A stretch of DNA of 50,839 nucleotides. It comes from Nitrososphaeria archaeon. GTDB taxonomy: Archaea > Thermoproteota > Nitrososphaeria > Conexivisphaerales > UBA164. The notes beneath the pieces are model-generated. The model did not search any database. It worked only from the letters and a program-made list of their open reading frames with translations, and was not told where the DNA came from. Position 1 is the first letter of the stretch; every line of letters starts with the position of its first letter. Positions 1-50,839 of this stretch are shown piece after piece. The position numbers and the translations under genes were made by a program. Where the stretch lies: the NCBI GenBank assembly GCA_046536595.1, contig JAWDMM010000005.1, positions 1-50,839 of the forward strand. Direction: 5' to 3'.

Positions 1-716
1 TTCAAGCTTTCTGCTAGTTTTCAAGCCATGCCTTGAAAGCCTCTTTTCTTCTATTGAAATGCTCTTTGTTATCTTCTTGAATTCTGAAAGCACTGAACCT
101 CCTTTAAAGAGCGTCCATGAGCCGTCTTGCACAGCTACAGTTGCAAGGTTTACAATCCCAAGATCGATCCCCGCTTTTATTTTGCCTTTTGGTTTATTAT
201 TTACTTTAACAACCATAGGAATCCTTGCGTACCACTTTCTTCTCGCGCTATCATAAAATATCTCAAGAGTTCCTTGCTTGCCTACCCACTTAAGCTTGCC
301 AATGAACTTGAGCCTCAGGTTGAAATCCATCAGGAATATTTCATTTCTTTCAATTTTGTACCTGTCATGTCTAATCAACAAAAACAAATCTTCTTTCTTT
401 TTATGTGGAGGCTTTGGTTTCATCCACTTAGGCAATTCTCCTTCTTTCTTCTTTTTGCTTAGCTCGAAAAAAGATTTCCATGCAGAAGCGTTCTTTCGCG
501 TTACTTGCTGAACGTTTGCCCCGTGCAATACAGCCTTATATTTTTCATAAACGATTTTTTCTGTTTTATTAAAATCTACAGGCTCGTGCTTTTTATATTG
601 CTCAAGCCTCAACTTATTAACCTCGTTCCAGCAGTTAACGAATGCCTTTCCGAGAGCCGTTAGCTTAGCTTTTGTTTCTTTCCTGCAATGATGCGTACTG
701 TGTTTGATCGTCGCAT
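1..716 (-). pseudogene. tnpB: IS200/IS605-family TnpB (RNA-guided nuclease), runs off the window; one frameshift near codon 12-13
   Basis: Manual translation: MRRSNTVRIIAG then, in the -1 frame, KETKAKLTALGKAFVNCWNEVN...KWVGKQGTLEIFYD...KWYARIPM...KAGIDLGIVNLATV (RuvC-I Asp intact), open to position 1. The ATG-716 frame stops at 662-660. Confidence 0.85.
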
Positions 717-844
717 ACTTTCTGTTACGTTATGCTAATTAAAGTATATAAATACTTTAGCCTTTTTCATGAGAAAACACGTTAGCAAGGACGGAATAGT
801 TCAGCATCCCAGCCTCTAGAAGAGGCAAGGCTTTCGTTCTTATT
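717..844 (-). mobile_element. Left end of the tnpB element: subterminal hairpin plus tnpB promoter
   Basis: Minus strand reads TTAC|aataagaacg-AAAG-ccttGCCTCT tct AGAGGC, an IS608-like target/guide/hairpin layout. TATA-like TTTATATA at 752-745. Confidence 0.6.
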
Positions 845-985
845 GTAATTTTTTACAAGAGCTGAAAGATTCGCCATTTACAGATAACCAAAACTTTTGC
901 CTGATTTTATGATAAATTTATCATTTTACCAGTTTTATAAACCGTTGATCTTTGTTTTTTATGACGTGAGCTGGTCAACTTATAG

Positions 986-1148
986 CTAGGGTGCCTGAGC
1001 CGGCTCATGAAGGCAACTGGCTTGTTAATTCAAAGTATTGCAGGACCACTTTCATATCTAGCGTTTCTGGCAGAGTAGCACCCATTAAAAGGGGAGCAAC
1101 CCTCGAGACCTAGGGAATCATCGCTCCTTCAGGTGGAGATGAAACCAG
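986..1148 (+). mobile_element. Degenerate IS605/TnpB right-end (omega-RNA-like) remnant, tentative
   Basis: GC-richer island ending agggaatcatcgctccttcaggtggagatgaaaccag, resembling the right end at 37221-37374 and the archaeal RE pattern gggaaccctcgcccttcagggcggagaggaggtcag. Confidence 0.35.
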
Positions 1149-1192
1149 TATACAGACAATTTTATCAATCTGTTCTTCTAATAAAGAATTTT

Positions 1193-1774
1193 ATGGAGTT
1201 TAGCAGCTTAAAAGCAAAGTTCGGGAAAAAGCTAGAAGAAGCTAAAAAGAAAGGCCTCGTCGACGAACCTATTATACCCTTACTAGAACTAGTAAATTCT
1301 TACAGCGAATTTTTCAGTACTTCTTCATGTGCTGGAAGGATTATCCTGATAGCTATTCATCCATCATGGAAAAAGAACGTTTCAAAAATATTCTTCAAAT
1401 CTCATTATCAGGTTAATACAGAGGAAGTTTGGACAGCGCTTTTAGACGGCGCTCAAAGGTTTAAATATCCTATATATTTCAAACAAGAACCTTTTATTTT
1501 GCATATTTCAGCATCAAACGTACAGAGCGCTCTAAAAATGCTTTCTATAGCTCAGATTTCAGGAATTAAACATTCTGGCATAGTTAATATTTCAAAAAAT
1601 CGAGTTACTTTAGAATTACAAAGTATAGAAAGAGTAGATGCAATAGTATCAAATGAAGGAAAAATATTGATAGATATAAAATATTTATCAGAGCTTGTAA
1701 GGGATGCAAATTTAAAGCTAACAATCACAAGAGAAAAAATGCAGCGCCTGTTTGATAATTTAAAAAAGCTCTAG
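1193..1774 (+). CDS. taw3: tRNA wybutosine/wyosine methyltransferase Taw3/TYW3
   Basis: VDEPI...STSSCAGRI, EPFILH motifs; ATG 1193 preferred over GTG 1133, which lies in the upstream remnant. Confidence 0.9.
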   Translation: MEFSSLKAKFGKKLEEAKKKGLVDEPIIPLLELVNSYSEFFSTSSCAGRIILIAIHPSWKKNVSKIFFKSHYQVNTEEVWTALLDGAQRFKYPIYFKQEPFILHISASNVQSALKMLSIAQISGIKHSGIVNISKNRVTLELQSIERVDAIVSNEGKILIDIKYLSELVRDANLKLTITREKMQRLFDNLKKL

Positions 1775-1846
1775 TATAAAGAAGTTTAAATTTTGCTTCA
1801 CGCGCTTTATTTTTCGCTATAAATATAAATAAACATAAGATTAAAA

Positions 1847-3181
1847 ATGTTTATGCTTTCAATCACAATAAATACACAAACTCCTCCAATAAAACTAAAT
1901 CTTACGTACCAGCAACTCATAGAAAAATATGGCAACGTGGAAATTCCGGTTAATTTAGAGCAGTTAGAAGAAAGCGATTATCAGATTTCCGTAGGAGGTG
2001 TTTCTAGAATGCTTGTTCAATTTACGAACTATTTTAATCTCTTACCAACTTGGGTTTCTTTGGGACCCGGTTACCCTGAAACAGCAGTTTATAAAAACAT
2101 AAAGATAAGGTATGTGGATCTTGACCCAGAAAATCTGAAGAAATTTACAAGGTTTAAGGAAGGGTTTTACAATCAAATTCATAAAGTTTCAGAATATAAT
2201 TTTAATGCACAGGATTACCTCTCTTATACTATATATAACTGGAAATCTGCAGAAGCTCTTATTAAAGAATTTGAAAATACTGATGTTTATTTTATAAATG
2301 ATTTTCAGCAATTACAGGTTGGAGGAATAATAGGTCCTTCGGCTCCTGCTATTTTCTGGTATCATATACCTTTGGTACCTGAAAACATTAATCAGCAGCT
2401 AAGAACTTTCTTAAGAAAATCATTTGATGGGTTTGATGAAGTTATTCTAAGCACCAAAAGAGATTTGGAGGGGTATATAAGACTTGGAGCCGGCGTGACG
2501 GCAAAGCAGGTTTATCCTTTTATAGATCATAATTCTCTTAAGGAACCTCGAGAGTCTGATATAGGAAGGGTTCTGGACAAACTAAACCTAAAACAGGATG
2601 AAAAGAAAATTTTAGTTGTTGGTAGGATGGATCCCATAAAAAGTCAAGATTTGGCAATAAGTGCTATTAAGAACGTTGAAGCAAAACTAATTTTGGTAGG
2701 CGATGGTAGCTTTACAGGTTCAACTTTAGCCCGTGGTAAATCATCAGGCTGGCGCGAATATCTTAATAGGAAAGCAAAAGAAGAAGGTGTTGAAGATAAA
2801 GTTATATTTGCAGGTTATTTGAATGAAAAAGAACTGTTCGCTATCTATAAAGCTAGCGATGTAGTAGTTTTACCTTCGAAGTTAGAAGGATTTGGGCTAA
2901 CCGTATGTGAGGGATGGAGATACAGGAAACCCGTAGTTGTAAGTACTGGTGCTGGAGTTTCAGAGTTAATCTTAGACGGGGTAAACGGTTATAAATTTGA
3001 CGCAGGAGATGTATTGAGCCTTTCTGATGCTATTAAAAAGGCTCTTTCTGCAAAAAAAGAAATTGGCGAACTTGGATTTGAGACAATGCTACAATGGTGC
3101 AGTTTAAAGGCTAGTAGTGAAAGATTAATGGAAATAATTGAGGATGCTTACAAAATATATCAAAAGGCTCCTAAACCATAA
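1847..3181 (+). CDS. GT4 glycosyltransferase, TreT/trehalose-synthase-like
   Basis: GGVSRM, INDFQ, WYHIP, GRMDPIK, EGFGLTVCEG motifs; next to a GH15 gene. Confidence 0.75.
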   Translation: MFMLSITINTQTPPIKLNLTYQQLIEKYGNVEIPVNLEQLEESDYQISVGGVSRMLVQFTNYFNLLPTWVSLGPGYPETAVYKNIKIRYVDLDPENLKKFTRFKEGFYNQIHKVSEYNFNAQDYLSYTIYNWKSAEALIKEFENTDVYFINDFQQLQVGGIIGPSAPAIFWYHIPLVPENINQQLRTFLRKSFDGFDEVILSTKRDLEGYIRLGAGVTAKQVYPFIDHNSLKEPRESDIGRVLDKLNLKQDEKKILVVGRMDPIKSQDLAISAIKNVEAKLILVGDGSFTGSTLARGKSSGWREYLNRKAKEEGVEDKVIFAGYLNEKELFAIYKASDVVVLPSKLEGFGLTVCEGWRYRKPVVVSTGAGVSELILDGVNGYKFDAGDVLSLSDAIKKALSAKKEIGELGFETMLQWCSLKASSERLMEIIEDAYKIYQKAPKP

Positions 3182-3201
3182 AAATTAAAATTTTACAAAA
3201 C

Positions 3202-3530
3202 CCAATAAAGGTTGATAGGGGCGAAAGTCCACTTCAGCAAGCTGTAAACAGCCTCCTTATAGAAATTTTTAAGCCTTCTGCACATTATCTTTGCAGACAT
3301 ATGATGCCAATAAAGTCTCGCAGACCTCTATCTGGGGAATCCGCAATGTCTAGAATAAGGCCAGCACTTCAATCGAGCCAAATCAGCAATAGCGGAGCTC
3401 TGTCTGTGGAACGCAAGCTAGACGCCCGGGGATGATCGTGCCAATATGGTGAAATACTTTGCAAACATTTCTCATGTGAAAGCGTAGCTGTGAACATGAA
3501 AGCCATGACCTTGCGGCCAGGGTTGTTCAC
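3202..3530 (+). mobile_element. Non-coding IS200/IS605-like mini-element, copy A (LE + promoter + omega-RNA-like + RE); left boundary approximate
   Basis: Aligns by eye with 12289-12615, 28628-28956 and 46673-47003; ends in a hairpin + GTTCAC. Confidence 0.8.
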
Positions 3531-3583
3531 TCAAAGTCATGCAAGAATCTATATAAACTACGATTACAGTATTGGTTTTTATA

Positions 3584-5344
3584 ATGATCGATCATGCATT
3601 TTTGAGCAATGGTTATGGTTCTGCGCTTATTTCAAAAGATCTAAATGTTGATTGGCTTGCTGTACCGCGGTTCGACTCTTCACCTCTTTTTTGCAATCTG
3701 CTCGATGAAAGCAAAGGCTGCACATCAACTATAAAATTTGACACTGAGGTAGCTTTTGAAAGAAGCTACATAAACGATTCTATTTTGCTAAGAACCAATG
3801 TAATAAAAAACAAAGAAAAAATAGCTTCTGTAATCGACTTTATGCCCTTGGCTGAAAGCGCTCTAATGAGGATTATAAGTTCAAATGATTCATTTGAAGT
3901 TTATGTTAAACCATCTTTTAACTATTGTATGATTGTGCCAGCTGTTTACAAAGAAGCTCAAGGAGCTATTTTTAAAGATCCTAACGGAAAACAGGCATTA
4001 GAGTTTAAGTACGTTTGGAATTCTAAAGTTGAAGAAAAAACAAGCTATTCATGGAAGTTTTATCCAGGAAAAGGTTATCTGTTATTTCTTTACTCAGCCG
4101 ATGTAGGTTATGGGCTTTTTAGCAAGAAGAGCAAAGTCTATTCGATTCCATCAGAGGCAATGCCAGCTGCTGTAAGCTATTGGAAATCTTTACTTGGAAA
4201 TACAAACATCAATCCCCCAGCTTGGGCAACCCGTGTTTTTTATTCATCTATTTTAGTTATTTTGGGTTTAATGTACAAACCATCAGGAGCGCTGATATCT
4301 TCTCCCACAACTTCTCTTCCTGAAATAATCGGAAGTGTCCGCAATTGGGATTACAGATATGCTTGGGTAAGGGATTCGAGCTTGGCCGCAGAAACATTAA
4401 TCAAGATAGGATATGTGATAAAGGGAAGGGAGATACTTAACTTTCTGATAAACGTTTTAGATCCTTCTATGAAGCCTTTTAATCATACGCTTTTTACTGT
4501 AGATGGTGGGCCACCGCCATCTGAATACACAGCAGACTGGCTTAGCGGATATAATAATTCAAGACCGGTAAGAATAGGAAACGCTGCCCATCTTCAGATA
4601 CAGCTAGATATTGAAGGTGAATTTATGAACGCTTTATCAACCTATTATAAATTTACTAAAGATAAAATCTATTTAAAAAACGTATGGTGGGCAGTAAAAT
4701 CTATATCAAAATACATAATAAAAAACTATAATAAAAGGGATTCAGGTATATGGGAAGAAAGAGATCTTCCAAAACACTACACACACAGTAAAGTTAATAT
4801 GTGGAACGCTTTGGTTAAAGCGGCAGAGCTTGCAAAAGAACTTAACAGAAGCACCGAGGCCGATGAGTGGAAGCTTAAAGCAGATCAAATAAAAGATTAT
4901 ATATTGAAAAATGCTTGGAACGAAGATGTTGGCTCATTTGTAAGATTTTTTGGATCTAAGGATATAGATGCCAGCCTTCTGGTTATGCCTATTTACGGTT
5001 TAATTGGAATTGATGATGACAGGTTTTTACAAACGTTCAAGAAGATTGAAAAAGAACTGGTTAAGGATCATTTAGTTTTTAGATACAAGAAAGACTTTCT
5101 TGGAAGCGTCGAATATCCTTTTGGATTGGCTAGCTACTGGATCGCTAAAATCAAGCTCATGCAAGGCGATTATAAAGAGGCAGAGAAATATATTAGAAAA
5201 TTAGTTTACTGCGCTAACGATCTAGGTCTCTTGGGTGAGCATATAGATCCAGTGAAATGTGAACCAAGAGGCAATTATCCGCATGTCTTTTCGCATATAG
5301 CTGTTTTGATGGGAATATACGAGCTTTCATCAGAAAGAAAATAA
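3584..5344 (+). CDS. Glycoside hydrolase family 15 (trehalase/glucoamylase-like)
   Basis: PTTSLPE, RNWDYRYAWVRD, GIWEER, GNYPHVFSH motifs. Confidence 0.9.
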   Translation: MIDHAFLSNGYGSALISKDLNVDWLAVPRFDSSPLFCNLLDESKGCTSTIKFDTEVAFERSYINDSILLRTNVIKNKEKIASVIDFMPLAESALMRIISSNDSFEVYVKPSFNYCMIVPAVYKEAQGAIFKDPNGKQALEFKYVWNSKVEEKTSYSWKFYPGKGYLLFLYSADVGYGLFSKKSKVYSIPSEAMPAAVSYWKSLLGNTNINPPAWATRVFYSSILVILGLMYKPSGALISSPTTSLPEIIGSVRNWDYRYAWVRDSSLAAETLIKIGYVIKGREILNFLINVLDPSMKPFNHTLFTVDGGPPPSEYTADWLSGYNNSRPVRIGNAAHLQIQLDIEGEFMNALSTYYKFTKDKIYLKNVWWAVKSISKYIIKNYNKRDSGIWEERDLPKHYTHSKVNMWNALVKAAELAKELNRSTEADEWKLKADQIKDYILKNAWNEDVGSFVRFFGSKDIDASLLVMPIYGLIGIDDDRFLQTFKKIEKELVKDHLVFRYKKDFLGSVEYPFGLASYWIAKIKLMQGDYKEAEKYIRKLVYCANDLGLLGEHIDPVKCEPRGNYPHVFSHIAVLMGIYELSSERK

Positions 5345-5383
5345 ATCAAAACATTTATTAAAAATTGAATAGTTTGTTTGTTT

Positions 5384-5935
5384 ATGAAGTTTTTAGGAAT
5401 TTCTGGTACTCCTAAGCTTGATTCTCTGAACAGCATGCTACTCTATAATGCTTTTGAACTTCTTAATAGGGAGCATCAATGGGAAGTAGTTTCTGTAGCT
5501 AACATTCCAATTTTTGAACAAACAGAAGAAGCAGATTCAGTGCAAAAACTAAGAAAAAAAGTTAAAGAATCGGACATTGTTGTTATATCCACACCGGAAC
5601 ACAACCACAGTTATTCTGCTTCTTTAAAAAACGCTATAGATTGGTTATCTGTACCGTTGGATGAAAATCCTTTTCGTTGGAAGGTTGTAGCTACGATGTC
5701 AGCTACCACAGGATCATTAGGTGGACCTAGAGCTCAGGAACATCTCTGGGTTGTCCTTAAATCGTTGGGGGCAATTTTAGTGCCCGGCCCTGAAGTATTT
5801 TTAGTTAATGCAGACAAAAAGTTTATTGAAGGAAAGTTAACAGATGAAATTGCAAAAAAATTCATTACAGAACTTTTGAATAACTCTATAATTCTTGCTA
5901 ATGCCATCAAATGTGGCTTAAATCAAAAATCTTGA
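5384..5935 (+). CDS. NAD(P)H-dependent FMN reductase (ChrR-like)
   Basis: TPEHNHSYSASLKNAIDWLS, GGPRAQ. Confidence 0.9.
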   Translation: MKFLGISGTPKLDSLNSMLLYNAFELLNREHQWEVVSVANIPIFEQTEEADSVQKLRKKVKESDIVVISTPEHNHSYSASLKNAIDWLSVPLDENPFRWKVVATMSATTGSLGGPRAQEHLWVVLKSLGAILVPGPEVFLVNADKKFIEGKLTDEIAKKFITELLNNSIILANAIKCGLNQKS

Positions 5936-6080
5936 ACTACTTTTATTTTAAAGTATTTTACGCAAAAATAAAATTAATCTTTTAAATTGTAAAGATTTTT
6001 TACAATTCCTGTAAATATCGTTTGTTCTTTAAACCTAAACAGTTCAAAATTTTTATATTATGGTTTTTTAATTTTTTATC

Positions 6081-7307
6081 GTGGAGGAAAGGTCACCGTT
6101 AAAGATAGCAGCAACAAGAGGTTATGTCACGCTTATAAAAGGGCATCCTGGTACAGGTAAAACTCTTTTTTCTTTATCTGCCGGTGCCTATTTTGGAAAG
6201 ATAAAATACATATCTTATTCAGAACCAGAAAGTTATATAAAAGAAAAGCTAAAAAATACGACTAATAAAAATGTTGAGCTTAAATTCTTAAACGTGATGG
6301 GTAATGCCGAAGTAGTTATTTCTGAAATCTTGGACGGTCTTAAATCGGGGTACTTAGTCATAATAGATTCTATCAATGGAATGCTAGAAAACTTTAAAGA
6401 AAAAAGGCCCATAGAACAGATCCTTTATGGTTCTTCTAAAACCAAAAATGGCGCTATTATGATGATATATGAAGGTGAATCTGAAAGCGAAGCCGATTAC
6501 ATTTCAGATGCAATTTTAAACTTTGGATATACAGAAATAAAAGGAAGAAAAATAAGGAGCATTAAAGTAATAAAAGATAGAAACTTTCCTGTCAGAGAAG
6601 CGCCTTTTCTTTTTACAATAGTAAACAATAAAATCAAAATTTTAAATAGATCATTGAAATTTAAATTGGACAACCTTAATGCTATTAAAAGGGTGGATAT
6701 GCCCGAATCTCCCTATAAGATGCTTGAAGAATCAGATATTCTTGTAAAAGTTTCTAAAGAAGTCCATAACGACCTGATAAGGCTCATGAAAGTATTTTTT
6801 GCGACGTTTTTCAAGAAAAAAGGTATGAAAGTGTTATTAGAGCTTTCTGATGAAGAAAAAGAAGATTATGTTAAATACACTATTGTAACCCTGGCTGGAG
6901 AAAATTTTATTCCTATTTTGTTAAAAAAACCTTATTTAAAAAGCTATGAAGAAGCTAAAAACTACCTAACACAGCTCGAAAAATATCTGGCCAATCAAGA
7001 TTTAGGGGTGTTAATATCCGATACTTTATCGGAAGAGGGTTTAGCAAGTTCAGAAGCCTCATTGTATAGCAAATTTTTACAAGAAAAGAACTGGATTCTT
7101 AAGAAACATTTAATAAAAAAACTGACATTCTCTTATGAAAATCACGTTTCAACGGCATTTCAGGAAAAGTACTCTGACGCTATAAAGAGTTTGACGGATT
7201 TTTATGGAACTCTGGTATGGATTTCTGAAAAGCCATTGGGCAACGCTTACGCTATAGAAGTAAACAACACACGAGGAATTGTTTTAAAAAATCATAAACT
7301 TGTATGA
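6081..7307 (+). CDS. KaiC/RAD55/GvpD-like RecA-fold ATPase
   Basis: Walker A GHPGTGKT, Walker B VIIDS, DYISD...R.I.VIKDR; degenerate second domain. Confidence 0.7.
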   Translation: MEERSPLKIAATRGYVTLIKGHPGTGKTLFSLSAGAYFGKIKYISYSEPESYIKEKLKNTTNKNVELKFLNVMGNAEVVISEILDGLKSGYLVIIDSINGMLENFKEKRPIEQILYGSSKTKNGAIMMIYEGESESEADYISDAILNFGYTEIKGRKIRSIKVIKDRNFPVREAPFLFTIVNNKIKILNRSLKFKLDNLNAIKRVDMPESPYKMLEESDILVKVSKEVHNDLIRLMKVFFATFFKKKGMKVLLELSDEEKEDYVKYTIVTLAGENFIPILLKKPYLKSYEEAKNYLTQLEKYLANQDLGVLISDTLSEEGLASSEASLYSKFLQEKNWILKKHLIKKLTFSYENHVSTAFQEKYSDAIKSLTDFYGTLVWISEKPLGNAYAIEVNNTRGIVLKNHKLV

Positions 7308-8421
7308 TGCTTTGAACAGAAGGATAAAAGTTCTTTCTTTGCTTTTTTTTCTCTCGTTTCTATCCCAGATGCCCCTTTCATTAATAAGGTTCTACGCTCC
7401 GATTTTTGCTTTAAAAATTGGGGCTACAGGTCTTATACTCGGCCTGATGGGATTTTCTTATGGGGCAGTGTATATATTTTCAGCATATATAATCGGCAAA
7501 AGATCTGAAAGTATAGGTTATACAAGTTCTTTAGAACTCGGTCTAATTTTTTATGCGTTAATAATTTTACTGTATATATTTATTAAGATTCCTTATTTGC
7601 TGATACTGATAAGAGCATTAGAGGCGCTGTCTATGGGTTTTGTTTGGCCTTCTTTAGAAGCATCGTCAAAATTTTTTGATAATAAAAAAGCATCTACAGC
7701 AGTGTATACAATAGGCTGGTCTTTTGCTTCTACAATAGCGCCATATTTAGCTTCATCATTTACTTCAATTTTTGTTTTACCTTTTATAATAGCATCGACT
7801 TTTTCCCTAGCTGGAGGAATTTTAGCTTCATATTTCCAACCTCTAAAGTATGAAGAAACAAAAGTTTTATCAAAAATAGATTTAAGTAAAGAAATTATAT
7901 TTCCAATTTTCTTTTATGGTTTTTCGGTTTCAATCATTTATGCGTTTTATTCAGCATTTGCCGAAACTGCGTTTGGTATAAAGGGTTCAGGAATAATAAT
8001 GTCAATTTCAAGCATTTTTATAGTAATAGCTTTCCTCTCAGCCCCTTTGTTTAAGGATGACCCAAAATTTGGAATAACATTAGGACTGGGGCTTCAGGTC
8101 TTTTATGTGGTTCTTTTTGTCTATAAAGAGTTTTTTCTGCAGCTTGTTTCACTTTCTTTAATTTTTTACGGTGCCGGGATTCTATATTTTTATGTTCTTT
8201 ATAAAATTATGCTTACAGAAACCAAAGGTCTTGGCATAAGAACAGGAATGTTTGAATCAAGCATAGGTGCTGGATATACTTTGGGGCCTTTAATATGCGG
8301 CCTTGCTTCTTTGCATGGATTAGATTATGTATGGCTAGTAGCCTTTATTTCAGCTATAGTTTTTTTCATTTTTTGGATTATAATGGAATTATTACCGTCA
8401 AAACGCACTTATAAGCAATAA
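7300..8421 (+). CDS. MFS transporter
   Basis: ~12 hydrophobic segments, IIGKRSESIG loop, G...GP motif. Confidence 0.85.
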   Translation: MYDALNRRIKVLSLLFFLSFLSQMPLSLIRFYAPIFALKIGATGLILGLMGFSYGAVYIFSAYIIGKRSESIGYTSSLELGLIFYALIILLYIFIKIPYLLILIRALEALSMGFVWPSLEASSKFFDNKKASTAVYTIGWSFASTIAPYLASSFTSIFVLPFIIASTFSLAGGILASYFQPLKYEETKVLSKIDLSKEIIFPIFFYGFSVSIIYAFYSAFAETAFGIKGSGIIMSISSIFIVIAFLSAPLFKDDPKFGITLGLGLQVFYVVLFVYKEFFLQLVSLSLIFYGAGILYFYVLYKIMLTETKGLGIRTGMFESSIGAGYTLGPLICGLASLHGLDYVWLVAFISAIVFFIFWIIMELLPSKRTYKQ

Positions 8422-8526
8422 AAAATAATTGAATGATAAAAAATAAAAAATGTTAGGAATGACTGTATTCAGGACAAGTATGTAAAAAATTTATAATCTG
8501 GTCAAGTTAAATTTTTCCGTTGGTAA

Positions 8527-9906
8527 ATGTTACTCAGTGATACTTTAAGCAGAAATTATATAAAATTAGATCCAGAAAGGGATAAAGAAGTTAAAATTTA
8601 TGTATGTGGGGTTACTGTTTACGACTACAGTCACGTAGGTCACGCTCGAGTTTTTATAGTCTTTGATGTATTAAGGAGATTACTGCAAAAGAAAGGATTT
8701 AAGGTAACTTATGTTCAGAATTTTACAGATATAGACGATAAAATCATAAATAGAGCCAAAGAATTGGGCACAAGTTATAAAGATGTTTCTGAAAGGTTTA
8801 TCAAATCATACCTAGAAGATTCTGATGCCTTAAACCTTCTGAGAGCAGACCTTTACCCAAGAGCAACAGAATACATCCGAGATATGGAAGAGTTTATAAA
8901 AGGACTGATCAATAAGGGTCACGCATATGTTTCTAGTGATGGAGTTTATTATGACGTTAATTCATTTAAAGACTACGGTAAACTTTCAAAGATAAAAAAA
9001 GAAGAACTTATAGCGGGAGCAAGGATAGAAGCCAACGAGAATAAAAAAAACCCTTTGGATTTTGCTTTGTGGAAAAAATATGATGAAGAACCATATTTTG
9101 AAACAGTATTTGGAAAGGGAAGACCGGGTTGGCATATAGAATGTTCCACCATGATTCGTAAAAACTTGGGCGAGACGATCGATATTCATGGTGGTGGAGA
9201 AGATCTAATTTTTCCACATCATGAGAACGAAATAGCTCAAAGTGAAGGATTAAGCGGTAAACCATTGGCTAAGATATGGATGCACGTTGGCTTAGTTAAG
9301 TTTGGAAAAGAAAAGATGAGTAAAAGTCTTCACAACGTTGTATATATAAGAGATTTTTTGAAAAAATATGGACCAAATACTTTGAGAGTTTTTTCGCTCA
9401 GTTCCCATTATAGGGCTCAGTTGGAATTCAATGAAGAAAAAATAAAAGAAGCTGTTGAAAGCTGGAAATCGATAGAAGACGCTGAATATAGCTTAATACA
9501 GACTTTCGACATAAGCTCTGAGGTGGATATAACTGATATAAAAAGAGAAGTAGAACTTGCATTTAAAGATCTAGAAAATGACTTGGACACGCCATCAGCT
9601 TTAAACCATATGTTAAGGGCGTCAAAGATCATAAACAAACTTTGGGCATCTTTAAAGATTTCAGCAGAAGTTTCATATAAGCTAAAGGCTTTTCAAGATC
9701 TTTTTGAGGTATTCGGGTTTAAACTCGCGGAAACTTCATCTAAAGATAGAGAAATGATACAAGAATTGATTATAAAAAGAAATAAATTAAGGCAAGAGAA
9801 AGATTTTAAAAATGCTGATGCTATAAGAAAAACTTTGTTAGATTATAAAGTGAAGCTTATCGATACGCCTTTAGGAACGTTTTGGAGAAAAGTTGAAGTT
9901 TTATGA
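8527..9906 (+). CDS. cysS: Cysteinyl-tRNA synthetase
   Basis: YVCGVTVYD..HVGH, GRPGWHIEC, KMSKS. Confidence 0.97.
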   Translation: MLLSDTLSRNYIKLDPERDKEVKIYVCGVTVYDYSHVGHARVFIVFDVLRRLLQKKGFKVTYVQNFTDIDDKIINRAKELGTSYKDVSERFIKSYLEDSDALNLLRADLYPRATEYIRDMEEFIKGLINKGHAYVSSDGVYYDVNSFKDYGKLSKIKKEELIAGARIEANENKKNPLDFALWKKYDEEPYFETVFGKGRPGWHIECSTMIRKNLGETIDIHGGGEDLIFPHHENEIAQSEGLSGKPLAKIWMHVGLVKFGKEKMSKSLHNVVYIRDFLKKYGPNTLRVFSLSSHYRAQLEFNEEKIKEAVESWKSIEDAEYSLIQTFDISSEVDITDIKREVELAFKDLENDLDTPSALNHMLRASKIINKLWASLKISAEVSYKLKAFQDLFEVFGFKLAETSSKDREMIQELIIKRNKLRQEKDFKNADAIRKTLLDYKVKLIDTPLGTFWRKVEVL

Positions 9907-10008
9907 AAAATTTTTAACGACAGTTCTTAAAAAGTAAGAATTTTAAAACAAAAAGTACAAAGTTTTTGACCCAATTTATTAAATATTTTTTAGCCAAAAA
10001 ATATTGCA

Positions 10009-10293
10009 ATGGACTTAAGGGAAAAAGGATGGGAACTATTAATTCAATCTTTACAAAAATACGGTGGAGATACAGTTAAACAGGTTATACTTTGGCATCT
10101 TGAACACGTTTTTTATATTAACCAATCAAACTATTTAGATAATCCTGAAAAGCTGGTCAGCGCTCTTTATTCAATATACGGAAACGCCTTCATGATAATT
10201 GAGAAAGACTTTTGCTATTCACTGAAAGGAATGGGAATTATGTGCGATACAGGAATTTTAAGCGCGTTAATGTCTTTAAAGTATAAACTGTAA
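10009..10293 (+). CDS. Small hypothetical protein (DUF3227-like)
   Basis: Pattern VILWHLE...NPEKLVSALYSIYG...IIEK recalled from archaeal DUF3227-type proteins. Confidence 0.5.
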   Translation: MDLREKGWELLIQSLQKYGGDTVKQVILWHLEHVFYINQSNYLDNPEKLVSALYSIYGNAFMIIEKDFCYSLKGMGIMCDTGILSALMSLKYKL

Positions 10294-10378
10294 TTAAACT
10301 TTTGTACAACAGTATATTTTATATGCAATAAAAGATACGCTTATATTTCCTCTATTGTATGGATTGTCGTGATATATA

Positions 10379-11293
10379 ATGAAAGTACTAGTTTGTGATC
10401 CGATAGATGAAGAAGGTATAAACATGCTTAAAGAAAAAGGGTTTGTTGTAGATTATAAACCAAGTATAACGGCTCAAGAACTTAAAAGTGTAGTTTCAGA
10501 TTACGATGCTTTGTTGGTAAGGAGCAGGACTAAAGTTACAAAAGAAATAATCGAAGCTGGTAAAAATCTTAAGGCTATAGGCAGAGCTGGCGTAGGCCTT
10601 GACAATATAGATTTAGAAGCCGCTAAGGCAAAAGGTATAAAGGTAGTAAATGTGCCTGAGTCTTTAACTCAGTCAGTAGTAGAGTTAGTGATCGGATTTA
10701 TGATAGCATTAAGCAGGTACATGTGCAGAGCGGATAAAACTATGAAAGAAGGTAAATGGTTAAAAACTGAATTTCTTGGTCATGAGCTAAAAGGTAAAAC
10801 TCTTGGCGTTGTTGGATTTGGGAGAATCGGTAAAGGTGTAGCTAAGGTCGCTCAAACTCTGGGCATGAAGATATTGGTTTACGATGTAATTTCTGTAGAC
10901 CAAAAAACTCTCATGGAATATGATGCAAAACAAGCAAGTTTAGAAGAAGTTTTAAAGGGTTCTGACTTTATTACGATTCACGTACCAGGTGGTCCACAAA
11001 CTTATCACCTTATAGATTTGCCAAAGCTTAAATTGATGAAGCCCAACGCTTTCATTATAAACACTTCTAGAGGTAATGTTATAAAAGAGGAAGATTTAGT
11101 ATACGCGTTAAAGAATAAATTGATAGCAGGAGCAGCTTTGGATGTATTTGAAGTTGAACCACCGACCAATAAAGAACTTTTAAGCTTAGATAATGTCATA
11201 TTAACGCCCCACATAGGCGGGGAAACAGTCGAAGCACAACGCTTGGCCGCAACTCTTACCGTATCTAGGTTAATAGAGGCGTTAGGGCAATGA
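10379..11293 (+). CDS. D-isomer 2-hydroxyacid dehydrogenase (SerA-like, no ACT domain)
   Basis: [34 protein letters not shown]. Confidence 0.9.
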
Positions 11294-11712
11294 AAAACAT
11301 GTATGATTATATAAATGAAACATGGAACAAATATTATAAAGAAAAGCCAGAAGAATACAAACAATACCTGATAAAGTGGAGAAGCGAACCAAGAATTTTC
11401 AGAATAGAAAAACCAACTAGATTAGACAGAGCAAGATCTTTGGGCTATAAAGAAAAACAAGGCTACATAGTTGTAAGAGTTAGGGTCAGCAAGGGCGGAA
11501 TGAAGATTCAAAGACCATCTTCCGGAAGAAGACAGAAGCATGCAGGATCAAAGCTTATCTCAGGGCAAAAATCTAAAGAAGAAATTGCTTTGGAAAGGGC
11601 ACAAAAGGAATATGTCAATTTGAGGCCGCTCGGTTTGTATTACTTGGGGGAAGATGGTAAATACGTATGGTATGAAATAATTTTTTATGATCCAGCTATC
11701 GTTAAAAATTGA
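11290..11712 (+). CDS. rpl15e: 50S ribosomal protein L15e (short form)
   Basis: WRSEP...KPTRLDRARSLGYKEKQGY, EDGKYVWYEII..DP. Confidence 0.95.
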   Translation: MKNMYDYINETWNKYYKEKPEEYKQYLIKWRSEPRIFRIEKPTRLDRARSLGYKEKQGYIVVRVRVSKGGMKIQRPSSGRRQKHAGSKLISGQKSKEEIALERAQKEYVNLRPLGLYYLGEDGKYVWYEIIFYDPAIVKN

Positions 11713-12287
11713 CAGACGAAGAAAGGATCAAAAGGCTAATAAAAGATATTTATATGTCGAAAATTACTGGTGCTGAATTTTCGTTAAAAAATGAAGATAA
11801 AGATCTTCTATTAAAAAATAAATTAATAGATAATTATGGCAATTTAACAAATGAAGGACGTGAAAAAATAAAAGTTGTCTTGGCTGGAGGAGTTTTTGAC
11901 ATAATCCATCCGGGGCACGTTTATTTTTTAAAAAAAGCTAAAGAACTGGGAGACGTTCTTGTAGTTGTTGTAGCAAGAGATGTTAATGTTGTAAGGTTTA
12001 AGGGAGTTAAGCCTATGCATTCTGAAAACCTTCGTGCAGAACTTGTAGGGGCTATAAGATATGTAGATGTGTCAATACTAGGCGATGAAAAAGACCTTAT
12101 GAAAACGGTAGAAAGGGTTAAACCAGACATAGTTGCGCTCGGCTATGATCAGGTTCATGATGAAAAATGGATAAATTCAGAAGCTAAAAAAAGAGGTATA
12201 ATGCTACAGATTGTGCGTTTAGATTCTCCTTATCCTAACATAAAAAGCAGAAATATAAAGAATGATCCCAGGTTCGGATGGTTTTAA
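11709..12287 (+). CDS. ribL: FAD synthetase (cytidylyltransferase family) with N-terminal extension
   Basis: GGVFDIIHPGH, VVARD, LGYDQ. Confidence 0.8.
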   Translation: MTDEERIKRLIKDIYMSKITGAEFSLKNEDKDLLLKNKLIDNYGNLTNEGREKIKVVLAGGVFDIIHPGHVYFLKKAKELGDVLVVVVARDVNVVRFKGVKPMHSENLRAELVGAIRYVDVSILGDEKDLMKTVERVKPDIVALGYDQVHDEKWINSEAKKRGIMLQIVRLDSPYPNIKSRNIKNDPRFGWF

Positions 12288-12288
12288 T

Positions 12289-12615
12289 ATTAATGGGTTA
12301 AGGGGGCGAAAGCCCCCATCAGCGAGCTTTGGATAGCCCCCTTATAGAAACGTTTTTTAAAGCCTTCAACGCACGATCTTTACAGGCATAAACTGCCCTG
12401 AAGCCATGCAGACCTTGGTCGGTAAATACGCAATGCCTAGAACAAGGCCAGCACTCAGATCGAGTAAAAAAGCAATAAGGGGCTTTGTCTGTGTGACGCA
12501 GGCGAGATGCAAGATTGTTGAGCCTCTACAAGCAGCATGATGAAGTATTCCTCATGTAAAAGCAAGCGCGGCGATGAACAGAAAAGCCCTGACCTTTCGG
12601 TCAGGGTTAGTTCAC
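12289..12615 (+). mobile_element. Non-coding IS200/IS605-like mini-element, copy B
   Basis: gggttaagggggcgaaagccccc...gcccccttatagaaa, TATA, ...gcgatgaacagaaaagCCCTGACC tttc GGTCAGGG ttaGTTCAC. Confidence 0.85.
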
Positions 12616-12719
12616 TTCTTAAATACATTATCATAATTTTGAAGAAAAAACTAAAACTGAAAGTAGAACTCAAGCAATCTTACAAAGAATTTATAAACGT
12701 TCAGGTTTAAATTTAATTC

Positions 12720-13394
12720 ATGAAACAAGTAAAGATAAGGTGGTTAGGCCATGCAGCATTTGAAGTACAAAGTCAGGATATTGATATATTAATAGATCCC
12801 TGGCTTACAAACCCTCTTTCTCCAGTCAGGCCAGAAGAAGTTAAGCCTGATTATATCGTTGTAACGCATGACCATAATGATCATCTTGGTGAAGCCATAG
12901 AAATATCAAAAAGGACAGGCGCTCCCATAATAAGCGTTTATGAACTCGCTAATTATATAAACGAAAAAGGGGGAAAATCCATAGGGATGAACATAGGCGG
13001 CCCTGCAGTTTTAAAAAACGATCTATATGTATACCTTACGCAAGCTTTTCATAGCTCTACACATGGCTCTCCTACGGGAGCAATAATTTACATAAACGGC
13101 TTAAGTATCTATCATGCAGGTGATACAGGGTTGTTTGGAGATATGAAACTAATTGGGGAAGTTTACAGTCCAGATGTAGCCCTTCTTCCTATTGGAGGTT
13201 TCTTTACAATGAACCCTGAACAAGCGGCAGTAGCTGTCCAGTTAATTTCACCCAGATATGCTATACCAATGCATTACAACACTTTTGACGTAATAAAGCA
13301 GGATCCTTATATTTTTTCCGAAAAAGTAAAGAAACTTCGGCCTTCTACTGAAGTTTTAATATTAAAACCCGGTGAGTCAAGGGATTTAAGTTGA
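12720..13394 (+). CDS. Metallo-beta-lactamase-fold hydrolase (UPF0173)
   Basis: WLGHA, THDHNDH, YHAGDT, PMHYNTF. Confidence 0.9.
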   Translation: MKQVKIRWLGHAAFEVQSQDIDILIDPWLTNPLSPVRPEEVKPDYIVVTHDHNDHLGEAIEISKRTGAPIISVYELANYINEKGGKSIGMNIGGPAVLKNDLYVYLTQAFHSSTHGSPTGAIIYINGLSIYHAGDTGLFGDMKLIGEVYSPDVALLPIGGFFTMNPEQAAVAVQLISPRYAIPMHYNTFDVIKQDPYIFSEKVKKLRPSTEVLILKPGESRDLS

Positions 13395-14113
13395 CTGAAC
13401 TTTTATATCTTCAAGATAGCTACATAAAAGATTTTACAGCAAAAGTTCTAGAAGATTTTGGGGATTCTGTAGTTCTTGACAGAACTGCCTTTTACCCAGG
13501 TGGGGGTGGACAGCCTAATGATGAGGGCTGGTTTCTTCTAGATAACTTGACAAAATATGAAGTAAAAAAAGTAGAAAAAAGAGAAGACGTTGTGTTACAT
13601 TATATAATTAAAGAAAAATCTTTGAACATTGCAGGAAAAAGTATCAAAGGTCTACTGGACTGGGATAAGAGATACACGTACATGAGATATCATACAGCTA
13701 TACACCTGCTGGATGCTTTGATGAGAAAAAATTTTGGTAAAGCATTCCTGACGGGCGGGCAGATATACGCTGATAAAGCGAGAGTTGACGTTGATTATCC
13801 GGATTTGAACAAAAACATGATGCCGCAAATTGAATACATGGTAAACAGTGAAATAAAAAACGGTCGAGACGTGATTATAAAATTTTTATCCAAAAAAGAG
13901 GCAGAAAGCATTCCTGATATAGCAAGAACCAAGCCAGGACAGGAGCTTCTTAAAAAGCTTGAAACTGTCAGAGTTGTAGAAATTGCTGGTTTAGACGTTC
14001 AGATGGATGGGGGAACCCATGTTAGAAACATAAAAGAAATAGGAGGCATAAAGATAACTAATTTTGAAAACAAAGGTTCACATAACAAGAGGATAGAATT
14101 TGTTCTTACGTAA
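13391..14113 (+). CDS. alaXM: Alanyl-tRNA editing protein AlaX-M
   Basis: FYPGGGGQPND, MRYHTAIH, DGGTHV. Confidence 0.92.
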   Translation: MTELLYLQDSYIKDFTAKVLEDFGDSVVLDRTAFYPGGGGQPNDEGWFLLDNLTKYEVKKVEKREDVVLHYIIKEKSLNIAGKSIKGLLDWDKRYTYMRYHTAIHLLDALMRKNFGKAFLTGGQIYADKARVDVDYPDLNKNMMPQIEYMVNSEIKNGRDVIIKFLSKKEAESIPDIARTKPGQELLKKLETVRVVEIAGLDVQMDGGTHVRNIKEIGGIKITNFENKGSHNKRIEFVLT

Positions 14114-14191
14114 TACTACCATTATTTTTTCACATTATGTCATATGAATTTAACCTAACATTTTTTAAGACGTTATGAGCAATAAATCGCA

Positions 14192-14479
14192 TTGAAAATA
14201 AGAGATCTTTCAATCGGAAGCGCAAGAGTTAAGGTAGAGGGAAAAGTAGTAAATAAATCTGAACCTAAAACAGTAAAATTGTGGGATGGTAGAAATGCAA
14301 ACGTAGCAGACGCCCTTTTAGAAGATGGAAGCGGAAGCATAATACTAAGTTTATGGAATGAGCAGATAGAAATGGTAGACATAGGCGATAAAGTACAGAT
14401 CGTCAACGGCTACGTAAGCAACTTTAAAAAAGAAAAAAGACTTAATCTTGGGCGGTACGGTAAGATAATAAAAGTTTAA
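14192..14479 (+). CDS. ssb: Single OB-fold ssDNA-binding protein (crenarchaeal SSB type)
   Basis: DGSGSIILSLW, NGYV..F....LNLGRYG. Confidence 0.85.
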   Translation: MKIRDLSIGSARVKVEGKVVNKSEPKTVKLWDGRNANVADALLEDGSGSIILSLWNEQIEMVDIGDKVQIVNGYVSNFKKEKRLNLGRYGKIIKV

Positions 14480-15489
14480 AACTTTAGAAGAATCTTACCT
14501 ATGTGATTTCTTTTTTCCATTCTTATCTGAGCCTTATCGACGTCATCAATCGGAAAAACGCTATCTATGAGAGGTTTAATCCTTCCTTGTGAAACTAAAT
14601 TTAAAAGATCCAGAAGGTCCTTCCGTGTTCCAAGATAAACGCCAATCATATCTATATTGTTTGCATAAAGTAGTCGCAGATTCATCTGCATTTCTGACCC
14701 GGTAGTCATAGCCATGTTAATTATTTTACCTCCTTTTCTTACCAGTTTTAAAGCCGTGGATGTATAAACTCCGCCAAGGGCGTCAAAAACGGCGTCTACG
14801 CCATAATTATCAGTTAGCTTTAACACGTTTTCTGATAGCTTGTCATCCGGTTTTATTACTTCATCAGCTCCTAGTTTTTTAAGTATTTCAGCTTTCCATT
14901 CATAAGATGTAGTAGTTATTACTTTCATGCCAGTAGCTTTAGCTGTTTGAAGTGCTGCTACACCTGCTCCTCCGCTACCGCCTAAGATTAAGACAACTGA
15001 GCCGGGTTCTAATTTTGCTCTTTTTATTAATCCATGATATGCTGTTGTATAAGCAACTGGCAAAGCAGCAGCATATTCTAGTGACACGTTTTCGGGTAAT
15101 TTAAGAACGTTTTTTGCTGGAACGTTTACGAAATCAGCGAAAAATCCATCTTCATGCACTCCATAAATACCTCTATAAAAGCAGCTGTTCTCATAGCCAT
15201 TCAAACAGTTTTTACAAAAACCGCAGAATTTCATCGGATATAAAATTACTTTATCGCCCTTTTTGAAAATGCTATCTGATGGGTCTTCTACATAACCTGA
15301 AAGATCAGAACCAAAGACTCTTGGAAAAGGTTGTCCGGGCAGATCCATTCTCCCCCATATATCTACATGGTTTACAGAACCGAAAGCAGCTTTTACTAAT
15401 ACCCTACCGGGTTCGCTTTTTGGAACCTCTTTTTCTATTTTTTTTATGACTTCAGTTCCTCCTGGTTTTTCATATACGAATTCTTTCAT
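14476..15489 (-). CDS. Zn-binding MDR-family dehydrogenase/quinone oxidoreductase
   Basis: NHVD, GSD, CGFCKNC..C, GGSGGAG. Confidence 0.88.
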   Translation of the reverse strand: MKEFVYEKPGGTEVIKKIEKEVPKSEPGRVLVKAAFGSVNHVDIWGRMDLPGQPFPRVFGSDLSGYVEDPSDSIFKKGDKVILYPMKFCGFCKNCLNGYENSCFYRGIYGVHEDGFFADFVNVPAKNVLKLPENVSLEYAAALPVAYTTAYHGLIKRAKLEPGSVVLILGGSGGAGVAALQTAKATGMKVITTTSYEWKAEILKKLGADEVIKPDDKLSENVLKLTDNYGVDAVFDALGGVYTSTALKLVRKGGKIINMAMTTGSEMQMNLRLLYANNIDMIGVYLGTRKDLLDLLNLVSQGRIKPLIDSVFPIDDVDKAQIRMEKRNHIGKILLKF

Positions 15490-15554
15490 ATTTATCACTT
15501 AAAAACTTATGGAATTATTATAATTTAAATATACCTAATATAAAAAGTTAAGCG

Positions 15555-16691
15555 ATGAAATATTCGGTTCCGGCTAGGTTATTAGAGCTTGAAGAATCTG
15601 CTACTTTAAAGGCTTCTGAAAAAGCTAACGAAATGATTTCAAAAGGAATAAAAGTGTTCAAGCTAGATGTTGGCGAGCCTGATTTTCAAACTCCTAAAAA
15701 GATAATCGAGGCCGCTTATAACGCTATGTTAAAAGGGTTTACTCATTACGCTCCATCATCCGGTATTCCTCAGCTAAGGCAGGCTATAGCTGAAAGGTAT
15801 TCAGTAACTCAGTCAAACGTAATGGTTACTCCAGGCTCTAAGCAAGGAATATTTTATGCGCTGTACTCAATAATAAATCCTGGAGAAGAAGTTTTAATAC
15901 TCAACCCTTCTTGGTCAAGCTATAAACAGATAATTAAGCTATCAGGAGGTGTGCCTGTAGAGATAGATACCGATGAAAGCTTTACCCCAGATATAGACCT
16001 TATAAAAAAGAAAATATCTAAAAAAACTAAGGCAATAATAGTCAATTCCCCAAACAATCCTACAGGCGCTGTTTACGGAGATAAAACTGTAAAAGACCTC
16101 TCTCAGCTGGCTATAGAAAACGGGTTATTCATTATAAGCGACGAAATATACGACAGGCTTGTTTATGAGGGCGAGTTTGTTTCATTTAGGAAATACATGA
16201 AATACGAAGACGGTTTGATTTTAATTAACGGATTTAGCAAAGCCTATGCGATGACAGGCTGGAGACTTGGGTACATAATAGCATCTCCAGAAATAATTAA
16301 ACAGATGGCCAAACTGCAGGGACACACTGCAACATCTCCTACAACGTTTGCGCAAGTAGCCGCAGTAACTGCACTTAAAGAATGCGAAGAAGATGTTAGG
16401 TCTATGGTTAACGAATTTGCTGAAAGAAGAAAAATAATAATAGAGATGCTTGATAAAAAAGGGTTAAAATATGTTAGGCCTCAAGGCGCATTTTACTTTT
16501 TTGTAGATTTAGGGAATTATATAAAAAATGTAGACCCTGCCGAGTACCTCTTAGAAAAAGCAAAGGTAAGCGTCACAAGTGGCCTAGGCTTTGGCGATGA
16601 TTATTCATCATATGTAAGAATTTCCTACGCAACATCCAGAGAAACTATTATTTCTGGTATTGCAAATATATTTAATGCAATTGGAATTTAA
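15555..16691 (+). CDS. Class I PLP aminotransferase (aspartate aminotransferase-like)
   Basis: GEPDF, NSPNNPTG, SDEIY, SKAYAMTGWRLG. Confidence 0.92.
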   Translation: MKYSVPARLLELEESATLKASEKANEMISKGIKVFKLDVGEPDFQTPKKIIEAAYNAMLKGFTHYAPSSGIPQLRQAIAERYSVTQSNVMVTPGSKQGIFYALYSIINPGEEVLILNPSWSSYKQIIKLSGGVPVEIDTDESFTPDIDLIKKKISKKTKAIIVNSPNNPTGAVYGDKTVKDLSQLAIENGLFIISDEIYDRLVYEGEFVSFRKYMKYEDGLILINGFSKAYAMTGWRLGYIIASPEIIKQMAKLQGHTATSPTTFAQVAAVTALKECEEDVRSMVNEFAERRKIIIEMLDKKGLKYVRPQGAFYFFVDLGNYIKNVDPAEYLLEKAKVSVTSGLGFGDDYSSYVRISYATSRETIISGIANIFNAIGI

Positions 16692-17208
16692 CTTTGTTGC
16701 AACTACATACAGGAATTCAAGACATGAGCTTGAACATGAGTTAAAAGCGCTTTTGAAAGATTTTGAGCCAATTGTATTTTTTCCCTTAAAATTAAACAGC
16801 GTTTCTTACGGAAAGCTTAACGGAGATCCTATAAGGGCTTCGGAAATTCTGTGGAATTTAGCTTATTCAGATCCATGGAAAGTAAGGAGAACTCTCAGGT
16901 TTGTTCCTTTGGAAATCAATTGTAACGTTGAAACCATAGAATTAAAGAAAAAGGCAAAAGAAATAGCGGAAAAGATACCGGCAGGTTCAAGTTACAAAAT
17001 AGAGGCCGAGCTCAGATTTTCCGACCTAAATCAAAATGAACTCATTGAAATTATAGCTGAAGAAATAAAAAGAAAAGTAAATTTGGAAAAGCCTGAATAC
17101 ATAGTTGAAGTTCAGATTATAAATAAAAGTTGCGGAATGGCCTTGCTAAAGGAAAACATGATTTTTAAGAGTCTTGAAGCTAAGCTTGCAGGCAGCAATT
17201 TTCCTTAA
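16675..17208 (+). CDS. THUMP-domain RNA-binding protein
   Basis: LRFVP, SYKI...R, KVNLEKPE.IV.VQII. Confidence 0.8.
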   Translation: MQLEFNFVATTYRNSRHELEHELKALLKDFEPIVFFPLKLNSVSYGKLNGDPIRASEILWNLAYSDPWKVRRTLRFVPLEINCNVETIELKKKAKEIAEKIPAGSSYKIEAELRFSDLNQNELIEIIAEEIKRKVNLEKPEYIVEVQIINKSCGMALLKENMIFKSLEAKLAGSNFP

Positions 17209-17267
17209 TTATTTTTAAATAAAAACGCTAAAGTGTTTTTATATTGCCATTTATAATCAATTTTTGA

Positions 17268-17717
17268 ATGTCTGAGGAAGATCGCGCTTTCGACGAGTTA
17301 ACCGAGAATTTAGATTATTACACCAGAACAGAAAAGGGAAAACAACAGCTTCTGGAAGAACATAAAAAACGGGAAAAAAGGTTCATCGAAGAGCTACTGA
17401 AGTATTACAAACCTCAGAGAGATGTGATATGGATGAGCTCATACTGTAAAAATTGCATATATTTTGTAAAAAAGAGTAACGCTATAGCTAAATGCGAGTA
17501 TAACGACAGCAAACTTGTTAAACCGTTTTATGGCACTGCTGTATGGAAAATAGTAAAAGACCTTGTAAGTGGGAGATCTTCTTTTGAAGTAGAGGAAATA
17601 AGATGGGATCAGAAATGGATAGATGTAGCGAACGAAGAGATAGAAAATGCTATGCTTAAAATAAACGAAGGCAAACCTTATAGTTGTTATGTACCGAAAA
17701 GATCGTCTGAAGCTTAA
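17268..17717 (+). CDS. Hypothetical protein with CxxC and two more Cys
   Basis: 149-aa ORF with AT-rich upstream promoter region; YCKNC...KCE...SC. Confidence 0.6.
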   Translation: MSEEDRAFDELTENLDYYTRTEKGKQQLLEEHKKREKRFIEELLKYYKPQRDVIWMSSYCKNCIYFVKKSNAIAKCEYNDSKLVKPFYGTAVWKIVKDLVSGRSSFEVEEIRWDQKWIDVANEEIENAMLKINEGKPYSCYVPKRSSEA

Positions 17718-17774
17718 AAAAGTTTAAGTTTTAAGCTTATAAATAAGAAAAGCATACTTTTAAATAATAAGCTA

Positions 17775-19325
17775 ATGTTTTGGAAAAAAAAGACAGAAAA
17801 TAAGCAGGAAAACGAGGAAAAAGAACCAGAATATACTGTACAGTTTGTAGATCTAAAAAAGATAGAAACTTTAGGAAACGTTTTTGTAGGCATAGCTGTT
17901 GATGAGCACGGGAATTATGTTTACTATGTTTTGGAGCCTACGTTAAATCATGCTGAAATAAAGCTATTAGAAGACATTAAAAAATACTTGTTTGAGAAAG
18001 TTTCTTTCAATATAAACGAACCTCTAGAACAGATATGGGAGAGGATGAAAAGGCTCATCGATAACAGGCTTAAAGAACTAAAAATGATTGATAAAAGTGA
18101 AAAAGTTTACTATTACATAAAACGCGATTTGTTAGGTTATGGGAAGATAGACGTTATGCTTCATGATGAAGAAATAGAAGATATCTCCTGCAATGGTCCA
18201 AACATTCCTGTTTACGTGTGGCATCGTTTTTACGAAAGCCTTCCGAGCAACGTTACCTTTACCAGTAAAGATGAGCTTGATTCATTCGTATTAAAACTTG
18301 CTTATAAAAGCGGAAGAACATTAAGCTTTTCTAATCCCATGGTTGATGCAACTCTTCCCGAGGGGCACAGAATACAGATAACATTAGGAGGAGAAGTGAC
18401 AGGTAGAGGGACAAATTTTACAATAAGGAAGTTCAGGACTGATCCTATAACAATCATAGACCTAATTAACTTTAAAACTTTAAATGCAAAGTTAGCAGCA
18501 TATTTGTGGATAGCTATAGAGCATAATATGTCCTTACTATTAGCAGGTGGCACAGCGAGCGGAAAAACGACTACGCTTAACGCATTGACCATTTTTATAC
18601 CAATAAATTATAAAGTGATTACTATTGAGGATACAAGAGAACTTAACCTTTATCGTCAGAACTGGATATCATCTGTTTCGAGAGATGTACAGACCGACTT
18701 TGTAAAAAACATAAGTTTGTTTGACCTTTTAAAAGAAGCGCTAAGACAAAGACCTGATGTAATTATAGTAGGAGAAGTCAGGGGAGAAGAGGCTTATACT
18801 TTACTGCAGGCTATAGCTACAGGCCATGGTGGCTTATCATCGATACACGCTGAAACAATAGAAGCCGTAATAGAAAGACTTTCTACTAGACCCATGAACA
18901 TACCTAAGGATTTTATTGCGAGCACTTTAAACATGATAGGGTTACAGCTTAGGTTAAGTGTCGAAAAAAAGGTAACCAGAAGAATGATCGAGCTGGCAGA
19001 GGTAGTTGGTTATGATAGCAACACAGGGAAAGTTCTGTTAAAGGATTCATTTAAATGGGATCCGGCGACAGATGAAATAAAATATACTGGTGAAAGCAGG
19101 ATTGCAGAATTGCTAGAACAAAGGTACGGTATAAGCAGACAAGATTTTGAAAAAGAGCTTCATAGAAGAGAAATTTACCTTAAATGGCTAGCCATTAAAG
19201 GAATAAGAAAAATTGACAATTTATTGGAAATGATAAACAACTACAGAAAATCTCCAGAAGAAAGCTACTATCTGGCGCTTAACGAGCTTGGTTCATTTAC
19301 TAAAACAGAAAATCAGCTAGTTTAA
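17775..19325 (+). CDS. Type II/IV secretion/pilus ATPase (TadA/FlaI/VirB11 family)
   Basis: EDISCNG, FTIRKF, GGTASGKTT, LRQRPD.IIVGEVRG, TGHG...HA. Confidence 0.93.
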   Translation: MFWKKKTENKQENEEKEPEYTVQFVDLKKIETLGNVFVGIAVDEHGNYVYYVLEPTLNHAEIKLLEDIKKYLFEKVSFNINEPLEQIWERMKRLIDNRLKELKMIDKSEKVYYYIKRDLLGYGKIDVMLHDEEIEDISCNGPNIPVYVWHRFYESLPSNVTFTSKDELDSFVLKLAYKSGRTLSFSNPMVDATLPEGHRIQITLGGEVTGRGTNFTIRKFRTDPITIIDLINFKTLNAKLAAYLWIAIEHNMSLLLAGGTASGKTTTLNALTIFIPINYKVITIEDTRELNLYRQNWISSVSRDVQTDFVKNISLFDLLKEALRQRPDVIIVGEVRGEEAYTLLQAIATGHGGLSSIHAETIEAVIERLSTRPMNIPKDFIASTLNMIGLQLRLSVEKKVTRRMIELAEVVGYDSNTGKVLLKDSFKWDPATDEIKYTGESRIAELLEQRYGISRQDFEKELHRREIYLKWLAIKGIRKIDNLLEMINNYRKSPEESYYLALNELGSFTKTENQLV

Positions 19326-20885
19326 TATAGCAGTTATTTTACCTATGCCTCTAGCTTTACCTTCTCTGAAAACAAAAGTGTCCCCTTCATTTATAACGAT
19401 GGGTCTATACTTTAGCTGAAAAACTACACTTCCAAATTCACCTGTTTTGAGAAACGGAGGTTGCGAACTTATTATTTTAGCCACCTCCTTTATAGTATTT
19501 AACTGTATAACTGGCTCGTACCCTATTTTAATCAATGTTGGGTGATGCAAAACTCTTATGTCAGCCTTAAACCTCCAGACAGCTTTTACTGATCTTAGAT
19601 CGCTAGTGAGTATCATTCCGCTTTTAATTTCTTCCGGCGAAATCCGGTTTAGAGCTATAGTAACATACTCCCCAGCATAAGCCGAATTAACAGGTACGCG
19701 GTTTTTATAGATAGAAGACGTGTTTATTTTTTTAAATGAACCATCAGCCATAGGTCCTATAAATAGTTCTTCGTTTTCTTTTAAGATACCTGTGTTTATC
19801 AATCCGCTTATAACGGTTCCTACACCAGCAACTCTAAATATATCGTCTATATAAAGCATGAAATTTTCGCTTCTTCTTTCTTCCCAGTTTATTCTTTTTG
19901 GTAAGAAGTTCATGAACTTTTTTAAAAGATCAAGTCCTTCCCCGGTTTTGTTAGATACTATAAATATAGGAACTATCCTTCCGTTAGCTATATTTTTAGA
20001 CGCTACAATTAAATCAGATTCATCTTTTATCATAAAGGGTATCTTATCAATTCCTGGCATCTTCAGCATCTTTATGACTTCGTTTACGCTCATTTCCGCT
20101 ACCGGCTTTGGAGCCATATCAACTTTTGTAAACACTATTATGATCGGGATTTTTAGAGCTACAGAAATTCCAAGATGTTCTTTAAAAGTACCAATTGGCC
20201 CGCTACTTAAAGAAACAACTAACATATTATAATCTGGCAGATTACCCATTATTCCTTTAAGAGTAGTTTTAAAGTATTTTTCATGCCCAGCTAGATCAAT
20301 GAGATATATGATTTTGTTGCTCTTTAGATAAATTTCTGATTCATTATAGTTCTGCAGTATGTCGTTTACAAGCCTTCCTTCTGAATCATAACCAATAATA
20401 TGAACAGATACAGAAGAAGTTCTTCTCATCTTTATTTCATGTAAATATCTTGCAACCAGTGACATAGCATATCCGTTACCATTATCCAGCGTTGAGAAAG
20501 TTAGAACCCCTTTTAAAGTTGATTTGCCAGCATCCGCGTTTCCCAAAAGAGCCACAGAAACTTCTACTGGGGGATAATTTCTTATTCTTCTAACGTAGAC
20601 TTCTGCTATTGCTCCTTTTTCGCCCATGACTGTTCTGATTATTTGCATGCTAGCTCCTGCTTTTTGAGCGATTATCTTTAGGTTATTTAAAGAATTACTT
20701 AGCTCTTGATCAGAAAGACCCACAGGTTGGCCATCGTCAGAAAGGCCAACAATATAAAAGGCTTCACCGTGTCCTTCATTTAACCTGTAAAGCATTTGTG
20801 CAGCCAGCCTTTCAGCTTTTTCTTCTGTTAGTCTCTCAAGTAGAAGTTTGTACTCAATGTTTCCTTCGTCACTTTCTTTATCCAT
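19317..20885 (-). CDS. GTPBP1/2-like translational GTPase
   Basis: EGNIEYK, GNADAGKSTL, DLAGHEKY, TKVD, FREG...GIG. Confidence 0.92.
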   Translation of the reverse strand: MDKESDEGNIEYKLLLERLTEEKAERLAAQMLYRLNEGHGEAFYIVGLSDDGQPVGLSDQELSNSLNNLKIIAQKAGASMQIIRTVMGEKGAIAEVYVRRIRNYPPVEVSVALLGNADAGKSTLKGVLTFSTLDNGNGYAMSLVARYLHEIKMRRTSSVSVHIIGYDSEGRLVNDILQNYNESEIYLKSNKIIYLIDLAGHEKYFKTTLKGIMGNLPDYNMLVVSLSSGPIGTFKEHLGISVALKIPIIIVFTKVDMAPKPVAEMSVNEVIKMLKMPGIDKIPFMIKDESDLIVASKNIANGRIVPIFIVSNKTGEGLDLLKKFMNFLPKRINWEERRSENFMLYIDDIFRVAGVGTVISGLINTGILKENEELFIGPMADGSFKKINTSSIYKNRVPVNSAYAGEYVTIALNRISPEEIKSGMILTSDLRSVKAVWRFKADIRVLHHPTLIKIGYEPVIQLNTIKEVAKIISSQPPFLKTGEFGSVVFQLKYRPIVINEGDTFVFREGKARGIGKITAILN

Positions 20886-20888
20886 TTT

Positions 20889-21401
20889 TTAATACGTTGT
20901 ATTTTTATATAAATCCTTTAGTATTAAGGATTTTCTCCAACTTTCTTCAGCATATTTTCTTTGCTGTGGTTTTATTTCACCAACTACTTTAGCAGGGTTG
21001 CCCATGACCATGCTGTTTTCTGGTATAATCATATACTGAGGGACAAGACTCCCTGCTGCAATAAAGCTTCCTCTTCCTACGCGTGCATTTTCAAGTATGA
21101 TAGAACCTGCGCCTATGACACTTCCTTCTTCTATTATTACTCCTTCCAGTATTGAACCTTTACCTATTGTTACTTTTTTGCCTATAATGCAGGCGCTTTC
21201 GTCTGGTTTTATCAGAACACCATCAAGAACGTTGCTGTATTCGCCAAGTTCTATCGTATTAGAATCGCCCCTTAAAACAGAATAAAACCATACGCTGGCG
21301 TTTTCTTTTATCCTTACGTCGCCTATTATCAAAGCTGTGCTAGAAACATAACTAGAAGAATGAATAAAAGGTTTTTTCCCTTCAAATTCTAGAACAGTCA
21401 T
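20889..21401 (-). CDS. Gamma-carbonic-anhydrase-like hexapeptide-repeat protein, His ligands absent
   Basis: IGDV.I...SVW...LRGD, GNPAK. Confidence 0.85.
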   Translation of the reverse strand: MTVLEFEGKKPFIHSSSYVSSTALIIGDVRIKENASVWFYSVLRGDSNTIELGEYSNVLDGVLIKPDESACIIGKKVTIGKGSILEGVIIEEGSVIGAGSIILENARVGRGSFIAAGSLVPQYMIIPENSMVMGNPAKVVGEIKPQQRKYAEESWRKSLILKDLYKNTTY

Positions 21402-21468
21402 AGATATTATTTATTAACTGGCATTAAATTAACATATCCAAAAATACTATAATTTTGGGGGAAACGCT

Positions 21469-22245
21469 TTGTTAGATGATGACGTCATTCAAAAACTCAT
21501 TGGTAAATTCCAAGACAAAACCATAATTTATACAGGATGTAACGCTAAAAAAATCAATTACAGTTTTTGTTATAATGATGTTGTTATTTTTCCTTCTGAT
21601 TTATCTCCAACAATTTTTGATGATAAAAACAAAGTTATAATTTATGGATTAAAGGAAGAAAAATCATTATTCAAAGAGGAAGCCATTCCACTTTATGACC
21701 CTAATTTTAAATATAGCTTGGTGATAGCAGAAAACAAATCAATTCTAATTAAAAAAATTTTAAAAAGCTCATTGAAGAAATCAATAAGACTTTTATCAGA
21801 GTTTTCTTCTTTAGGTTCTGTATCTTTTTACGCCTCTGTGGCAAGACTGATTGAACCGGCAGTGATAATTACAGGTACAAGTTTAAGCCCATCACATATT
21901 TTTAACCAGGTCGTCAAAGAAAATTCTGAAATATTAAAAGAGATTTTTGAGACCCTGCAGATTGACTCAAACATAGGTTCTATTTTAAGAAAAAGAGCTG
22001 AAACATTAGCTTTTCTTATGGATAAAAACCGTTCTAAAATTTTTTTAATGAAAATTCATCAGCTTATGGATAATAAAAGAGAATTAGAAGCTAGTGTGTA
22101 TTTTTTTCACGAGCTTTCAAAATTGGAAGAAAAAGGGCTCAAAGCATTTTCGAAGGATTTTAAGTTTGGAGAAATACCCGATAAAAAGAAAAATGAAGCA
22201 GTTGAGTTAATTAAAAAGTTAACACAAAAGTTAAACGATTTCTAG
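21469..22245 (+). CDS. Hypothetical protein (possibly degenerate nucleotidyltransferase-like)
   Basis: 258-aa ORF; TGC...C..DVVIF and SPSH motifs recalled from Nitrososphaeria hypothetical proteins. Confidence 0.5.
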   Translation: MLDDDVIQKLIGKFQDKTIIYTGCNAKKINYSFCYNDVVIFPSDLSPTIFDDKNKVIIYGLKEEKSLFKEEAIPLYDPNFKYSLVIAENKSILIKKILKSSLKKSIRLLSEFSSLGSVSFYASVARLIEPAVIITGTSLSPSHIFNQVVKENSEILKEIFETLQIDSNIGSILRKRAETLAFLMDKNRSKIFLMKIHQLMDNKRELEASVYFFHELSKLEEKGLKAFSKDFKFGEIPDKKKNEAVELIKKLTQKLNDF

Positions 22246-23565
22246 TTTTTCTCTAAGCAAGCTTCCTCCTTCTTCTTCGTAAAGGCTTTCTAATTCCTGT
22301 CTTTTACGTGCAAGGTAATATTTTCCTTCAGATGTTCTGTATACTATTGCTGGCTTTACCTGACTGTGAAACGGCATGTTAAAAACAACAGAATAAGCGC
22401 CAACGTTCTTTATCATTATAAGCTTACCAGTTTCAGCTCCATCAAGCCTAGATTCTGGGCCAACCTGAAAAACATCCATAGAATCGCACAGTCTGCCAGC
22501 CACTATAGGTTTTTCTTCATTAGTTTCATTACCCCCAACTACTTCCAACGGATAAACCTGCTGAAGCAAAGCAATGTCCAGCAAATAGTGATAACCGGCG
22601 TCTAAATATATTATTTTTTTATTTCCATAATATTTAGAATTAACTATTTTTGAAACCATAACTGTCGACTCTGCGACTACATATCTACCAGATTCAACAA
22701 CTAAAGCAAAAAAGTCACCGTTGACGTCAACCAGTTCATTTATTTTATCTATAACTGTTTTAACTATGTCATCTGGGGAAGGAACTTTTACTCCATAATT
22801 TACCGGCGTTCCTCCACCTATGTCTAGAAAATTAATCTTAAATTCTCTTTCTTTTTTAACCTTTAATATAAGCTGTTTGATCTTTTCCAGTGCTTGCAGA
22901 TAAGCGTTAGGATCTTCAAGCTGGGAACCCAGATGAAAATGGAATCCCCCAAACTTAACGTTTGGTTCATCCAGCAATATTTTTACCATTTTATATGCTG
23001 ATTCTGGGTTGGTTCCGTTAAGGGGGACCCCAAATTTGCTTACTTTCATAGCTGATCTTACCTCAGCTCTTACTTGAACCTCAGGGTTCACCCTTATGCT
23101 TATTTCAGGTGTTATGTTGAGCATTTTTCCAGCTTCGATTGCGTTGTACAGTCCTCTCATAGAACTTACAACAATTTTTCTGATTCCTTTAGACATGACG
23201 TTTCTGTATTCTTCTTCCATTTCAGTAACACTGGTGTAAATGACATTTTCCGGTTTTCCACCTGATTTTAAAAGAAAGTAAAGTTCTTCCGGGGAAGTTA
23301 CGTCAAAATAGCTGTCCAACTTGCTAAGGTAATTTAAAATAAAAGGATTAAAGTTTGCTTTAACCGAATAAGCTATTAACGAAGGGCCTCTATAAATAGA
23401 ATACGCTTGTTTTAACTTACTATAGTTTTTACCTATTTTTTGTTCATCAGTAAGATAATAAGGGGTTCCAACTTTTTCTGCAAGATAGTTTAAAAGTTGT
23501 TCATCATAAGTAGATTGTGTAAACGCTGTTTTCTCTTCTTTATAAAGAAGACTGATTTTTTCCAT
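22231..23565 (-). CDS. Diaminopimelate/ornithine decarboxylase family (PLP fold III)
   Basis: YSVKAN, SKFG, HFHLGSQ, DIGGG, ESGRY, GRLCDSMD, VGAY. Confidence 0.88.
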   Translation of the reverse strand: MEKISLLYKEEKTAFTQSTYDEQLLNYLAEKVGTPYYLTDEQKIGKNYSKLKQAYSIYRGPSLIAYSVKANFNPFILNYLSKLDSYFDVTSPEELYFLLKSGGKPENVIYTSVTEMEEEYRNVMSKGIRKIVVSSMRGLYNAIEAGKMLNITPEISIRVNPEVQVRAEVRSAMKVSKFGVPLNGTNPESAYKMVKILLDEPNVKFGGFHFHLGSQLEDPNAYLQALEKIKQLILKVKKEREFKINFLDIGGGTPVNYGVKVPSPDDIVKTVIDKINELVDVNGDFFALVVESGRYVVAESTVMVSKIVNSKYYGNKKIIYLDAGYHYLLDIALLQQVYPLEVVGGNETNEEKPIVAGRLCDSMDVFQVGPESRLDGAETGKLIMIKNVGAYSVVFNMPFHSQVKPAIVYRTSEGKYYLARKRQELESLYEEEGGSLLREKLEIV

Positions 23566-23687
23566 TTTATTATTTGTATTATCCTTTCCATTATCCCTTT
23601 TTAAACTTATCTGTATAAAATTTCAATCATTTGACAAAATTAAATTTTACAAGTTAAAAATAGTAAACAAAAATAAAAAGGTGTTTT

Positions 23688-24026
23688 CTAGCTTGCAGCA
23701 GAAACTGGCACGTAAATATACCTACCGCTTATACCACCTACTATTTTGAGGTACCCTTTTTCTCTGAGTTGTTCGAGGAAATCTTTTGCCACGCTAACTT
23801 TGACACCTGTTGATTTTGAAAGTTGATAAGGGGTTATAAACGGCATATCTTTGATTATTCTCATAACATCGCTATCGCTTAAAGTCATTATAAATTCTGA
23901 TTTAGACTTGTTTCTTTCTTCCGCTTTATCTTTTTTCTTTTTCTCTAATAGTCCCTGTTTCCTAAGCTCTTCTCTCATCTGTTCTTTTTCTATAGCCGCA
24001 AGCGTCTTTTTCTTATTCCCTCCCAT
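23688..24026 (-). CDS. rps25e: 30S ribosomal protein S25e
   Basis: MGGNKKKT, ITPY.L....VKVSVAK..L. Confidence 0.92.
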   Translation of the reverse strand: MGGNKKKTLAAIEKEQMREELRKQGLLEKKKKDKAEERNKSKSEFIMTLSDSDVMRIIKDMPFITPYQLSKSTGVKVSVAKDFLEQLREKGYLKIVGGISGRYIYVPVSAAS

Positions 24027-24101
24027 ATATTTATTTCACTTTAATCGTATTAAAAACTTTTTCGAAATATCTTTTGATCTTTTAAATAAGCACTTGAAGA
24101 A

Positions 24102-25331
24102 CTATTCTTTTTGTTGTAAAAGTGATGGTGAAACTTTTGCCCAACCTGTGACTGTAATGATGTTAGTTGCAATAATTATTAACGATGCAATAGTAACTAT
24201 GTAATGCGCCATAGGCAGAGAGTAATACAAAGCCAAAGATGCTAGAACTGCTGGCGTTAATCCCTGAGCCATCATAACGTAATACGCTTTTTCGTACTTT
24301 TTATTCTTTGTAGAAAGCTTAACTGCTATATATCTAGAGCTGAGCAAGATTACCAGCAAAATTCCTAGATAAACGTAAGTTAAGAGCGAAAACAGCTTAT
24401 CAATAAAAAACACAAGTCCTATAAAAAAGAAGAAGTATGTTCTTAAAAAGAACGTGATTTCTTTTTGAAACATTTTTATATAGTTTACTTGAAGATCTAA
24501 AATTTGTTCATTTGCATTTGCCCTAAAAAAGTTAAGAAACCTTTTGTTGTTCATCAGCACTATGCCAAAGGTTAATACTCCTAGGATAGCGCTACCGTTT
24601 ATAAAAGACAGAAAAGCATATAGCGCAAGCGTATAGCCAATTGTTGCTATATAAAAGAATTCTTCCGTCCAGAAATGTCTTGCAAACTCTATCCATACAA
24701 TGGCTGCGACGAACCCAATAACGATGCCTATACTAATCTGAGAAACTAAGGAACTTATTATGTTTTCAAAACCGTTTATGCTAAAAGGTATAGATTGCAA
24801 AAAAGAGTTTAAGCCAAATGTAAACAGAACGATTAAAATCACGCTGTTAAGGCTAGATTCAAGGGTGATGTTTGTGAAAAAATCTTCCGCTTTAAGGCTT
24901 TTTGCCAAATACGGCACGACGGCCGTTGTAGTCTCACCGCCTATTACTGTTGAAAGGAAAAATGAAGAATAATTACTCCAGCCAAATAAATATTTGAAGA
25001 TGATGAAAGTCAGCAATATAGAGAGAGATACATAGATCAACGTTCTAGTAGCGGCGCTTCCACCTTCCTTTAAAAGATCGTCAATCATGAAACTCATTCC
25101 AAGTTCGAGCATTATCATGGCTAAAGTAAGCTGAGATAAGTAAGGAAGTATTTTTACGATTATTGAATATGGGAAAATTCCAAAGATAGGTCCAAAGAGA
25201 ATACCTATAAGTATAAGGAAAATATACTCTGAGAAACCTGTTTTTCTGAAAAACATTTCACCAAAGAAACCTATGAATATTAAACCAGCGGTTATAAAAA
25301 AGATTGAAATATACGAAAGTGCATAACTCAT
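24102..25331 (-). CDS. Cation:proton antiporter (CPA1/NhaP-like)
   Basis: Multi-TM; LESSLNS, EITFFLRTYFFFFIG, AQGLTPAVLA. Confidence 0.85.
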   Translation of the reverse strand: MSYALSYISIFFITAGLIFIGFFGEMFFRKTGFSEYIFLILIGILFGPIFGIFPYSIIVKILPYLSQLTLAMIMLELGMSFMIDDLLKEGGSAATRTLIYVSLSILLTFIIFKYLFGWSNYSSFFLSTVIGGETTTAVVPYLAKSLKAEDFFTNITLESSLNSVILIVLFTFGLNSFLQSIPFSINGFENIISSLVSQISIGIVIGFVAAIVWIEFARHFWTEEFFYIATIGYTLALYAFLSFINGSAILGVLTFGIVLMNNKRFLNFFRANANEQILDLQVNYIKMFQKEITFFLRTYFFFFIGLVFFIDKLFSLLTYVYLGILLVILLSSRYIAVKLSTKNKKYEKAYYVMMAQGLTPAVLASLALYYSLPMAHYIVTIASLIIIATNIITVTGWAKVSPSLLQQKE

Positions 25332-25371
25332 ACGATTAGTTTTTAAAAGTATTAGTATTTAAAATTTACAG

Positions 25372-26493
25372 ATGTCATCTAACTTAGAGGAAGATCTTAT
25401 AAAGAATTATAATGCGTGCGATAGATGTTTAAAACGATTTGTAAAGAAACCTGAGAAAACGCTTTTAAAAGAATCTGAGAAAAACAGAAAGAAATGCAAG
25501 CTTTGTGAAGGGCTGCTTAACGATGTTAGAATACAGAAATCTGTTTTTATGAAAATCAGCGCATATAAATGCAGAACTTTTAAGGTAGGAGTCAGCTTAC
25601 CACAATCTTTGGAGAAACTTGAGAACGACATTGTTCTAAAATATGATATTGTAGATTATGTTACTCTTAGAAAAGCAGTTAAAGATAGGATCTCAAACTA
25701 TCTAAAAAGAAAATTAGGCCTAAAAATAACCAATTCGCCGGATTTAAGTATAATCGTAGAAATAGGGAAACATAAAAATATGGTTTATGTTAATGAGAAA
25801 AGAGCAATTTACAGAATAAATTTTATCAAAAAGAGAGGGGCTAAAGTTTTTGCTGAAAAATGTGAAGAGTGTAACGGAAATGGCTGTGAAGCGTGCAGGT
25901 GGACGGGGAAGAAAAAAGATGGATCTTTCGAATCTTATCTTATATATGATTTACCCCAGAAGCTTAAGGCTTCACAGCCAAAAATTATATGGCCTATAAA
26001 AGACATGCCAGAATTAGAATTTTCTGGCAATGGGTTTCCACTTTATATGATATTTAAGAGCATAAAAGAAAGATCAAGCGCACCTTTAATTATCAGCTTT
26101 GATATAAACAAAGAAGTTAAAATAGTAAGCTTTTATGAAATTAAAGGGCATTTGGGTTTAAACAAGCCATTTTTACTTGAGGGAGATTTATGTATAAGAT
26201 CTAGAACAGGATGCGGTGCAGCTAAAATTGAAAAACTATACAAACTTGAAAGGATAAATATTGTAGGTAAAAAAACGCCAAAAATATGGGTAAAAAATGT
26301 AAAAATAAGGAGAGTTTTTAAAAAGGACGATTATTGTTGCATTGATGGAGAGTTTGAAAGTGGAATAAACTTTTACAATCTCTTAGGCATCAGAGAAGGT
26401 ATAAACGACAAATATATACTTAATAAGCCTTTTGAAAAAGATGAAATAGTAGCTTTTTTTCTGGATTTAAGGCGTGTAAATCTGCCTGATTAA
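25372..26493 (+). CDS. Pus10-like protein with degenerate active site
   Basis: CDRC..R, CKLC, TFKVG THUMP-like region, CEECNGNGCEAC, SFESY; catalytic motifs diverged. Confidence 0.7.
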   Translation: MSSNLEEDLIKNYNACDRCLKRFVKKPEKTLLKESEKNRKKCKLCEGLLNDVRIQKSVFMKISAYKCRTFKVGVSLPQSLEKLENDIVLKYDIVDYVTLRKAVKDRISNYLKRKLGLKITNSPDLSIIVEIGKHKNMVYVNEKRAIYRINFIKKRGAKVFAEKCEECNGNGCEACRWTGKKKDGSFESYLIYDLPQKLKASQPKIIWPIKDMPELEFSGNGFPLYMIFKSIKERSSAPLIISFDINKEVKIVSFYEIKGHLGLNKPFLLEGDLCIRSRTGCGAAKIEKLYKLERINIVGKKTPKIWVKNVKIRRVFKKDDYCCIDGEFESGINFYNLLGIREGINDKYILNKPFEKDEIVAFFLDLRRVNLPD

Positions 26494-27297
26494 AGTGTTT
26501 AACTGTCCTAAACATATGAACATCGCTTCTTCTGTTCTCACAGTTTTAACCTTTTGTCCTTCTATCATGTTAAGCCAAAAACCTGTGTTTTTATATTTGT
26601 CTTCTAGCATTTCTTCTAAGCCTCTTTTTGGAGAACCGAAAAATATTTCGAACCTTCTTTTATCTTTAAATTCTTTTTTCAAGTTTTCCCACTCGCGTGA
26701 AATAGGTTTTCCCTCTCTAGAGGTAAAAATTACAGATCCGTTAGATTGAAATGCTTTATCTAATGCTTGCTTTATGTTAAACAGCTTTATTATTTCGAAA
26801 CCAGAGTACTCTGGAAAAGGGTGTTTTATTGCATAAATCTTTCCCTTCTCCTTGTAAAGCTTTATGGATATTATTTTTCCTTTTTCAATGTTCTCTTTAG
26901 ATTTTAGTTCTACTGGTTCTTCTAATCCAGTTTCTACGTAAAACTTATCACCCTTTGTAATTACTAAACCAAACCTCAGTTCTTCGTTCTTCGTAGTAAC
27001 ATGGCTAGGAATGTTAAGCGGCGGTAACATGCCTACGTACTTAAAGTCTTCTTTTAACGGCATAGCGAATTTTCTAAGGTACGGTGGCGTTAATACATAT
27101 CTAAGTAATGAATAAAACAGCTCTAAATCTTCATGTTTGCCATGAACATCATCATGATATATGTTGAGCTCCTCTACACCAAAAATTGCTGCGGCTCGAG
27201 CAACAAGTCCTGCTTTTTCTGTCTTACTCATGAGGCCAGTTCTTTCGCTAAGCACCGAATCCGGCACGTAAACAGATAACCTGATTTTTTGCATCAA
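26467..27297 (-). CDS. SPOUT RNA methyltransferase (DUF171/MTH1 family)
   Basis: ARAAAIFGV, TPPYLRK, LPPLNIPSH, FGSPKRGL, TVRTEEA. Confidence 0.9.
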   Translation of the reverse strand: MMQKIRLSVYVPDSVLSERTGLMSKTEKAGLVARAAAIFGVEELNIYHDDVHGKHEDLELFYSLLRYVLTPPYLRKFAMPLKEDFKYVGMLPPLNIPSHVTTKNEELRFGLVITKGDKFYVETGLEEPVELKSKENIEKGKIISIKLYKEKGKIYAIKHPFPEYSGFEIIKLFNIKQALDKAFQSNGSVIFTSREGKPISREWENLKKEFKDKRRFEIFFGSPKRGLEEMLEDKYKNTGFWLNMIEGQKVKTVRTEEAMFICLGQLNTLIRQIYTP

Positions 27298-27378
27298 TTT
27301 AACGATACTTTCACCGTTTTAATTTTTAAGAACATGCTATAAAAAGATTTAAATTATAAATATTTTGATAAAAATAAA

Positions 27379-28626
27379 ATGGACGAGTTAATAGAAAAGG
27401 CTCTTTTAGCAAGAAAGGCCTGGTACGAGCTTTCTAGAGCCCCCGATAGTCTTCGAAGAAAAGCGCTAGAATCAATGTCCCAGGCTTTAGTTGAAAACAA
27501 AGAAAAGATAATCGAGGCTAACCTTTTAGATGTAAATAAATTTAAAGAAGAAAAACACGACGATCCGCTTTTAGACAGGCTTATCCTAAACGAAAAACGG
27601 TTAAAATCAGCGGCTGAAGGGTTGAAAAAGGTATCTCAATTACCAGACCCTATAGGTGAAGTTGTTGAAGGCTGGACTACTGTTCATGGCCTTAGAATTC
27701 AGAAAGTTCGTGTTCCTATCGGAGTAATAGGTGTGGTTTATGAATCTAGACCTAACGTTACTATAGATATATCAGGGCTAGCAATAAAGTCTGGAAACGC
27801 CGTCATTTTAAGAGGCGGATCTGAAGCGCTTAATACAAATAAAGCTATAGTCGATGTCTTAAGAGAAAGTATTAAAGACATTCTAGATCCAAACGTTATT
27901 CAGTTTATTGAGAATACTGATAGAAACATTGTTGATAGGATGCTTAAACTAAACGGCTATTTAGATCTTTTAATTCCAAGAGGTAGTGCTTCCTTTATCG
28001 ATTATGTTAGAAGAAACGCAACTGTACCAGTAATAGAAACTGGAGCAGGTAACAATCACATATTCGTTAATTATGATGCCGACCTTAGCATGGCAACCAA
28101 TATAATAATAAACGCAAAGGTACAGAGGCCCGCAGTTTGCAATGCCGTAAGGAAGGTACTAATACACAAAGATATAGCAGAGAAATACATTCCAATCTTA
28201 ATAAATGAACTAAAAAAATATGGCGTAACCATAAAGGGTGATGAAAAGGTTAGAGCTATAGCTCATGACGTTATCTTAGCAAAAGATGAAGATTGGGATG
28301 AAGAATACATGGATCTAACTCTGGCAATAAAAATAGTGAGTTCTGTAGAAGAAGCTGTAGAACACATAAACAAACATGGAACAAAACACTCTGAAGCTAT
28401 AATAACAAATAACCTGAATGATGCGCATTATTTTACATGGAACGTTGATGCGGCTTGCACATACGTAAATGCATCAATTAGATTTACAGATGGTGAACAG
28501 TTTGGATTTGGAGCAGAAGTTGGAATAAGCACTCAGAAACTTCATGCACGTGGCCCTATGGGAATTAAAGAGCTTACAACAACAAAGTACATTATATTTG
28601 GAGAGGGTCAAACGAGGGAAATTTAA
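27379..28626 (+). CDS. proA: Gamma-glutamyl phosphate reductase
   Basis: PIGVIGVVYESRPNVT, LRGGSEA, RPAVCNA, FGFGAEVGISTQKLHARGPMG. Confidence 0.96.
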   Translation: MDELIEKALLARKAWYELSRAPDSLRRKALESMSQALVENKEKIIEANLLDVNKFKEEKHDDPLLDRLILNEKRLKSAAEGLKKVSQLPDPIGEVVEGWTTVHGLRIQKVRVPIGVIGVVYESRPNVTIDISGLAIKSGNAVILRGGSEALNTNKAIVDVLRESIKDILDPNVIQFIENTDRNIVDRMLKLNGYLDLLIPRGSASFIDYVRRNATVPVIETGAGNNHIFVNYDADLSMATNIIINAKVQRPAVCNAVRKVLIHKDIAEKYIPILINELKKYGVTIKGDEKVRAIAHDVILAKDEDWDEEYMDLTLAIKIVSSVEEAVEHINKHGTKHSEAIITNNLNDAHYFTWNVDAACTYVNASIRFTDGEQFGFGAEVGISTQKLHARGPMGIKELTTTKYIIFGEGQTREI

Positions 28627-28627
28627 C

Positions 28628-28956
28628 CCCTTTTGGGGGTTAAGGGGACGGAAGTACCATTCTGTGAGCTTTAGATAGCCCCCTTATAGAAATGTTCTTT
28701 AAAGCCTCCAGCTAATGATCTTTACAGACATAAACTGCTCCGAAAGCCATGCAGAATTCCATCGGAGGAATCTGCGATGCCTCTGATAAATATAGCACTT
28801 CGACCAAGTGAAATCAGCAATGGGCTCTGCATGTGAAACGCAGGCTAGACGCCCGGGGATGATCGTGCCAATATGGTGGAATACCTTGCGAACATTTATC
28901 ATGTAAAAACGTGATAGTGAACCGGGAAGCCCCGTTTACAAAGGCGGATAGTTAAC
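28628..28956 (+). mobile_element. Non-coding IS200/IS605-like mini-element, copy C
   Basis: Fills almost the whole proA-glmS convergent gap; close relative of copy E; preceded by TTAAC, ends GTTAAC. Confidence 0.85.
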
Positions 28957-28957
28957 A

Positions 28958-30778
28958 TCACTCCACAGTGACAGATTTGGCAAGATTTCTGGGTTTATCT
29001 GGATCTAAACCTTTAAGCACAGCAGTGTAATAAGCGATAAGCTGTAATGGAAGAACGTATAATATTGGAGTTATGACTTCATCGGCTTCAGGAATATCTA
29101 TGTAAAAGTCTGAAACTTCTTTAAGCTCTTTGTCTTCGTTAGTTCCTAAAGCGATTATTTTTCCACCCCGGGATTTAATTTCCATGATGTTTCCAAGGAT
29201 AACCTTTCTTGAATTGTCATTAGGGGCTATAAAAATAACCGGCGTATTTTTTTCAATAAGTGCGATAGGTCCATGTTTGCTTTCTCCTGCCGAAAAAGCA
29301 CTTGAAGGTATATAAGCTATTTCAAGCATCTTCAATCTTCCCTCAAACGCAGTAGCAGTGTTTATCCCTCTGCCCAAATAAAATATATGCGTTGAATCTT
29401 TAAGCATCTCGGCTGCTTGTTTTGCCTTTTGATCTGTGCTTTTTAATACAGATTCGGCTGCCTTAGGAATAGACCTTATTTTTTCATGATAATCATTATA
29501 TTCGTTTTCATTAATCTTTTCTCTTTTTTTACCTATTTCTAAAGCAAGAAGCAGATGTATTAAGAGCTGCGATGTATAAGTTTTAGTTGCTGCAACCCCG
29601 ATTTCAGGTCCGGCTTGTTGGACCAAATATAATCGTGAAAGTCTTGTAATAGTTGAACTCACGACATTGGTTATGGACATAACAGTGCTTGCCTTCATTC
29701 TTGCATAGCTAGCTACTTTAAGCACGTCTGCTGTTTCTCCTGATTGGGAAACTAGTAAAAGAGAAGTATCTGGATCTAGTGTGCTTCCGTACTGTTGTAT
29801 AAATTCGCTAGCTACAACTGGTATTGTGGCGAGGCCAGATATTTTCGAATACATATAGCTACCCGCTAAACACGAATGATAAGACGTTCCAGCTCCTATT
29901 AAGAAATTAACTTTAGACCTGCTCATGAGTTCAGCTATTGCATATAGATATGGCTTTTGCAAGTTAATTGCATAATAAAGTGAAGTTGGCTGCTCAAAAA
30001 TTTCTTTTAGCATATAGTGAGGGTATCCTCCTTTTTCAATCATCTGTGGTTTTATGTCTATTTCCACAGGGTTCCTTAAAATTTCTTTTTCGTCAATTAT
30101 TGAATAAATTTTGTAATAATAAGGAGTAATGACGGCAAGCTCATAATCCTCCAACGGTATCATCATGTTTGTTTTATCAACAAAAGCAACTGGATCTGAC
30201 GACGCGTAGTTGCCATCTTTGCCTATTCCAAGGTAAAGCGGACTTTCCTTTTTTATAAGAACTATTTTATCTGGTTCTTTTGAATAGATTATGGCTAAAG
30301 CATAAGATCCTTCAACCCGTTTTATAGCCTTCAAACAGGCTTTAACAAGATCATTTCCTTGTTTAACCTCTTCTTCAATGAGATGAGCAACAACTTCGGT
30401 ATCTGTTCTGGATTTAAATTCGTGACCATTTTCTGCTAACTCTTCCTTTAGTTCTAAAAAGTTTTCTATAACACCATTATGAACAACGGCTATCTCGCCG
30501 GTGCAGTCAGTAAGAGGATGGGCGTTAGTAATAGAAGGGTAACCGTGTGTAGCCCACCTGTTGTGAGCTATTCCTACATTTCCATTTAAGCTTTCAAAGT
30601 TTACTATCCTGTCCACTTCGTCTATTTTACCAACTCCTTTTTTAATTTCTAAATTACCTTTGTTAATAGTAGCCATACCTGCTGAATCATAACCCCCATA
30701 CTCCAGTCTTTTTAGACCGGTTTTTAATATAGGGCTAACTTTACCTTCCTTTAGGCAAGCCGCAAATATCCTGCACAC
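28958..30778 (-). CDS. glmS: Glucosamine-fructose-6-phosphate aminotransferase
   Basis: N-terminal Cys, GYDSAG, RWATHG, SQSGETAD, PRNLAKSVTVE. Confidence 0.97.
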   Translation of the reverse strand: MCRIFAACLKEGKVSPILKTGLKRLEYGGYDSAGMATINKGNLEIKKGVGKIDEVDRIVNFESLNGNVGIAHNRWATHGYPSITNAHPLTDCTGEIAVVHNGVIENFLELKEELAENGHEFKSRTDTEVVAHLIEEEVKQGNDLVKACLKAIKRVEGSYALAIIYSKEPDKIVLIKKESPLYLGIGKDGNYASSDPVAFVDKTNMMIPLEDYELAVITPYYYKIYSIIDEKEILRNPVEIDIKPQMIEKGGYPHYMLKEIFEQPTSLYYAINLQKPYLYAIAELMSRSKVNFLIGAGTSYHSCLAGSYMYSKISGLATIPVVASEFIQQYGSTLDPDTSLLLVSQSGETADVLKVASYARMKASTVMSITNVVSSTITRLSRLYLVQQAGPEIGVAATKTYTSQLLIHLLLALEIGKKREKINENEYNDYHEKIRSIPKAAESVLKSTDQKAKQAAEMLKDSTHIFYLGRGINTATAFEGRLKMLEIAYIPSSAFSAGESKHGPIALIEKNTPVIFIAPNDNSRKVILGNIMEIKSRGGKIIALGTNEDKELKEVSDFYIDIPEADEVITPILYVLPLQLIAYYTAVLKGLDPDKPRNLAKSVTVE

Positions 30779-30916
30779 ATTAAGAATAAAAACGCTATAT
30801 GTTTTTAAATATATTGTTTAGATATTTTTATTTTTAATGATCGATAAAAATACCTTTGGTTGTATACAACAAGATTTTAGAAACAGCTGTGTTTTTTAAA
30901 ATACTGCTACAACTTA

Positions 30917-31384
30917 TTAAGCCACTTTATACTTGCTGTTAGTAGTTAAAAACCCAGAATATACCCCCCATTCGTTAAGTATTAGCTCAAGCTTATGTTT
31001 ACCATCGCTTGAATTAAAATCTGCAATACCTTTTTTTAAAAGTGCTTTATTTAAGCTTTCTATAGTGAACTCTTTTAACTCTTTAGCAGTTTTAAAAGGC
31101 TCTATCCTATCCAGAGACTCTTTAATTATTTCTTTCCGTTTTTTAAAATTTGATTCGAGAAACTCTATACCTTTATCAGTTATAATTATATCACCAACGC
31201 CTATAGTTACAAAACCAAGCTCGTTAGCCATGTAAACTATCGGCATAAAATCATCAAGATCAACTTCAAGCCTTTCTTCTAATTCAAAAAGATCAGTTTT
31301 TCCGTCAAATTCATTTTTTAAAACAAGCAGTAAGCCCAATAAATCAGCCACTCTTGTTGAAGGATGTATAACCTTATTGCTCAA
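30917..31384 (-). CDS. Stand-alone AAA-associated C-terminal domain protein (as on NitT/TauT ABC ATPases)
   Basis: LLGLL..L...DGKTDL..L..L.VDLDDFMPI...GF...GDI.IT..G, LNEWGVY; TTG 31384 is a likelier start than 31573. Confidence 0.65.
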   Translation of the reverse strand: MSNKVIHPSTRVADLLGLLLVLKNEFDGKTDLFELEERLEVDLDDFMPIVYMANELGFVTIGVGDIIITDKGIEFLESNFKKRKEIIKESLDRIEPFKTAKELKEFTIESLNKALLKKGIADFNSSDGKHKLELILNEWGVYSGFLTTNSKYKVA

Positions 31385-31523
31385 CTTTTTACATCTTTTG
31401 ATACTAATAACTGCTTTTAAAACGTTATTATTTTTATGATCGTCACTTGGATAAATGGTAAAAATTAATGAAAACGATCCAAATAGCATTCTAACGAATT
31501 TTTGGTATTTGTATATTATCGGA

Positions 31524-31919
31524 TTACTTAGGGGGATATTTTTGCGAATATCTATAGTTTCTAGGTGTACCAACCCTTGTCAAAACGCCCTCTCTGACCA
31601 TATCAGTTAAAGCGTGAGCTATAGCAGACCTATCATAGTGGTAACCCCGTCTCTGTAACTCTTCATCGACTTCATAAAGGCTTTTTTCCTGCGAAAACCA
31701 ACCTTCCTTCCACAGTTGAACTAAAAGATCCTTACAGGTCACACCTTTTCTTGTTGATTCTTTATTGAATTCATCTTGTTGTTGAATAGGTATTGAAGAC
31801 AATATTTTAGGTATAATTTCGTTAATTTTATCTTCGGGGCATTCAACCTCTATTTCCCAGTCTCCTTTCTTTAATTTTATCTTTATATTGTTGCTGTTGT
31901 TGTCCAAATTGCGCAACAT
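31524..31919 (-). CDS. Hypothetical protein with C-terminal winged helix
   Basis: LWKEGWF...L.EV..EL.RRGYHY...I..AL..MVREG.LTR.G..RNYRY. Confidence 0.7.
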   Translation of the reverse strand: MLRNLDNNSNNIKIKLKKGDWEIEVECPEDKINEIIPKILSSIPIQQQDEFNKESTRKGVTCKDLLVQLWKEGWFSQEKSLYEVDEELQRRGYHYDRSAIAHALTDMVREGVLTRVGTPRNYRYSQKYPPK

Positions 31920-31931
31920 TTATATTCTACC

Positions 31932-32966
31932 TTGGTTAACCTATTGTTGATCAAGTTGACCAAACAAATAAACCTTTCTAACACAACTAAGAATCTTTAT
32001 GAGTATTTTGATGAATCTTTATTGTTCAGTTCATTATTGAACGATGTATTGGATATCTCAAAAATTAAGGGTAAACAGATAATTTTTACAGATGACTCTA
32101 AAGGGGAATTTAGACCTATCGAAGGTTGGGGTACTCCCGTTGCTGTGGACGCAAAAGAAATAGATATTTCAAAAGGAAAAGTGCAAAACCTAGTAGCTGT
32201 TGATTCAAGTTCTATTTCTATAGCCGAAACAGAAGAAGGAGGTATTTATGCTGTAAAAGGTGGGGCGTATATAATAAAAAATGGGGAAACTGCGTTAAGA
32301 AAGCTTGGTCCTATAGCTGTTTACATAGGTCTGAGCAATATAAAGAGCATAGAATCTATAATAGGCGGTAAGCTAGGGTATGGCATTGTTATTGATAAGC
32401 AGATTGCGTTAAAATTTGTAAGAAATGTAATTGAAAGCATGTTGCTCAAGATGTTAATAAACGAAATAGAGGAGGGAATAGCATTGATAGATGGATCGTT
32501 AAAAGATCCTCCTTTTTTCTTGGGGAGGTTAAGCCTTGCCTACATGATGGAAAAATATAAAGATAAAATTAACTTTATAGGAATAAGCAAAGGAACAAGC
32601 ATTAAAGCTTTAAAAGCCTTTTATAGTTCATTTTTTGATGAAAAAAGGAAATTTGTTGACATAACAGACCTTGTATACAGCATAACTAAAAACGAGTTTG
32701 GTCGTAAATATTTGGTAAAACTGGATGAAACTTCGGTTGTTCTCAGAGCAGACATATATTTTAACGATCCCAATGAAAGTTTTGCAAACCTTATCAAGAC
32801 GGACAAACTTGTAAAAGGTTATCCTGAAAGCCTGATAGGTGCCCATCTTCTGTCTTTGTTTGTCTCTAGCGAAGTACAAGGAATCAAAGCGCTAGTTGCT
32901 CAGAACGCTTCCAAAGTTCTTTATGAAGAAAACATGAGAAAATTTCTCCTAGGATATGTAAGGTGA
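31932..32966 (+). CDS. nurA: NurA-family nuclease
   Basis: AVDSS, LIDGSL, GISK, GYPESL..AH. Confidence 0.85.
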   Translation: MVNLLLIKLTKQINLSNTTKNLYEYFDESLLFSSLLNDVLDISKIKGKQIIFTDDSKGEFRPIEGWGTPVAVDAKEIDISKGKVQNLVAVDSSSISIAETEEGGIYAVKGGAYIIKNGETALRKLGPIAVYIGLSNIKSIESIIGGKLGYGIVIDKQIALKFVRNVIESMLLKMLINEIEEGIALIDGSLKDPPFFLGRLSLAYMMEKYKDKINFIGISKGTSIKALKAFYSSFFDEKRKFVDITDLVYSITKNEFGRKYLVKLDETSVVLRADIYFNDPNESFANLIKTDKLVKGYPESLIGAHLLSLFVSSEVQGIKALVAQNASKVLYEENMRKFLLGYVR

Positions 32967-34441
32967 TATTTATGAGAATATTATCTAAAGCTGGGGATGA
33001 AATTAAAATCATCGCTATGCCAAACGAAAAAGTTGATAGAGGAGAATATCTTCTGATAGAGGATGAAGCGAGCGGAAACAAGATTTTGACCCAAATATAT
33101 GAAGTAAGTTACTTAGATCCAACAGGCATAGATGAAGAGATCTTAAGGGATGAAGTTTTTTCGTCAGAAAAAATAACTCATATTGACCCAAACAACGTTA
33201 GCTCCCTTTTAACTATGATAAAGGATGCGAGATTACTTAAAGGAAAGATACGGGGCAGTATAGTAGACAACAAATTTACAAACGAAATAATTTGGTTACC
33301 TAGCAGGGTCTTTAGCACGATTAAAAAAGTCAGCTTTTCTGAAATAAATAAATATCTTGCTAAAAATTTAAAGTACCCGGTGGAGATCGGAACTACATCG
33401 CTTGGCGAGAAATTTTATGTTGACGCATCAGATTTAGATGGGTCTTTGACTATAATAACAGGAAAAAAAGAATCTGGAAAGTCGCATCTTGCAAAATTGC
33501 TTTTATCCGAGCTAGTCAAACTCGGTGCATATGTATTTGTTTTTGACCTTAACAACGAATATAATGGAATGATGTACGACAAAAACAACAATTTTTCAGA
33601 CATATATAATAGAATTGTCGTTCTTGAGCCAGGAAATAATTTGGTTTTTACTTTAAAATATATAGGGAAAAGAGTGTTTACAGAAATACTGACCCATGCC
33701 TTAGATACGCCCGCTATAACTGTGAGAGAGTTTCTTAAAATCTGGGATAGCATGAACGAAGAATCTGATGTTTCGATAAGGAATCTATACACGAAGATAT
33801 TAGAATATAAAAATAATGAGATGGTAAAAGAAGCGTTAGTTTCAAGGTATTATTCGATCGTAGCGTCTAAACTTTTTGCCAATTCTGAATACGTTAACTT
33901 TGACATCAAAAACAACATATCCTCAAAGCCTAACGGTGCCGCTTTCGTAATGGAAATGGCTAAGGTTTCACCATTAGCCAGAAGGATGCTTGTGCAAATA
34001 ATATTATCAAAGTTGATAAATTTGCTCGAAGAAAATCAGATACCTCCAGTTTTTATATTTGCTGAAGAAGCACACCTGTATTTTGATCAGACTTATTGGG
34101 AAGACGCAATAACTAGAATGCGGCATTTTGGAATATATGTGACTTTTATAACAAATCAACCCGATTCGCTGGATCCAACCGTCTACAGGCAGGCCGACAA
34201 CATATTTCTCTTTAACTTCATAAATGAAAAAGATCTTGAAATGATATCCCAAGCTTCCACCGCGGATTCAGAAACAGTAAAAAATCTAGTAAGATCGCTA
34301 CCGCAGAAAAAGTGTCTTATAATAGGTAGGGTTGTAAATAACCTTCCATTTTTAGTTAGCGTTAAAGAGGTAAATTACAAAACATTAGGTACAACTAAGA
34401 GGTTTTTTGATATTAAAAAAGAAATTGAAAAAGCTAAATGA
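32963..34441 (+). CDS. herA: HerA-family helicase/ATPase
   Basis: HAS-barrel-like N-terminus, TGKKESGKS, FDLNNEY, EEAH, RMRHFG, TNQP. Confidence 0.88.
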   Translation: MIFMRILSKAGDEIKIIAMPNEKVDRGEYLLIEDEASGNKILTQIYEVSYLDPTGIDEEILRDEVFSSEKITHIDPNNVSSLLTMIKDARLLKGKIRGSIVDNKFTNEIIWLPSRVFSTIKKVSFSEINKYLAKNLKYPVEIGTTSLGEKFYVDASDLDGSLTIITGKKESGKSHLAKLLLSELVKLGAYVFVFDLNNEYNGMMYDKNNNFSDIYNRIVVLEPGNNLVFTLKYIGKRVFTEILTHALDTPAITVREFLKIWDSMNEESDVSIRNLYTKILEYKNNEMVKEALVSRYYSIVASKLFANSEYVNFDIKNNISSKPNGAAFVMEMAKVSPLARRMLVQIILSKLINLLEENQIPPVFIFAEEAHLYFDQTYWEDAITRMRHFGIYVTFITNQPDSLDPTVYRQADNIFLFNFINEKDLEMISQASTADSETVKNLVRSLPQKKCLIIGRVVNNLPFLVSVKEVNYKTLGTTKRFFDIKKEIEKAK

Positions 34442-35489
34442 TAATCAATTCTGTTGAGGTACTGAAAAGTTTAGAGGGCTTGTCCTGTACTATTAAAGAA
34501 TCTTCAATTCTGACTCCTATATCATTTAGATAGTATAGACCTGGTTCTATAGTAACTGCTTGACCGCTTTTTATTACGTCTTCGCTTCTGTATGAGATTG
34601 CTGGTTTTTCATGTACTTCAAGGCCAATGCCATGTCCAAGCGAATGGTTAAAACGATCTTTGTCTTTTCCAAAAAAATCTCTCACAGCTAGATCTATTTC
34701 TTTCGCCTTAACGCCTATTTTTAACATTTTTATACCGAGCTCTTGAGCTTCCTTAACTTTGTTATAAATTTTCTTATAATGATCGTCGACCCTTTTATAA
34801 AATATTGTTCTTGTAAAATCAACTACGTAACCTTTATGTCTTAATGTTAGATCGAGTAAAATTGGATCGCCTTCATTTAGCTTTTTATTACTAGGAGGTG
34901 AGTAATGTGGAAAAGCTGTATTTTCTCCAAACGCAACTATTTCAGTCCCTATAGTGTCCTCGTATGGGATAACATCACCATCAAATTCAATTATATTTTT
35001 AACTATCTGCGCGTAAAGTTCTTTTTCAGTCATACCTCCTTTTATTGTTTTTATCGATTTGTCAAAAACTTCATCCATGATCCTTCCACCATCTTTAAGT
35101 ATCTCTATCTCGTAATCGTCTTTTACTTCCCTCAACTTTTCAATTAAATTAGATATTTTTAAGCTAATATTTTTGGAAAGAGAAAGGTATGTTGAAACAA
35201 ACGATTCATCTATACAGACTTTTTTTGTTTCAAAAAAAGTTTTAATATAATCAAGGTAATTTGCTGGATTGTAAGCTTCAACATTAATTGTAGAATTTTT
35301 TGAAGCCCTGTCATATTCTAAGCTTGAGACAAGTAGCTTTTGTTCCTCATCTTTTATAAGTGTTATACCAGCACCCCAAAAACCGGTCAGATAAAAAATG
35401 TTAAAGGCTCTGGTAAGAACGTACCCTTCACAATCGGAATTATGCATTTCATTTAGCAACTTATTCAATCTTTTTTCGTACAGGTTCAT
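34434..35489 (-). CDS. pepQ: Xaa-Pro peptidase (M24)
   Basis: DFTRT, HSLGHGIGLEVHE, TIEPG, GVRIED. Confidence 0.92.
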   Translation of the reverse strand: MNLYEKRLNKLLNEMHNSDCEGYVLTRAFNIFYLTGFWGAGITLIKDEEQKLLVSSLEYDRASKNSTINVEAYNPANYLDYIKTFFETKKVCIDESFVSTYLSLSKNISLKISNLIEKLREVKDDYEIEILKDGGRIMDEVFDKSIKTIKGGMTEKELYAQIVKNIIEFDGDVIPYEDTIGTEIVAFGENTAFPHYSPPSNKKLNEGDPILLDLTLRHKGYVVDFTRTIFYKRVDDHYKKIYNKVKEAQELGIKMLKIGVKAKEIDLAVRDFFGKDKDRFNHSLGHGIGLEVHEKPAISYRSEDVIKSGQAVTIEPGLYYLNDIGVRIEDSLIVQDKPSKLFSTSTELIII

Positions 35490-35540
35490 CAGCAAGCACC
35501 ATCATTTAACTAGTAAAGATCAAAATATAAGGGTTTTAAC

Positions 35541-35616
35541 TTTTTGGGGTTAAGGGGCGAAAGTCCTCTTCCGCGAGCTTTGAGCTTTGGATAGCCCCCT
35601 TATAGAAATGTTTTTA
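35541..35616 (+). mobile_element. Truncated mini-element copy D (left end only)
   Basis: ggggttaaggggcgaaagtcc...ggatagcccccttatagaaatgttttt; 7-nt tandem duplication GAGCTTT at 35575-35588. Confidence 0.8.
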
Positions 35617-36870
35617 GAATTTTTTAGGCTCTATGTACTCCTGTCCATTCATATAGTTAACTAACGGCTTTGGTATTTGAATTCTTCCATCTGGCAAATA
35701 ATTGTTTTCCATTATAGCTATTAATGCTCTTTCTGTGGCAACGAGGGTAGAATTTAATGTATGTACGTATAAGGTTTCATTGCCTTTTTTATACCTTATC
35801 TTAGCCCTCACAGCTTGCCATTCAAGAGTGTTAGAGCATGAAACGGCTTCTCTATATTTATTCTGTCCAGGTAACCAGACTTCTAAATCGTATTTTTTAG
35901 CAGCCGGCGCTCCTAGTTCTCCTGAGCAGACATTTACAACTCTGTAAGGAATACCTAAACTTTGGAAGAATTCTTCTGCGTTTTTTATCAATTCTTCATG
36001 ATATTTCCACGAATCTTCAGGCTTACTGTATATAAACTGTTCAACTTTCTCAAATACATGCACCCTAAATATTCCTTTAGTATCCCTTCCGTGAGCACCC
36101 GCTTCTTTCCTAAAACAGGGCGAGATGCCTATGTATTTTAAAGGTAAGCTCTTTTCATCTAAAATTTCATCATAATGATAACCGAGGATAGCATGCTCTG
36201 CAGTTGTCAAAAGGTATAAATCTTCATTTTCTATCTTATATATAGCTTCTTCAAATGCAGAAATATCAACAGCGCTTTCTAAAATAGCCCTCCGTAACAT
36301 ATATGGAGGTTGCAATAAGGTATAACCTCTTTTGGTACCAAAATCAAGGCCATATGATATAAGCGCATAATTTAACCTCGCAAGGTCTCTTTTTAGATAA
36401 TAAAATCTCGCACCGCTAGTTTTTGCCGCTCTTTCTACATCAATCAAATCTAATTTTGTTCCTATTTCAATATGATCTGGTCCAACTTTTCCCGCTTCCC
36501 CCCACGTTCTGACTACCTGATTGTATGACTCATCTGTACCTTCTGGTACTGACGGGTCAACAAAATTTGGCATACTTAACTGAAGCTGATTTATTTCGTC
36601 TTCTATTTCAGAAAGTTCTTTTTCTGTATTTTTTATTTTTTTATCCAGTTCTTTTAGCCTTTCTCTATCAATTTCTTTGTTACCGGCTTTCATTTTTCTT
36701 GCAACATCTTCTTCTATGAGATTTTTTTCATGCCTGAGGTTGTTAATTTCGGAGATTAGCTTTCTTCTCTTTTCATCGAGTTCTAATAAGCGGTCTAACG
36801 GAAAGTCAGAATGTCTTTTTTTAAGGGATTCTCTGTATTCTTCAAGTCTATCTTTTATTATTCTTAACAA
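35614..36870 (-). CDS. serS: Seryl-tRNA synthetase
   Basis: TAEH, CFRKEAG, GIFRVHVFEKVEQF, HTLNST..ATER. Confidence 0.97.
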   Translation of the reverse strand: MLRIIKDRLEEYRESLKKRHSDFPLDRLLELDEKRRKLISEINNLRHEKNLIEEDVARKMKAGNKEIDRERLKELDKKIKNTEKELSEIEDEINQLQLSMPNFVDPSVPEGTDESYNQVVRTWGEAGKVGPDHIEIGTKLDLIDVERAAKTSGARFYYLKRDLARLNYALISYGLDFGTKRGYTLLQPPYMLRRAILESAVDISAFEEAIYKIENEDLYLLTTAEHAILGYHYDEILDEKSLPLKYIGISPCFRKEAGAHGRDTKGIFRVHVFEKVEQFIYSKPEDSWKYHEELIKNAEEFFQSLGIPYRVVNVCSGELGAPAAKKYDLEVWLPGQNKYREAVSCSNTLEWQAVRAKIRYKKGNETLYVHTLNSTLVATERALIAIMENNYLPDGRIQIPKPLVNYMNGQEYIEPKKF

Positions 36871-37103
36871 TCATTGACACCCCTTTCAACTGTTTTAGCC
36901 AGCTCCAATATTTCATCTAAAGCATTAAGCATTGACATAACGCTTTCTTTATTACTTTGGCTTATTATCTTCAGTACGCCATCTTCATGTTTAACCTCCA
37001 TCGTAACTCCTTTAGGAAAATTTATGTTATCAGGCTCGATTGCTTTCTTAAAGCTAACTAAAAATTGATCTTTATCCGTCAATTGGATTTCCACTTTTAT
37101 CAT
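36864..37103 (-). CDS. pcc1: KEOPS subunit Pcc1-like
   Basis: AIEPDN motif, ~80 aa, typical position upstream of serS. Confidence 0.75.
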   Translation of the reverse strand: MIKVEIQLTDKDQFLVSFKKAIEPDNINFPKGVTMEVKHEDGVLKIISQSNKESVMSMLNALDEILELAKTVERGVNDC

Positions 37104-37220
37104 GTTTATCAACAAATAACATTGTTGAAACAAATTATAAACTTTTACTTACAAAGGATGAAAGATTAAAGTTTGCTATGTGTATAAGTATTGTTAAATT
37201 CATGATAAAACAAACAACAA

Positions 37221-37374
37221 ACCTTCGCCTTTCACAGTAGATCAAAATCTCACTAACGTATAATGCGCTTTACCATTTTTAGATTGCAGGATTGTTTATG
37301 GTTTGCATAAAATGTAAAACTCCATCCTGTGCTAAAAAGTTTTGATCTACTGTTCAGGGCGAGGAGGAGGTCAG
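37221..37374 (+). mobile_element. IS605/TnpB right-end hairpin remnant interrupted by a MITE
   Basis: Removing the insert gives accttcgcct-TTCA-gggcgaggaggaggtcag. Confidence 0.7.
37235..37352. mobile_element. 118-bp MITE, 13-bp perfect TIRs, 4-bp TSD
   Basis: CAGTAGATCAAAA (37235-37247) / TTTTGATCTACTG (37340-37352); TTCA at 37231-37234 and 37353-37356. Confidence 0.85.
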
Positions 37375-37629
37375 TAAAAAGGTTTAGAAAAAATGTTATA
37401 AACGAAAAAACCAAGATCCAAACGAGCGTGCTTAAAAATTGTTATGTGCTGAAAATTTAAATGAGTTAAATCTCGAAAAAACATTTTATACAATTGAAAA
37501 CTTTTATATTAAATTAAAAAACATTGCAAAAGCAAAGGATTTAACTAATTGCATTAGATTCTTATTAACATTTTTAAGCATAAAACCAGCTAAGACTATT
37601 TATAATGTAAGACAGAGTGATTTTAACTT

Positions 37630-38862
37630 ATGTACATATTAAGGTTCATACCAATAGCCATCTTGGCAATCGTTTATTCGCTTATTATTAATAGGCGCAT
37701 ATTTAACCACAACATAGAGATATGGGCCGCAATGGGGATTGGCGCTTTTTTGATGCTTGCAACCGGTTCTATAACACCTCTAGAAGCTCTTTATTCCATC
37801 AACCTGCATGTAATTGCCTACTTAGTTGGAATGCTTATTATAGGTGCCGCGCTTTATGAAAGTGGGTTTCTGGGGCATCTTTTTAAAAGCCTTTTTATTA
37901 AAGAACATAGATTTTCAAATCTTTTTTTTAAATTATTTATGTTTATCGGAATAGCTTCTTCAATCTTGATGAACGATACGATAGCTGTTATAATGACGCC
38001 TTTGATGGTTGATCTGGGCAAGAAACTCAAATTAGATGAAAAGTTTCTCCTTCTATTACTTGCTTTCGGGATAACAGTAGGCAGCGTTATGACTCCTATC
38101 GGCAACCCCCAAAACTTGATTATAGGTCTCCAGATGGTTAATCCATTTTATTATTTTGGAAAGTATCTCATAATTCCCACGATAGTTAATTTAGTTCTAA
38201 CTTTTTATTTGTTAAAAATGTTTTTTTATAAAAAAAGAGATTTTAAAATTGAAGTAAGAAATCTCGAATATGATATAAAGGATAAAGCTTTGGCATCGCG
38301 TTCTAAAATATCGCTCATACTATTGTTATTTTTGTCATTTTTAAATGTGATATTATACTTTATGTTCAGAATTACTTTTTCGCTAGGATTAATAGCTCTG
38401 TTATCAGCATTACCGGTGCTTTTTTCTAGCAGCATAAAAAAGGTCATAAAGAGATTTGACTGGAAGACCATCGCTTTCTTTGTTTTTATGTTTATAGTTA
38501 TGCAGGGGGTTTTTGATTCAGGTTTCTTTCAAAGCTTTATTTTACCATTATTAAAAACGCCGGTTGAAATAATGTTCGCCAGCATAATTTTGAGCCAGTT
38601 TTTAAGCAACGTCCCATTTGTAGATCTGTTCATAAAGTTTGTAGCACATACTCCAGTAAATTTGGTAACTCTTGCAGCAGGCAGCACGATAGCGGGCAAC
38701 TTTTTGCTGCTTGGAGCTGCTAGCAACATAATAATAATACAGACGGCTGAAACGCACGGAGGAAAAGGGCTTTCATTTATTGATTTTGCTAAATACGGGA
38801 CATTAATAACAGCTATCAATGCCGTGATTTATTTGCTGTTTATATATATAATCGCGTTTTAA
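37630..38862 (+). CDS. ArsB/NhaD/SLC13-family anion permease
   Basis: LMNDT, GSVMTPIGNPQN, SQFLSNVP, STIAGN..LLGAASN. Confidence 0.88.
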   Translation: MYILRFIPIAILAIVYSLIINRRIFNHNIEIWAAMGIGAFLMLATGSITPLEALYSINLHVIAYLVGMLIIGAALYESGFLGHLFKSLFIKEHRFSNLFFKLFMFIGIASSILMNDTIAVIMTPLMVDLGKKLKLDEKFLLLLLAFGITVGSVMTPIGNPQNLIIGLQMVNPFYYFGKYLIIPTIVNLVLTFYLLKMFFYKKRDFKIEVRNLEYDIKDKALASRSKISLILLLFLSFLNVILYFMFRITFSLGLIALLSALPVLFSSSIKKVIKRFDWKTIAFFVFMFIVMQGVFDSGFFQSFILPLLKTPVEIMFASIILSQFLSNVPFVDLFIKFVAHTPVNLVTLAAGSTIAGNFLLLGAASNIIIIQTAETHGGKGLSFIDFAKYGTLITAINAVIYLLFIYIIAF

Positions 38863-38935
38863 GCCCGATTAAAAAAGTGATTATATTATTTAGTTATTTG
38901 AAAACGTTTTTATTACATAAAACCTGCTTTATTTT

Positions 38936-39166
38936 ATGCCTCTTAAAAAAGTAGGCGTTGTATATCATTTGACTAAAAGCAATAACATTGTAATAAAAGC
39001 TGAAGATATACCTGAAATAAACGAAACAGTCTACCTTAAAAACAAATCAGAATTAGGAAAGGTTATAGAAGTTTTTGGTCCTGTTTCTTCACCATTTATC
39101 TTGGTTAAATATAACGGGAAAAATGCCGTCAAAGAAGGAGAAGAAGTTTTTGTAGAAAGAAAATGA
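38936..39166 (+). CDS. gar1: H/ACA RNP subunit Gar1
   Basis: GKVIEVFGPVSSPF. Confidence 0.85.
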   Translation: MPLKKVGVVYHLTKSNNIVIKAEDIPEINETVYLKNKSELGKVIEVFGPVSSPFILVKYNGKNAVKEGEEVFVERK

Positions 39167-39828
39167 AAGATACAAGGTTTATGAAAGAATACTATATAAA
39201 AGAAGTTTTAGAATTTATACCAGTAAAGAGAAAAATATTTGAGATCGGCGCCGGTTATGGAAATTTTACCGTGGAGCTCGCAAAGATTTCAGAATATGTA
39301 AGAGCTTTCGAAATAAACGAAGATCTTTACAGAATACTGTCAAAAAAACTATCAGGAGTAAACAATGTAACTATAATAAAAGGTGATGCGTTTAAGTATG
39401 TTCCAGACCTGGATGAAATAGTTTTTTCAGATTTACCATTCAGCAAATCGAGAGAATTCTTACTATGGATAGCTAAAAACGATATTAAAGAAATATATGC
39501 AGTAGTACAATCAGAATTTTATGAAAAGCTTACAAGCAAACCTGGTACAAAAAACTATACTGGGATATCAGTAATTTTTAATATGCTTTTTAATGCGAAA
39601 AAACTACTTGACATTCCAAGCGAAGCCTACATTCCTCCGCCTCACGTCCACGCATCTTTTTTCGTTGCAAAAAGGATAAAAAATTGCAAAATAGATGAGC
39701 AGCTTTTAACAAATATTATAACTTATATGAGTAAAAGGAATTCTATTTCAAAAAATTTTTCACAAAAAAGGATATTTCAGCTTTCTCCTGAAGAGGTATT
39801 GAGAGATATTGGTGTACAACCCTGCTGA
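39163..39828 (+). CDS. rsmA: KsgA/Dim1 rRNA adenine dimethyltransferase (divergent)
   Basis: EIGAGYG..T, GDA, SDLPF, VQ.EF, Y.PPP.V. Confidence 0.8.
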   Translation: MKDTRFMKEYYIKEVLEFIPVKRKIFEIGAGYGNFTVELAKISEYVRAFEINEDLYRILSKKLSGVNNVTIIKGDAFKYVPDLDEIVFSDLPFSKSREFLLWIAKNDIKEIYAVVQSEFYEKLTSKPGTKNYTGISVIFNMLFNAKKLLDIPSEAYIPPPHVHASFFVAKRIKNCKIDEQLLTNIITYMSKRNSISKNFSQKRIFQLSPEEVLRDIGVQPC

Positions 39829-40306
39829 AGATACATATTTTTTGCTTGATAACATAAAGAACATAAAAGGTAAAGTCTTGGAATTAGGCTGTGGAAGTTG
39901 CTATGTGTTATCAAATATAAATTCGGATTTTAAAGTTGGCTGCGACCTTATAAAACCAGATTCGATTAAAGACGATGTAGAATTTGTTTTAGGGGATTGC
40001 ACAAAGGCACCATTTAGGGAAGGCTCATTTGAACAAATTATCTTTAATCCTCCATACTTACCTTCCGACAAAATAATAGATATTACCGTGGATGGAGGTA
40101 AAGGAGGTGTTGAGGTAGCTCTCAAATTTTTAATCGTAAGTTTAAGGATGGTAAAAAAACCAGGCATAATTCACTTTATTCTTTCTTCTTTATCTGACTA
40201 CGGACGAGTTGAGCAATTTTTAAAGAAAAAAGGGTTAAAATACATAAAAAAACAAAAAGAACTATTTTTTGAAACTCTATATCTTTATACTGTGAATAAC
40301 GTCTGA
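39809..40306 (+). CDS. HemK2/N6AMT1-like methyltransferase
   Basis: Y.PAEDT, ELGCGS, FNPPYLP, DGG..G, FFE.L. Confidence 0.88.
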   Translation: MVYNPAEDTYFLLDNIKNIKGKVLELGCGSCYVLSNINSDFKVGCDLIKPDSIKDDVEFVLGDCTKAPFREGSFEQIIFNPPYLPSDKIIDITVDGGKGGVEVALKFLIVSLRMVKKPGIIHFILSSLSDYGRVEQFLKKKGLKYIKKQKELFFETLYLYTVNNV

Positions 40307-40391
40307 TTTAAGAAAAATTTTCTAAAAACTCAATTCAGAATAGTAAAAACTTCTCGCAAATATTTTAAACAAGGAAGTTTATATATCTTTT

Positions 40392-40763
40392 ATGATAAAA
40401 GAGGCCGTTCACGATATAGTAAAAAGGATAAGTGAGAAATCACGTGAGGTATACGAAGCTATAATGCCGCCTGTTGATATATATGAAGAAGGTACAAATC
40501 TTATAATAGTAGCTGATTTAGCTGGCTTTTCTAAAGAAAATATAAAAGTAACCCTGCACGAAAGCATTCTTACGATTTCTGCTGAAAGAAAAGAACAAGA
40601 AGGGGTTGAATACTTATGGAAGCAAAGGCCTATAAAGGTAAAGAAGATAATTCCATTGCCTGAAGAGGTAGAAAGTGAAAAAGAAATATCAGCAAAATAT
40701 GAGAATGGAACACTTACTGTATCTTTACCGCTTAAAAAGAAGGTACACATTCCTGTTCAGTAA
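40392..40763 (+). CDS. Small heat shock protein Hsp20
   Basis: PVDIYE, ADLAG, AKYENGTL.V.LP. Confidence 0.92.
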   Translation: MIKEAVHDIVKRISEKSREVYEAIMPPVDIYEEGTNLIIVADLAGFSKENIKVTLHESILTISAERKEQEGVEYLWKQRPIKVKKIIPLPEEVESEKEISAKYENGTLTVSLPLKKKVHIPVQ

Positions 40764-40771
40764 AAAATCAA

Positions 40772-41494
40772 TTGAAAATAAGAGGAATTAAGGATATTTT
40801 TTCTTTCTTTACATTATTTCCTTTTAAAGGAGACATTATAAAAGCGTCGAATTCAATATACTTTCTCCCCCTAATATCGTTAGTCGTAGGTCTCGTTTCT
40901 GGGCTTATTAGATTTTATTTGAACAATTTTGCGGGCAGTTTACTGGCATCCATTGTAGCCGTTCTATCAATATATTTGATTACTGGAATTATTCATTTAG
41001 ACGGGTTTGCTGATTTTGTAGATAGCCTCTTCGCTAAAGGAGATAAAGAACAAAGATTAAAAGTTTTAAAAGATCCTCATGTAGGAGTTGCATCTGTCGT
41101 ATCGATCTATTTTTTATTGACATTAATGACTGCCTTAACTTACAAGATAGGCAACAACAGCCTTGTTCGTGATATCTTGTTTTTTACGGCGTCGGACTTA
41201 ATGGGCAGGGCTTCAATAATAGGCAGTTTGTTTGGAAAAAATTATCATGATGGTTTGGGCAAAATATTTGCTACATCCTTTAAACTTAAATACATTTTTT
41301 ATTTTTTGGCCGTGTCTCTTTTATTATTACCTTTAATAAAATTTTTTTACTTGATTATCTTTATAGGGTTTTTAGTCGGTTATTTATTTTATAGGCTTGG
41401 CGTAGAACTATATGGCTCTTCTGGCGGTGATATAATAGGGAGCGCAGTAGAAATTTCAAGGTTGCTGGGGATGATTATAATATGCTTTATATAA
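40772..41494 (+). CDS. cobS: Cobalamin synthase
   Basis: TG.IHLDG.ADF.D, KDPHVG, GD.IG...E. Confidence 0.9.
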   Translation: MKIRGIKDIFSFFTLFPFKGDIIKASNSIYFLPLISLVVGLVSGLIRFYLNNFAGSLLASIVAVLSIYLITGIIHLDGFADFVDSLFAKGDKEQRLKVLKDPHVGVASVVSIYFLLTLMTALTYKIGNNSLVRDILFFTASDLMGRASIIGSLFGKNYHDGLGKIFATSFKLKYIFYFLAVSLLLLPLIKFFYLIIFIGFLVGYLFYRLGVELYGSSGGDIIGSAVEISRLLGMIIICFI

Positions 41495-42015
41495 TGTTGG
41501 CAGGAGGTAAAAGCAAAAGGCTAGGCTTTAATAAACTTCTGATCAGCGTTTGTGGCCTTCCTCTCGTTTGGGTTTCATTTATAAAATATAAAAGTTTAGG
41601 ATTTGATTTAAAAGTGGCTGTTTCAAAGCACACTTCAAATGAAGTCATTTTTCTAAAATTTTTAGGTGCTGAAATAATAGAAACTCCAGGAAAAGGTTAT
41701 TCGGAGGATGTCGGATATTTGCTCAAGCTCTATAAAGAACCAATCGTTTTATTTAGCGCAGATTCGATCTATTTAAAAAAGGAACACATAAAATATTTTT
41801 TGTCAAAAACAGACCATCAAAGTATTAGTGCAGCTGTAAAACGTCGCAATAAAATTGTGTACGTGGGAATGAACTACGCTGTTCCTGGTTGCGAAAAAGA
41901 TAAAATTATTTTTCTTAATGATAAAAAATTATCTTATAGCATAAACGTTATCGAAGATCTGGAGGTATTTAAAAAATGGTTATGGAAAAATGGATGCTAC
42001 TCATTATTTCAATAA
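41482..42015 (+). CDS. cobY: Adenosylcobinamide-phosphate guanylyltransferase-like
   Basis: MLAGGKSKRL, TPGKGY..D, INVIEDL; operon context. Confidence 0.75.
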   Translation: MLYIMLAGGKSKRLGFNKLLISVCGLPLVWVSFIKYKSLGFDLKVAVSKHTSNEVIFLKFLGAEIIETPGKGYSEDVGYLLKLYKEPIVLFSADSIYLKKEHIKYFLSKTDHQSISAAVKRRNKIVYVGMNYAVPGCEKDKIIFLNDKKLSYSINVIEDLEVFKKWLWKNGCYSLFQ

Positions 42016-42869
42016 TCATCGACGCATTTTATGAATATCCAAATTTTGCTCATCCAACAGTTTGGGTTGGAAAAATTATCGTTTATTTTGATAAAAAATA
42101 TAAAAGAAAAGGCAATGAGTACGATTTTATAGCGGGTTCTTTAGTTGCAATTTTTGCATATTCTGTAGCAGCTCTTATAGGTTATGCCGTTTGTAAAGTT
42201 CTTGTTTTTGGCTTGTTTGGGGTTATTCTATATGTGTTCTTTTTGAAATCAACGTTTTCCGTTGGTTTGCTGATTAAAAAAGTAAACGCATGCAGCGTTG
42301 ATGATGAAGAAATTTTAAAGAAGAATGTTTCCGAAATAGTTAGCAGAAATGTAAACATTGGAAAACAATATCTTTATTCTGCAGCTATAGAGTCTGGCGC
42401 TGAAAATCTTGTGGATTCTGTCGTCAGCCCGCTTTTTTACTTTCTAATATTTGGACTTCCAGGTGCGATGGTTTATAGAGCAATAAATACGGCAGATAAC
42501 TTAATAGGTTATAGCGATGTAAACTATAAAAAGTTTGGAAAGTTTGCCGCTTTAGTTGATTATGCGGCTAATTATTTGCCAGCTCGTTTATTTCTATTAA
42601 TTGAATACCTGATATACGGTTCAGGAATTAAGAAAGACATTAAAATAAAAAAGAATCTTAGAATAAACGGCAAATATCCCATGCTTTTGTTTGCTAAAAT
42701 ATTAAACGTTAGACTAATAAAAAAGGGGTATTACGTTATAGGTTCAGGTAAGCTTCCAGATTTGAACGATGTCAAAAAAGCAACGCTTTATCTTATTTTT
42801 ATGTCTTATGTTTTTATACTTATAATTTCTATTCTTTCTTATGTTTACAGTTTACCATGGTGGTGCTAG
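41976..42869 (+). CDS. cbiB: Adenosylcobinamide-phosphate synthase
   Basis: HP.VW.G, IVSR, ESGAENLVD, YRAINT.D..GY, NYLPARL. Confidence 0.9.
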   Translation: MVMEKWMLLIISIIIDAFYEYPNFAHPTVWVGKIIVYFDKKYKRKGNEYDFIAGSLVAIFAYSVAALIGYAVCKVLVFGLFGVILYVFFLKSTFSVGLLIKKVNACSVDDEEILKKNVSEIVSRNVNIGKQYLYSAAIESGAENLVDSVVSPLFYFLIFGLPGAMVYRAINTADNLIGYSDVNYKKFGKFAALVDYAANYLPARLFLLIEYLIYGSGIKKDIKIKKNLRINGKYPMLLFAKILNVRLIKKGYYVIGSGKLPDLNDVKKATLYLIFMSYVFILIISILSYVYSLPWWC

Positions 42870-43821
42870 AGATGATGAAAAAGGTTTAATTGATTTTTCG
42901 CAATCTGTAAACCCTTATTATCCCAGGTTTTTAAAAAAATATCTAAAAGAGGCTGAAATAAACAGATATCCGTATTGTGAAGAAAATTATGAAAACATGA
43001 TTAAAGAAAAGTTAGAGCTTGACGAATTGGAAATCGCAGTGGGTGCTGGCGTTACAGAGCTTCTTTATATGACTTTTTACATGATCAAAAATTACGAAGA
43101 AGTTGTTTTGCTCTCGCATACTTATTCTGAAAATAAAAGGTTATCCTATCTCTTTAACAAAAAACCATTATTTCTAGAAAAACTCGTTCCAAGTCTTGAA
43201 GATTTTGTTTTAAGAAAGAGGACTGTATACTTGATAGTAAACCCCGACAATCCCACAGGCGTTTATTATGGTTTTTTGAAAGCGCTAGCAGAAGAGCTAA
43301 ACGTTCTTGAATCAATGCTTGTTATTGATGAATCGTTCTTGCCATTCACGGAACATCGTAATGAATACATTAAAATGGAAAACGTTATCGCGTTAAGAAG
43401 CTTTACAAAAACTTTTGGTATTCCAGGAATAAGAGTGGGATTTGCTTATGGACCCAAAGATAAAATTTTAAAAATGAAAGAGTTTAGAATGCCATGGTCA
43501 CTAGGAGCTTATGGATGTGCAGCTTTAAAGGGAATACTGAGCGAAGGTGACAGTTTTCTAAATGTAACCCTTAGAAAACTTGAAAAAGAACGCGACAGAA
43601 TTTCAAAAAAATTAAAACTAAAAACTGATGCAAACTTTTTTCTCGCAAAAGTGTCTGATTCAAAAAAGCTCATAAGAGAGCTTCGTGAAAAAGGAATTCT
43701 TGTCAGAGACTGCCAAAGTTTTGGTTTAGAAAACACAATCAGGTTTTCAGTAAGAAAAAGGAACGAAAACGACATGTTGCTTAAAGCTCTTGATAATGCA
43801 GAAATATCTAGCCCTTTCTGA
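42841..43821 (+). CDS. cobD: Threonine-phosphate decarboxylase-like PLP enzyme
   Basis: HGG..DFS.SVNP, NPDNPTG, DESF, RSFTK..GIPGIR.G; cob operon context. Confidence 0.8.
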   Translation: MFTVYHGGARDDEKGLIDFSQSVNPYYPRFLKKYLKEAEINRYPYCEENYENMIKEKLELDELEIAVGAGVTELLYMTFYMIKNYEEVVLLSHTYSENKRLSYLFNKKPLFLEKLVPSLEDFVLRKRTVYLIVNPDNPTGVYYGFLKALAEELNVLESMLVIDESFLPFTEHRNEYIKMENVIALRSFTKTFGIPGIRVGFAYGPKDKILKMKEFRMPWSLGAYGCAALKGILSEGDSFLNVTLRKLEKERDRISKKLKLKTDANFFLAKVSDSKKLIRELREKGILVRDCQSFGLENTIRFSVRKRNENDMLLKALDNAEISSPF

Positions 43822-44065
43822 TGTTTCTGATTAAAGTTCTTTTAACTTTTCTGAGTTCAGTAATACATTCTGGATATTTGCCCTTTAGGTAATATTCATA
43901 AGCAAGCTTCAAGTTGCCGTTACTTTCGTTAGTGAAAGGTATTTCGAGATTATTCTTTATTTTTATTAAAAATATTAACAGCTCAACATTTTCAAAAAGC
44001 TTCCTAACATCTTTCTCCATAATGGCTCTTTCAAACAGTTCTTTTATTTGCTGTTCAGCTTCCAT
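43808..44065 (-). CDS. Small helical hypothetical protein
   Basis: ATG 44065 directly after the archease stop. Confidence 0.55.
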   Translation of the reverse strand: MEAEQQIKELFERAIMEKDVRKLFENVELLIFLIKIKNNLEIPFTNESNGNLKLAYEYYLKGKYPECITELRKVKRTLIRNIRKG

Positions 44066-44066
44066 T

Positions 44067-44489
44067 TTAAAGGTCAACCAAAAACCTAACCTTGCATTTT
44101 TTTTCGTCATTTATTTCCATCAGATGATAAGTTATTCCTTTGACTTCCGTTCTAAAACCGTGCTTTTTTGGTGAATATTTTTCTCCTAAAATTTTTCCTT
44201 TAAGGCTAGGTTCTTTTTTATCTACCAGTATATCAAATTCACCAGCAGCAAATTTTTCTGCAGTTAACTTAATTATCAAGAACTCAAGCCATTTATAAAG
44301 CAAATTTTGCATGTCATAACCTTTGATTTCAACATCCAATCGTTCTCTAAGTTCAACCTTCTTTATGTTGTATACTAGCTTTAAAAGCCCTATAGCAGCC
44401 CCTTTAAAACATTCAGAAATATTTTCTCCAGTAACCTCAATGTATGCATCTCCCATATATTCAAGTTCCCTTATTTGCAAACGCATCAC
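44067..44489 (-). CDS. Archease
   Basis: LLYKWL, GEKY, TEVKGITYH, C-terminal VDL. Confidence 0.9.
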   Translation of the reverse strand: MMRLQIRELEYMGDAYIEVTGENISECFKGAAIGLLKLVYNIKKVELRERLDVEIKGYDMQNLLYKWLEFLIIKLTAEKFAAGEFDILVDKKEPSLKGKILGEKYSPKKHGFRTEVKGITYHLMEINDEKKCKVRFLVDL

Positions 44490-44495
44490 CTAAAT

Positions 44496-44567
44496 TGGAC
44501 CGGGGGGGACTTGAACCCCCGACCTCCCGCGTGCAAGGCGGGCGTTCTACCCCTGAACTACCGGCCC
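44496..44567 (-). tRNA. tRNA-Ala(UGC), no intron, CCA not encoded
   Basis: GGGCCGGTAGTTCAGGGGTAGAACGCCCGCCT-TGC-ACGCGGGAGGTCGGGGGTTCAAGTCCCCCCCGGTCCA; G3:U70 pair. Confidence 0.97.
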
Positions 44568-44756
44568 ATTTGTCTGGCTTATCAGTTTTCTTCATCCCTT
44601 TTGGTCAGTCCGCCCATCGTAAGACAAGCCATTAGACTGGGCTTTTAATGCAGCACTCCAACCTTTTGGTTGGAGTTTCCGGTTCACAGCCGCGCTTTGA
44701 CACACGGTCGTCCCCGGTCATCTTGTCCGTATATCCCACGTAAAGCCGCGTCAGGC
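44568..44756 (-). ncRNA. Candidate structured K-turn RNA (~189 nt) directly 5' of tRNA-Ala
   Basis: GC-rich, three hairpins, paired C/D-like boxes, upstream BRE/TATA. Confidence 0.6.
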
Positions 44757-44777
44757 AAAAAATCTTCCTTAAATTTA

Positions 44778-44793
44778 CTTATAAGCATTTCTG
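44778..44793 (-). promoter_or_regulatory. BRE-TATA promoter for the ncRNA-tRNA-archease unit
   Basis: Minus strand CAGAAA-tg-CTTATAAG, ~29 nt before G44756. Confidence 0.65.
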
Positions 44794-44875
44794 TAAAGGA
44801 CTATTTATTAATTCGCGTAAGGTGACTTACAGAGTTCCTAACCCCATAAATTTAAAAACTAATTGTTTTTGTTTG

Positions 44876-45268
44876 TTATGATTTTATGCGAACTATTTTT
44901 ATTTTGTCCATAACTTTCCAGTATTCTACTTCTTGTCCCTCCTTTATTCTAGGTTTAAGATCTTCCTCCATGTATTCAGCTTCAAGAGTCTGAAAAGTTT
45001 GAAGATCCATAAGCTGCACAACGTTTCCTGTAACGCTAAGTACCTGGCCAGAACCTTTTTCAATGATGGGTACTTCAACCTTTGATTCTGATGGACCCAC
45101 ATAGCTTTTTTTTGCTCCAGTAAATATATCAATCCCTACCAGCCTGACTTTAGCGCTTCCATGTTTTCCAGGTTTGCTTTTTTCAACTTCAACAACTTTG
45201 CAGGGGGAGTTATCGATCATTATGTATGAACCCTCTTTGATATCTCCTAATTCCATTGGTTTTGTCAT
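44876..45268 (-). CDS. eif5a: Translation factor aIF-5A
   Basis: SKPGKHGSAK hypusine motif. Confidence 0.97.
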   Translation of the reverse strand: MTKPMELGDIKEGSYIMIDNSPCKVVEVEKSKPGKHGSAKVRLVGIDIFTGAKKSYVGPSESKVEVPIIEKGSGQVLSVTGNVVQLMDLQTFQTLEAEYMEEDLKPRIKEGQEVEYWKVMDKIKIVRIKS

Positions 45269-45394
45269 ACACCAATGTATACATAACCGGCATTAATTAA
45301 ATTTTTCAAAGATATGCCAAAAATTTAAATTAAATGATATGTGTGCTCTCGTAATATAGAAAGCCTTTTAAAGGCGAAAAAGATCTTTATAAAT

Positions 45395-45456
45395 GCATGA
45401 CGAAACTGAACTGCGTTGATGGCTCTGCCAAATGAAATGATGCACCTCGGCTGATC
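45395..45456 (+). ncRNA. Box C/D sRNA candidate
   Basis: C ATGACGA 45397-45403, 12-nt guide, D' TTGA, hairpin TGGC-tct-GCCA, C'-like AATGAAA, ~13-nt guide, D CTGA 45451-45454; BRE/TATA GAAAgccTTTTAAA at ~45359-45372. Confidence 0.7.
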
Positions 45457-45459
45457 TTT

Positions 45460-46563
45460 ATGCAGAAAAATCAGGTAGAAGAAGGAAACGTAAAAATAGT
45501 AACGAAGATCGGTAATGATACTGCTTTCTATAATCCGTTGGGCGAATTTTCAAGAAGCGTTTTTGTTAAAATTTTCAGCGCGTATGCACTAATGAAAGGC
45601 GGAAATTTAACTTACGCAGAGCCATTTTCAGGAAGCGGGATAAAAGGCATAAGGCTTTCTGTTGAGGGAGGAGGCTTTTCTACTTTTATCTTTAATGATA
45701 TAGATAAAGGAAGTTTAAGGATTACAGAAGAAAACTGGAAAAATAACGTGGTAAATGGAGAAGGAATTTTCTATAACCTTGAGGCAAACGATTTTTTTCA
45801 GATTTTGGTCAACAAGGGAAGAGTCGACGGTTTAGATGTCGACCCTTTTGGCTCATCGTCGCCTTACATTTTTAACGCAATAAGGGCAGTTAGAGGTGGA
45901 GGGCTAATCTCTTTTACTTTTACAGATACACAGGTTTTGGGCGGGATACATTCAGAAGCGCTGGAAAAAAGGTATCACATTAGGGCAAAAAAAGTGCAGT
46001 TTCTAAAAGAGCTCCAGGCAAGGATCGCAATAACTAACGTGATTTTAGAAGCTTCAACAATCAATATAGCGGCATTTCCTGTTTTTGCCCATGTAGACAA
46101 ACATTATATAAGAACATACTACATTATAAAGCCAAAAGCTTCTCTCTCTAGCACACTGATTAAAAGTATAAAGTATATAACTACTAGCGATTGTGGTTAT
46201 AGTTCATTAGAAGAATCTTTTTACTGTCCTTACTGTGGTAAGCCTACAGATAACATAGGACCTTTATACATCGGTAATATATTTAACAAAGATCTAATTA
46301 AAAAAGCGCATGAATTATCTGAAGACTGTAAAAGGTGTTCTGAACTTTTTGAAATAGCTTTAGAAGAAAACGATAATATCCCATTTTATTATGATACTAG
46401 GTATCTGGCTTCCATGCTAAGAACAACAACGCCTTCAAAAAATATATTACTAGAAAGGTTAAGAACTTCAGGTTATAAATCATCACGGACAGTTTTTTGC
46501 CCAACTGGGCTTAAAACCTGCGCACCTTTTGGTATTTTAGAATCATTGTTTTATGTTAAATAG
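45460..46563 (+). CDS. trm1: tRNA (guanine26-N2)-dimethyltransferase
   Basis: FYNP, SGSGIKGIR, DVDPFGSS, TDT..L.G, HYIR, GPLY.G. Confidence 0.92.
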   Translation: MQKNQVEEGNVKIVTKIGNDTAFYNPLGEFSRSVFVKIFSAYALMKGGNLTYAEPFSGSGIKGIRLSVEGGGFSTFIFNDIDKGSLRITEENWKNNVVNGEGIFYNLEANDFFQILVNKGRVDGLDVDPFGSSSPYIFNAIRAVRGGGLISFTFTDTQVLGGIHSEALEKRYHIRAKKVQFLKELQARIAITNVILEASTINIAAFPVFAHVDKHYIRTYYIIKPKASLSSTLIKSIKYITTSDCGYSSLEESFYCPYCGKPTDNIGPLYIGNIFNKDLIKKAHELSEDCKRCSELFEIALEENDNIPFYYDTRYLASMLRTTTPSKNILLERLRTSGYKSSRTVFCPTGLKTCAPFGILESLFYVK

Positions 46564-46672
46564 AGTTTAATTTGCTGAAATGGTTTTAGTACGGAATGTA
46601 CAACAGTTTTAAAAATTATTTAATTAAAGCATTAAAGTTTTTTAAAGCTAAAGCAATACTTTAAAATTTAAC

Positions 46673-47003
46673 ATAACTGTGTTAAGGAGGCGGAAGTCCC
46701 CTTCTGCAAGCTGTAAACAGCCTCCTTATAGAAATGTTCTTTAAAGCCTTCAGCTAATGATCTTTACAGACATAAACTGCTCCGAAAGCCATGCAGAATT
46801 CGATCGGGGGAATCTGCGATGCCTCAGATAAGTATAGCACTTCGACCAAGTGTAATCAGCAATAACGGAGCTCTGCATGTGGAACGCAGGCTAGACGCCC
46901 AGGGATGATCGCGCCAATATGGTGGAATACCTTGCGAACATTTCTCATGTGAAAACGTGATAGTGAACCGGGAAGCTTTGAGCTTACGTTCAGGGTAGTT
47001 AAC
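46673..47003 (+). mobile_element. Non-coding IS200/IS605-like mini-element, copy E
   Basis: Preceded by TTAAC, ends GTTAAC; highly similar to copy C. Confidence 0.85.
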
Positions 47004-47052
47004 GAATCATAAAGAATGATTATAAATATGTGGGATTGAAAGATTTACAGCC

Positions 47053-47994
47053 TTGAAAATTGTTTTTTTAGGAACTTCAGCTGCTGTCCCCACAAAAGAA
47101 AGAAACACAGCTTCAATTTACATAACGACAACAAACGGGGCTTATCTTTTTGATGCTGGTGAAGGGTTGCAAAAACAACTTCAGATAGCCAGATTAAACC
47201 CTATAAAGATCAAGGCTGTATTTATCTCACACATACATTTTGATCACGTACTTGGCCTGCCAGGCCTTTTAATGACTATGGCTTTGATGAATAGAAAAGA
47301 ACCTTTAACTATTGTGGGCACCAGAAAGCTTTTTCAATTTTTAAAGATGTTTGGTGAAAAATTTTATATGGACTTAACGTTTGACGTTGAATTTGTTGAG
47401 GCGCATCAGGGCAGCGTTTACGAGAACAAAGAAATAAAAGTTACAGCTTTCCCAACTATCCACAGCACTGAGTCTTATGCATACAGAATATATGAGTACA
47501 AATTAAAAAGAAAATTTTACCCTGAAAAGGCGTTAAAACTCGGTATACCACGCGGACCACTCTGGAATAAACTGCAGCTCGGAGATAGCATTACTTTAAA
47601 CGGCAAAAAGATTACTCCGGAAATGGTAAGTGATCCTCCACCGCCACCGGTTTCTGTATCCATAAGCGGAGATACTGCGTATTTTGATGAGCTCATAGAT
47701 TTTTTTAAGGATTCTGACGTGCTTATTTATGAGTCGACGTTTTCAAAAGAGCTTGTTAACAAAGCGAGCGAGATGCTTCACTCAACTTCAGAACAGGCTG
47801 CGCTGGCGGCTTTAAAATCTGGCGTTAAACTTTTGGTGCTATATCATTTCAGCGAGAGGTACAAAAACGCAAAGCTTCTTGAGGAAGAAGCAAAAAAGAT
47901 ATTTCCTAACACGGTAGCGGCAAAAGATTTTATGTGTATAAAAATTGAAGATAACAATATAAGCGTTATAGATAATATTGAAAAATGTGAGTGA
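47053..47994 (+). CDS. rnz: Ribonuclease Z
   Basis: FLGTSAAVPT.ER, DAGEG, SHIHFDH, GP-motif arm, SGDT, HFSERY. Confidence 0.95.
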   Translation: MKIVFLGTSAAVPTKERNTASIYITTTNGAYLFDAGEGLQKQLQIARLNPIKIKAVFISHIHFDHVLGLPGLLMTMALMNRKEPLTIVGTRKLFQFLKMFGEKFYMDLTFDVEFVEAHQGSVYENKEIKVTAFPTIHSTESYAYRIYEYKLKRKFYPEKALKLGIPRGPLWNKLQLGDSITLNGKKITPEMVSDPPPPPVSVSISGDTAYFDELIDFFKDSDVLIYESTFSKELVNKASEMLHSTSEQAALAALKSGVKLLVLYHFSERYKNAKLLEEEAKKIFPNTVAAKDFMCIKIEDNNISVIDNIEKCE

Positions 47995-48802
47995 TTCTCA
48001 GGGAACATATTTGTACGTACAATGGGACACATCAGACACAATCCTTCTCTCATATTATTTAGTAATAAACGGCGAGGTAAAGGTTAACGGATATTATTCT
48101 TTAAGAGCTAATCCAAACAAAATACTTAAATCGCTTAACAGTATGGCAAAAAAGTACGGTATTGAGAGGTTTATTATACAGAACAGCTTAGGGCTTAGCA
48201 AAGAAAAGCTTCAAAAAGACGGTTTAGGAGCGACGGAAAGCCAGAGGTGGATGCTAAAGCTCAGAAAAGTAGATCAGATTTTTCAATCCTTAACCCAATT
48301 AAACAACGGATTTAGCTATGAAATAAAAGATGGCGTATATTCACCAGTTAAATGTTCCCTGGGTAGATTTATAAAGATCAATGAAAATGGAGAAGCCTTG
48401 TTTGAAAATGTAAAAATCAAAATCCCTAGGTCAGTCCTAGAATATGCGGCATATCTTTTTGAAAGTTTGATTGCGCCAGGCATAACTTTTATCAGATATG
48501 CAGACGATAAAAAAGAAAATTACGAAATAAGATTAGCTCAGGATAAAAAAATATCTGTACCTCTGGGAAAAAATTTTAAAGGTTATTTAGTTATATGGCT
48601 TAGAGAAGAGGAAAACGAATTGGTAGCAAACATAAGCACAGGCAGAACGTTATCTGAAGCTATGAAAAAGCACAAGAAGATAATACTGAAAAAAATGATT
48701 GAATGGATAAACAAAAGCAAAGAGACCAGCTTTTTAACGTCTATAGTTACGCTTGATCACATAAAAATAAATGAACTGATACGCAAAATTAAGGAAAAAT
48801 AG
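47987..48802 (+). CDS. Hypothetical protein coupled to rnz (possible degenerate RNase H/RuvC fold)
   Basis: Long ORF overlapping the rnz stop; function not recognised. Confidence 0.6.
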   Translation: MSDSQGTYLYVQWDTSDTILLSYYLVINGEVKVNGYYSLRANPNKILKSLNSMAKKYGIERFIIQNSLGLSKEKLQKDGLGATESQRWMLKLRKVDQIFQSLTQLNNGFSYEIKDGVYSPVKCSLGRFIKINENGEALFENVKIKIPRSVLEYAAYLFESLIAPGITFIRYADDKKENYEIRLAQDKKISVPLGKNFKGYLVIWLREEENELVANISTGRTLSEAMKKHKKIILKKMIEWINKSKETSFLTSIVTLDHIKINELIRKIKEK

Positions 48803-48803
48803 C

Positions 48804-49811
48804 TTAATTTCGCGCTAAAAATAAACTTTTTAAAATTTTATATATCTCAACTGAAGCATCAGGAAGCTTAAGAACAGGTAACTTTTCACTCGTTTGAAAA
48901 TATCCTTTTATCTTTTTGGGGTCTGATTCCTTTCTTAAATACCCTTTTCTTAAGAGATATTCTTCAACATCAGTTTTGTAAGAAAAAACACTTACGGTCT
49001 TTATGCCCAAAAGAATGGCCTCAACGTTCATCGTTCCTCCTCCTCCTATGAATGCATATGATTTATCAAGAACGTTAGGTCCGAAGAACTCTCCGCCGTA
49101 GATAATCAGGTTATTTAAAACCTTTTCAGAGCTAAAATATCTTTTAAGAAGAATGACTTTTTTATCAGGATACTCGCTAGCAATATTAAGCGCAAAAGTT
49201 TCAAAATTTATAAAATCTTTAACATAAGATGCCATATATTCGCTTTCCCTTATAACGACAGCCCCAGCTGAAGCCCATTCTATTTCGTTTTTAGGAGGCC
49301 AGATGTGCTTTCTGTATAACCATGAAGTTGGGTCTAAGCTTTTGTACTTTATAATCCTCTCGTATTCTATTCCATATTTTGCAAATTTATTCTTTTTAAT
49401 CATCCACGGCGTCAGCAAATAGCTTGATAATGGTACGGTTAACTTGCAAACGAAAACGCTGTGCGGGGAATCGCATATAAGTGTATGCGGAATACCAAGG
49501 CCAAAGGACACCCTTGCTGCTTCAGGGCTACCAAAAGAAATGCTCAATTCAGGCTTTAAATCGGCTATAAGAGATGTTAGCTCAAGCACCCTTTTTGCGC
49601 TTTGAACAAGTTTTGCTTTCAGATCACCCCCACCGTGAGATCCAACTATAAAGTGCTTTGATTCAAGCTTGATCCTTTTATAAACCCTTTCAAGCTCTTC
49701 ATATTCTCTTAAAGTTACAATTACTTCATGACCATCTTTTATAAAATTCTCTTCCAACGCCTTTGTCATAAGGTAATGTTTTGGAGTTAAGGCGTCAATC
49801 CATACCTTCAA
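48804..49811 (-). CDS. DUF354 family GT-B-like protein
   Basis: KVWID..TPKH, GSHGG, SPEAARVSFGLG, GGGTMN.EA.LG. Confidence 0.88.
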   Translation of the reverse strand: MKVWIDALTPKHYLMTKALEENFIKDGHEVIVTLREYEELERVYKRIKLESKHFIVGSHGGGDLKAKLVQSAKRVLELTSLIADLKPELSISFGSPEAARVSFGLGIPHTLICDSPHSVFVCKLTVPLSSYLLTPWMIKKNKFAKYGIEYERIIKYKSLDPTSWLYRKHIWPPKNEIEWASAGAVVIRESEYMASYVKDFINFETFALNIASEYPDKKVILLKRYFSSEKVLNNLIIYGGEFFGPNVLDKSYAFIGGGGTMNVEAILLGIKTVSVFSYKTDVEEYLLRKGYLRKESDPKKIKGYFQTSEKLPVLKLPDASVEIYKILKSLFLARN

Positions 49812-50593
49812 CTTATTATCCCTATGAGCTTCTTTACCCTTTCAGGATCGACAGGATTTTCTACCTTTCCTTTTTCTTTAAAGTAAGTTCCGACTATTGC
49901 GCCATCTGCATATTTTAAAAGCTCCTTTGCGTTATACGGGGTTAGACCGCTTCCTACCAGTACAGGGACTTTAACCTTCTCTTTGACAGACTTAACTTCT
50001 TCAGGAGATGGAGGGTTACCTGTTCTTGAACCTGTTATTATTATTGCATCGGCCATGCCTCTCTCTTCAGCATCAATTGCTGATTCTTCAGCTGGCCTTT
50101 GTAGCATAGGATATGAATGCTTTACGTGAACGTCAGCCAGAACAGCAACTTTTGACCCTAAATAAGTTCTGAAGCGTATAAGGTAAGGCGCGCAACCCTC
50201 TATTATTCCCTGATCCGTAATATATGCTTCGTTGAGCACGTTTACTCTTATGTAATCCAGCTCAAAAGCCTCCGCTAGAGATAATGCGCCATTGCAGCCG
50301 TTCCTTAACATGTTTACGCCAACTGGAACAGAAGCTTTCTTTTTTATCTCGCATATAACTCTTGCGAAGGAAGCCATGGTTTCTGGGTTTGTGCTCGGGT
50401 CTTTAAAGTAAGGTACATCCCAGAAGTTTTCTATCATAACTCCGTCAACCCCCCCTTCCTGTAGATTTTCGAGATCCCTGATCGCCAGATCAACGACAGA
50501 ATTCAAACCGCTATATCCAGGAGAACCCAGCAAAGGCTTCAAATGAATCATTCCGATTATAAAAGGCTTTTTTTTAAATGGAAGCTGAGTCAT
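49808..50593 (-). CDS. BtpA/SgcQ family TIM-barrel protein
   Basis: IGMIHL.PL.G.P, ENFWDVPY, GVN.LRN, ADVHVKH, VGSG. Confidence 0.93.
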   Translation of the reverse strand: MTQLPFKKKPFIIGMIHLKPLLGSPGYSGLNSVVDLAIRDLENLQEGGVDGVMIENFWDVPYFKDPSTNPETMASFARVICEIKKKASVPVGVNMLRNGCNGALSLAEAFELDYIRVNVLNEAYITDQGIIEGCAPYLIRFRTYLGSKVAVLADVHVKHSYPMLQRPAEESAIDAEERGMADAIIITGSRTGNPPSPEEVKSVKEKVKVPVLVGSGLTPYNAKELLKYADGAIVGTYFKEKGKVENPVDPERVKKLIGIIS

Positions 50594-50655
50594 TTTGATA
50601 AAAAATTGTTTGTTTGATAAGATTAAAACTTTTGCTTTTTAGAAGGACAAAAAAA

Positions 50656-50839
50656 TGCTGTGTTGCATGACTTAAGCGTGCAGTGTGAAGTTTTAAGTCT
50701 CTTCATATTTATACAGTGAAGTGTAGAATGTGACCTCTGATAATAGAGACTGGAGCAAGTACAATGATGCGCTTGTTAGGAGGGGTGAAATCCTCTTCGA
50801 CTTCTCAACCATAAACAACTGGAAACAAGAACTCAAACA
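50656..50839 (+). mobile_element. IS5-family (IS903-like) element, left end, truncated by the window
   Basis: TGCTGTGTTGCATGA resembles the IS903-type TIR and precedes the transposase start. Confidence 0.7.
50730..50839 (+). CDS. IS5-family transposase, N-terminal part
   Basis: Manual translation from GTG: MTSDNRDWSKYNDALVRRGEILFDFSTINNWKQELK (W..YN.AL..RG motif). Confidence 0.85.
   Translation, partial: MTSDNRDWSKYNDALVRRGEILFDFSTINNWKQELK

Follow-up and report, generated by a model that had tools for sequence, protein, structure and literature searches.

Why does a single archaeal contig carry several copies of a protein-free, ~330-bp repeat, and what do these copies do? The original prediction, made on the 50,839-nt stretch of DNA analyzed here (the window), read them as promoter-driven guide RNA genes that together form a dispersed guide repertoire. 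A repeat search of the window recovered a 50-nt block in four copies (at ~3220, 12305, 28647 and 46689) and a 45-nt block in four copies (at ~3338, 12425, 28769 and 46811), along with longer families of two or three copies. MAFFT alignment revealed a single layout common to five stretches, A–E, and the predicted set of four full copies (328–335 bp) plus one left-end fragment, all between ORFs, was recovered. The predicted places stand, with left ends that lie 1–6 bases further left. Copies A–E are indeed on the plus strand; a sixth member lies on the minus strand. The four full copies (A, B, C and E) share 66–88% pairwise identity and have a GC content of 46–48%, versus 34.8% for the window.

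Boundaries were refined using empty sites and the family alignment, and structured cores were scored with a model of the 3′ region (R1). Copy A (335 bp, 3196–3530, +), assigned as a gene-less IS200/IS605 derivative by family alignment and nhmmer, consists of a left-end hairpin (~3218–3231), a promoter-like box (3257–3273) and a structured 3′ core (3391–3530; R1 match 3392–3530, 94.8 bits). Its target/TAM position is degenerate, with TTTTA (3191–3195) in place of TTTAA, and its 3′ flank (3531–3546) is a putative 16-nt guide, a length adopted by analogy. Copy B (328 bp, 12288–12615, +), placed by the family alignment and with a middle part of a second subtype, has its hairpin at 12303–12316, box at 12342–12362, core at 12476–12615 (R1 12477–12615, 62.8 bits) and putative guide at 12616–12631; the TAA of its TTTAA (12283–12287) is the stop codon of the ORF at 11709–12287. 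Similarly, the TTTAA before copy C (28622–28626) ends in the stop codon of proA (27379–28626). Copy C (330 bp, 28627–28956, +), delimited like copy E by empty sites and alignment, includes a hairpin (28645–28658), a box (28684–28704) and a core (28817–28956; R1 28819–28956, 95.6 bits); its right end falls 1 nt short of the stop of the convergent glmS (28958–30778, −), whose 3′ end its putative guide (28957–28972) overlaps. Copy E (332 bp, 46672–47003, +) follows TTTAA at 46667–46671 and has a hairpin (46687–46700), a box (46726–46746), a core (46864–47003; R1 46865–47003, 104.9 bits) and a putative guide (47004–47019).

Two further members are shorter. Fragment D (35540 to ~35613, +) retains the left end and promoter-like box without the 3′ core: it has TTTAA at 35535–35539, a TTATAGAAA box at 35600–35608 and an nhmmer match at 35536–35619 (profile positions 2–79), and similarity stops beside serS (35614–36870, −). 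Member F (~204 bp, ~44648–44851, −; R1 40.2 bits, E 1.4e-7) is a divergent short form, with TTTAA at 44852–44856 and a 3′ core at 44648–44751. It resembles sequences elsewhere in G000, the genome to which the window belongs (C42:~11155–11259 and C58:6960–~7165).

In G000, copy A returned 45 BLAST matches at E ≤ 0.001 and the family profile 98 nhmmer hits, a similarity far beyond chance. Sorting the 55 hits that bear a left end by element length gave 16 of 281–400 bp, eight of at most 280 bp, five of 401–1000 bp and one longer than 1000 bp; the remaining 25 have no right end within 2 kb. The predicted absence of a conserved ORF holds, since the longest ORFs of 16 full copies (41–88 aa) vary in strand and position.

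The insertion sites reveal how the copies came to be where they are. TTTAA directly precedes 45 of 51 left ends in the genome. Where sister genomes retain an empty site, insertion is seen to have occurred directly on the 3′ side of TTTAA and without duplicating the target; the G002 site reads AAATTTAA|ATCA..., whereas G000 has TTTAA, 330 bp of element and then ATCA.... Copy B is missing at its site in G002 and G007, the copy C site is empty in G002, G007, G008 and G003, and that of copy E is empty in G002 and G007 and holds a very diverged copy in G005. B, C and E are thus absent from G002 while their flanks are 91–95% identical. Copy A and its counterpart at the corresponding G002 site have diverged by 30%. 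Because three of the four full copies are lineage-specific insertions, we conclude that they behave as mobile DNA and not as fixed genes.

Their source is apparent from a full 1373-bp tnpB element in G000 (C63:1362–2734), whose left and right ends match those of the copies. Its tnpB stop codon lies within the last 10 nt, and the last ~140 nt of the copies correspond to the region that, in full elements, runs across the tnpB stop codon as far as the right end. This overlap recurs at C63, C77, C79 and C34 of G000 and at loci of relatives, in line with the resemblance to tnpB 3′ ends originally proposed. In the left end of each copy, GTTAAG, the complement of a TTAAC lying across the target/element junction, precedes the hairpin GGGGCGAAAGTCCCC. 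A promoter-like box, scraps of tnpB coding sequence and the ~140-nt 3′ module come next, in that order, and the terminus is ATGAAC-hairpin-GTTCAC; all four full copies have the predicted (G/A)TGAAC...hairpin...GTT(C/A)AC form. A promoter had been described as GAAA-N-TTTAA; the box is present, and we redefine it as TTATAGAAA together with a T-rich run. Its homologue in full elements is the TATA region ahead of tnpB. Together with the empty sites, the shared ends establish the copies as non-autonomous IS200/IS605 elements of the MITE/PATE type.

Short forms have been built in more than one way. The 330-bp family (median pairwise identity 70.9%, n = 13) retains degenerate tnpB codons (...KAMQTSI*GIRN..) and has lost the zinc-finger part. 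In a ~245-bp family (seven copies, median identity 90.8%), the tnpB TATA region and first codons (GTGCCCAA) are fused directly to the last ~140 nt, and additional forms of ~205–225 bp occur. The similarity within the ~245-bp family, together with the lineage-specific insertions, indicates recent activity. Across the class, the core model matched 25 of a sample of 151 genomes, including 11 of 16 in the organism's own taxonomic family, and its matches overlap tnpB 3′ ends even in distant genomes (e.g., G011:C8, G013:C10 and G024:C52). Neither the copies nor the core matched Rfam, even at E ≤ 1.

The ~140-nt module folds into a conserved multi-helix structure with strong covariation, as the original prediction had anticipated, and the signal appears in two alignments. 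When 31 sequences were simply aligned with MAFFT, 86.6% of cells were paired, versus 27.7–44.4% with partners slid, and 18 pairs showed double changes versus 5–12; the observed value was reached by none of 500 shuffles in four of five measures and by 11 of 500 in the fifth. Long-range helices covary, as illustrated by pairs 44–136 (GC:13/AU:8) and 54–126 (AU:10/CG:8). In 52 distinct sequences from several genera, aligned by and thus fitted to the model, 47 of 50 pairs showed double changes versus 20–28, with a covariation score of 0.341 versus at most 0.087. This signal would be the same for RNA as for top-strand single-stranded DNA, and descent of the copies from more than one parental tnpB element may account for some of it. 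Taken together, the ends, the core overlapping the tnpB 3′ end and the covariation support the omega-RNA interpretation of this anatomy.

The proteins that such elements would require are unevenly represented. Cognate TnpB is intact in public metagenomes (419–420 aa, 91–96% identity). In G000, each assembled cognate tnpB copy is either disrupted or truncated at a contig end, with a nonsense codon (C63), a frameshift (C77), stops (C22, C47 and C65) or partial sequence (C13, C33, C34 and C79), and most copies in G005, G007, G016 and G024 contain stops. The clade has Gln where the RuvC-II Glu is expected, invariant in 11 of 11 proteins, which leaves its nuclease activity uncertain. Searches for a Y1 transposase with PF01797 and NF033573 gave no match in G000 (91% complete), and the three further genomes of the genus that bear the family, G002, G005 and G007, likewise yielded none; the ends of six tnpA loci from other relatives do not match the family.

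We consider it probable that the copies are deletion derivatives of a tnpB-only IS200/IS605 element, mobilized by TnpA in trans and maintained by omega-RNA-guided TnpB homing. In this model, a Y1 transposase supplied in trans would excise the copies and insert them in single-stranded form. An omega-RNA with its 3′ end ~16–20 nt into the flank would be produced either from the retained tnpB promoter or by read-through out of an upstream gene. Cognate TnpB produced elsewhere would bind this RNA and cut the TTTAA-adjacent joint left by excision, and recombination with the sister chromosome would then restore the element. The guide module would be kept because it aids the persistence of a gene-less element, not as a service to the host. 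Two RNA-library contigs, X15 (11726–12402) and X16 (11849–12360), bridge the junction between the upstream gene and copy B; these are metatranscriptome contigs from which start and strand cannot be read, and they may derive from DNA.

A less likely, though serious, alternative is that the copies are decaying MITEs whose RNA plays no role today, the core and box surviving only because they lie in or near ends needed by the transposase, or because the deletions are young. Consistent with this are the mostly pseudogenized or fragmentary tnpB of the genus, the lack of TnpA in the genomes searched, the age implied by the 70.9% identity of the 330-bp family, the loss of canonical TTTAA at copy A, whose divergence from its G002 counterpart is that of unconstrained DNA, and RNA contigs that show no transcription start. 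However, short forms built in at least three different ways retain the same ~105–140-nt 3′ module and a TATA-like box, and pairing has been maintained through many double changes in non-coding copies. Recent activity and the intact environmental TnpB also argue against inert relics.

Far less plausible is domestication by the host, with the copies serving as a fixed repertoire for a nuclease-dead, TldR-like regulator that represses or marks host or viral loci. The missing RuvC-II Glu, the housekeeping neighborhoods of the copies and the retained box would fit. Yet each putative guide is simply the DNA adjoining its own insertion, and when 37 guides were scanned against the genome (≤2 mismatches in 16 nt), none of 113 near-matches elsewhere was preceded by TTTAA. 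In viral contigs, no exact match was found for the 20-nt flank of copy A, C or E; the flank of B had five, representing two distinct sequences, none after TTTAA. The proposed repertoire directed against other host or viral DNA is therefore not borne out. Moreover, presence varies among sister genomes, tnpB does not occur as a single host gene that is conserved, and a Gln kept without exception throughout a large clade, carried by transposons in multiple copies, fits the clades with a "rearranged catalytic site" described in PMC10691335 better than it fits a single domestication. Equally hard to credit is a cis-acting role, as a promoter into the downstream gene (A, B and E) or an antisense RNA against glmS (C): co-oriented ORFs follow A, B and E at distances of 41, 104 and 49 nt, C abuts glmS and the TATA-like box is oriented to read out across the right end, but the sites are plain TTTAA, frequently coinciding with the stop codon of the preceding gene, the neighboring genes occur in sister genomes without the insertion, and the RNA-library contigs tie no copy to neighbor expression.

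Several known systems resemble these elements. TldRs are guide RNA-using repressors that resemble TnpB and are nuclease-dead (10.1101/2023.11.30.569447), and our system likewise pairs a TnpB relative of altered active site with a putative guide RNA; unlike those domesticated host genes with promoter-matching guides, tnpB here is carried by transposons in multiple copies, with no second target for the guides. TnpB omega-RNAs (reRNAs) of ISDra2 and SisTnpB1 and archaeal sotRNAs (Rfam RF02656/RF02657; PMC12558985) are structured RNAs that overlap the tnpB 3′ end, terminate at the right end and take their guide from the flank. Omega-RNA works in trans (10.1101/2023.11.20.567912), and the TAM of the archaeal SisTnpB1 is TTTAA (10.1101/2023.03.06.531077), as at our copies. 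The putative scaffold of the copies differs in lacking an Rfam match and, mostly, a tnpB gene. SMN1, a ~320-bp MITE of Sulfolobus/Saccharolobus mobilized by the IS605-type ISC1733 (PMC3718332), is by its description similar in size, archaeal thermophile host, IS200/IS605-type dependence and lack of an ORF; an exact-pattern scan of species genomes matched only three stretches in two records (Marsarchaeota and Nitrososphaerales), weak evidence of difference because the pattern was strict. Also similar are the PATEs of Geobacillus stearothermophilus, related to ISGst1/ISGst5 (Meers et al., 10.1101/2023.03.14.532601). That report describes homing by TnpB and omega-RNA, as well as PATEs that "often encode" omega-RNAs and depend on TnpA in trans and on TnpB from another element, so that the idea of gene-less IS605 elements with omega-RNAs for in-trans TnpB is already published. 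Our copies share the gene-less structure, IS605-type ends and TAM-adjacent insertion logic. For the copies, in contrast, TnpA was not found in the genome and the RuvC-II residue of the TnpB clade is non-canonical; they reside in an uncultured hot-spring archaeon, use TTTAA as TAM and keep the tnpB promoter region, in one family fused directly to the scaffold.

The window (50,839 bases, 34.8% G+C) carries a family of gene-less repeats, with four full copies on the + strand, bounded by reference to unoccupied sites and to an alignment of the family: A (3196-3530), B (12288-12615), C (28627-28956) and E (46672-47003). A further stretch on the same strand, D (35540 to about 35613), is a fragment comprising only the left end and a promoter-like box. 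Four full copies and one fragment had been proposed in the original prediction, and the repeats were recovered at those positions. Its list of five members stands, but lacked a sixth, F, which we identified by a covariance model match on the - strand (about 44648-44851; to 44856 with its TTTAA). This member is divergent and short (about 204 bp), and retains TTTAA, a degenerate left end, a TATA-like GCTTATAAG..TTTAAG box and a core of about 104 nt; it sits between tRNA-Ala (44495-44568) and an ORF at 44876-45268.

The full copies A, B, C and E are 328-335 bp long, share 66-88% pairwise identity and have a G+C content of 46-48% in an A+T-rich host genome. A-E (5/5) are intergenic and lie on the + strand, beside housekeeping genes (glycosyltransferase, trehalase, proA, glmS, trm1, RNase Z and serS). 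Among 16 full copies from this genome and related genomes we found no shared ORF; the longest ORFs (41-88 aa) vary in strand and place. In two cases, B (target 12283-12287) and C (target 28622-28626), the preceding gene terminates on the TAA of TTTAA. Copy C finishes 1 nt short of the stop codon of the convergent glmS (flank 28957-28972), and RNA running out of this copy would be antisense to the 3' end of that gene.

The wider genome (G000; 1.54 Mb, 122 contigs, 91% complete) contains many more members, with 45 BLAST matches to copy A and 98 nhmmer matches to the family profile; the TnpB zinc-ribbon domain (PF07282) is matched 38 times. A 1373-bp element on contig C63 (1362-2734) is a tnpB-bearing relative of the copies: it consists of the family left end (profile positions 1-73), a tnpB ORF and the family right end (189-343), with the tnpB stop codon inside the final ten bases. 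Matching N- and C-terminal tnpB fragments occur on contigs C13, C22, C33, C34, C77 and C79. The 330-bp copies align piecewise to the C63 element, first over the left end and then over the box 5' of tnpB; their mid-part holds degenerate forms of the codons preceding the zinc finger (e.g., ...KAMQTSI*GIRN...), the zinc finger itself is deleted, leaving a gap in the alignment, and the terminal ~140 nt follow. In a second family (seven copies of ~245 bp, median identity 90.8%), the tnpB TATA region and the first tnpB codons (GTGCCCAA) are fused straight to the same terminal ~140 nt, and shorter forms of ~205-225 bp are also present, one of them inside the window. Among 55 left-end-bearing matches in the genome, 16 belong to elements of 281-400 bp, eight to elements of 280 bp or less, five to elements of 401-1000 bp and one to an element longer than 1 kb; for the remaining 25, no right end follows within 2 kb, and several of these lie at contig ends.

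These copies account for most intergenic repeats of the genome and for many of its contig breaks. Many contigs end within family members, and two contig pairs (C3:136-464/C14:21465-21810 and C16:13959-14290/C86:2451-2779) share a copy together with both flanks; the probable explanation is that strain variants were binned together.

TTTAA lies directly 5' of 45 of 51 left ends. In a sister genome of the same genus, G002, the flanks are 91-95% identical and no element occupies B, C or E. At site C, comparison of the empty site (...AAATTTAA|ATCATTC...) with the filled site in the window (...AAATTTAA-[330 bp]-ATCACTC...) reveals no target-site duplication, and therefore places the insertion exactly 3' of TTTAA. 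Sites C and E are likewise empty in the congener G007, as is site C in G008 and G003. The elements lack terminal inverted repeats, their left and right ends being dissimilar. The left end carries GTTAAG, complementary to the junction-spanning TTAAC, immediately 5' of the hairpin GGGGCGAAAGTCCCC, and the right end comprises ATGAAC, a covarying hairpin and GTTCAC. By analogy with IS608, the hairpins and the short upstream 'guides' would be the TnpA contacts, and the target and end features are hallmarks of IS200/IS605 single-strand transposition. Given these ends, this target, the hairpins and the absence of genes, the copies are non-autonomous IS200/IS605 elements of the MITE/PATE type (PATE, gene-less IS200/IS605 derivative). 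Because their homology to tnpB elements is direct, we rejected an origin as pieces of group II introns, CRISPR repeats or repeats derived from tRNAs; aragorn and Rfam searches of the window returned tRNA-Ala only.

The terminal ~140 nt is common to gene-less copies and tnpB-bearing elements. In elements on contigs C63, C77, C79 and C34 this core overlaps the tnpB 3' end and finishes at the right end. The same overlap is found in relatives, for example in G011 (contig C8, core 216769-216918 and tnpB 215720-216910) and likewise in G013, G010, G016 and G024. Plain MAFFT alignments of mixed subtypes gave a near-zero RNAalifold consensus (four pairs in one run). Since indels misalign the helices, we instead took the minimum-energy fold of a single member (-63 kcal/mol), itself part of the tested set, and evaluated it by pair counts. 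The first count used 31 sequences, drawn from five genomes plus two named metagenome-assembled records and aligned with plain MAFFT. In it, 86.6% of cells pair, vs 27.7-44.4% with slid partners, and 18 of 50 pairs showed double-sided changes, vs 5-12 when slid. The observed value was reached by none of 500 shuffles for four of five measures and by 11 of 500 for the fifth. Long-range helices covary, e.g., GC:13/AU:8 and AU:10/CG:8.

A covariance model of the core matched 25 of 151 class-sampled genomes, including 11 of the 16 of its own family, and its matches in distant genomes overlap the 3' ends of same-clade tnpB genes. Across 52 distinct model-aligned sequences, in an alignment that is itself fitted to the model, double changes are present at 47 of 50 pairs (20-28 when slid) and the covariation score is 0.341 vs at most 0.087. 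This covariation is significant, and a top-strand DNA fold would leave the identical trace, so that RNA is indistinguishable from DNA by this measure; part of the signal may moreover be inherited from differing parental elements. Rfam contains no matching family at gathering scores or at E≤1. In the 5' part of the 330-bp family (about 95-195), some local hairpins are discernible by eye. The original prediction was thus right on ancestry and anatomy: a tnpB element bounded by the family's ends exists in the lineage, on contig C63; the resemblance to tnpB 3' ends reflects actual overlap of a core that ends at the right end; and the fold passes the covariation check.

A second retained feature is the box TTATAGAAA, followed by a T-rich run, which is present in A, B, C, E and D and corresponds in alignments to the TATA-like stretch 25-35 nt before the tnpB GTG start in full elements. 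The copies have therefore kept the tnpB promoter region, which at the level of sequence constitutes a putative promoter. RNA data came from four metatranscriptome runs, available over window positions 1-20000 as contigs, which carry no start, end or strand information. The depth of these contigs is low over both copies in this interval. In two of the four runs, from two studies, a single contig links copy B with the gene that precedes it (11726-12402 and 11849-12360); this fits read-through, with transcript and strand unproven by contigs alone. One RNA-library contig, X15, passes from 12402 back to 3334 and includes 20 foreign letters; we read it as an assembly chimera across repeat copies. 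In all four runs, summed depth reaches 142-417 over window positions 1-667, far above the remaining stretch, and may derive from a conserved or highly expressed gene common to other organisms.

All cognate tnpB copies assembled in G000 are damaged or incomplete: that on C63 contains a nonsense codon, that on C77 a frameshift and those on C22, C47 and C65 stops, and those on C13, C33, C34 and C79 are cut by contig ends. Most cognate copies in G005, G007, G016 and G024 also contain stops. Intact cognate TnpB proteins of 419-420 aa and 91-96% identity are found in public metagenomes, and a TnpB at 88% identity is labelled Nitrososphaeria archaeon. Members of this clade (C63:1534-2721 and relatives) carry a Gln (VFQDD) in place of the RuvC-II Glu of solved TnpB-like structures. 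All 11 proteins aligned, which extend down to 44% identity, have the Gln, and the RuvC-I and RuvC-III Asp residues are kept. Its invariance across a wide clade with intact members weakens the reading of a nuclease-dead TnpB; judged from these alignments, the cognate protein may be a rearranged or a binding-only nuclease. TnpB clades with a 'rearranged catalytic site' are described in PMC10691335, and the cognate clade resembles them.

Searches with PF01797 and NF033573 detected no Y1 transposase in G000, nor was one found in G002, G005 or G007, the genus's other family-bearing genomes; these are incomplete MAGs (81-92% complete), and absence is thus unproven. A Y1 transposase was detected in G003 and G006, congeners without the family; these and the other tnpA loci compared from relatives lack this family's ends. 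G000 also encodes a second set of apparently intact TnpB proteins (421-423 aa, PF07282; contigs C48, C78, C67, C11, C25, C42 and C1). They are unmatched by the C63 TnpB (tblastn, 1e-5) and most have no match to the family's ends; they constitute a separate, unrelated IS family.

The copies had also been proposed to form a dispersed repertoire of guides acting in trans, for which second TAM-adjacent matches (TAM, the TTTAA beside the insertion) would be expected in host or viral DNA. We searched for these and found none. Defining guides as the 16 nt past each of 37 right ends, we detected 113 further near-matches (≤2 mismatches) in G000, and 0 of 113 follow TTTAA; exact or near-exact second copies of a guide are confined to duplicated contigs. 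Viral contigs contain neither an exact match to the 20-nt flank of A, C or E nor a match to the right-end pattern. The flank of B, an AT-rich 20-mer, has five exact viral-contig matches representing two distinct sequences; these are preceded by TCGAAA and TGTAAA, and we read them as chance, none being TAM-adjacent. A trans-targeting repertoire is therefore not supported: as IS605 biology predicts, the guide of an element corresponds to nothing but the junction that would be left once that element is excised.

Comparison of occupied sites across sister genomes bears on how copies come and go. Site A is occupied in both G000 and G002 (G002:C65:~13030-13385) with an identical right junction. The two copies share 69.5% identity (228/328, 22 gap columns), third codon positions in the flanks are 85-88% identical, and the G002 copy resembles A no more closely than it does C or E. 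Site E is occupied in G000, holds a very diverged or decayed member in G005 (C29:2466-2824) and is empty in G002 and G007. At site B, G005 has ~680 nt (C1:71300-71979) in place of the 328-bp copy. Sites A and E may owe their state to one site being hit repeatedly by insertion, to precise excision, to gene conversion between copies or to fast decay of immobilised copies. In a bolder and unlikely reading, the presence of unrelated family members at site A and the patchy occupancy of site E might both stem from RNA-guided cleavage followed by repair, with elements exchanged or restored in place, as opposed to fresh transposition.

Anatomy, homology, target, mobility and the conserved fold are observed; the mechanism that we propose adds to them, by inference, transcription, binding by TnpB, cleavage and repair. 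Copies would be excised, and inserted at TTTAA, by a Y1 transposase acting in trans, for which the searches above found no gene. RNA initiated at the kept tnpB promoter, or produced by read-through, would cover the scaffold and ~16-20 nt of flank, and cognate TnpB made from a full element would bind it. The complex would then act on the TTTAA-adjacent empty joint, and recombination would restore the element.

We speculate, while considering it unlikely, that the short forms are 'guide-only' parasites of TnpB homing that arose several times by independent deletions, as opposed to accidental debris. On this reading, the 330-bp, ~245-bp and ~205-225-bp forms each converged on left end, tnpB promoter, scaffold and right end, and one family welds a leaderless tnpB start to the first scaffold helix. 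Gene-less cassettes outnumber intact tnpB genes in a lineage without a detectable transposase. If the RNA module is functional, selection would keep the promoter-plus-scaffold cassette, and the family would represent an archaeal gene-less transposon that draws on its relatives for transposase as well as RNA-guided nuclease. In addition, it provides a 'promoter-scaffold-guide' design that is natural and compact, for a thermophilic TnpB with the TAM TTTAA and an unusual RuvC-II residue.

The closest known systems are bacterial PATEs with omega-RNAs, the Sulfolobus MITE SMN1, and omega-RNAs and sotRNAs. The homing model of TnpB is set out in 10.1101/2023.03.14.532601, along with the remark that omega-RNAs dependent on TnpB in trans are often encoded by PATEs; activity of an omega-RNA in trans is reported in 10.1101/2023.11.20.567912. 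A TAM of TTTAA is likewise given for the Sulfolobus islandicus TnpB in 10.1101/2023.03.06.531077. SMN1, described in PMC3718332 as a ~320-bp Sulfolobus MITE mobilised by the IS605-type ISC1733, resembles the copies in size and IS605 dependence, a likeness drawn from its description and not from its sequence. An exact scan of species genomes for the family right end returned 3 stretches in 2 records, a Candidatus Marsarchaeota archaeon and a Nitrososphaerales archaeon, and is therefore uninformative on Sulfolobus and SMN1; sequencing runs that contain the family are mostly hot-spring metagenomes. Unlike in TldR-type systems, a second TAM-adjacent target is absent for the copies (0/113 after TTTAA for 37 guides). 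As PATEs with omega-RNAs are already published, the present gain is one of detail and not of principle. Beyond the literature that we located are the non-canonical TnpB clade, the excess of gene-less copies over intact tnpB, the way in which several deletion forms have repeatedly arrived at promoter plus scaffold, and the tnpB start welded directly to the scaffold.

Follow-up and report, generated by a model that had tools for sequence, protein, structure and literature searches.

A putative circular box C/D-type guide RNA excised from the leader of a tRNA-Ala gene in Nitrososphaeria

The window that we analyzed is a 50,839-nucleotide stretch of DNA from a Nitrososphaeria archaeon, and all features of the locus described here lie on its minus strand. 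In minus-strand order, they are a gene for aIF5A (44876-45268), ~300 nt of non-coding DNA, a tRNA-Ala(UGC) gene (44496..44567; Rfam RF00005, 70.8 bits, and ARAGORN), and a gene for archease, of the RtcB activator family (44067..44489; Pfam PF01951, E = 1.6e-32), which follows the tRNA after ~6 nt. Rfam places G1 of the tRNA at 44567, and ARAGORN starts it one base earlier. Trm1 and RNase Z-like genes are also found near this locus. An initial annotation, made from the sequence without database searches, had described the non-coding stretch as an unrecognized RNA of ~190 nt with two K-turns, fused to the 5′ end of tRNA-Ala. All of the strings on which that description relied are present on the minus strand where it had placed them: a 9-bp hairpin (44676-44655), the 3′ domain in which GGCUUG...UAAGCC closes GAUGG-GCGGA-CUGA-CC-AAAA-GG-GAUGA-AGAAAA-CUGA, the ACAAAU that abuts tRNA-Ala, and two further strings located below. 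The RNA was also rightly called unrecognized. Searches against Rfam with the region (gathering threshold and E up to 10) and with eight homologous loci (E up to 1) returned only the tRNA and chance matches, and no family for the element.

How much of this leader is conserved? We searched 40 relatives with a 202-nt DNA query. Full-length matches were obtained only in genomes G002 and G005, and the last ~80 nt or its core was matched in 8/8 genomes of the same genus and in 16/16 other genomes of the same family. Within genus and family, conservation is confined to query positions ~122-202 (~44649-44569 of the window), that is, to the 3′ ~80 nt (44642-44564). The remaining 105 nt form a lineage-specific 5′ leader domain (44643..44748) that is present only in G000, G002, and G005 and absent from the other 14 of 17 family genomes, in which AT-rich, promoter-like sequence runs directly up to the conserved element. 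Homologues upstream of tRNA-Ala exist for the 3′ part of the RNA first described, and its 5′ part is restricted to three close relatives.

A putative promoter for the long leader, the TATA-like TTATAA at 44779..44784, was read from the sequence and is conserved in G002 and G005. RNA contig X1 record 1 begins at 44748, ~31 nt downstream of this motif, and a contig end of this kind is not proof of a transcription start. Together with X2 record 6 and X3 record 8, the same contig spans the 5′ domain contiguous with the element. The 192 nt upstream of tRNA-Ala fold better than shuffled sequences (z = -2.73; 3/200 shuffles as good), and the consensus fold of the three 5′ domains consists of three hairpins. 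The domain in this genome includes GAUAUACGG at 44735-27, CCGUGUGUC at 44707-699, the 9-bp hairpin, and a further hairpin that had been taken as the first structural unit of the RNA. This last hairpin is specific to this genome: neither G002 nor G005 retains it, and it does not appear in the consensus fold. We looked in the 5′ domain for a second small RNA or K-turn, and the three sequences share no box arrangement, box pair, or K-turn.

The conserved element lies directly 5′ of tRNA-Ala in 17/17 family loci, this genome included (one locus ends at a contig edge, with the 5′ half of the tRNA still visible). In this genus the adjoining tRNA carries the anticodon UGC, and in the remaining three genera of the family it carries CGC; archease follows downstream in 13/17 loci. 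Alignment of the 17 sequences (A1) revealed three helices. The outermost pairs GCCCA (44638..44642) with UGGGC (44564..44568), the latter being U-1 plus G1-C4 of tRNA-Ala itself; 92.5% of its cells are paired, 2/5 pairs show double changes, and the helix is also found in the minimum free energy (MFE) fold. The central 4-bp helix, GUCU (44634..44637) with AGAC (44572..44575), was assigned from alignment pairing and bulge geometry; it is 93.8% paired, with a U-A pair replaced by C-G in genus g3, and is not formed in the MFE fold. The inner helix pairs GGCUUGUC (44623..44630) with GAUAAGCC (44576..44583) and is 93% paired, with double changes in 4/8 pairs in the family and in 8/8 pairs class-wide. 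Overall, 94.3% of cells in A1 are paired, with compensatory changes in 7/21 pairs, and only 22-48% are paired in a control in which the partners were slid by 1-3 columns. In a class-wide set of 20 sequences, whose alignment was fitted to our covariance model, 92.4% of cells are paired and 18/21 pairs are compensatory.

The invariant letters of A1 are GA-GGGCGG (44618-10), CUGA (44608-05), CC (44604-03), GG (44598-97), AUGA (44595-92), and G (44590). The apex of the stem reads CUGA-CC-loop-GG-GAU-GA-AG, with one GA 5′ of a capped stem, a 3-nt bulge, a second GA, and two pairs to the CU of CUGA. By its predicted pairing, it is a single box C/D-type K-turn with a loop closing its "terminal" stem. 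Box D (CUGA, 44605..44608) is invariant in 17/17 family sequences; elsewhere in the class its first two letters vary (CAGA, CGGA, CCGA, AUGA), and the GA is always kept. The capped stem and loop, CC-AAAA-GG, occupy 44597..44604, with invariant CC/GG pairs; in family f4 this stem is 10 bp long, which fixes the register of the K-turn. The bulge G and box C (AUGAAGA; box C at 44595-89) lie at 44589..44596, with AUGA and the following G invariant. The pattern after the capped CC/GG stem with its 3-nt bulge is xAUGA(A/G)G, and box C departs from RUGAUGA at position 5 (A or G). The base after the GA of box C pairs with position 2 of box D, as U-A in 12 rows and U.G in 4. Box C and box D are thus able to form a K-turn, with GA/GA invariant in the 17 family and 20 class-wide sequences. 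A loose scan for K-turn hairpins gave 325 matches in this genome alone, which is noise.

The second K-turn of the initial annotation dissolves on comparison. Its D box, the CUGA at 44585-82, does not keep its CU (CGA, GUGA, and AUGA occur, and nothing comparable is found in g3), and its GA belongs to the 3′ strand of the covarying inner helix. The first C box of that annotation, GAUGG, belongs to an invariant single strand, the antisense element described below. Of the two K-turns, one is real and invariant, and the second resulted from a misparse. A second C′/D′ motif with spacers of ~12 nt, the archaeal norm, was not found, and no second box pair is conserved among the 17 family sequences. 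On the 5′ side, the strand that joins the inner helix to the K-turn measures 14-17 nt; its 3′ counterpart measures 5-8 nt. Archaeal C/D ribonucleoproteins (RNPs) are generally held to need both motifs (PMC8413462), a point that counts against a guide function.

The lower part of the stem has a second identity. The hBHBh′ motif, known from tRNA introns, consists of two bulges that flank a central helix, and the order GCCCA-GUCU-AAU-GGCUUGUC ... GAUAAGCC-AGAC-AAA-UGGGC reproduces it: either strand of the 4-bp helix is followed on its 3′ side by a 3-nt bulge (AAU, 44631..44633; AAA, 44569..44571). The conserved element therefore bears a canonical helix-bulge-helix-bulge-helix (hBHBh′, or BHB) splicing motif. 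When scored by script (central helix with 3-4 of 4 bp, outer helix with ≥1 bp), the motif was recovered in 13/17 loci of this family (f1), 3/3 in f4, 3/3 in f8, and 2/2 in f9. Central pairing in f1 was 4/4 in 11/17 loci and 3/4 in 2; the remaining 4 were judged by eye. The script misses genera g2 and g4, in which the inner helix is irregular. A combined K-turn and BHB scan gave 74 raw matches, and the full hBHBh′ motif occurred only in the tRNA-Ala leader (inner 8, outer 5).

Is the element cut at these bulges? We aligned metatranscriptome contigs from four runs (X1, X2, X3, and X8) to positions 44440-44860; runs X4-X7 and X9-X14, whose shares of the sequence words are small, were left aside. 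Two 92-nt RNA contigs from two studies reveal a 62-nt RNA (44570..44631) in circular form. In X2 record 4 (depth 685.8), letters 1-28 correspond to 44604-44631 and letters 29-92 to 44570-44633; in X8 record 9, from another study (depth 7.29), letters 5-68 correspond to 44570-44633 and letters 69-92 to 44608-44631. Both contain 0 mismatches and join 44570 to 44631 with 0 other letters between. Nucleotides 44632-33 (AA) are indistinguishable from 44571-70 (AA) in these contigs. The junction A44570-U44631 places the cuts between 44632 and 44631 and between 44570 and 44569, so that each bulge is severed 3′ of its second nucleotide, the position used by the splicing endonuclease. The earlier proposal was release by RNase P cleavage at G1; the junction places release at the BHB motif, and not by that cleavage alone. 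At the level of contigs, the excised piece is thus seen ligated into a 62-nt circle and cut like a tRNA intron.

We read the 92-letter length as that of a 62-nt circle assembled with 31-letter words (62 + 30), with k = 31 taken from the description of the contig tool. The shorter sides of the junction measure 28 and 24 letters, below the tool's 31-letter bridging rule, which no circular unitig can satisfy, and the tool's table of joints is empty. No tandem DNA repeat occurs at the element in the 17 family genomes. The depth of the circle contig in X2, 685.8, compares with 3.6-7.3 for contigs that reach the flanks or the leader. Unspliced sequence runs across the 5′ cut in X1 record 1 and in X3 record 8, and a precursor therefore exists as well. 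The exon join 44632|44569 was not seen in the contigs of the four runs, which carries no weight either way. The proposal of a K-turn RNA that lies ahead of tRNA-Ala and is released from a precursor was accordingly well founded.

We then asked what the circle might recognize. The 5′ strand between inner helix and box D, UUACGAUGGGCGGA (44609..44622), contains CGAUGGGCGG (44619-10), which forms 10 contiguous pairs, one of them G.U, with positions 1370-1379 of the genome's own 16S rRNA (CCGCCCGUCG; E. coli 1399-1408). This 16S gene (C21:8550-10051) reads ...CACACACCGCCCGUCGCUCC... in the decoding center. The guide letters GA-GGGCGG are invariant in 17/17 family sequences, the paired letters are the invariant letters, and the sole variable paired base, U or C, faces G1376, so that its pair is kept either way. 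An antisense element of 10 nt, where ~9 nt or more is expected of a guide, thus abuts box D, with a plausible Nm site at N+5. The spacers had been judged too short for a methylation guide, but this judgment follows from the misparse: 14 nt precede the conserved CUGA, and 10 of them pair with 16S. Position 5 upstream of box D (G44613) faces 16S C1373. With GYACACACCGCCCGU taken to be E. coli 1392-1406, C1373 would correspond to E. coli C1402. Bacteria use a protein enzyme to methylate C1402, and the eukaryotic guides for the same site are presumably snR70 and U43 (SNORD43). Methylation of the equivalent nucleotide is tabulated for E. coli (m4Cm), P. abyssi (Cm1376, by cryo-EM), yeast (Cm1639), and human (Cm1703) (PMC7005279 Table 4; PMC11542601 Tables 1-2), and Cm1645 of Arabidopsis is guided by AtU43 (PMC11542601 Table 1).

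Complementarity by itself is weak evidence here and is not significant. In this genome, 38 sites (own antisense included) can pair with the 14-nt strand over 10 or more contiguous bases with no more than one G.U; among the stable RNAs, the mapping covered 16S, and its site is the only one of these located in rRNA. A first scan with unlimited G.U gave 3656 runs and was uninformative, and it was repeated with ≤1 G.U. The weight of the 16S target comes from conservation, from register, and from two ordinary two-motif C/D sRNAs, in G017 (f2) and G069 (f10), that carry the same guide as their D guide, directly before box D. One of these two gives a weak CD-box match in Rfam. Outside f1, they are the only two sRNAs found with the pattern GAYGGGCGGNCTGA over 301 genomes of the class, and most of the matches there lie in apparent coding sequence; among the matches listed for the pattern CGAYGGGCGGNCTGACC over genome contigs, those in GC-rich bacteria represent chance. 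The register at the fifth position is kept in every family examined, and the first two guide positions drift. The anticodon arm of tRNA-Ala was considered as a target and rejected: by eye, GGGCGG pairs with it over 6 nt, shorter than the 16S pairing, and N+5 would be position 31, inside a stem. The earlier suggestion that the RNA acts on small-subunit rRNA is therefore very probably right.

Taken together, these data suggest that the element is a box C/D-type hairpin guide for the 16S decoding-center Cm, excised like an intron as a 62-nt circle, a reading to which we assign a probability of roughly two in three and in which the methylation itself is inferred. The RNA would in effect be a C/D guide with an ordinary target, the outcome that the initial annotation had named as speaking against its own proposal; biogenesis and architecture are unusual all the same. 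The circle may instead pair with the decoding center without guiding methylation, as an antisense chaperone of 30S assembly or as a recruiter of another enzyme, in the way that non-methylating C/D snoRNAs of eukaryotes serve rRNA acetylation. The single K-turn and the lack of canonical 12-nt spacing would fit such a role, as would the target, the most conserved and late-folding part of 16S, and C/D RNAs with non-methylating roles are listed for eukaryotes in a review (PMC7994747). However, the fifth guide position faces the only cytidine of the stretch that is known to be 2′-O-methylated in all three domains, the register is kept in every family even though the first two guide positions drift, and the ordinary two-motif sRNAs share both guide and register with the element. 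We therefore consider a role without methylation unlikely.

How widely is the element distributed? Using covariance model R1, with class-level counts taken from a sample of 151 genomes at one match per genome, we found matches in 16/16 other genomes of this family (f1), 80/81 of f7 (the unpublished G131 among the 80), 8/10 of f8, 2/2 of f9, 2/3 of f12, and 1/1 of f6. In f4, 3/9 genomes gave weaker full-length matches, reduced to 1/9 in the stricter 151-genome run. There were no R1 matches in f5 (0/14), f3 (0/8), f2 (0/2), f11 (0/3), or f10 (0/1). The model thus finds a single-copy element across much of the class Nitrososphaeria.

Inspection of 20 class-level matches revealed that the setting of the element varies. 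A BHB with tRNA-Ala(CGC) directly downstream is present in f8 (3/3) and f9 (2/2), so that the fusion of BHB and tRNA-Ala occurs in three families (f1, f8, and f9). In f4 the BHB stands alone; no tRNA lies on that strand, and the element comes after the aIF5A gene, in G028 immediately behind the stop codon. In f7 (13 matches) and f12 (1 match), the core UUCGAUGGGCGAAC-NGA-CC-loop-GGGAUGA is kept and is closed by an unbroken helix of 11-18 bp, a plain stem, with no tRNA nearby. We read the basal helix of f1, f4, f8, and f9 as a splicing cassette that would yield a circle, welded to the 5′ end of tRNA-Ala in f1, f8, and f9. Extended to the class, we lean slightly toward a hitherto undescribed Nitrososphaeria family of single-copy, one-K-turn hairpin guides for the universal decoding-center Cm, in which, in several of the taxonomic families, a BHB cassette would turn the guide into an RtcB-joined circle from a tRNA-Ala leader or the 3′ end of an mRNA. 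Our guess is that the families with the cassette are thermophilic.

This distribution bears on whether the element instead acts in cis, as a processing or regulatory cassette of the tRNA-Ala/archease transcript, that is, an L7Ae-binding leader that is removed and has no target in trans, the 16S match being chance. The fusion to tRNA-Ala in three families would suit such a cassette, as would an outer helix that sequesters the 5′ end of the tRNA and the many genomic sites that match the guide equally well. Against this, the same core with the invariant antisense letters occurs once per genome in families in which it adjoins neither tRNA nor archease (0/13 in f7, 0/1 in f12, and 0/3 in f4), and it is the excised piece that accumulates, not the leader. 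A role confined to the transcript is thus quite improbable.

Less credible still is the stand-alone ~190-nt RNA originally proposed, a U3-like or spacer-like double-K-turn molecule released by RNase P that would contact the 5′ end of 16S through AACCGGAA. Its strings are all present, and all three genomes with the 5′ domain retain a GAACCGG core. But the second box pair is not conserved, the 5′ 105 nt are missing from 14/17 family genomes, and what accumulates is the 62-nt circle rather than an RNA of 190 nt. As AACCGGAA lies in the non-conserved 5′ part, found in 3 genomes, and is paired internally within a predicted CCGG/CCGG helix, it lends no support to a U3-like contact with the 16S 5′ end. 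An atypical H/ACA guide might be suggested by the K-turn in the upper part of the hairpin and by the ACA that this genome has ~16 nt downstream of the loop, but it is hardly tenable, since the ACA varies (ACG in G003 and G004, AUA in g3, CUA in g4), the 3′ strand of the presumed pocket varies freely, and no U stands at the expected target position when the conserved strand pairs with 16S.

How would a circular methylation guide arise from this locus? The sRNA would be cotranscribed with tRNA-Ala, in this genome with the 105-nt extra leader in front, and the transcript would fold into the hBHBh′ motif, with the first four nucleotides of tRNA-Ala recruited into its outer helix. The splicing endonuclease, the enzyme that we infer, would cut after the second nucleotide of each 3-nt bulge, and the 62-nt piece would be joined end to end, presumably by RtcB, with archease encoded next door. 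The circle would then accumulate, and tRNA-Ala would be left with a 2-nt leader, or with the religated leader, for RNase P. In the circle, the K-turn at the helix tip (CUGA, capped CC/GG stem, GAU bulge, GA) would be the binding site of L7Ae, with Nop5-fibrillarin joining next. Through its 5′ strand, the internal loop would pair over 10 bp with 16S 1370-1379, and fibrillarin would then 2′-O-methylate the E. coli C1402 equivalent, which faces guide position 5 counted upstream from box D. The genome encodes the corresponding proteins: two EndA paralogues (tRNA_int_endo, 93 and 31.1 bits), RtcB (586 bits), and L7Ae, Nop5, and fibrillarin (113.9-287.5 bits, the middle score of the three being 235.7), with archease immediately after tRNA-Ala. 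A single K-turn might suffice for Nop5-fibrillarin as a half-mer or in a di-RNP mode, or the basal helix might replace C′/D′. The loop on the "terminal" stem of the K-turn makes the gene order a permutation of that in a linear sRNA. The order guide, D, capped stem, C is what would result from opening a circular sRNA elsewhere, and an origin of the element by permutation is no more than speculation.

Several known RNAs resemble the element in part. One is the C/D sRNA in the archaeal tRNA-Trp intron, likewise a BHB-flanked guide in a tRNA precursor that becomes a circle via the tRNA splicing machinery; it guides Cm34/Um39 and is excised at the BHB and circularized (PMC9014305, PMC7714728, PMC7994747). 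The element differs in that the cassette lies in a 5′ leader and not in the tRNA body, or, in f4, after aIF5A without a tRNA; its removal joins no functional exons, and its target would be 16S in trans and not the host tRNA. With canonical archaeal C/D sRNAs and with snR70/U43, it shares the box D plus box C K-turn, an antisense stretch that abuts box D, the N+5 rule, and a conserved Cm target, but it has a single K-turn, a loop-capped stem, and a plain helix where C′/D′ and a second guide would be.

BHB cleavage and ligation outside tRNA bodies and rRNA processing stems are described for the permuted SRP RNA of Thermoproteus, the cbf5 mRNA intron, and the HVO_1309 5′ untranslated region (UTR) (PMC4731332; PMC7714728); in the present case, the excised piece would itself be the functional product, a putative modification guide. 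The only further BHB substrates named in PMC7714728 are cbf5 mRNA and one 5′ UTR. Dicistronic tRNA-C/D sRNA genes of Ignicoccus, Thermoproteus, Nanoarchaeum, and plants also let a guide ride on a tRNA unit; their sRNA is placed downstream and freed by tRNA 3′ processing (PMC7994747), whereas ours lies upstream and would be freed by the splicing endonuclease. The circularization of C/D RNAs in T. kodakarensis is assigned to Rnl (PMC9014305), and a review calls the mechanism of C/D RNA circularization unclear (PMC7994747). Within the open full-text literature, with subscription journals and supplements outside our scope, we found neither a BHB-flanked C/D guide outside tRNA-Trp nor a description of C/D sRNAs for the class Nitrososphaeria.

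The locus offers a concrete and testable route to circular box C/D RNAs, through a BHB, EndA, and RtcB; Thermococcus uses a different ligase. If the guide reading is true, this would be a second, splicing-type route to such circles, a natural "half-mer" guide in vivo, and a snapshot of guides settling in intron-like cassettes. A conserved natural guide with one K-turn would bear on the long-debated requirement for two symmetric motifs in archaeal C/D RNPs, to which half-mers or di-RNPs are the alternative. It would also point to RNA-guided specification of the decoding-center Cm common to the three domains in a large archaeal lineage, which we assume to include the ammonia oxidizers, and the few splicing-endonuclease substrates that are neither tRNA bodies nor rRNA stems would be joined by one whose "intron" is the product. 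As the element stands outside Rfam, model R1 could be used to annotate further copies. The model also picks up tRNA-Trp introns in f3, the classical analogue: in a less strict run, two f3 genomes gave weak matches (E = 0.045 and 0.08) that proved to be such introns, with the same layout of guide, D, capped stem, and C as in the element and with a 3′ guide that puts C34 at N+5.

The gene directly downstream of the tRNA-Ala(UGC) (44496 to 44567, minus strand) that carries the BHB cassette, the splicing motif that encloses the probable one-K-turn guide RNA, encodes archease, a member of the RtcB activator family. This gene lies at 44067 to 44489 on the same strand, and its start is about 6 nt 3' of the tRNA. 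Archease directly follows the cassette-bearing tRNA-Ala in 13 of the 17 loci of the archaeon's own family, and thus the ligase cofactor is encoded beside a ligase substrate. The two are possibly carried on a shared transcript. Other tRNA-processing genes are abundant around the cassette locus: Trm1, the tRNA m2,2G methyltransferase (45460 to 46563, plus strand), and an RNase Z-like metallo-beta-lactamase (47053 to 47994, plus strand) both lie within 3.5 kb.

At locus L073 of another family, f4, the sRNA is located directly 3' of the aIF5A stop codon. An intron-containing tRNA-Ala(CGC) (1646 to 1737 of that locus, minus strand) is convergent to it; this tRNA is inverted, though synteny is retained.

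The guide that pairs with the 16S decoding centre was also found as the D guide of ordinary two-motif C/D sRNAs in families f2 (L026) and f10 (L053). A GCC-UAA-GGC hairpin separates D' from C' in both RNAs, and the C'-to-D spacing of L026 is 16 nt instead of 12.

In family f3, the tRNA-Trp introns of L076 and L077 are approximately 55 nt long and contain one K-turn (UUGA-CC-GCGA-GG-GAUGAUGA), with C34 as the N+5 position for the 3' guide. Part of one of these two introns was miscalled by ARAGORN as tRNA-Ile. The tRNA-Trp(CCA) of the archaeon itself (contig C13, 17644 to 17808) has a 90-nt intron, the 3' part of which (AAAUUCUGGAGC) is antisense to its own tRNA anticodon loop; no clean box C could be placed 3' of the GUGA-hairpin in this intron.

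RNA contigs from three runs differed from the window at 44666 (T>G), 44668 (G>A), and 44702 (A>G; plus-strand letters). These differences look like strain variants within the nonconserved 5' domain of the leader.

A short sequence containing GCAUACCUAUCGUACGCGU occurs on at least 15 contigs of the archaeon's genome (for example, C7, C47, C2, C68, C95, C32, C75, C91, C24, C66, and C46), and a longer coding repeat occurs on C10, C11, C15, and C30. Both are probably interspersed copies of mobile elements.
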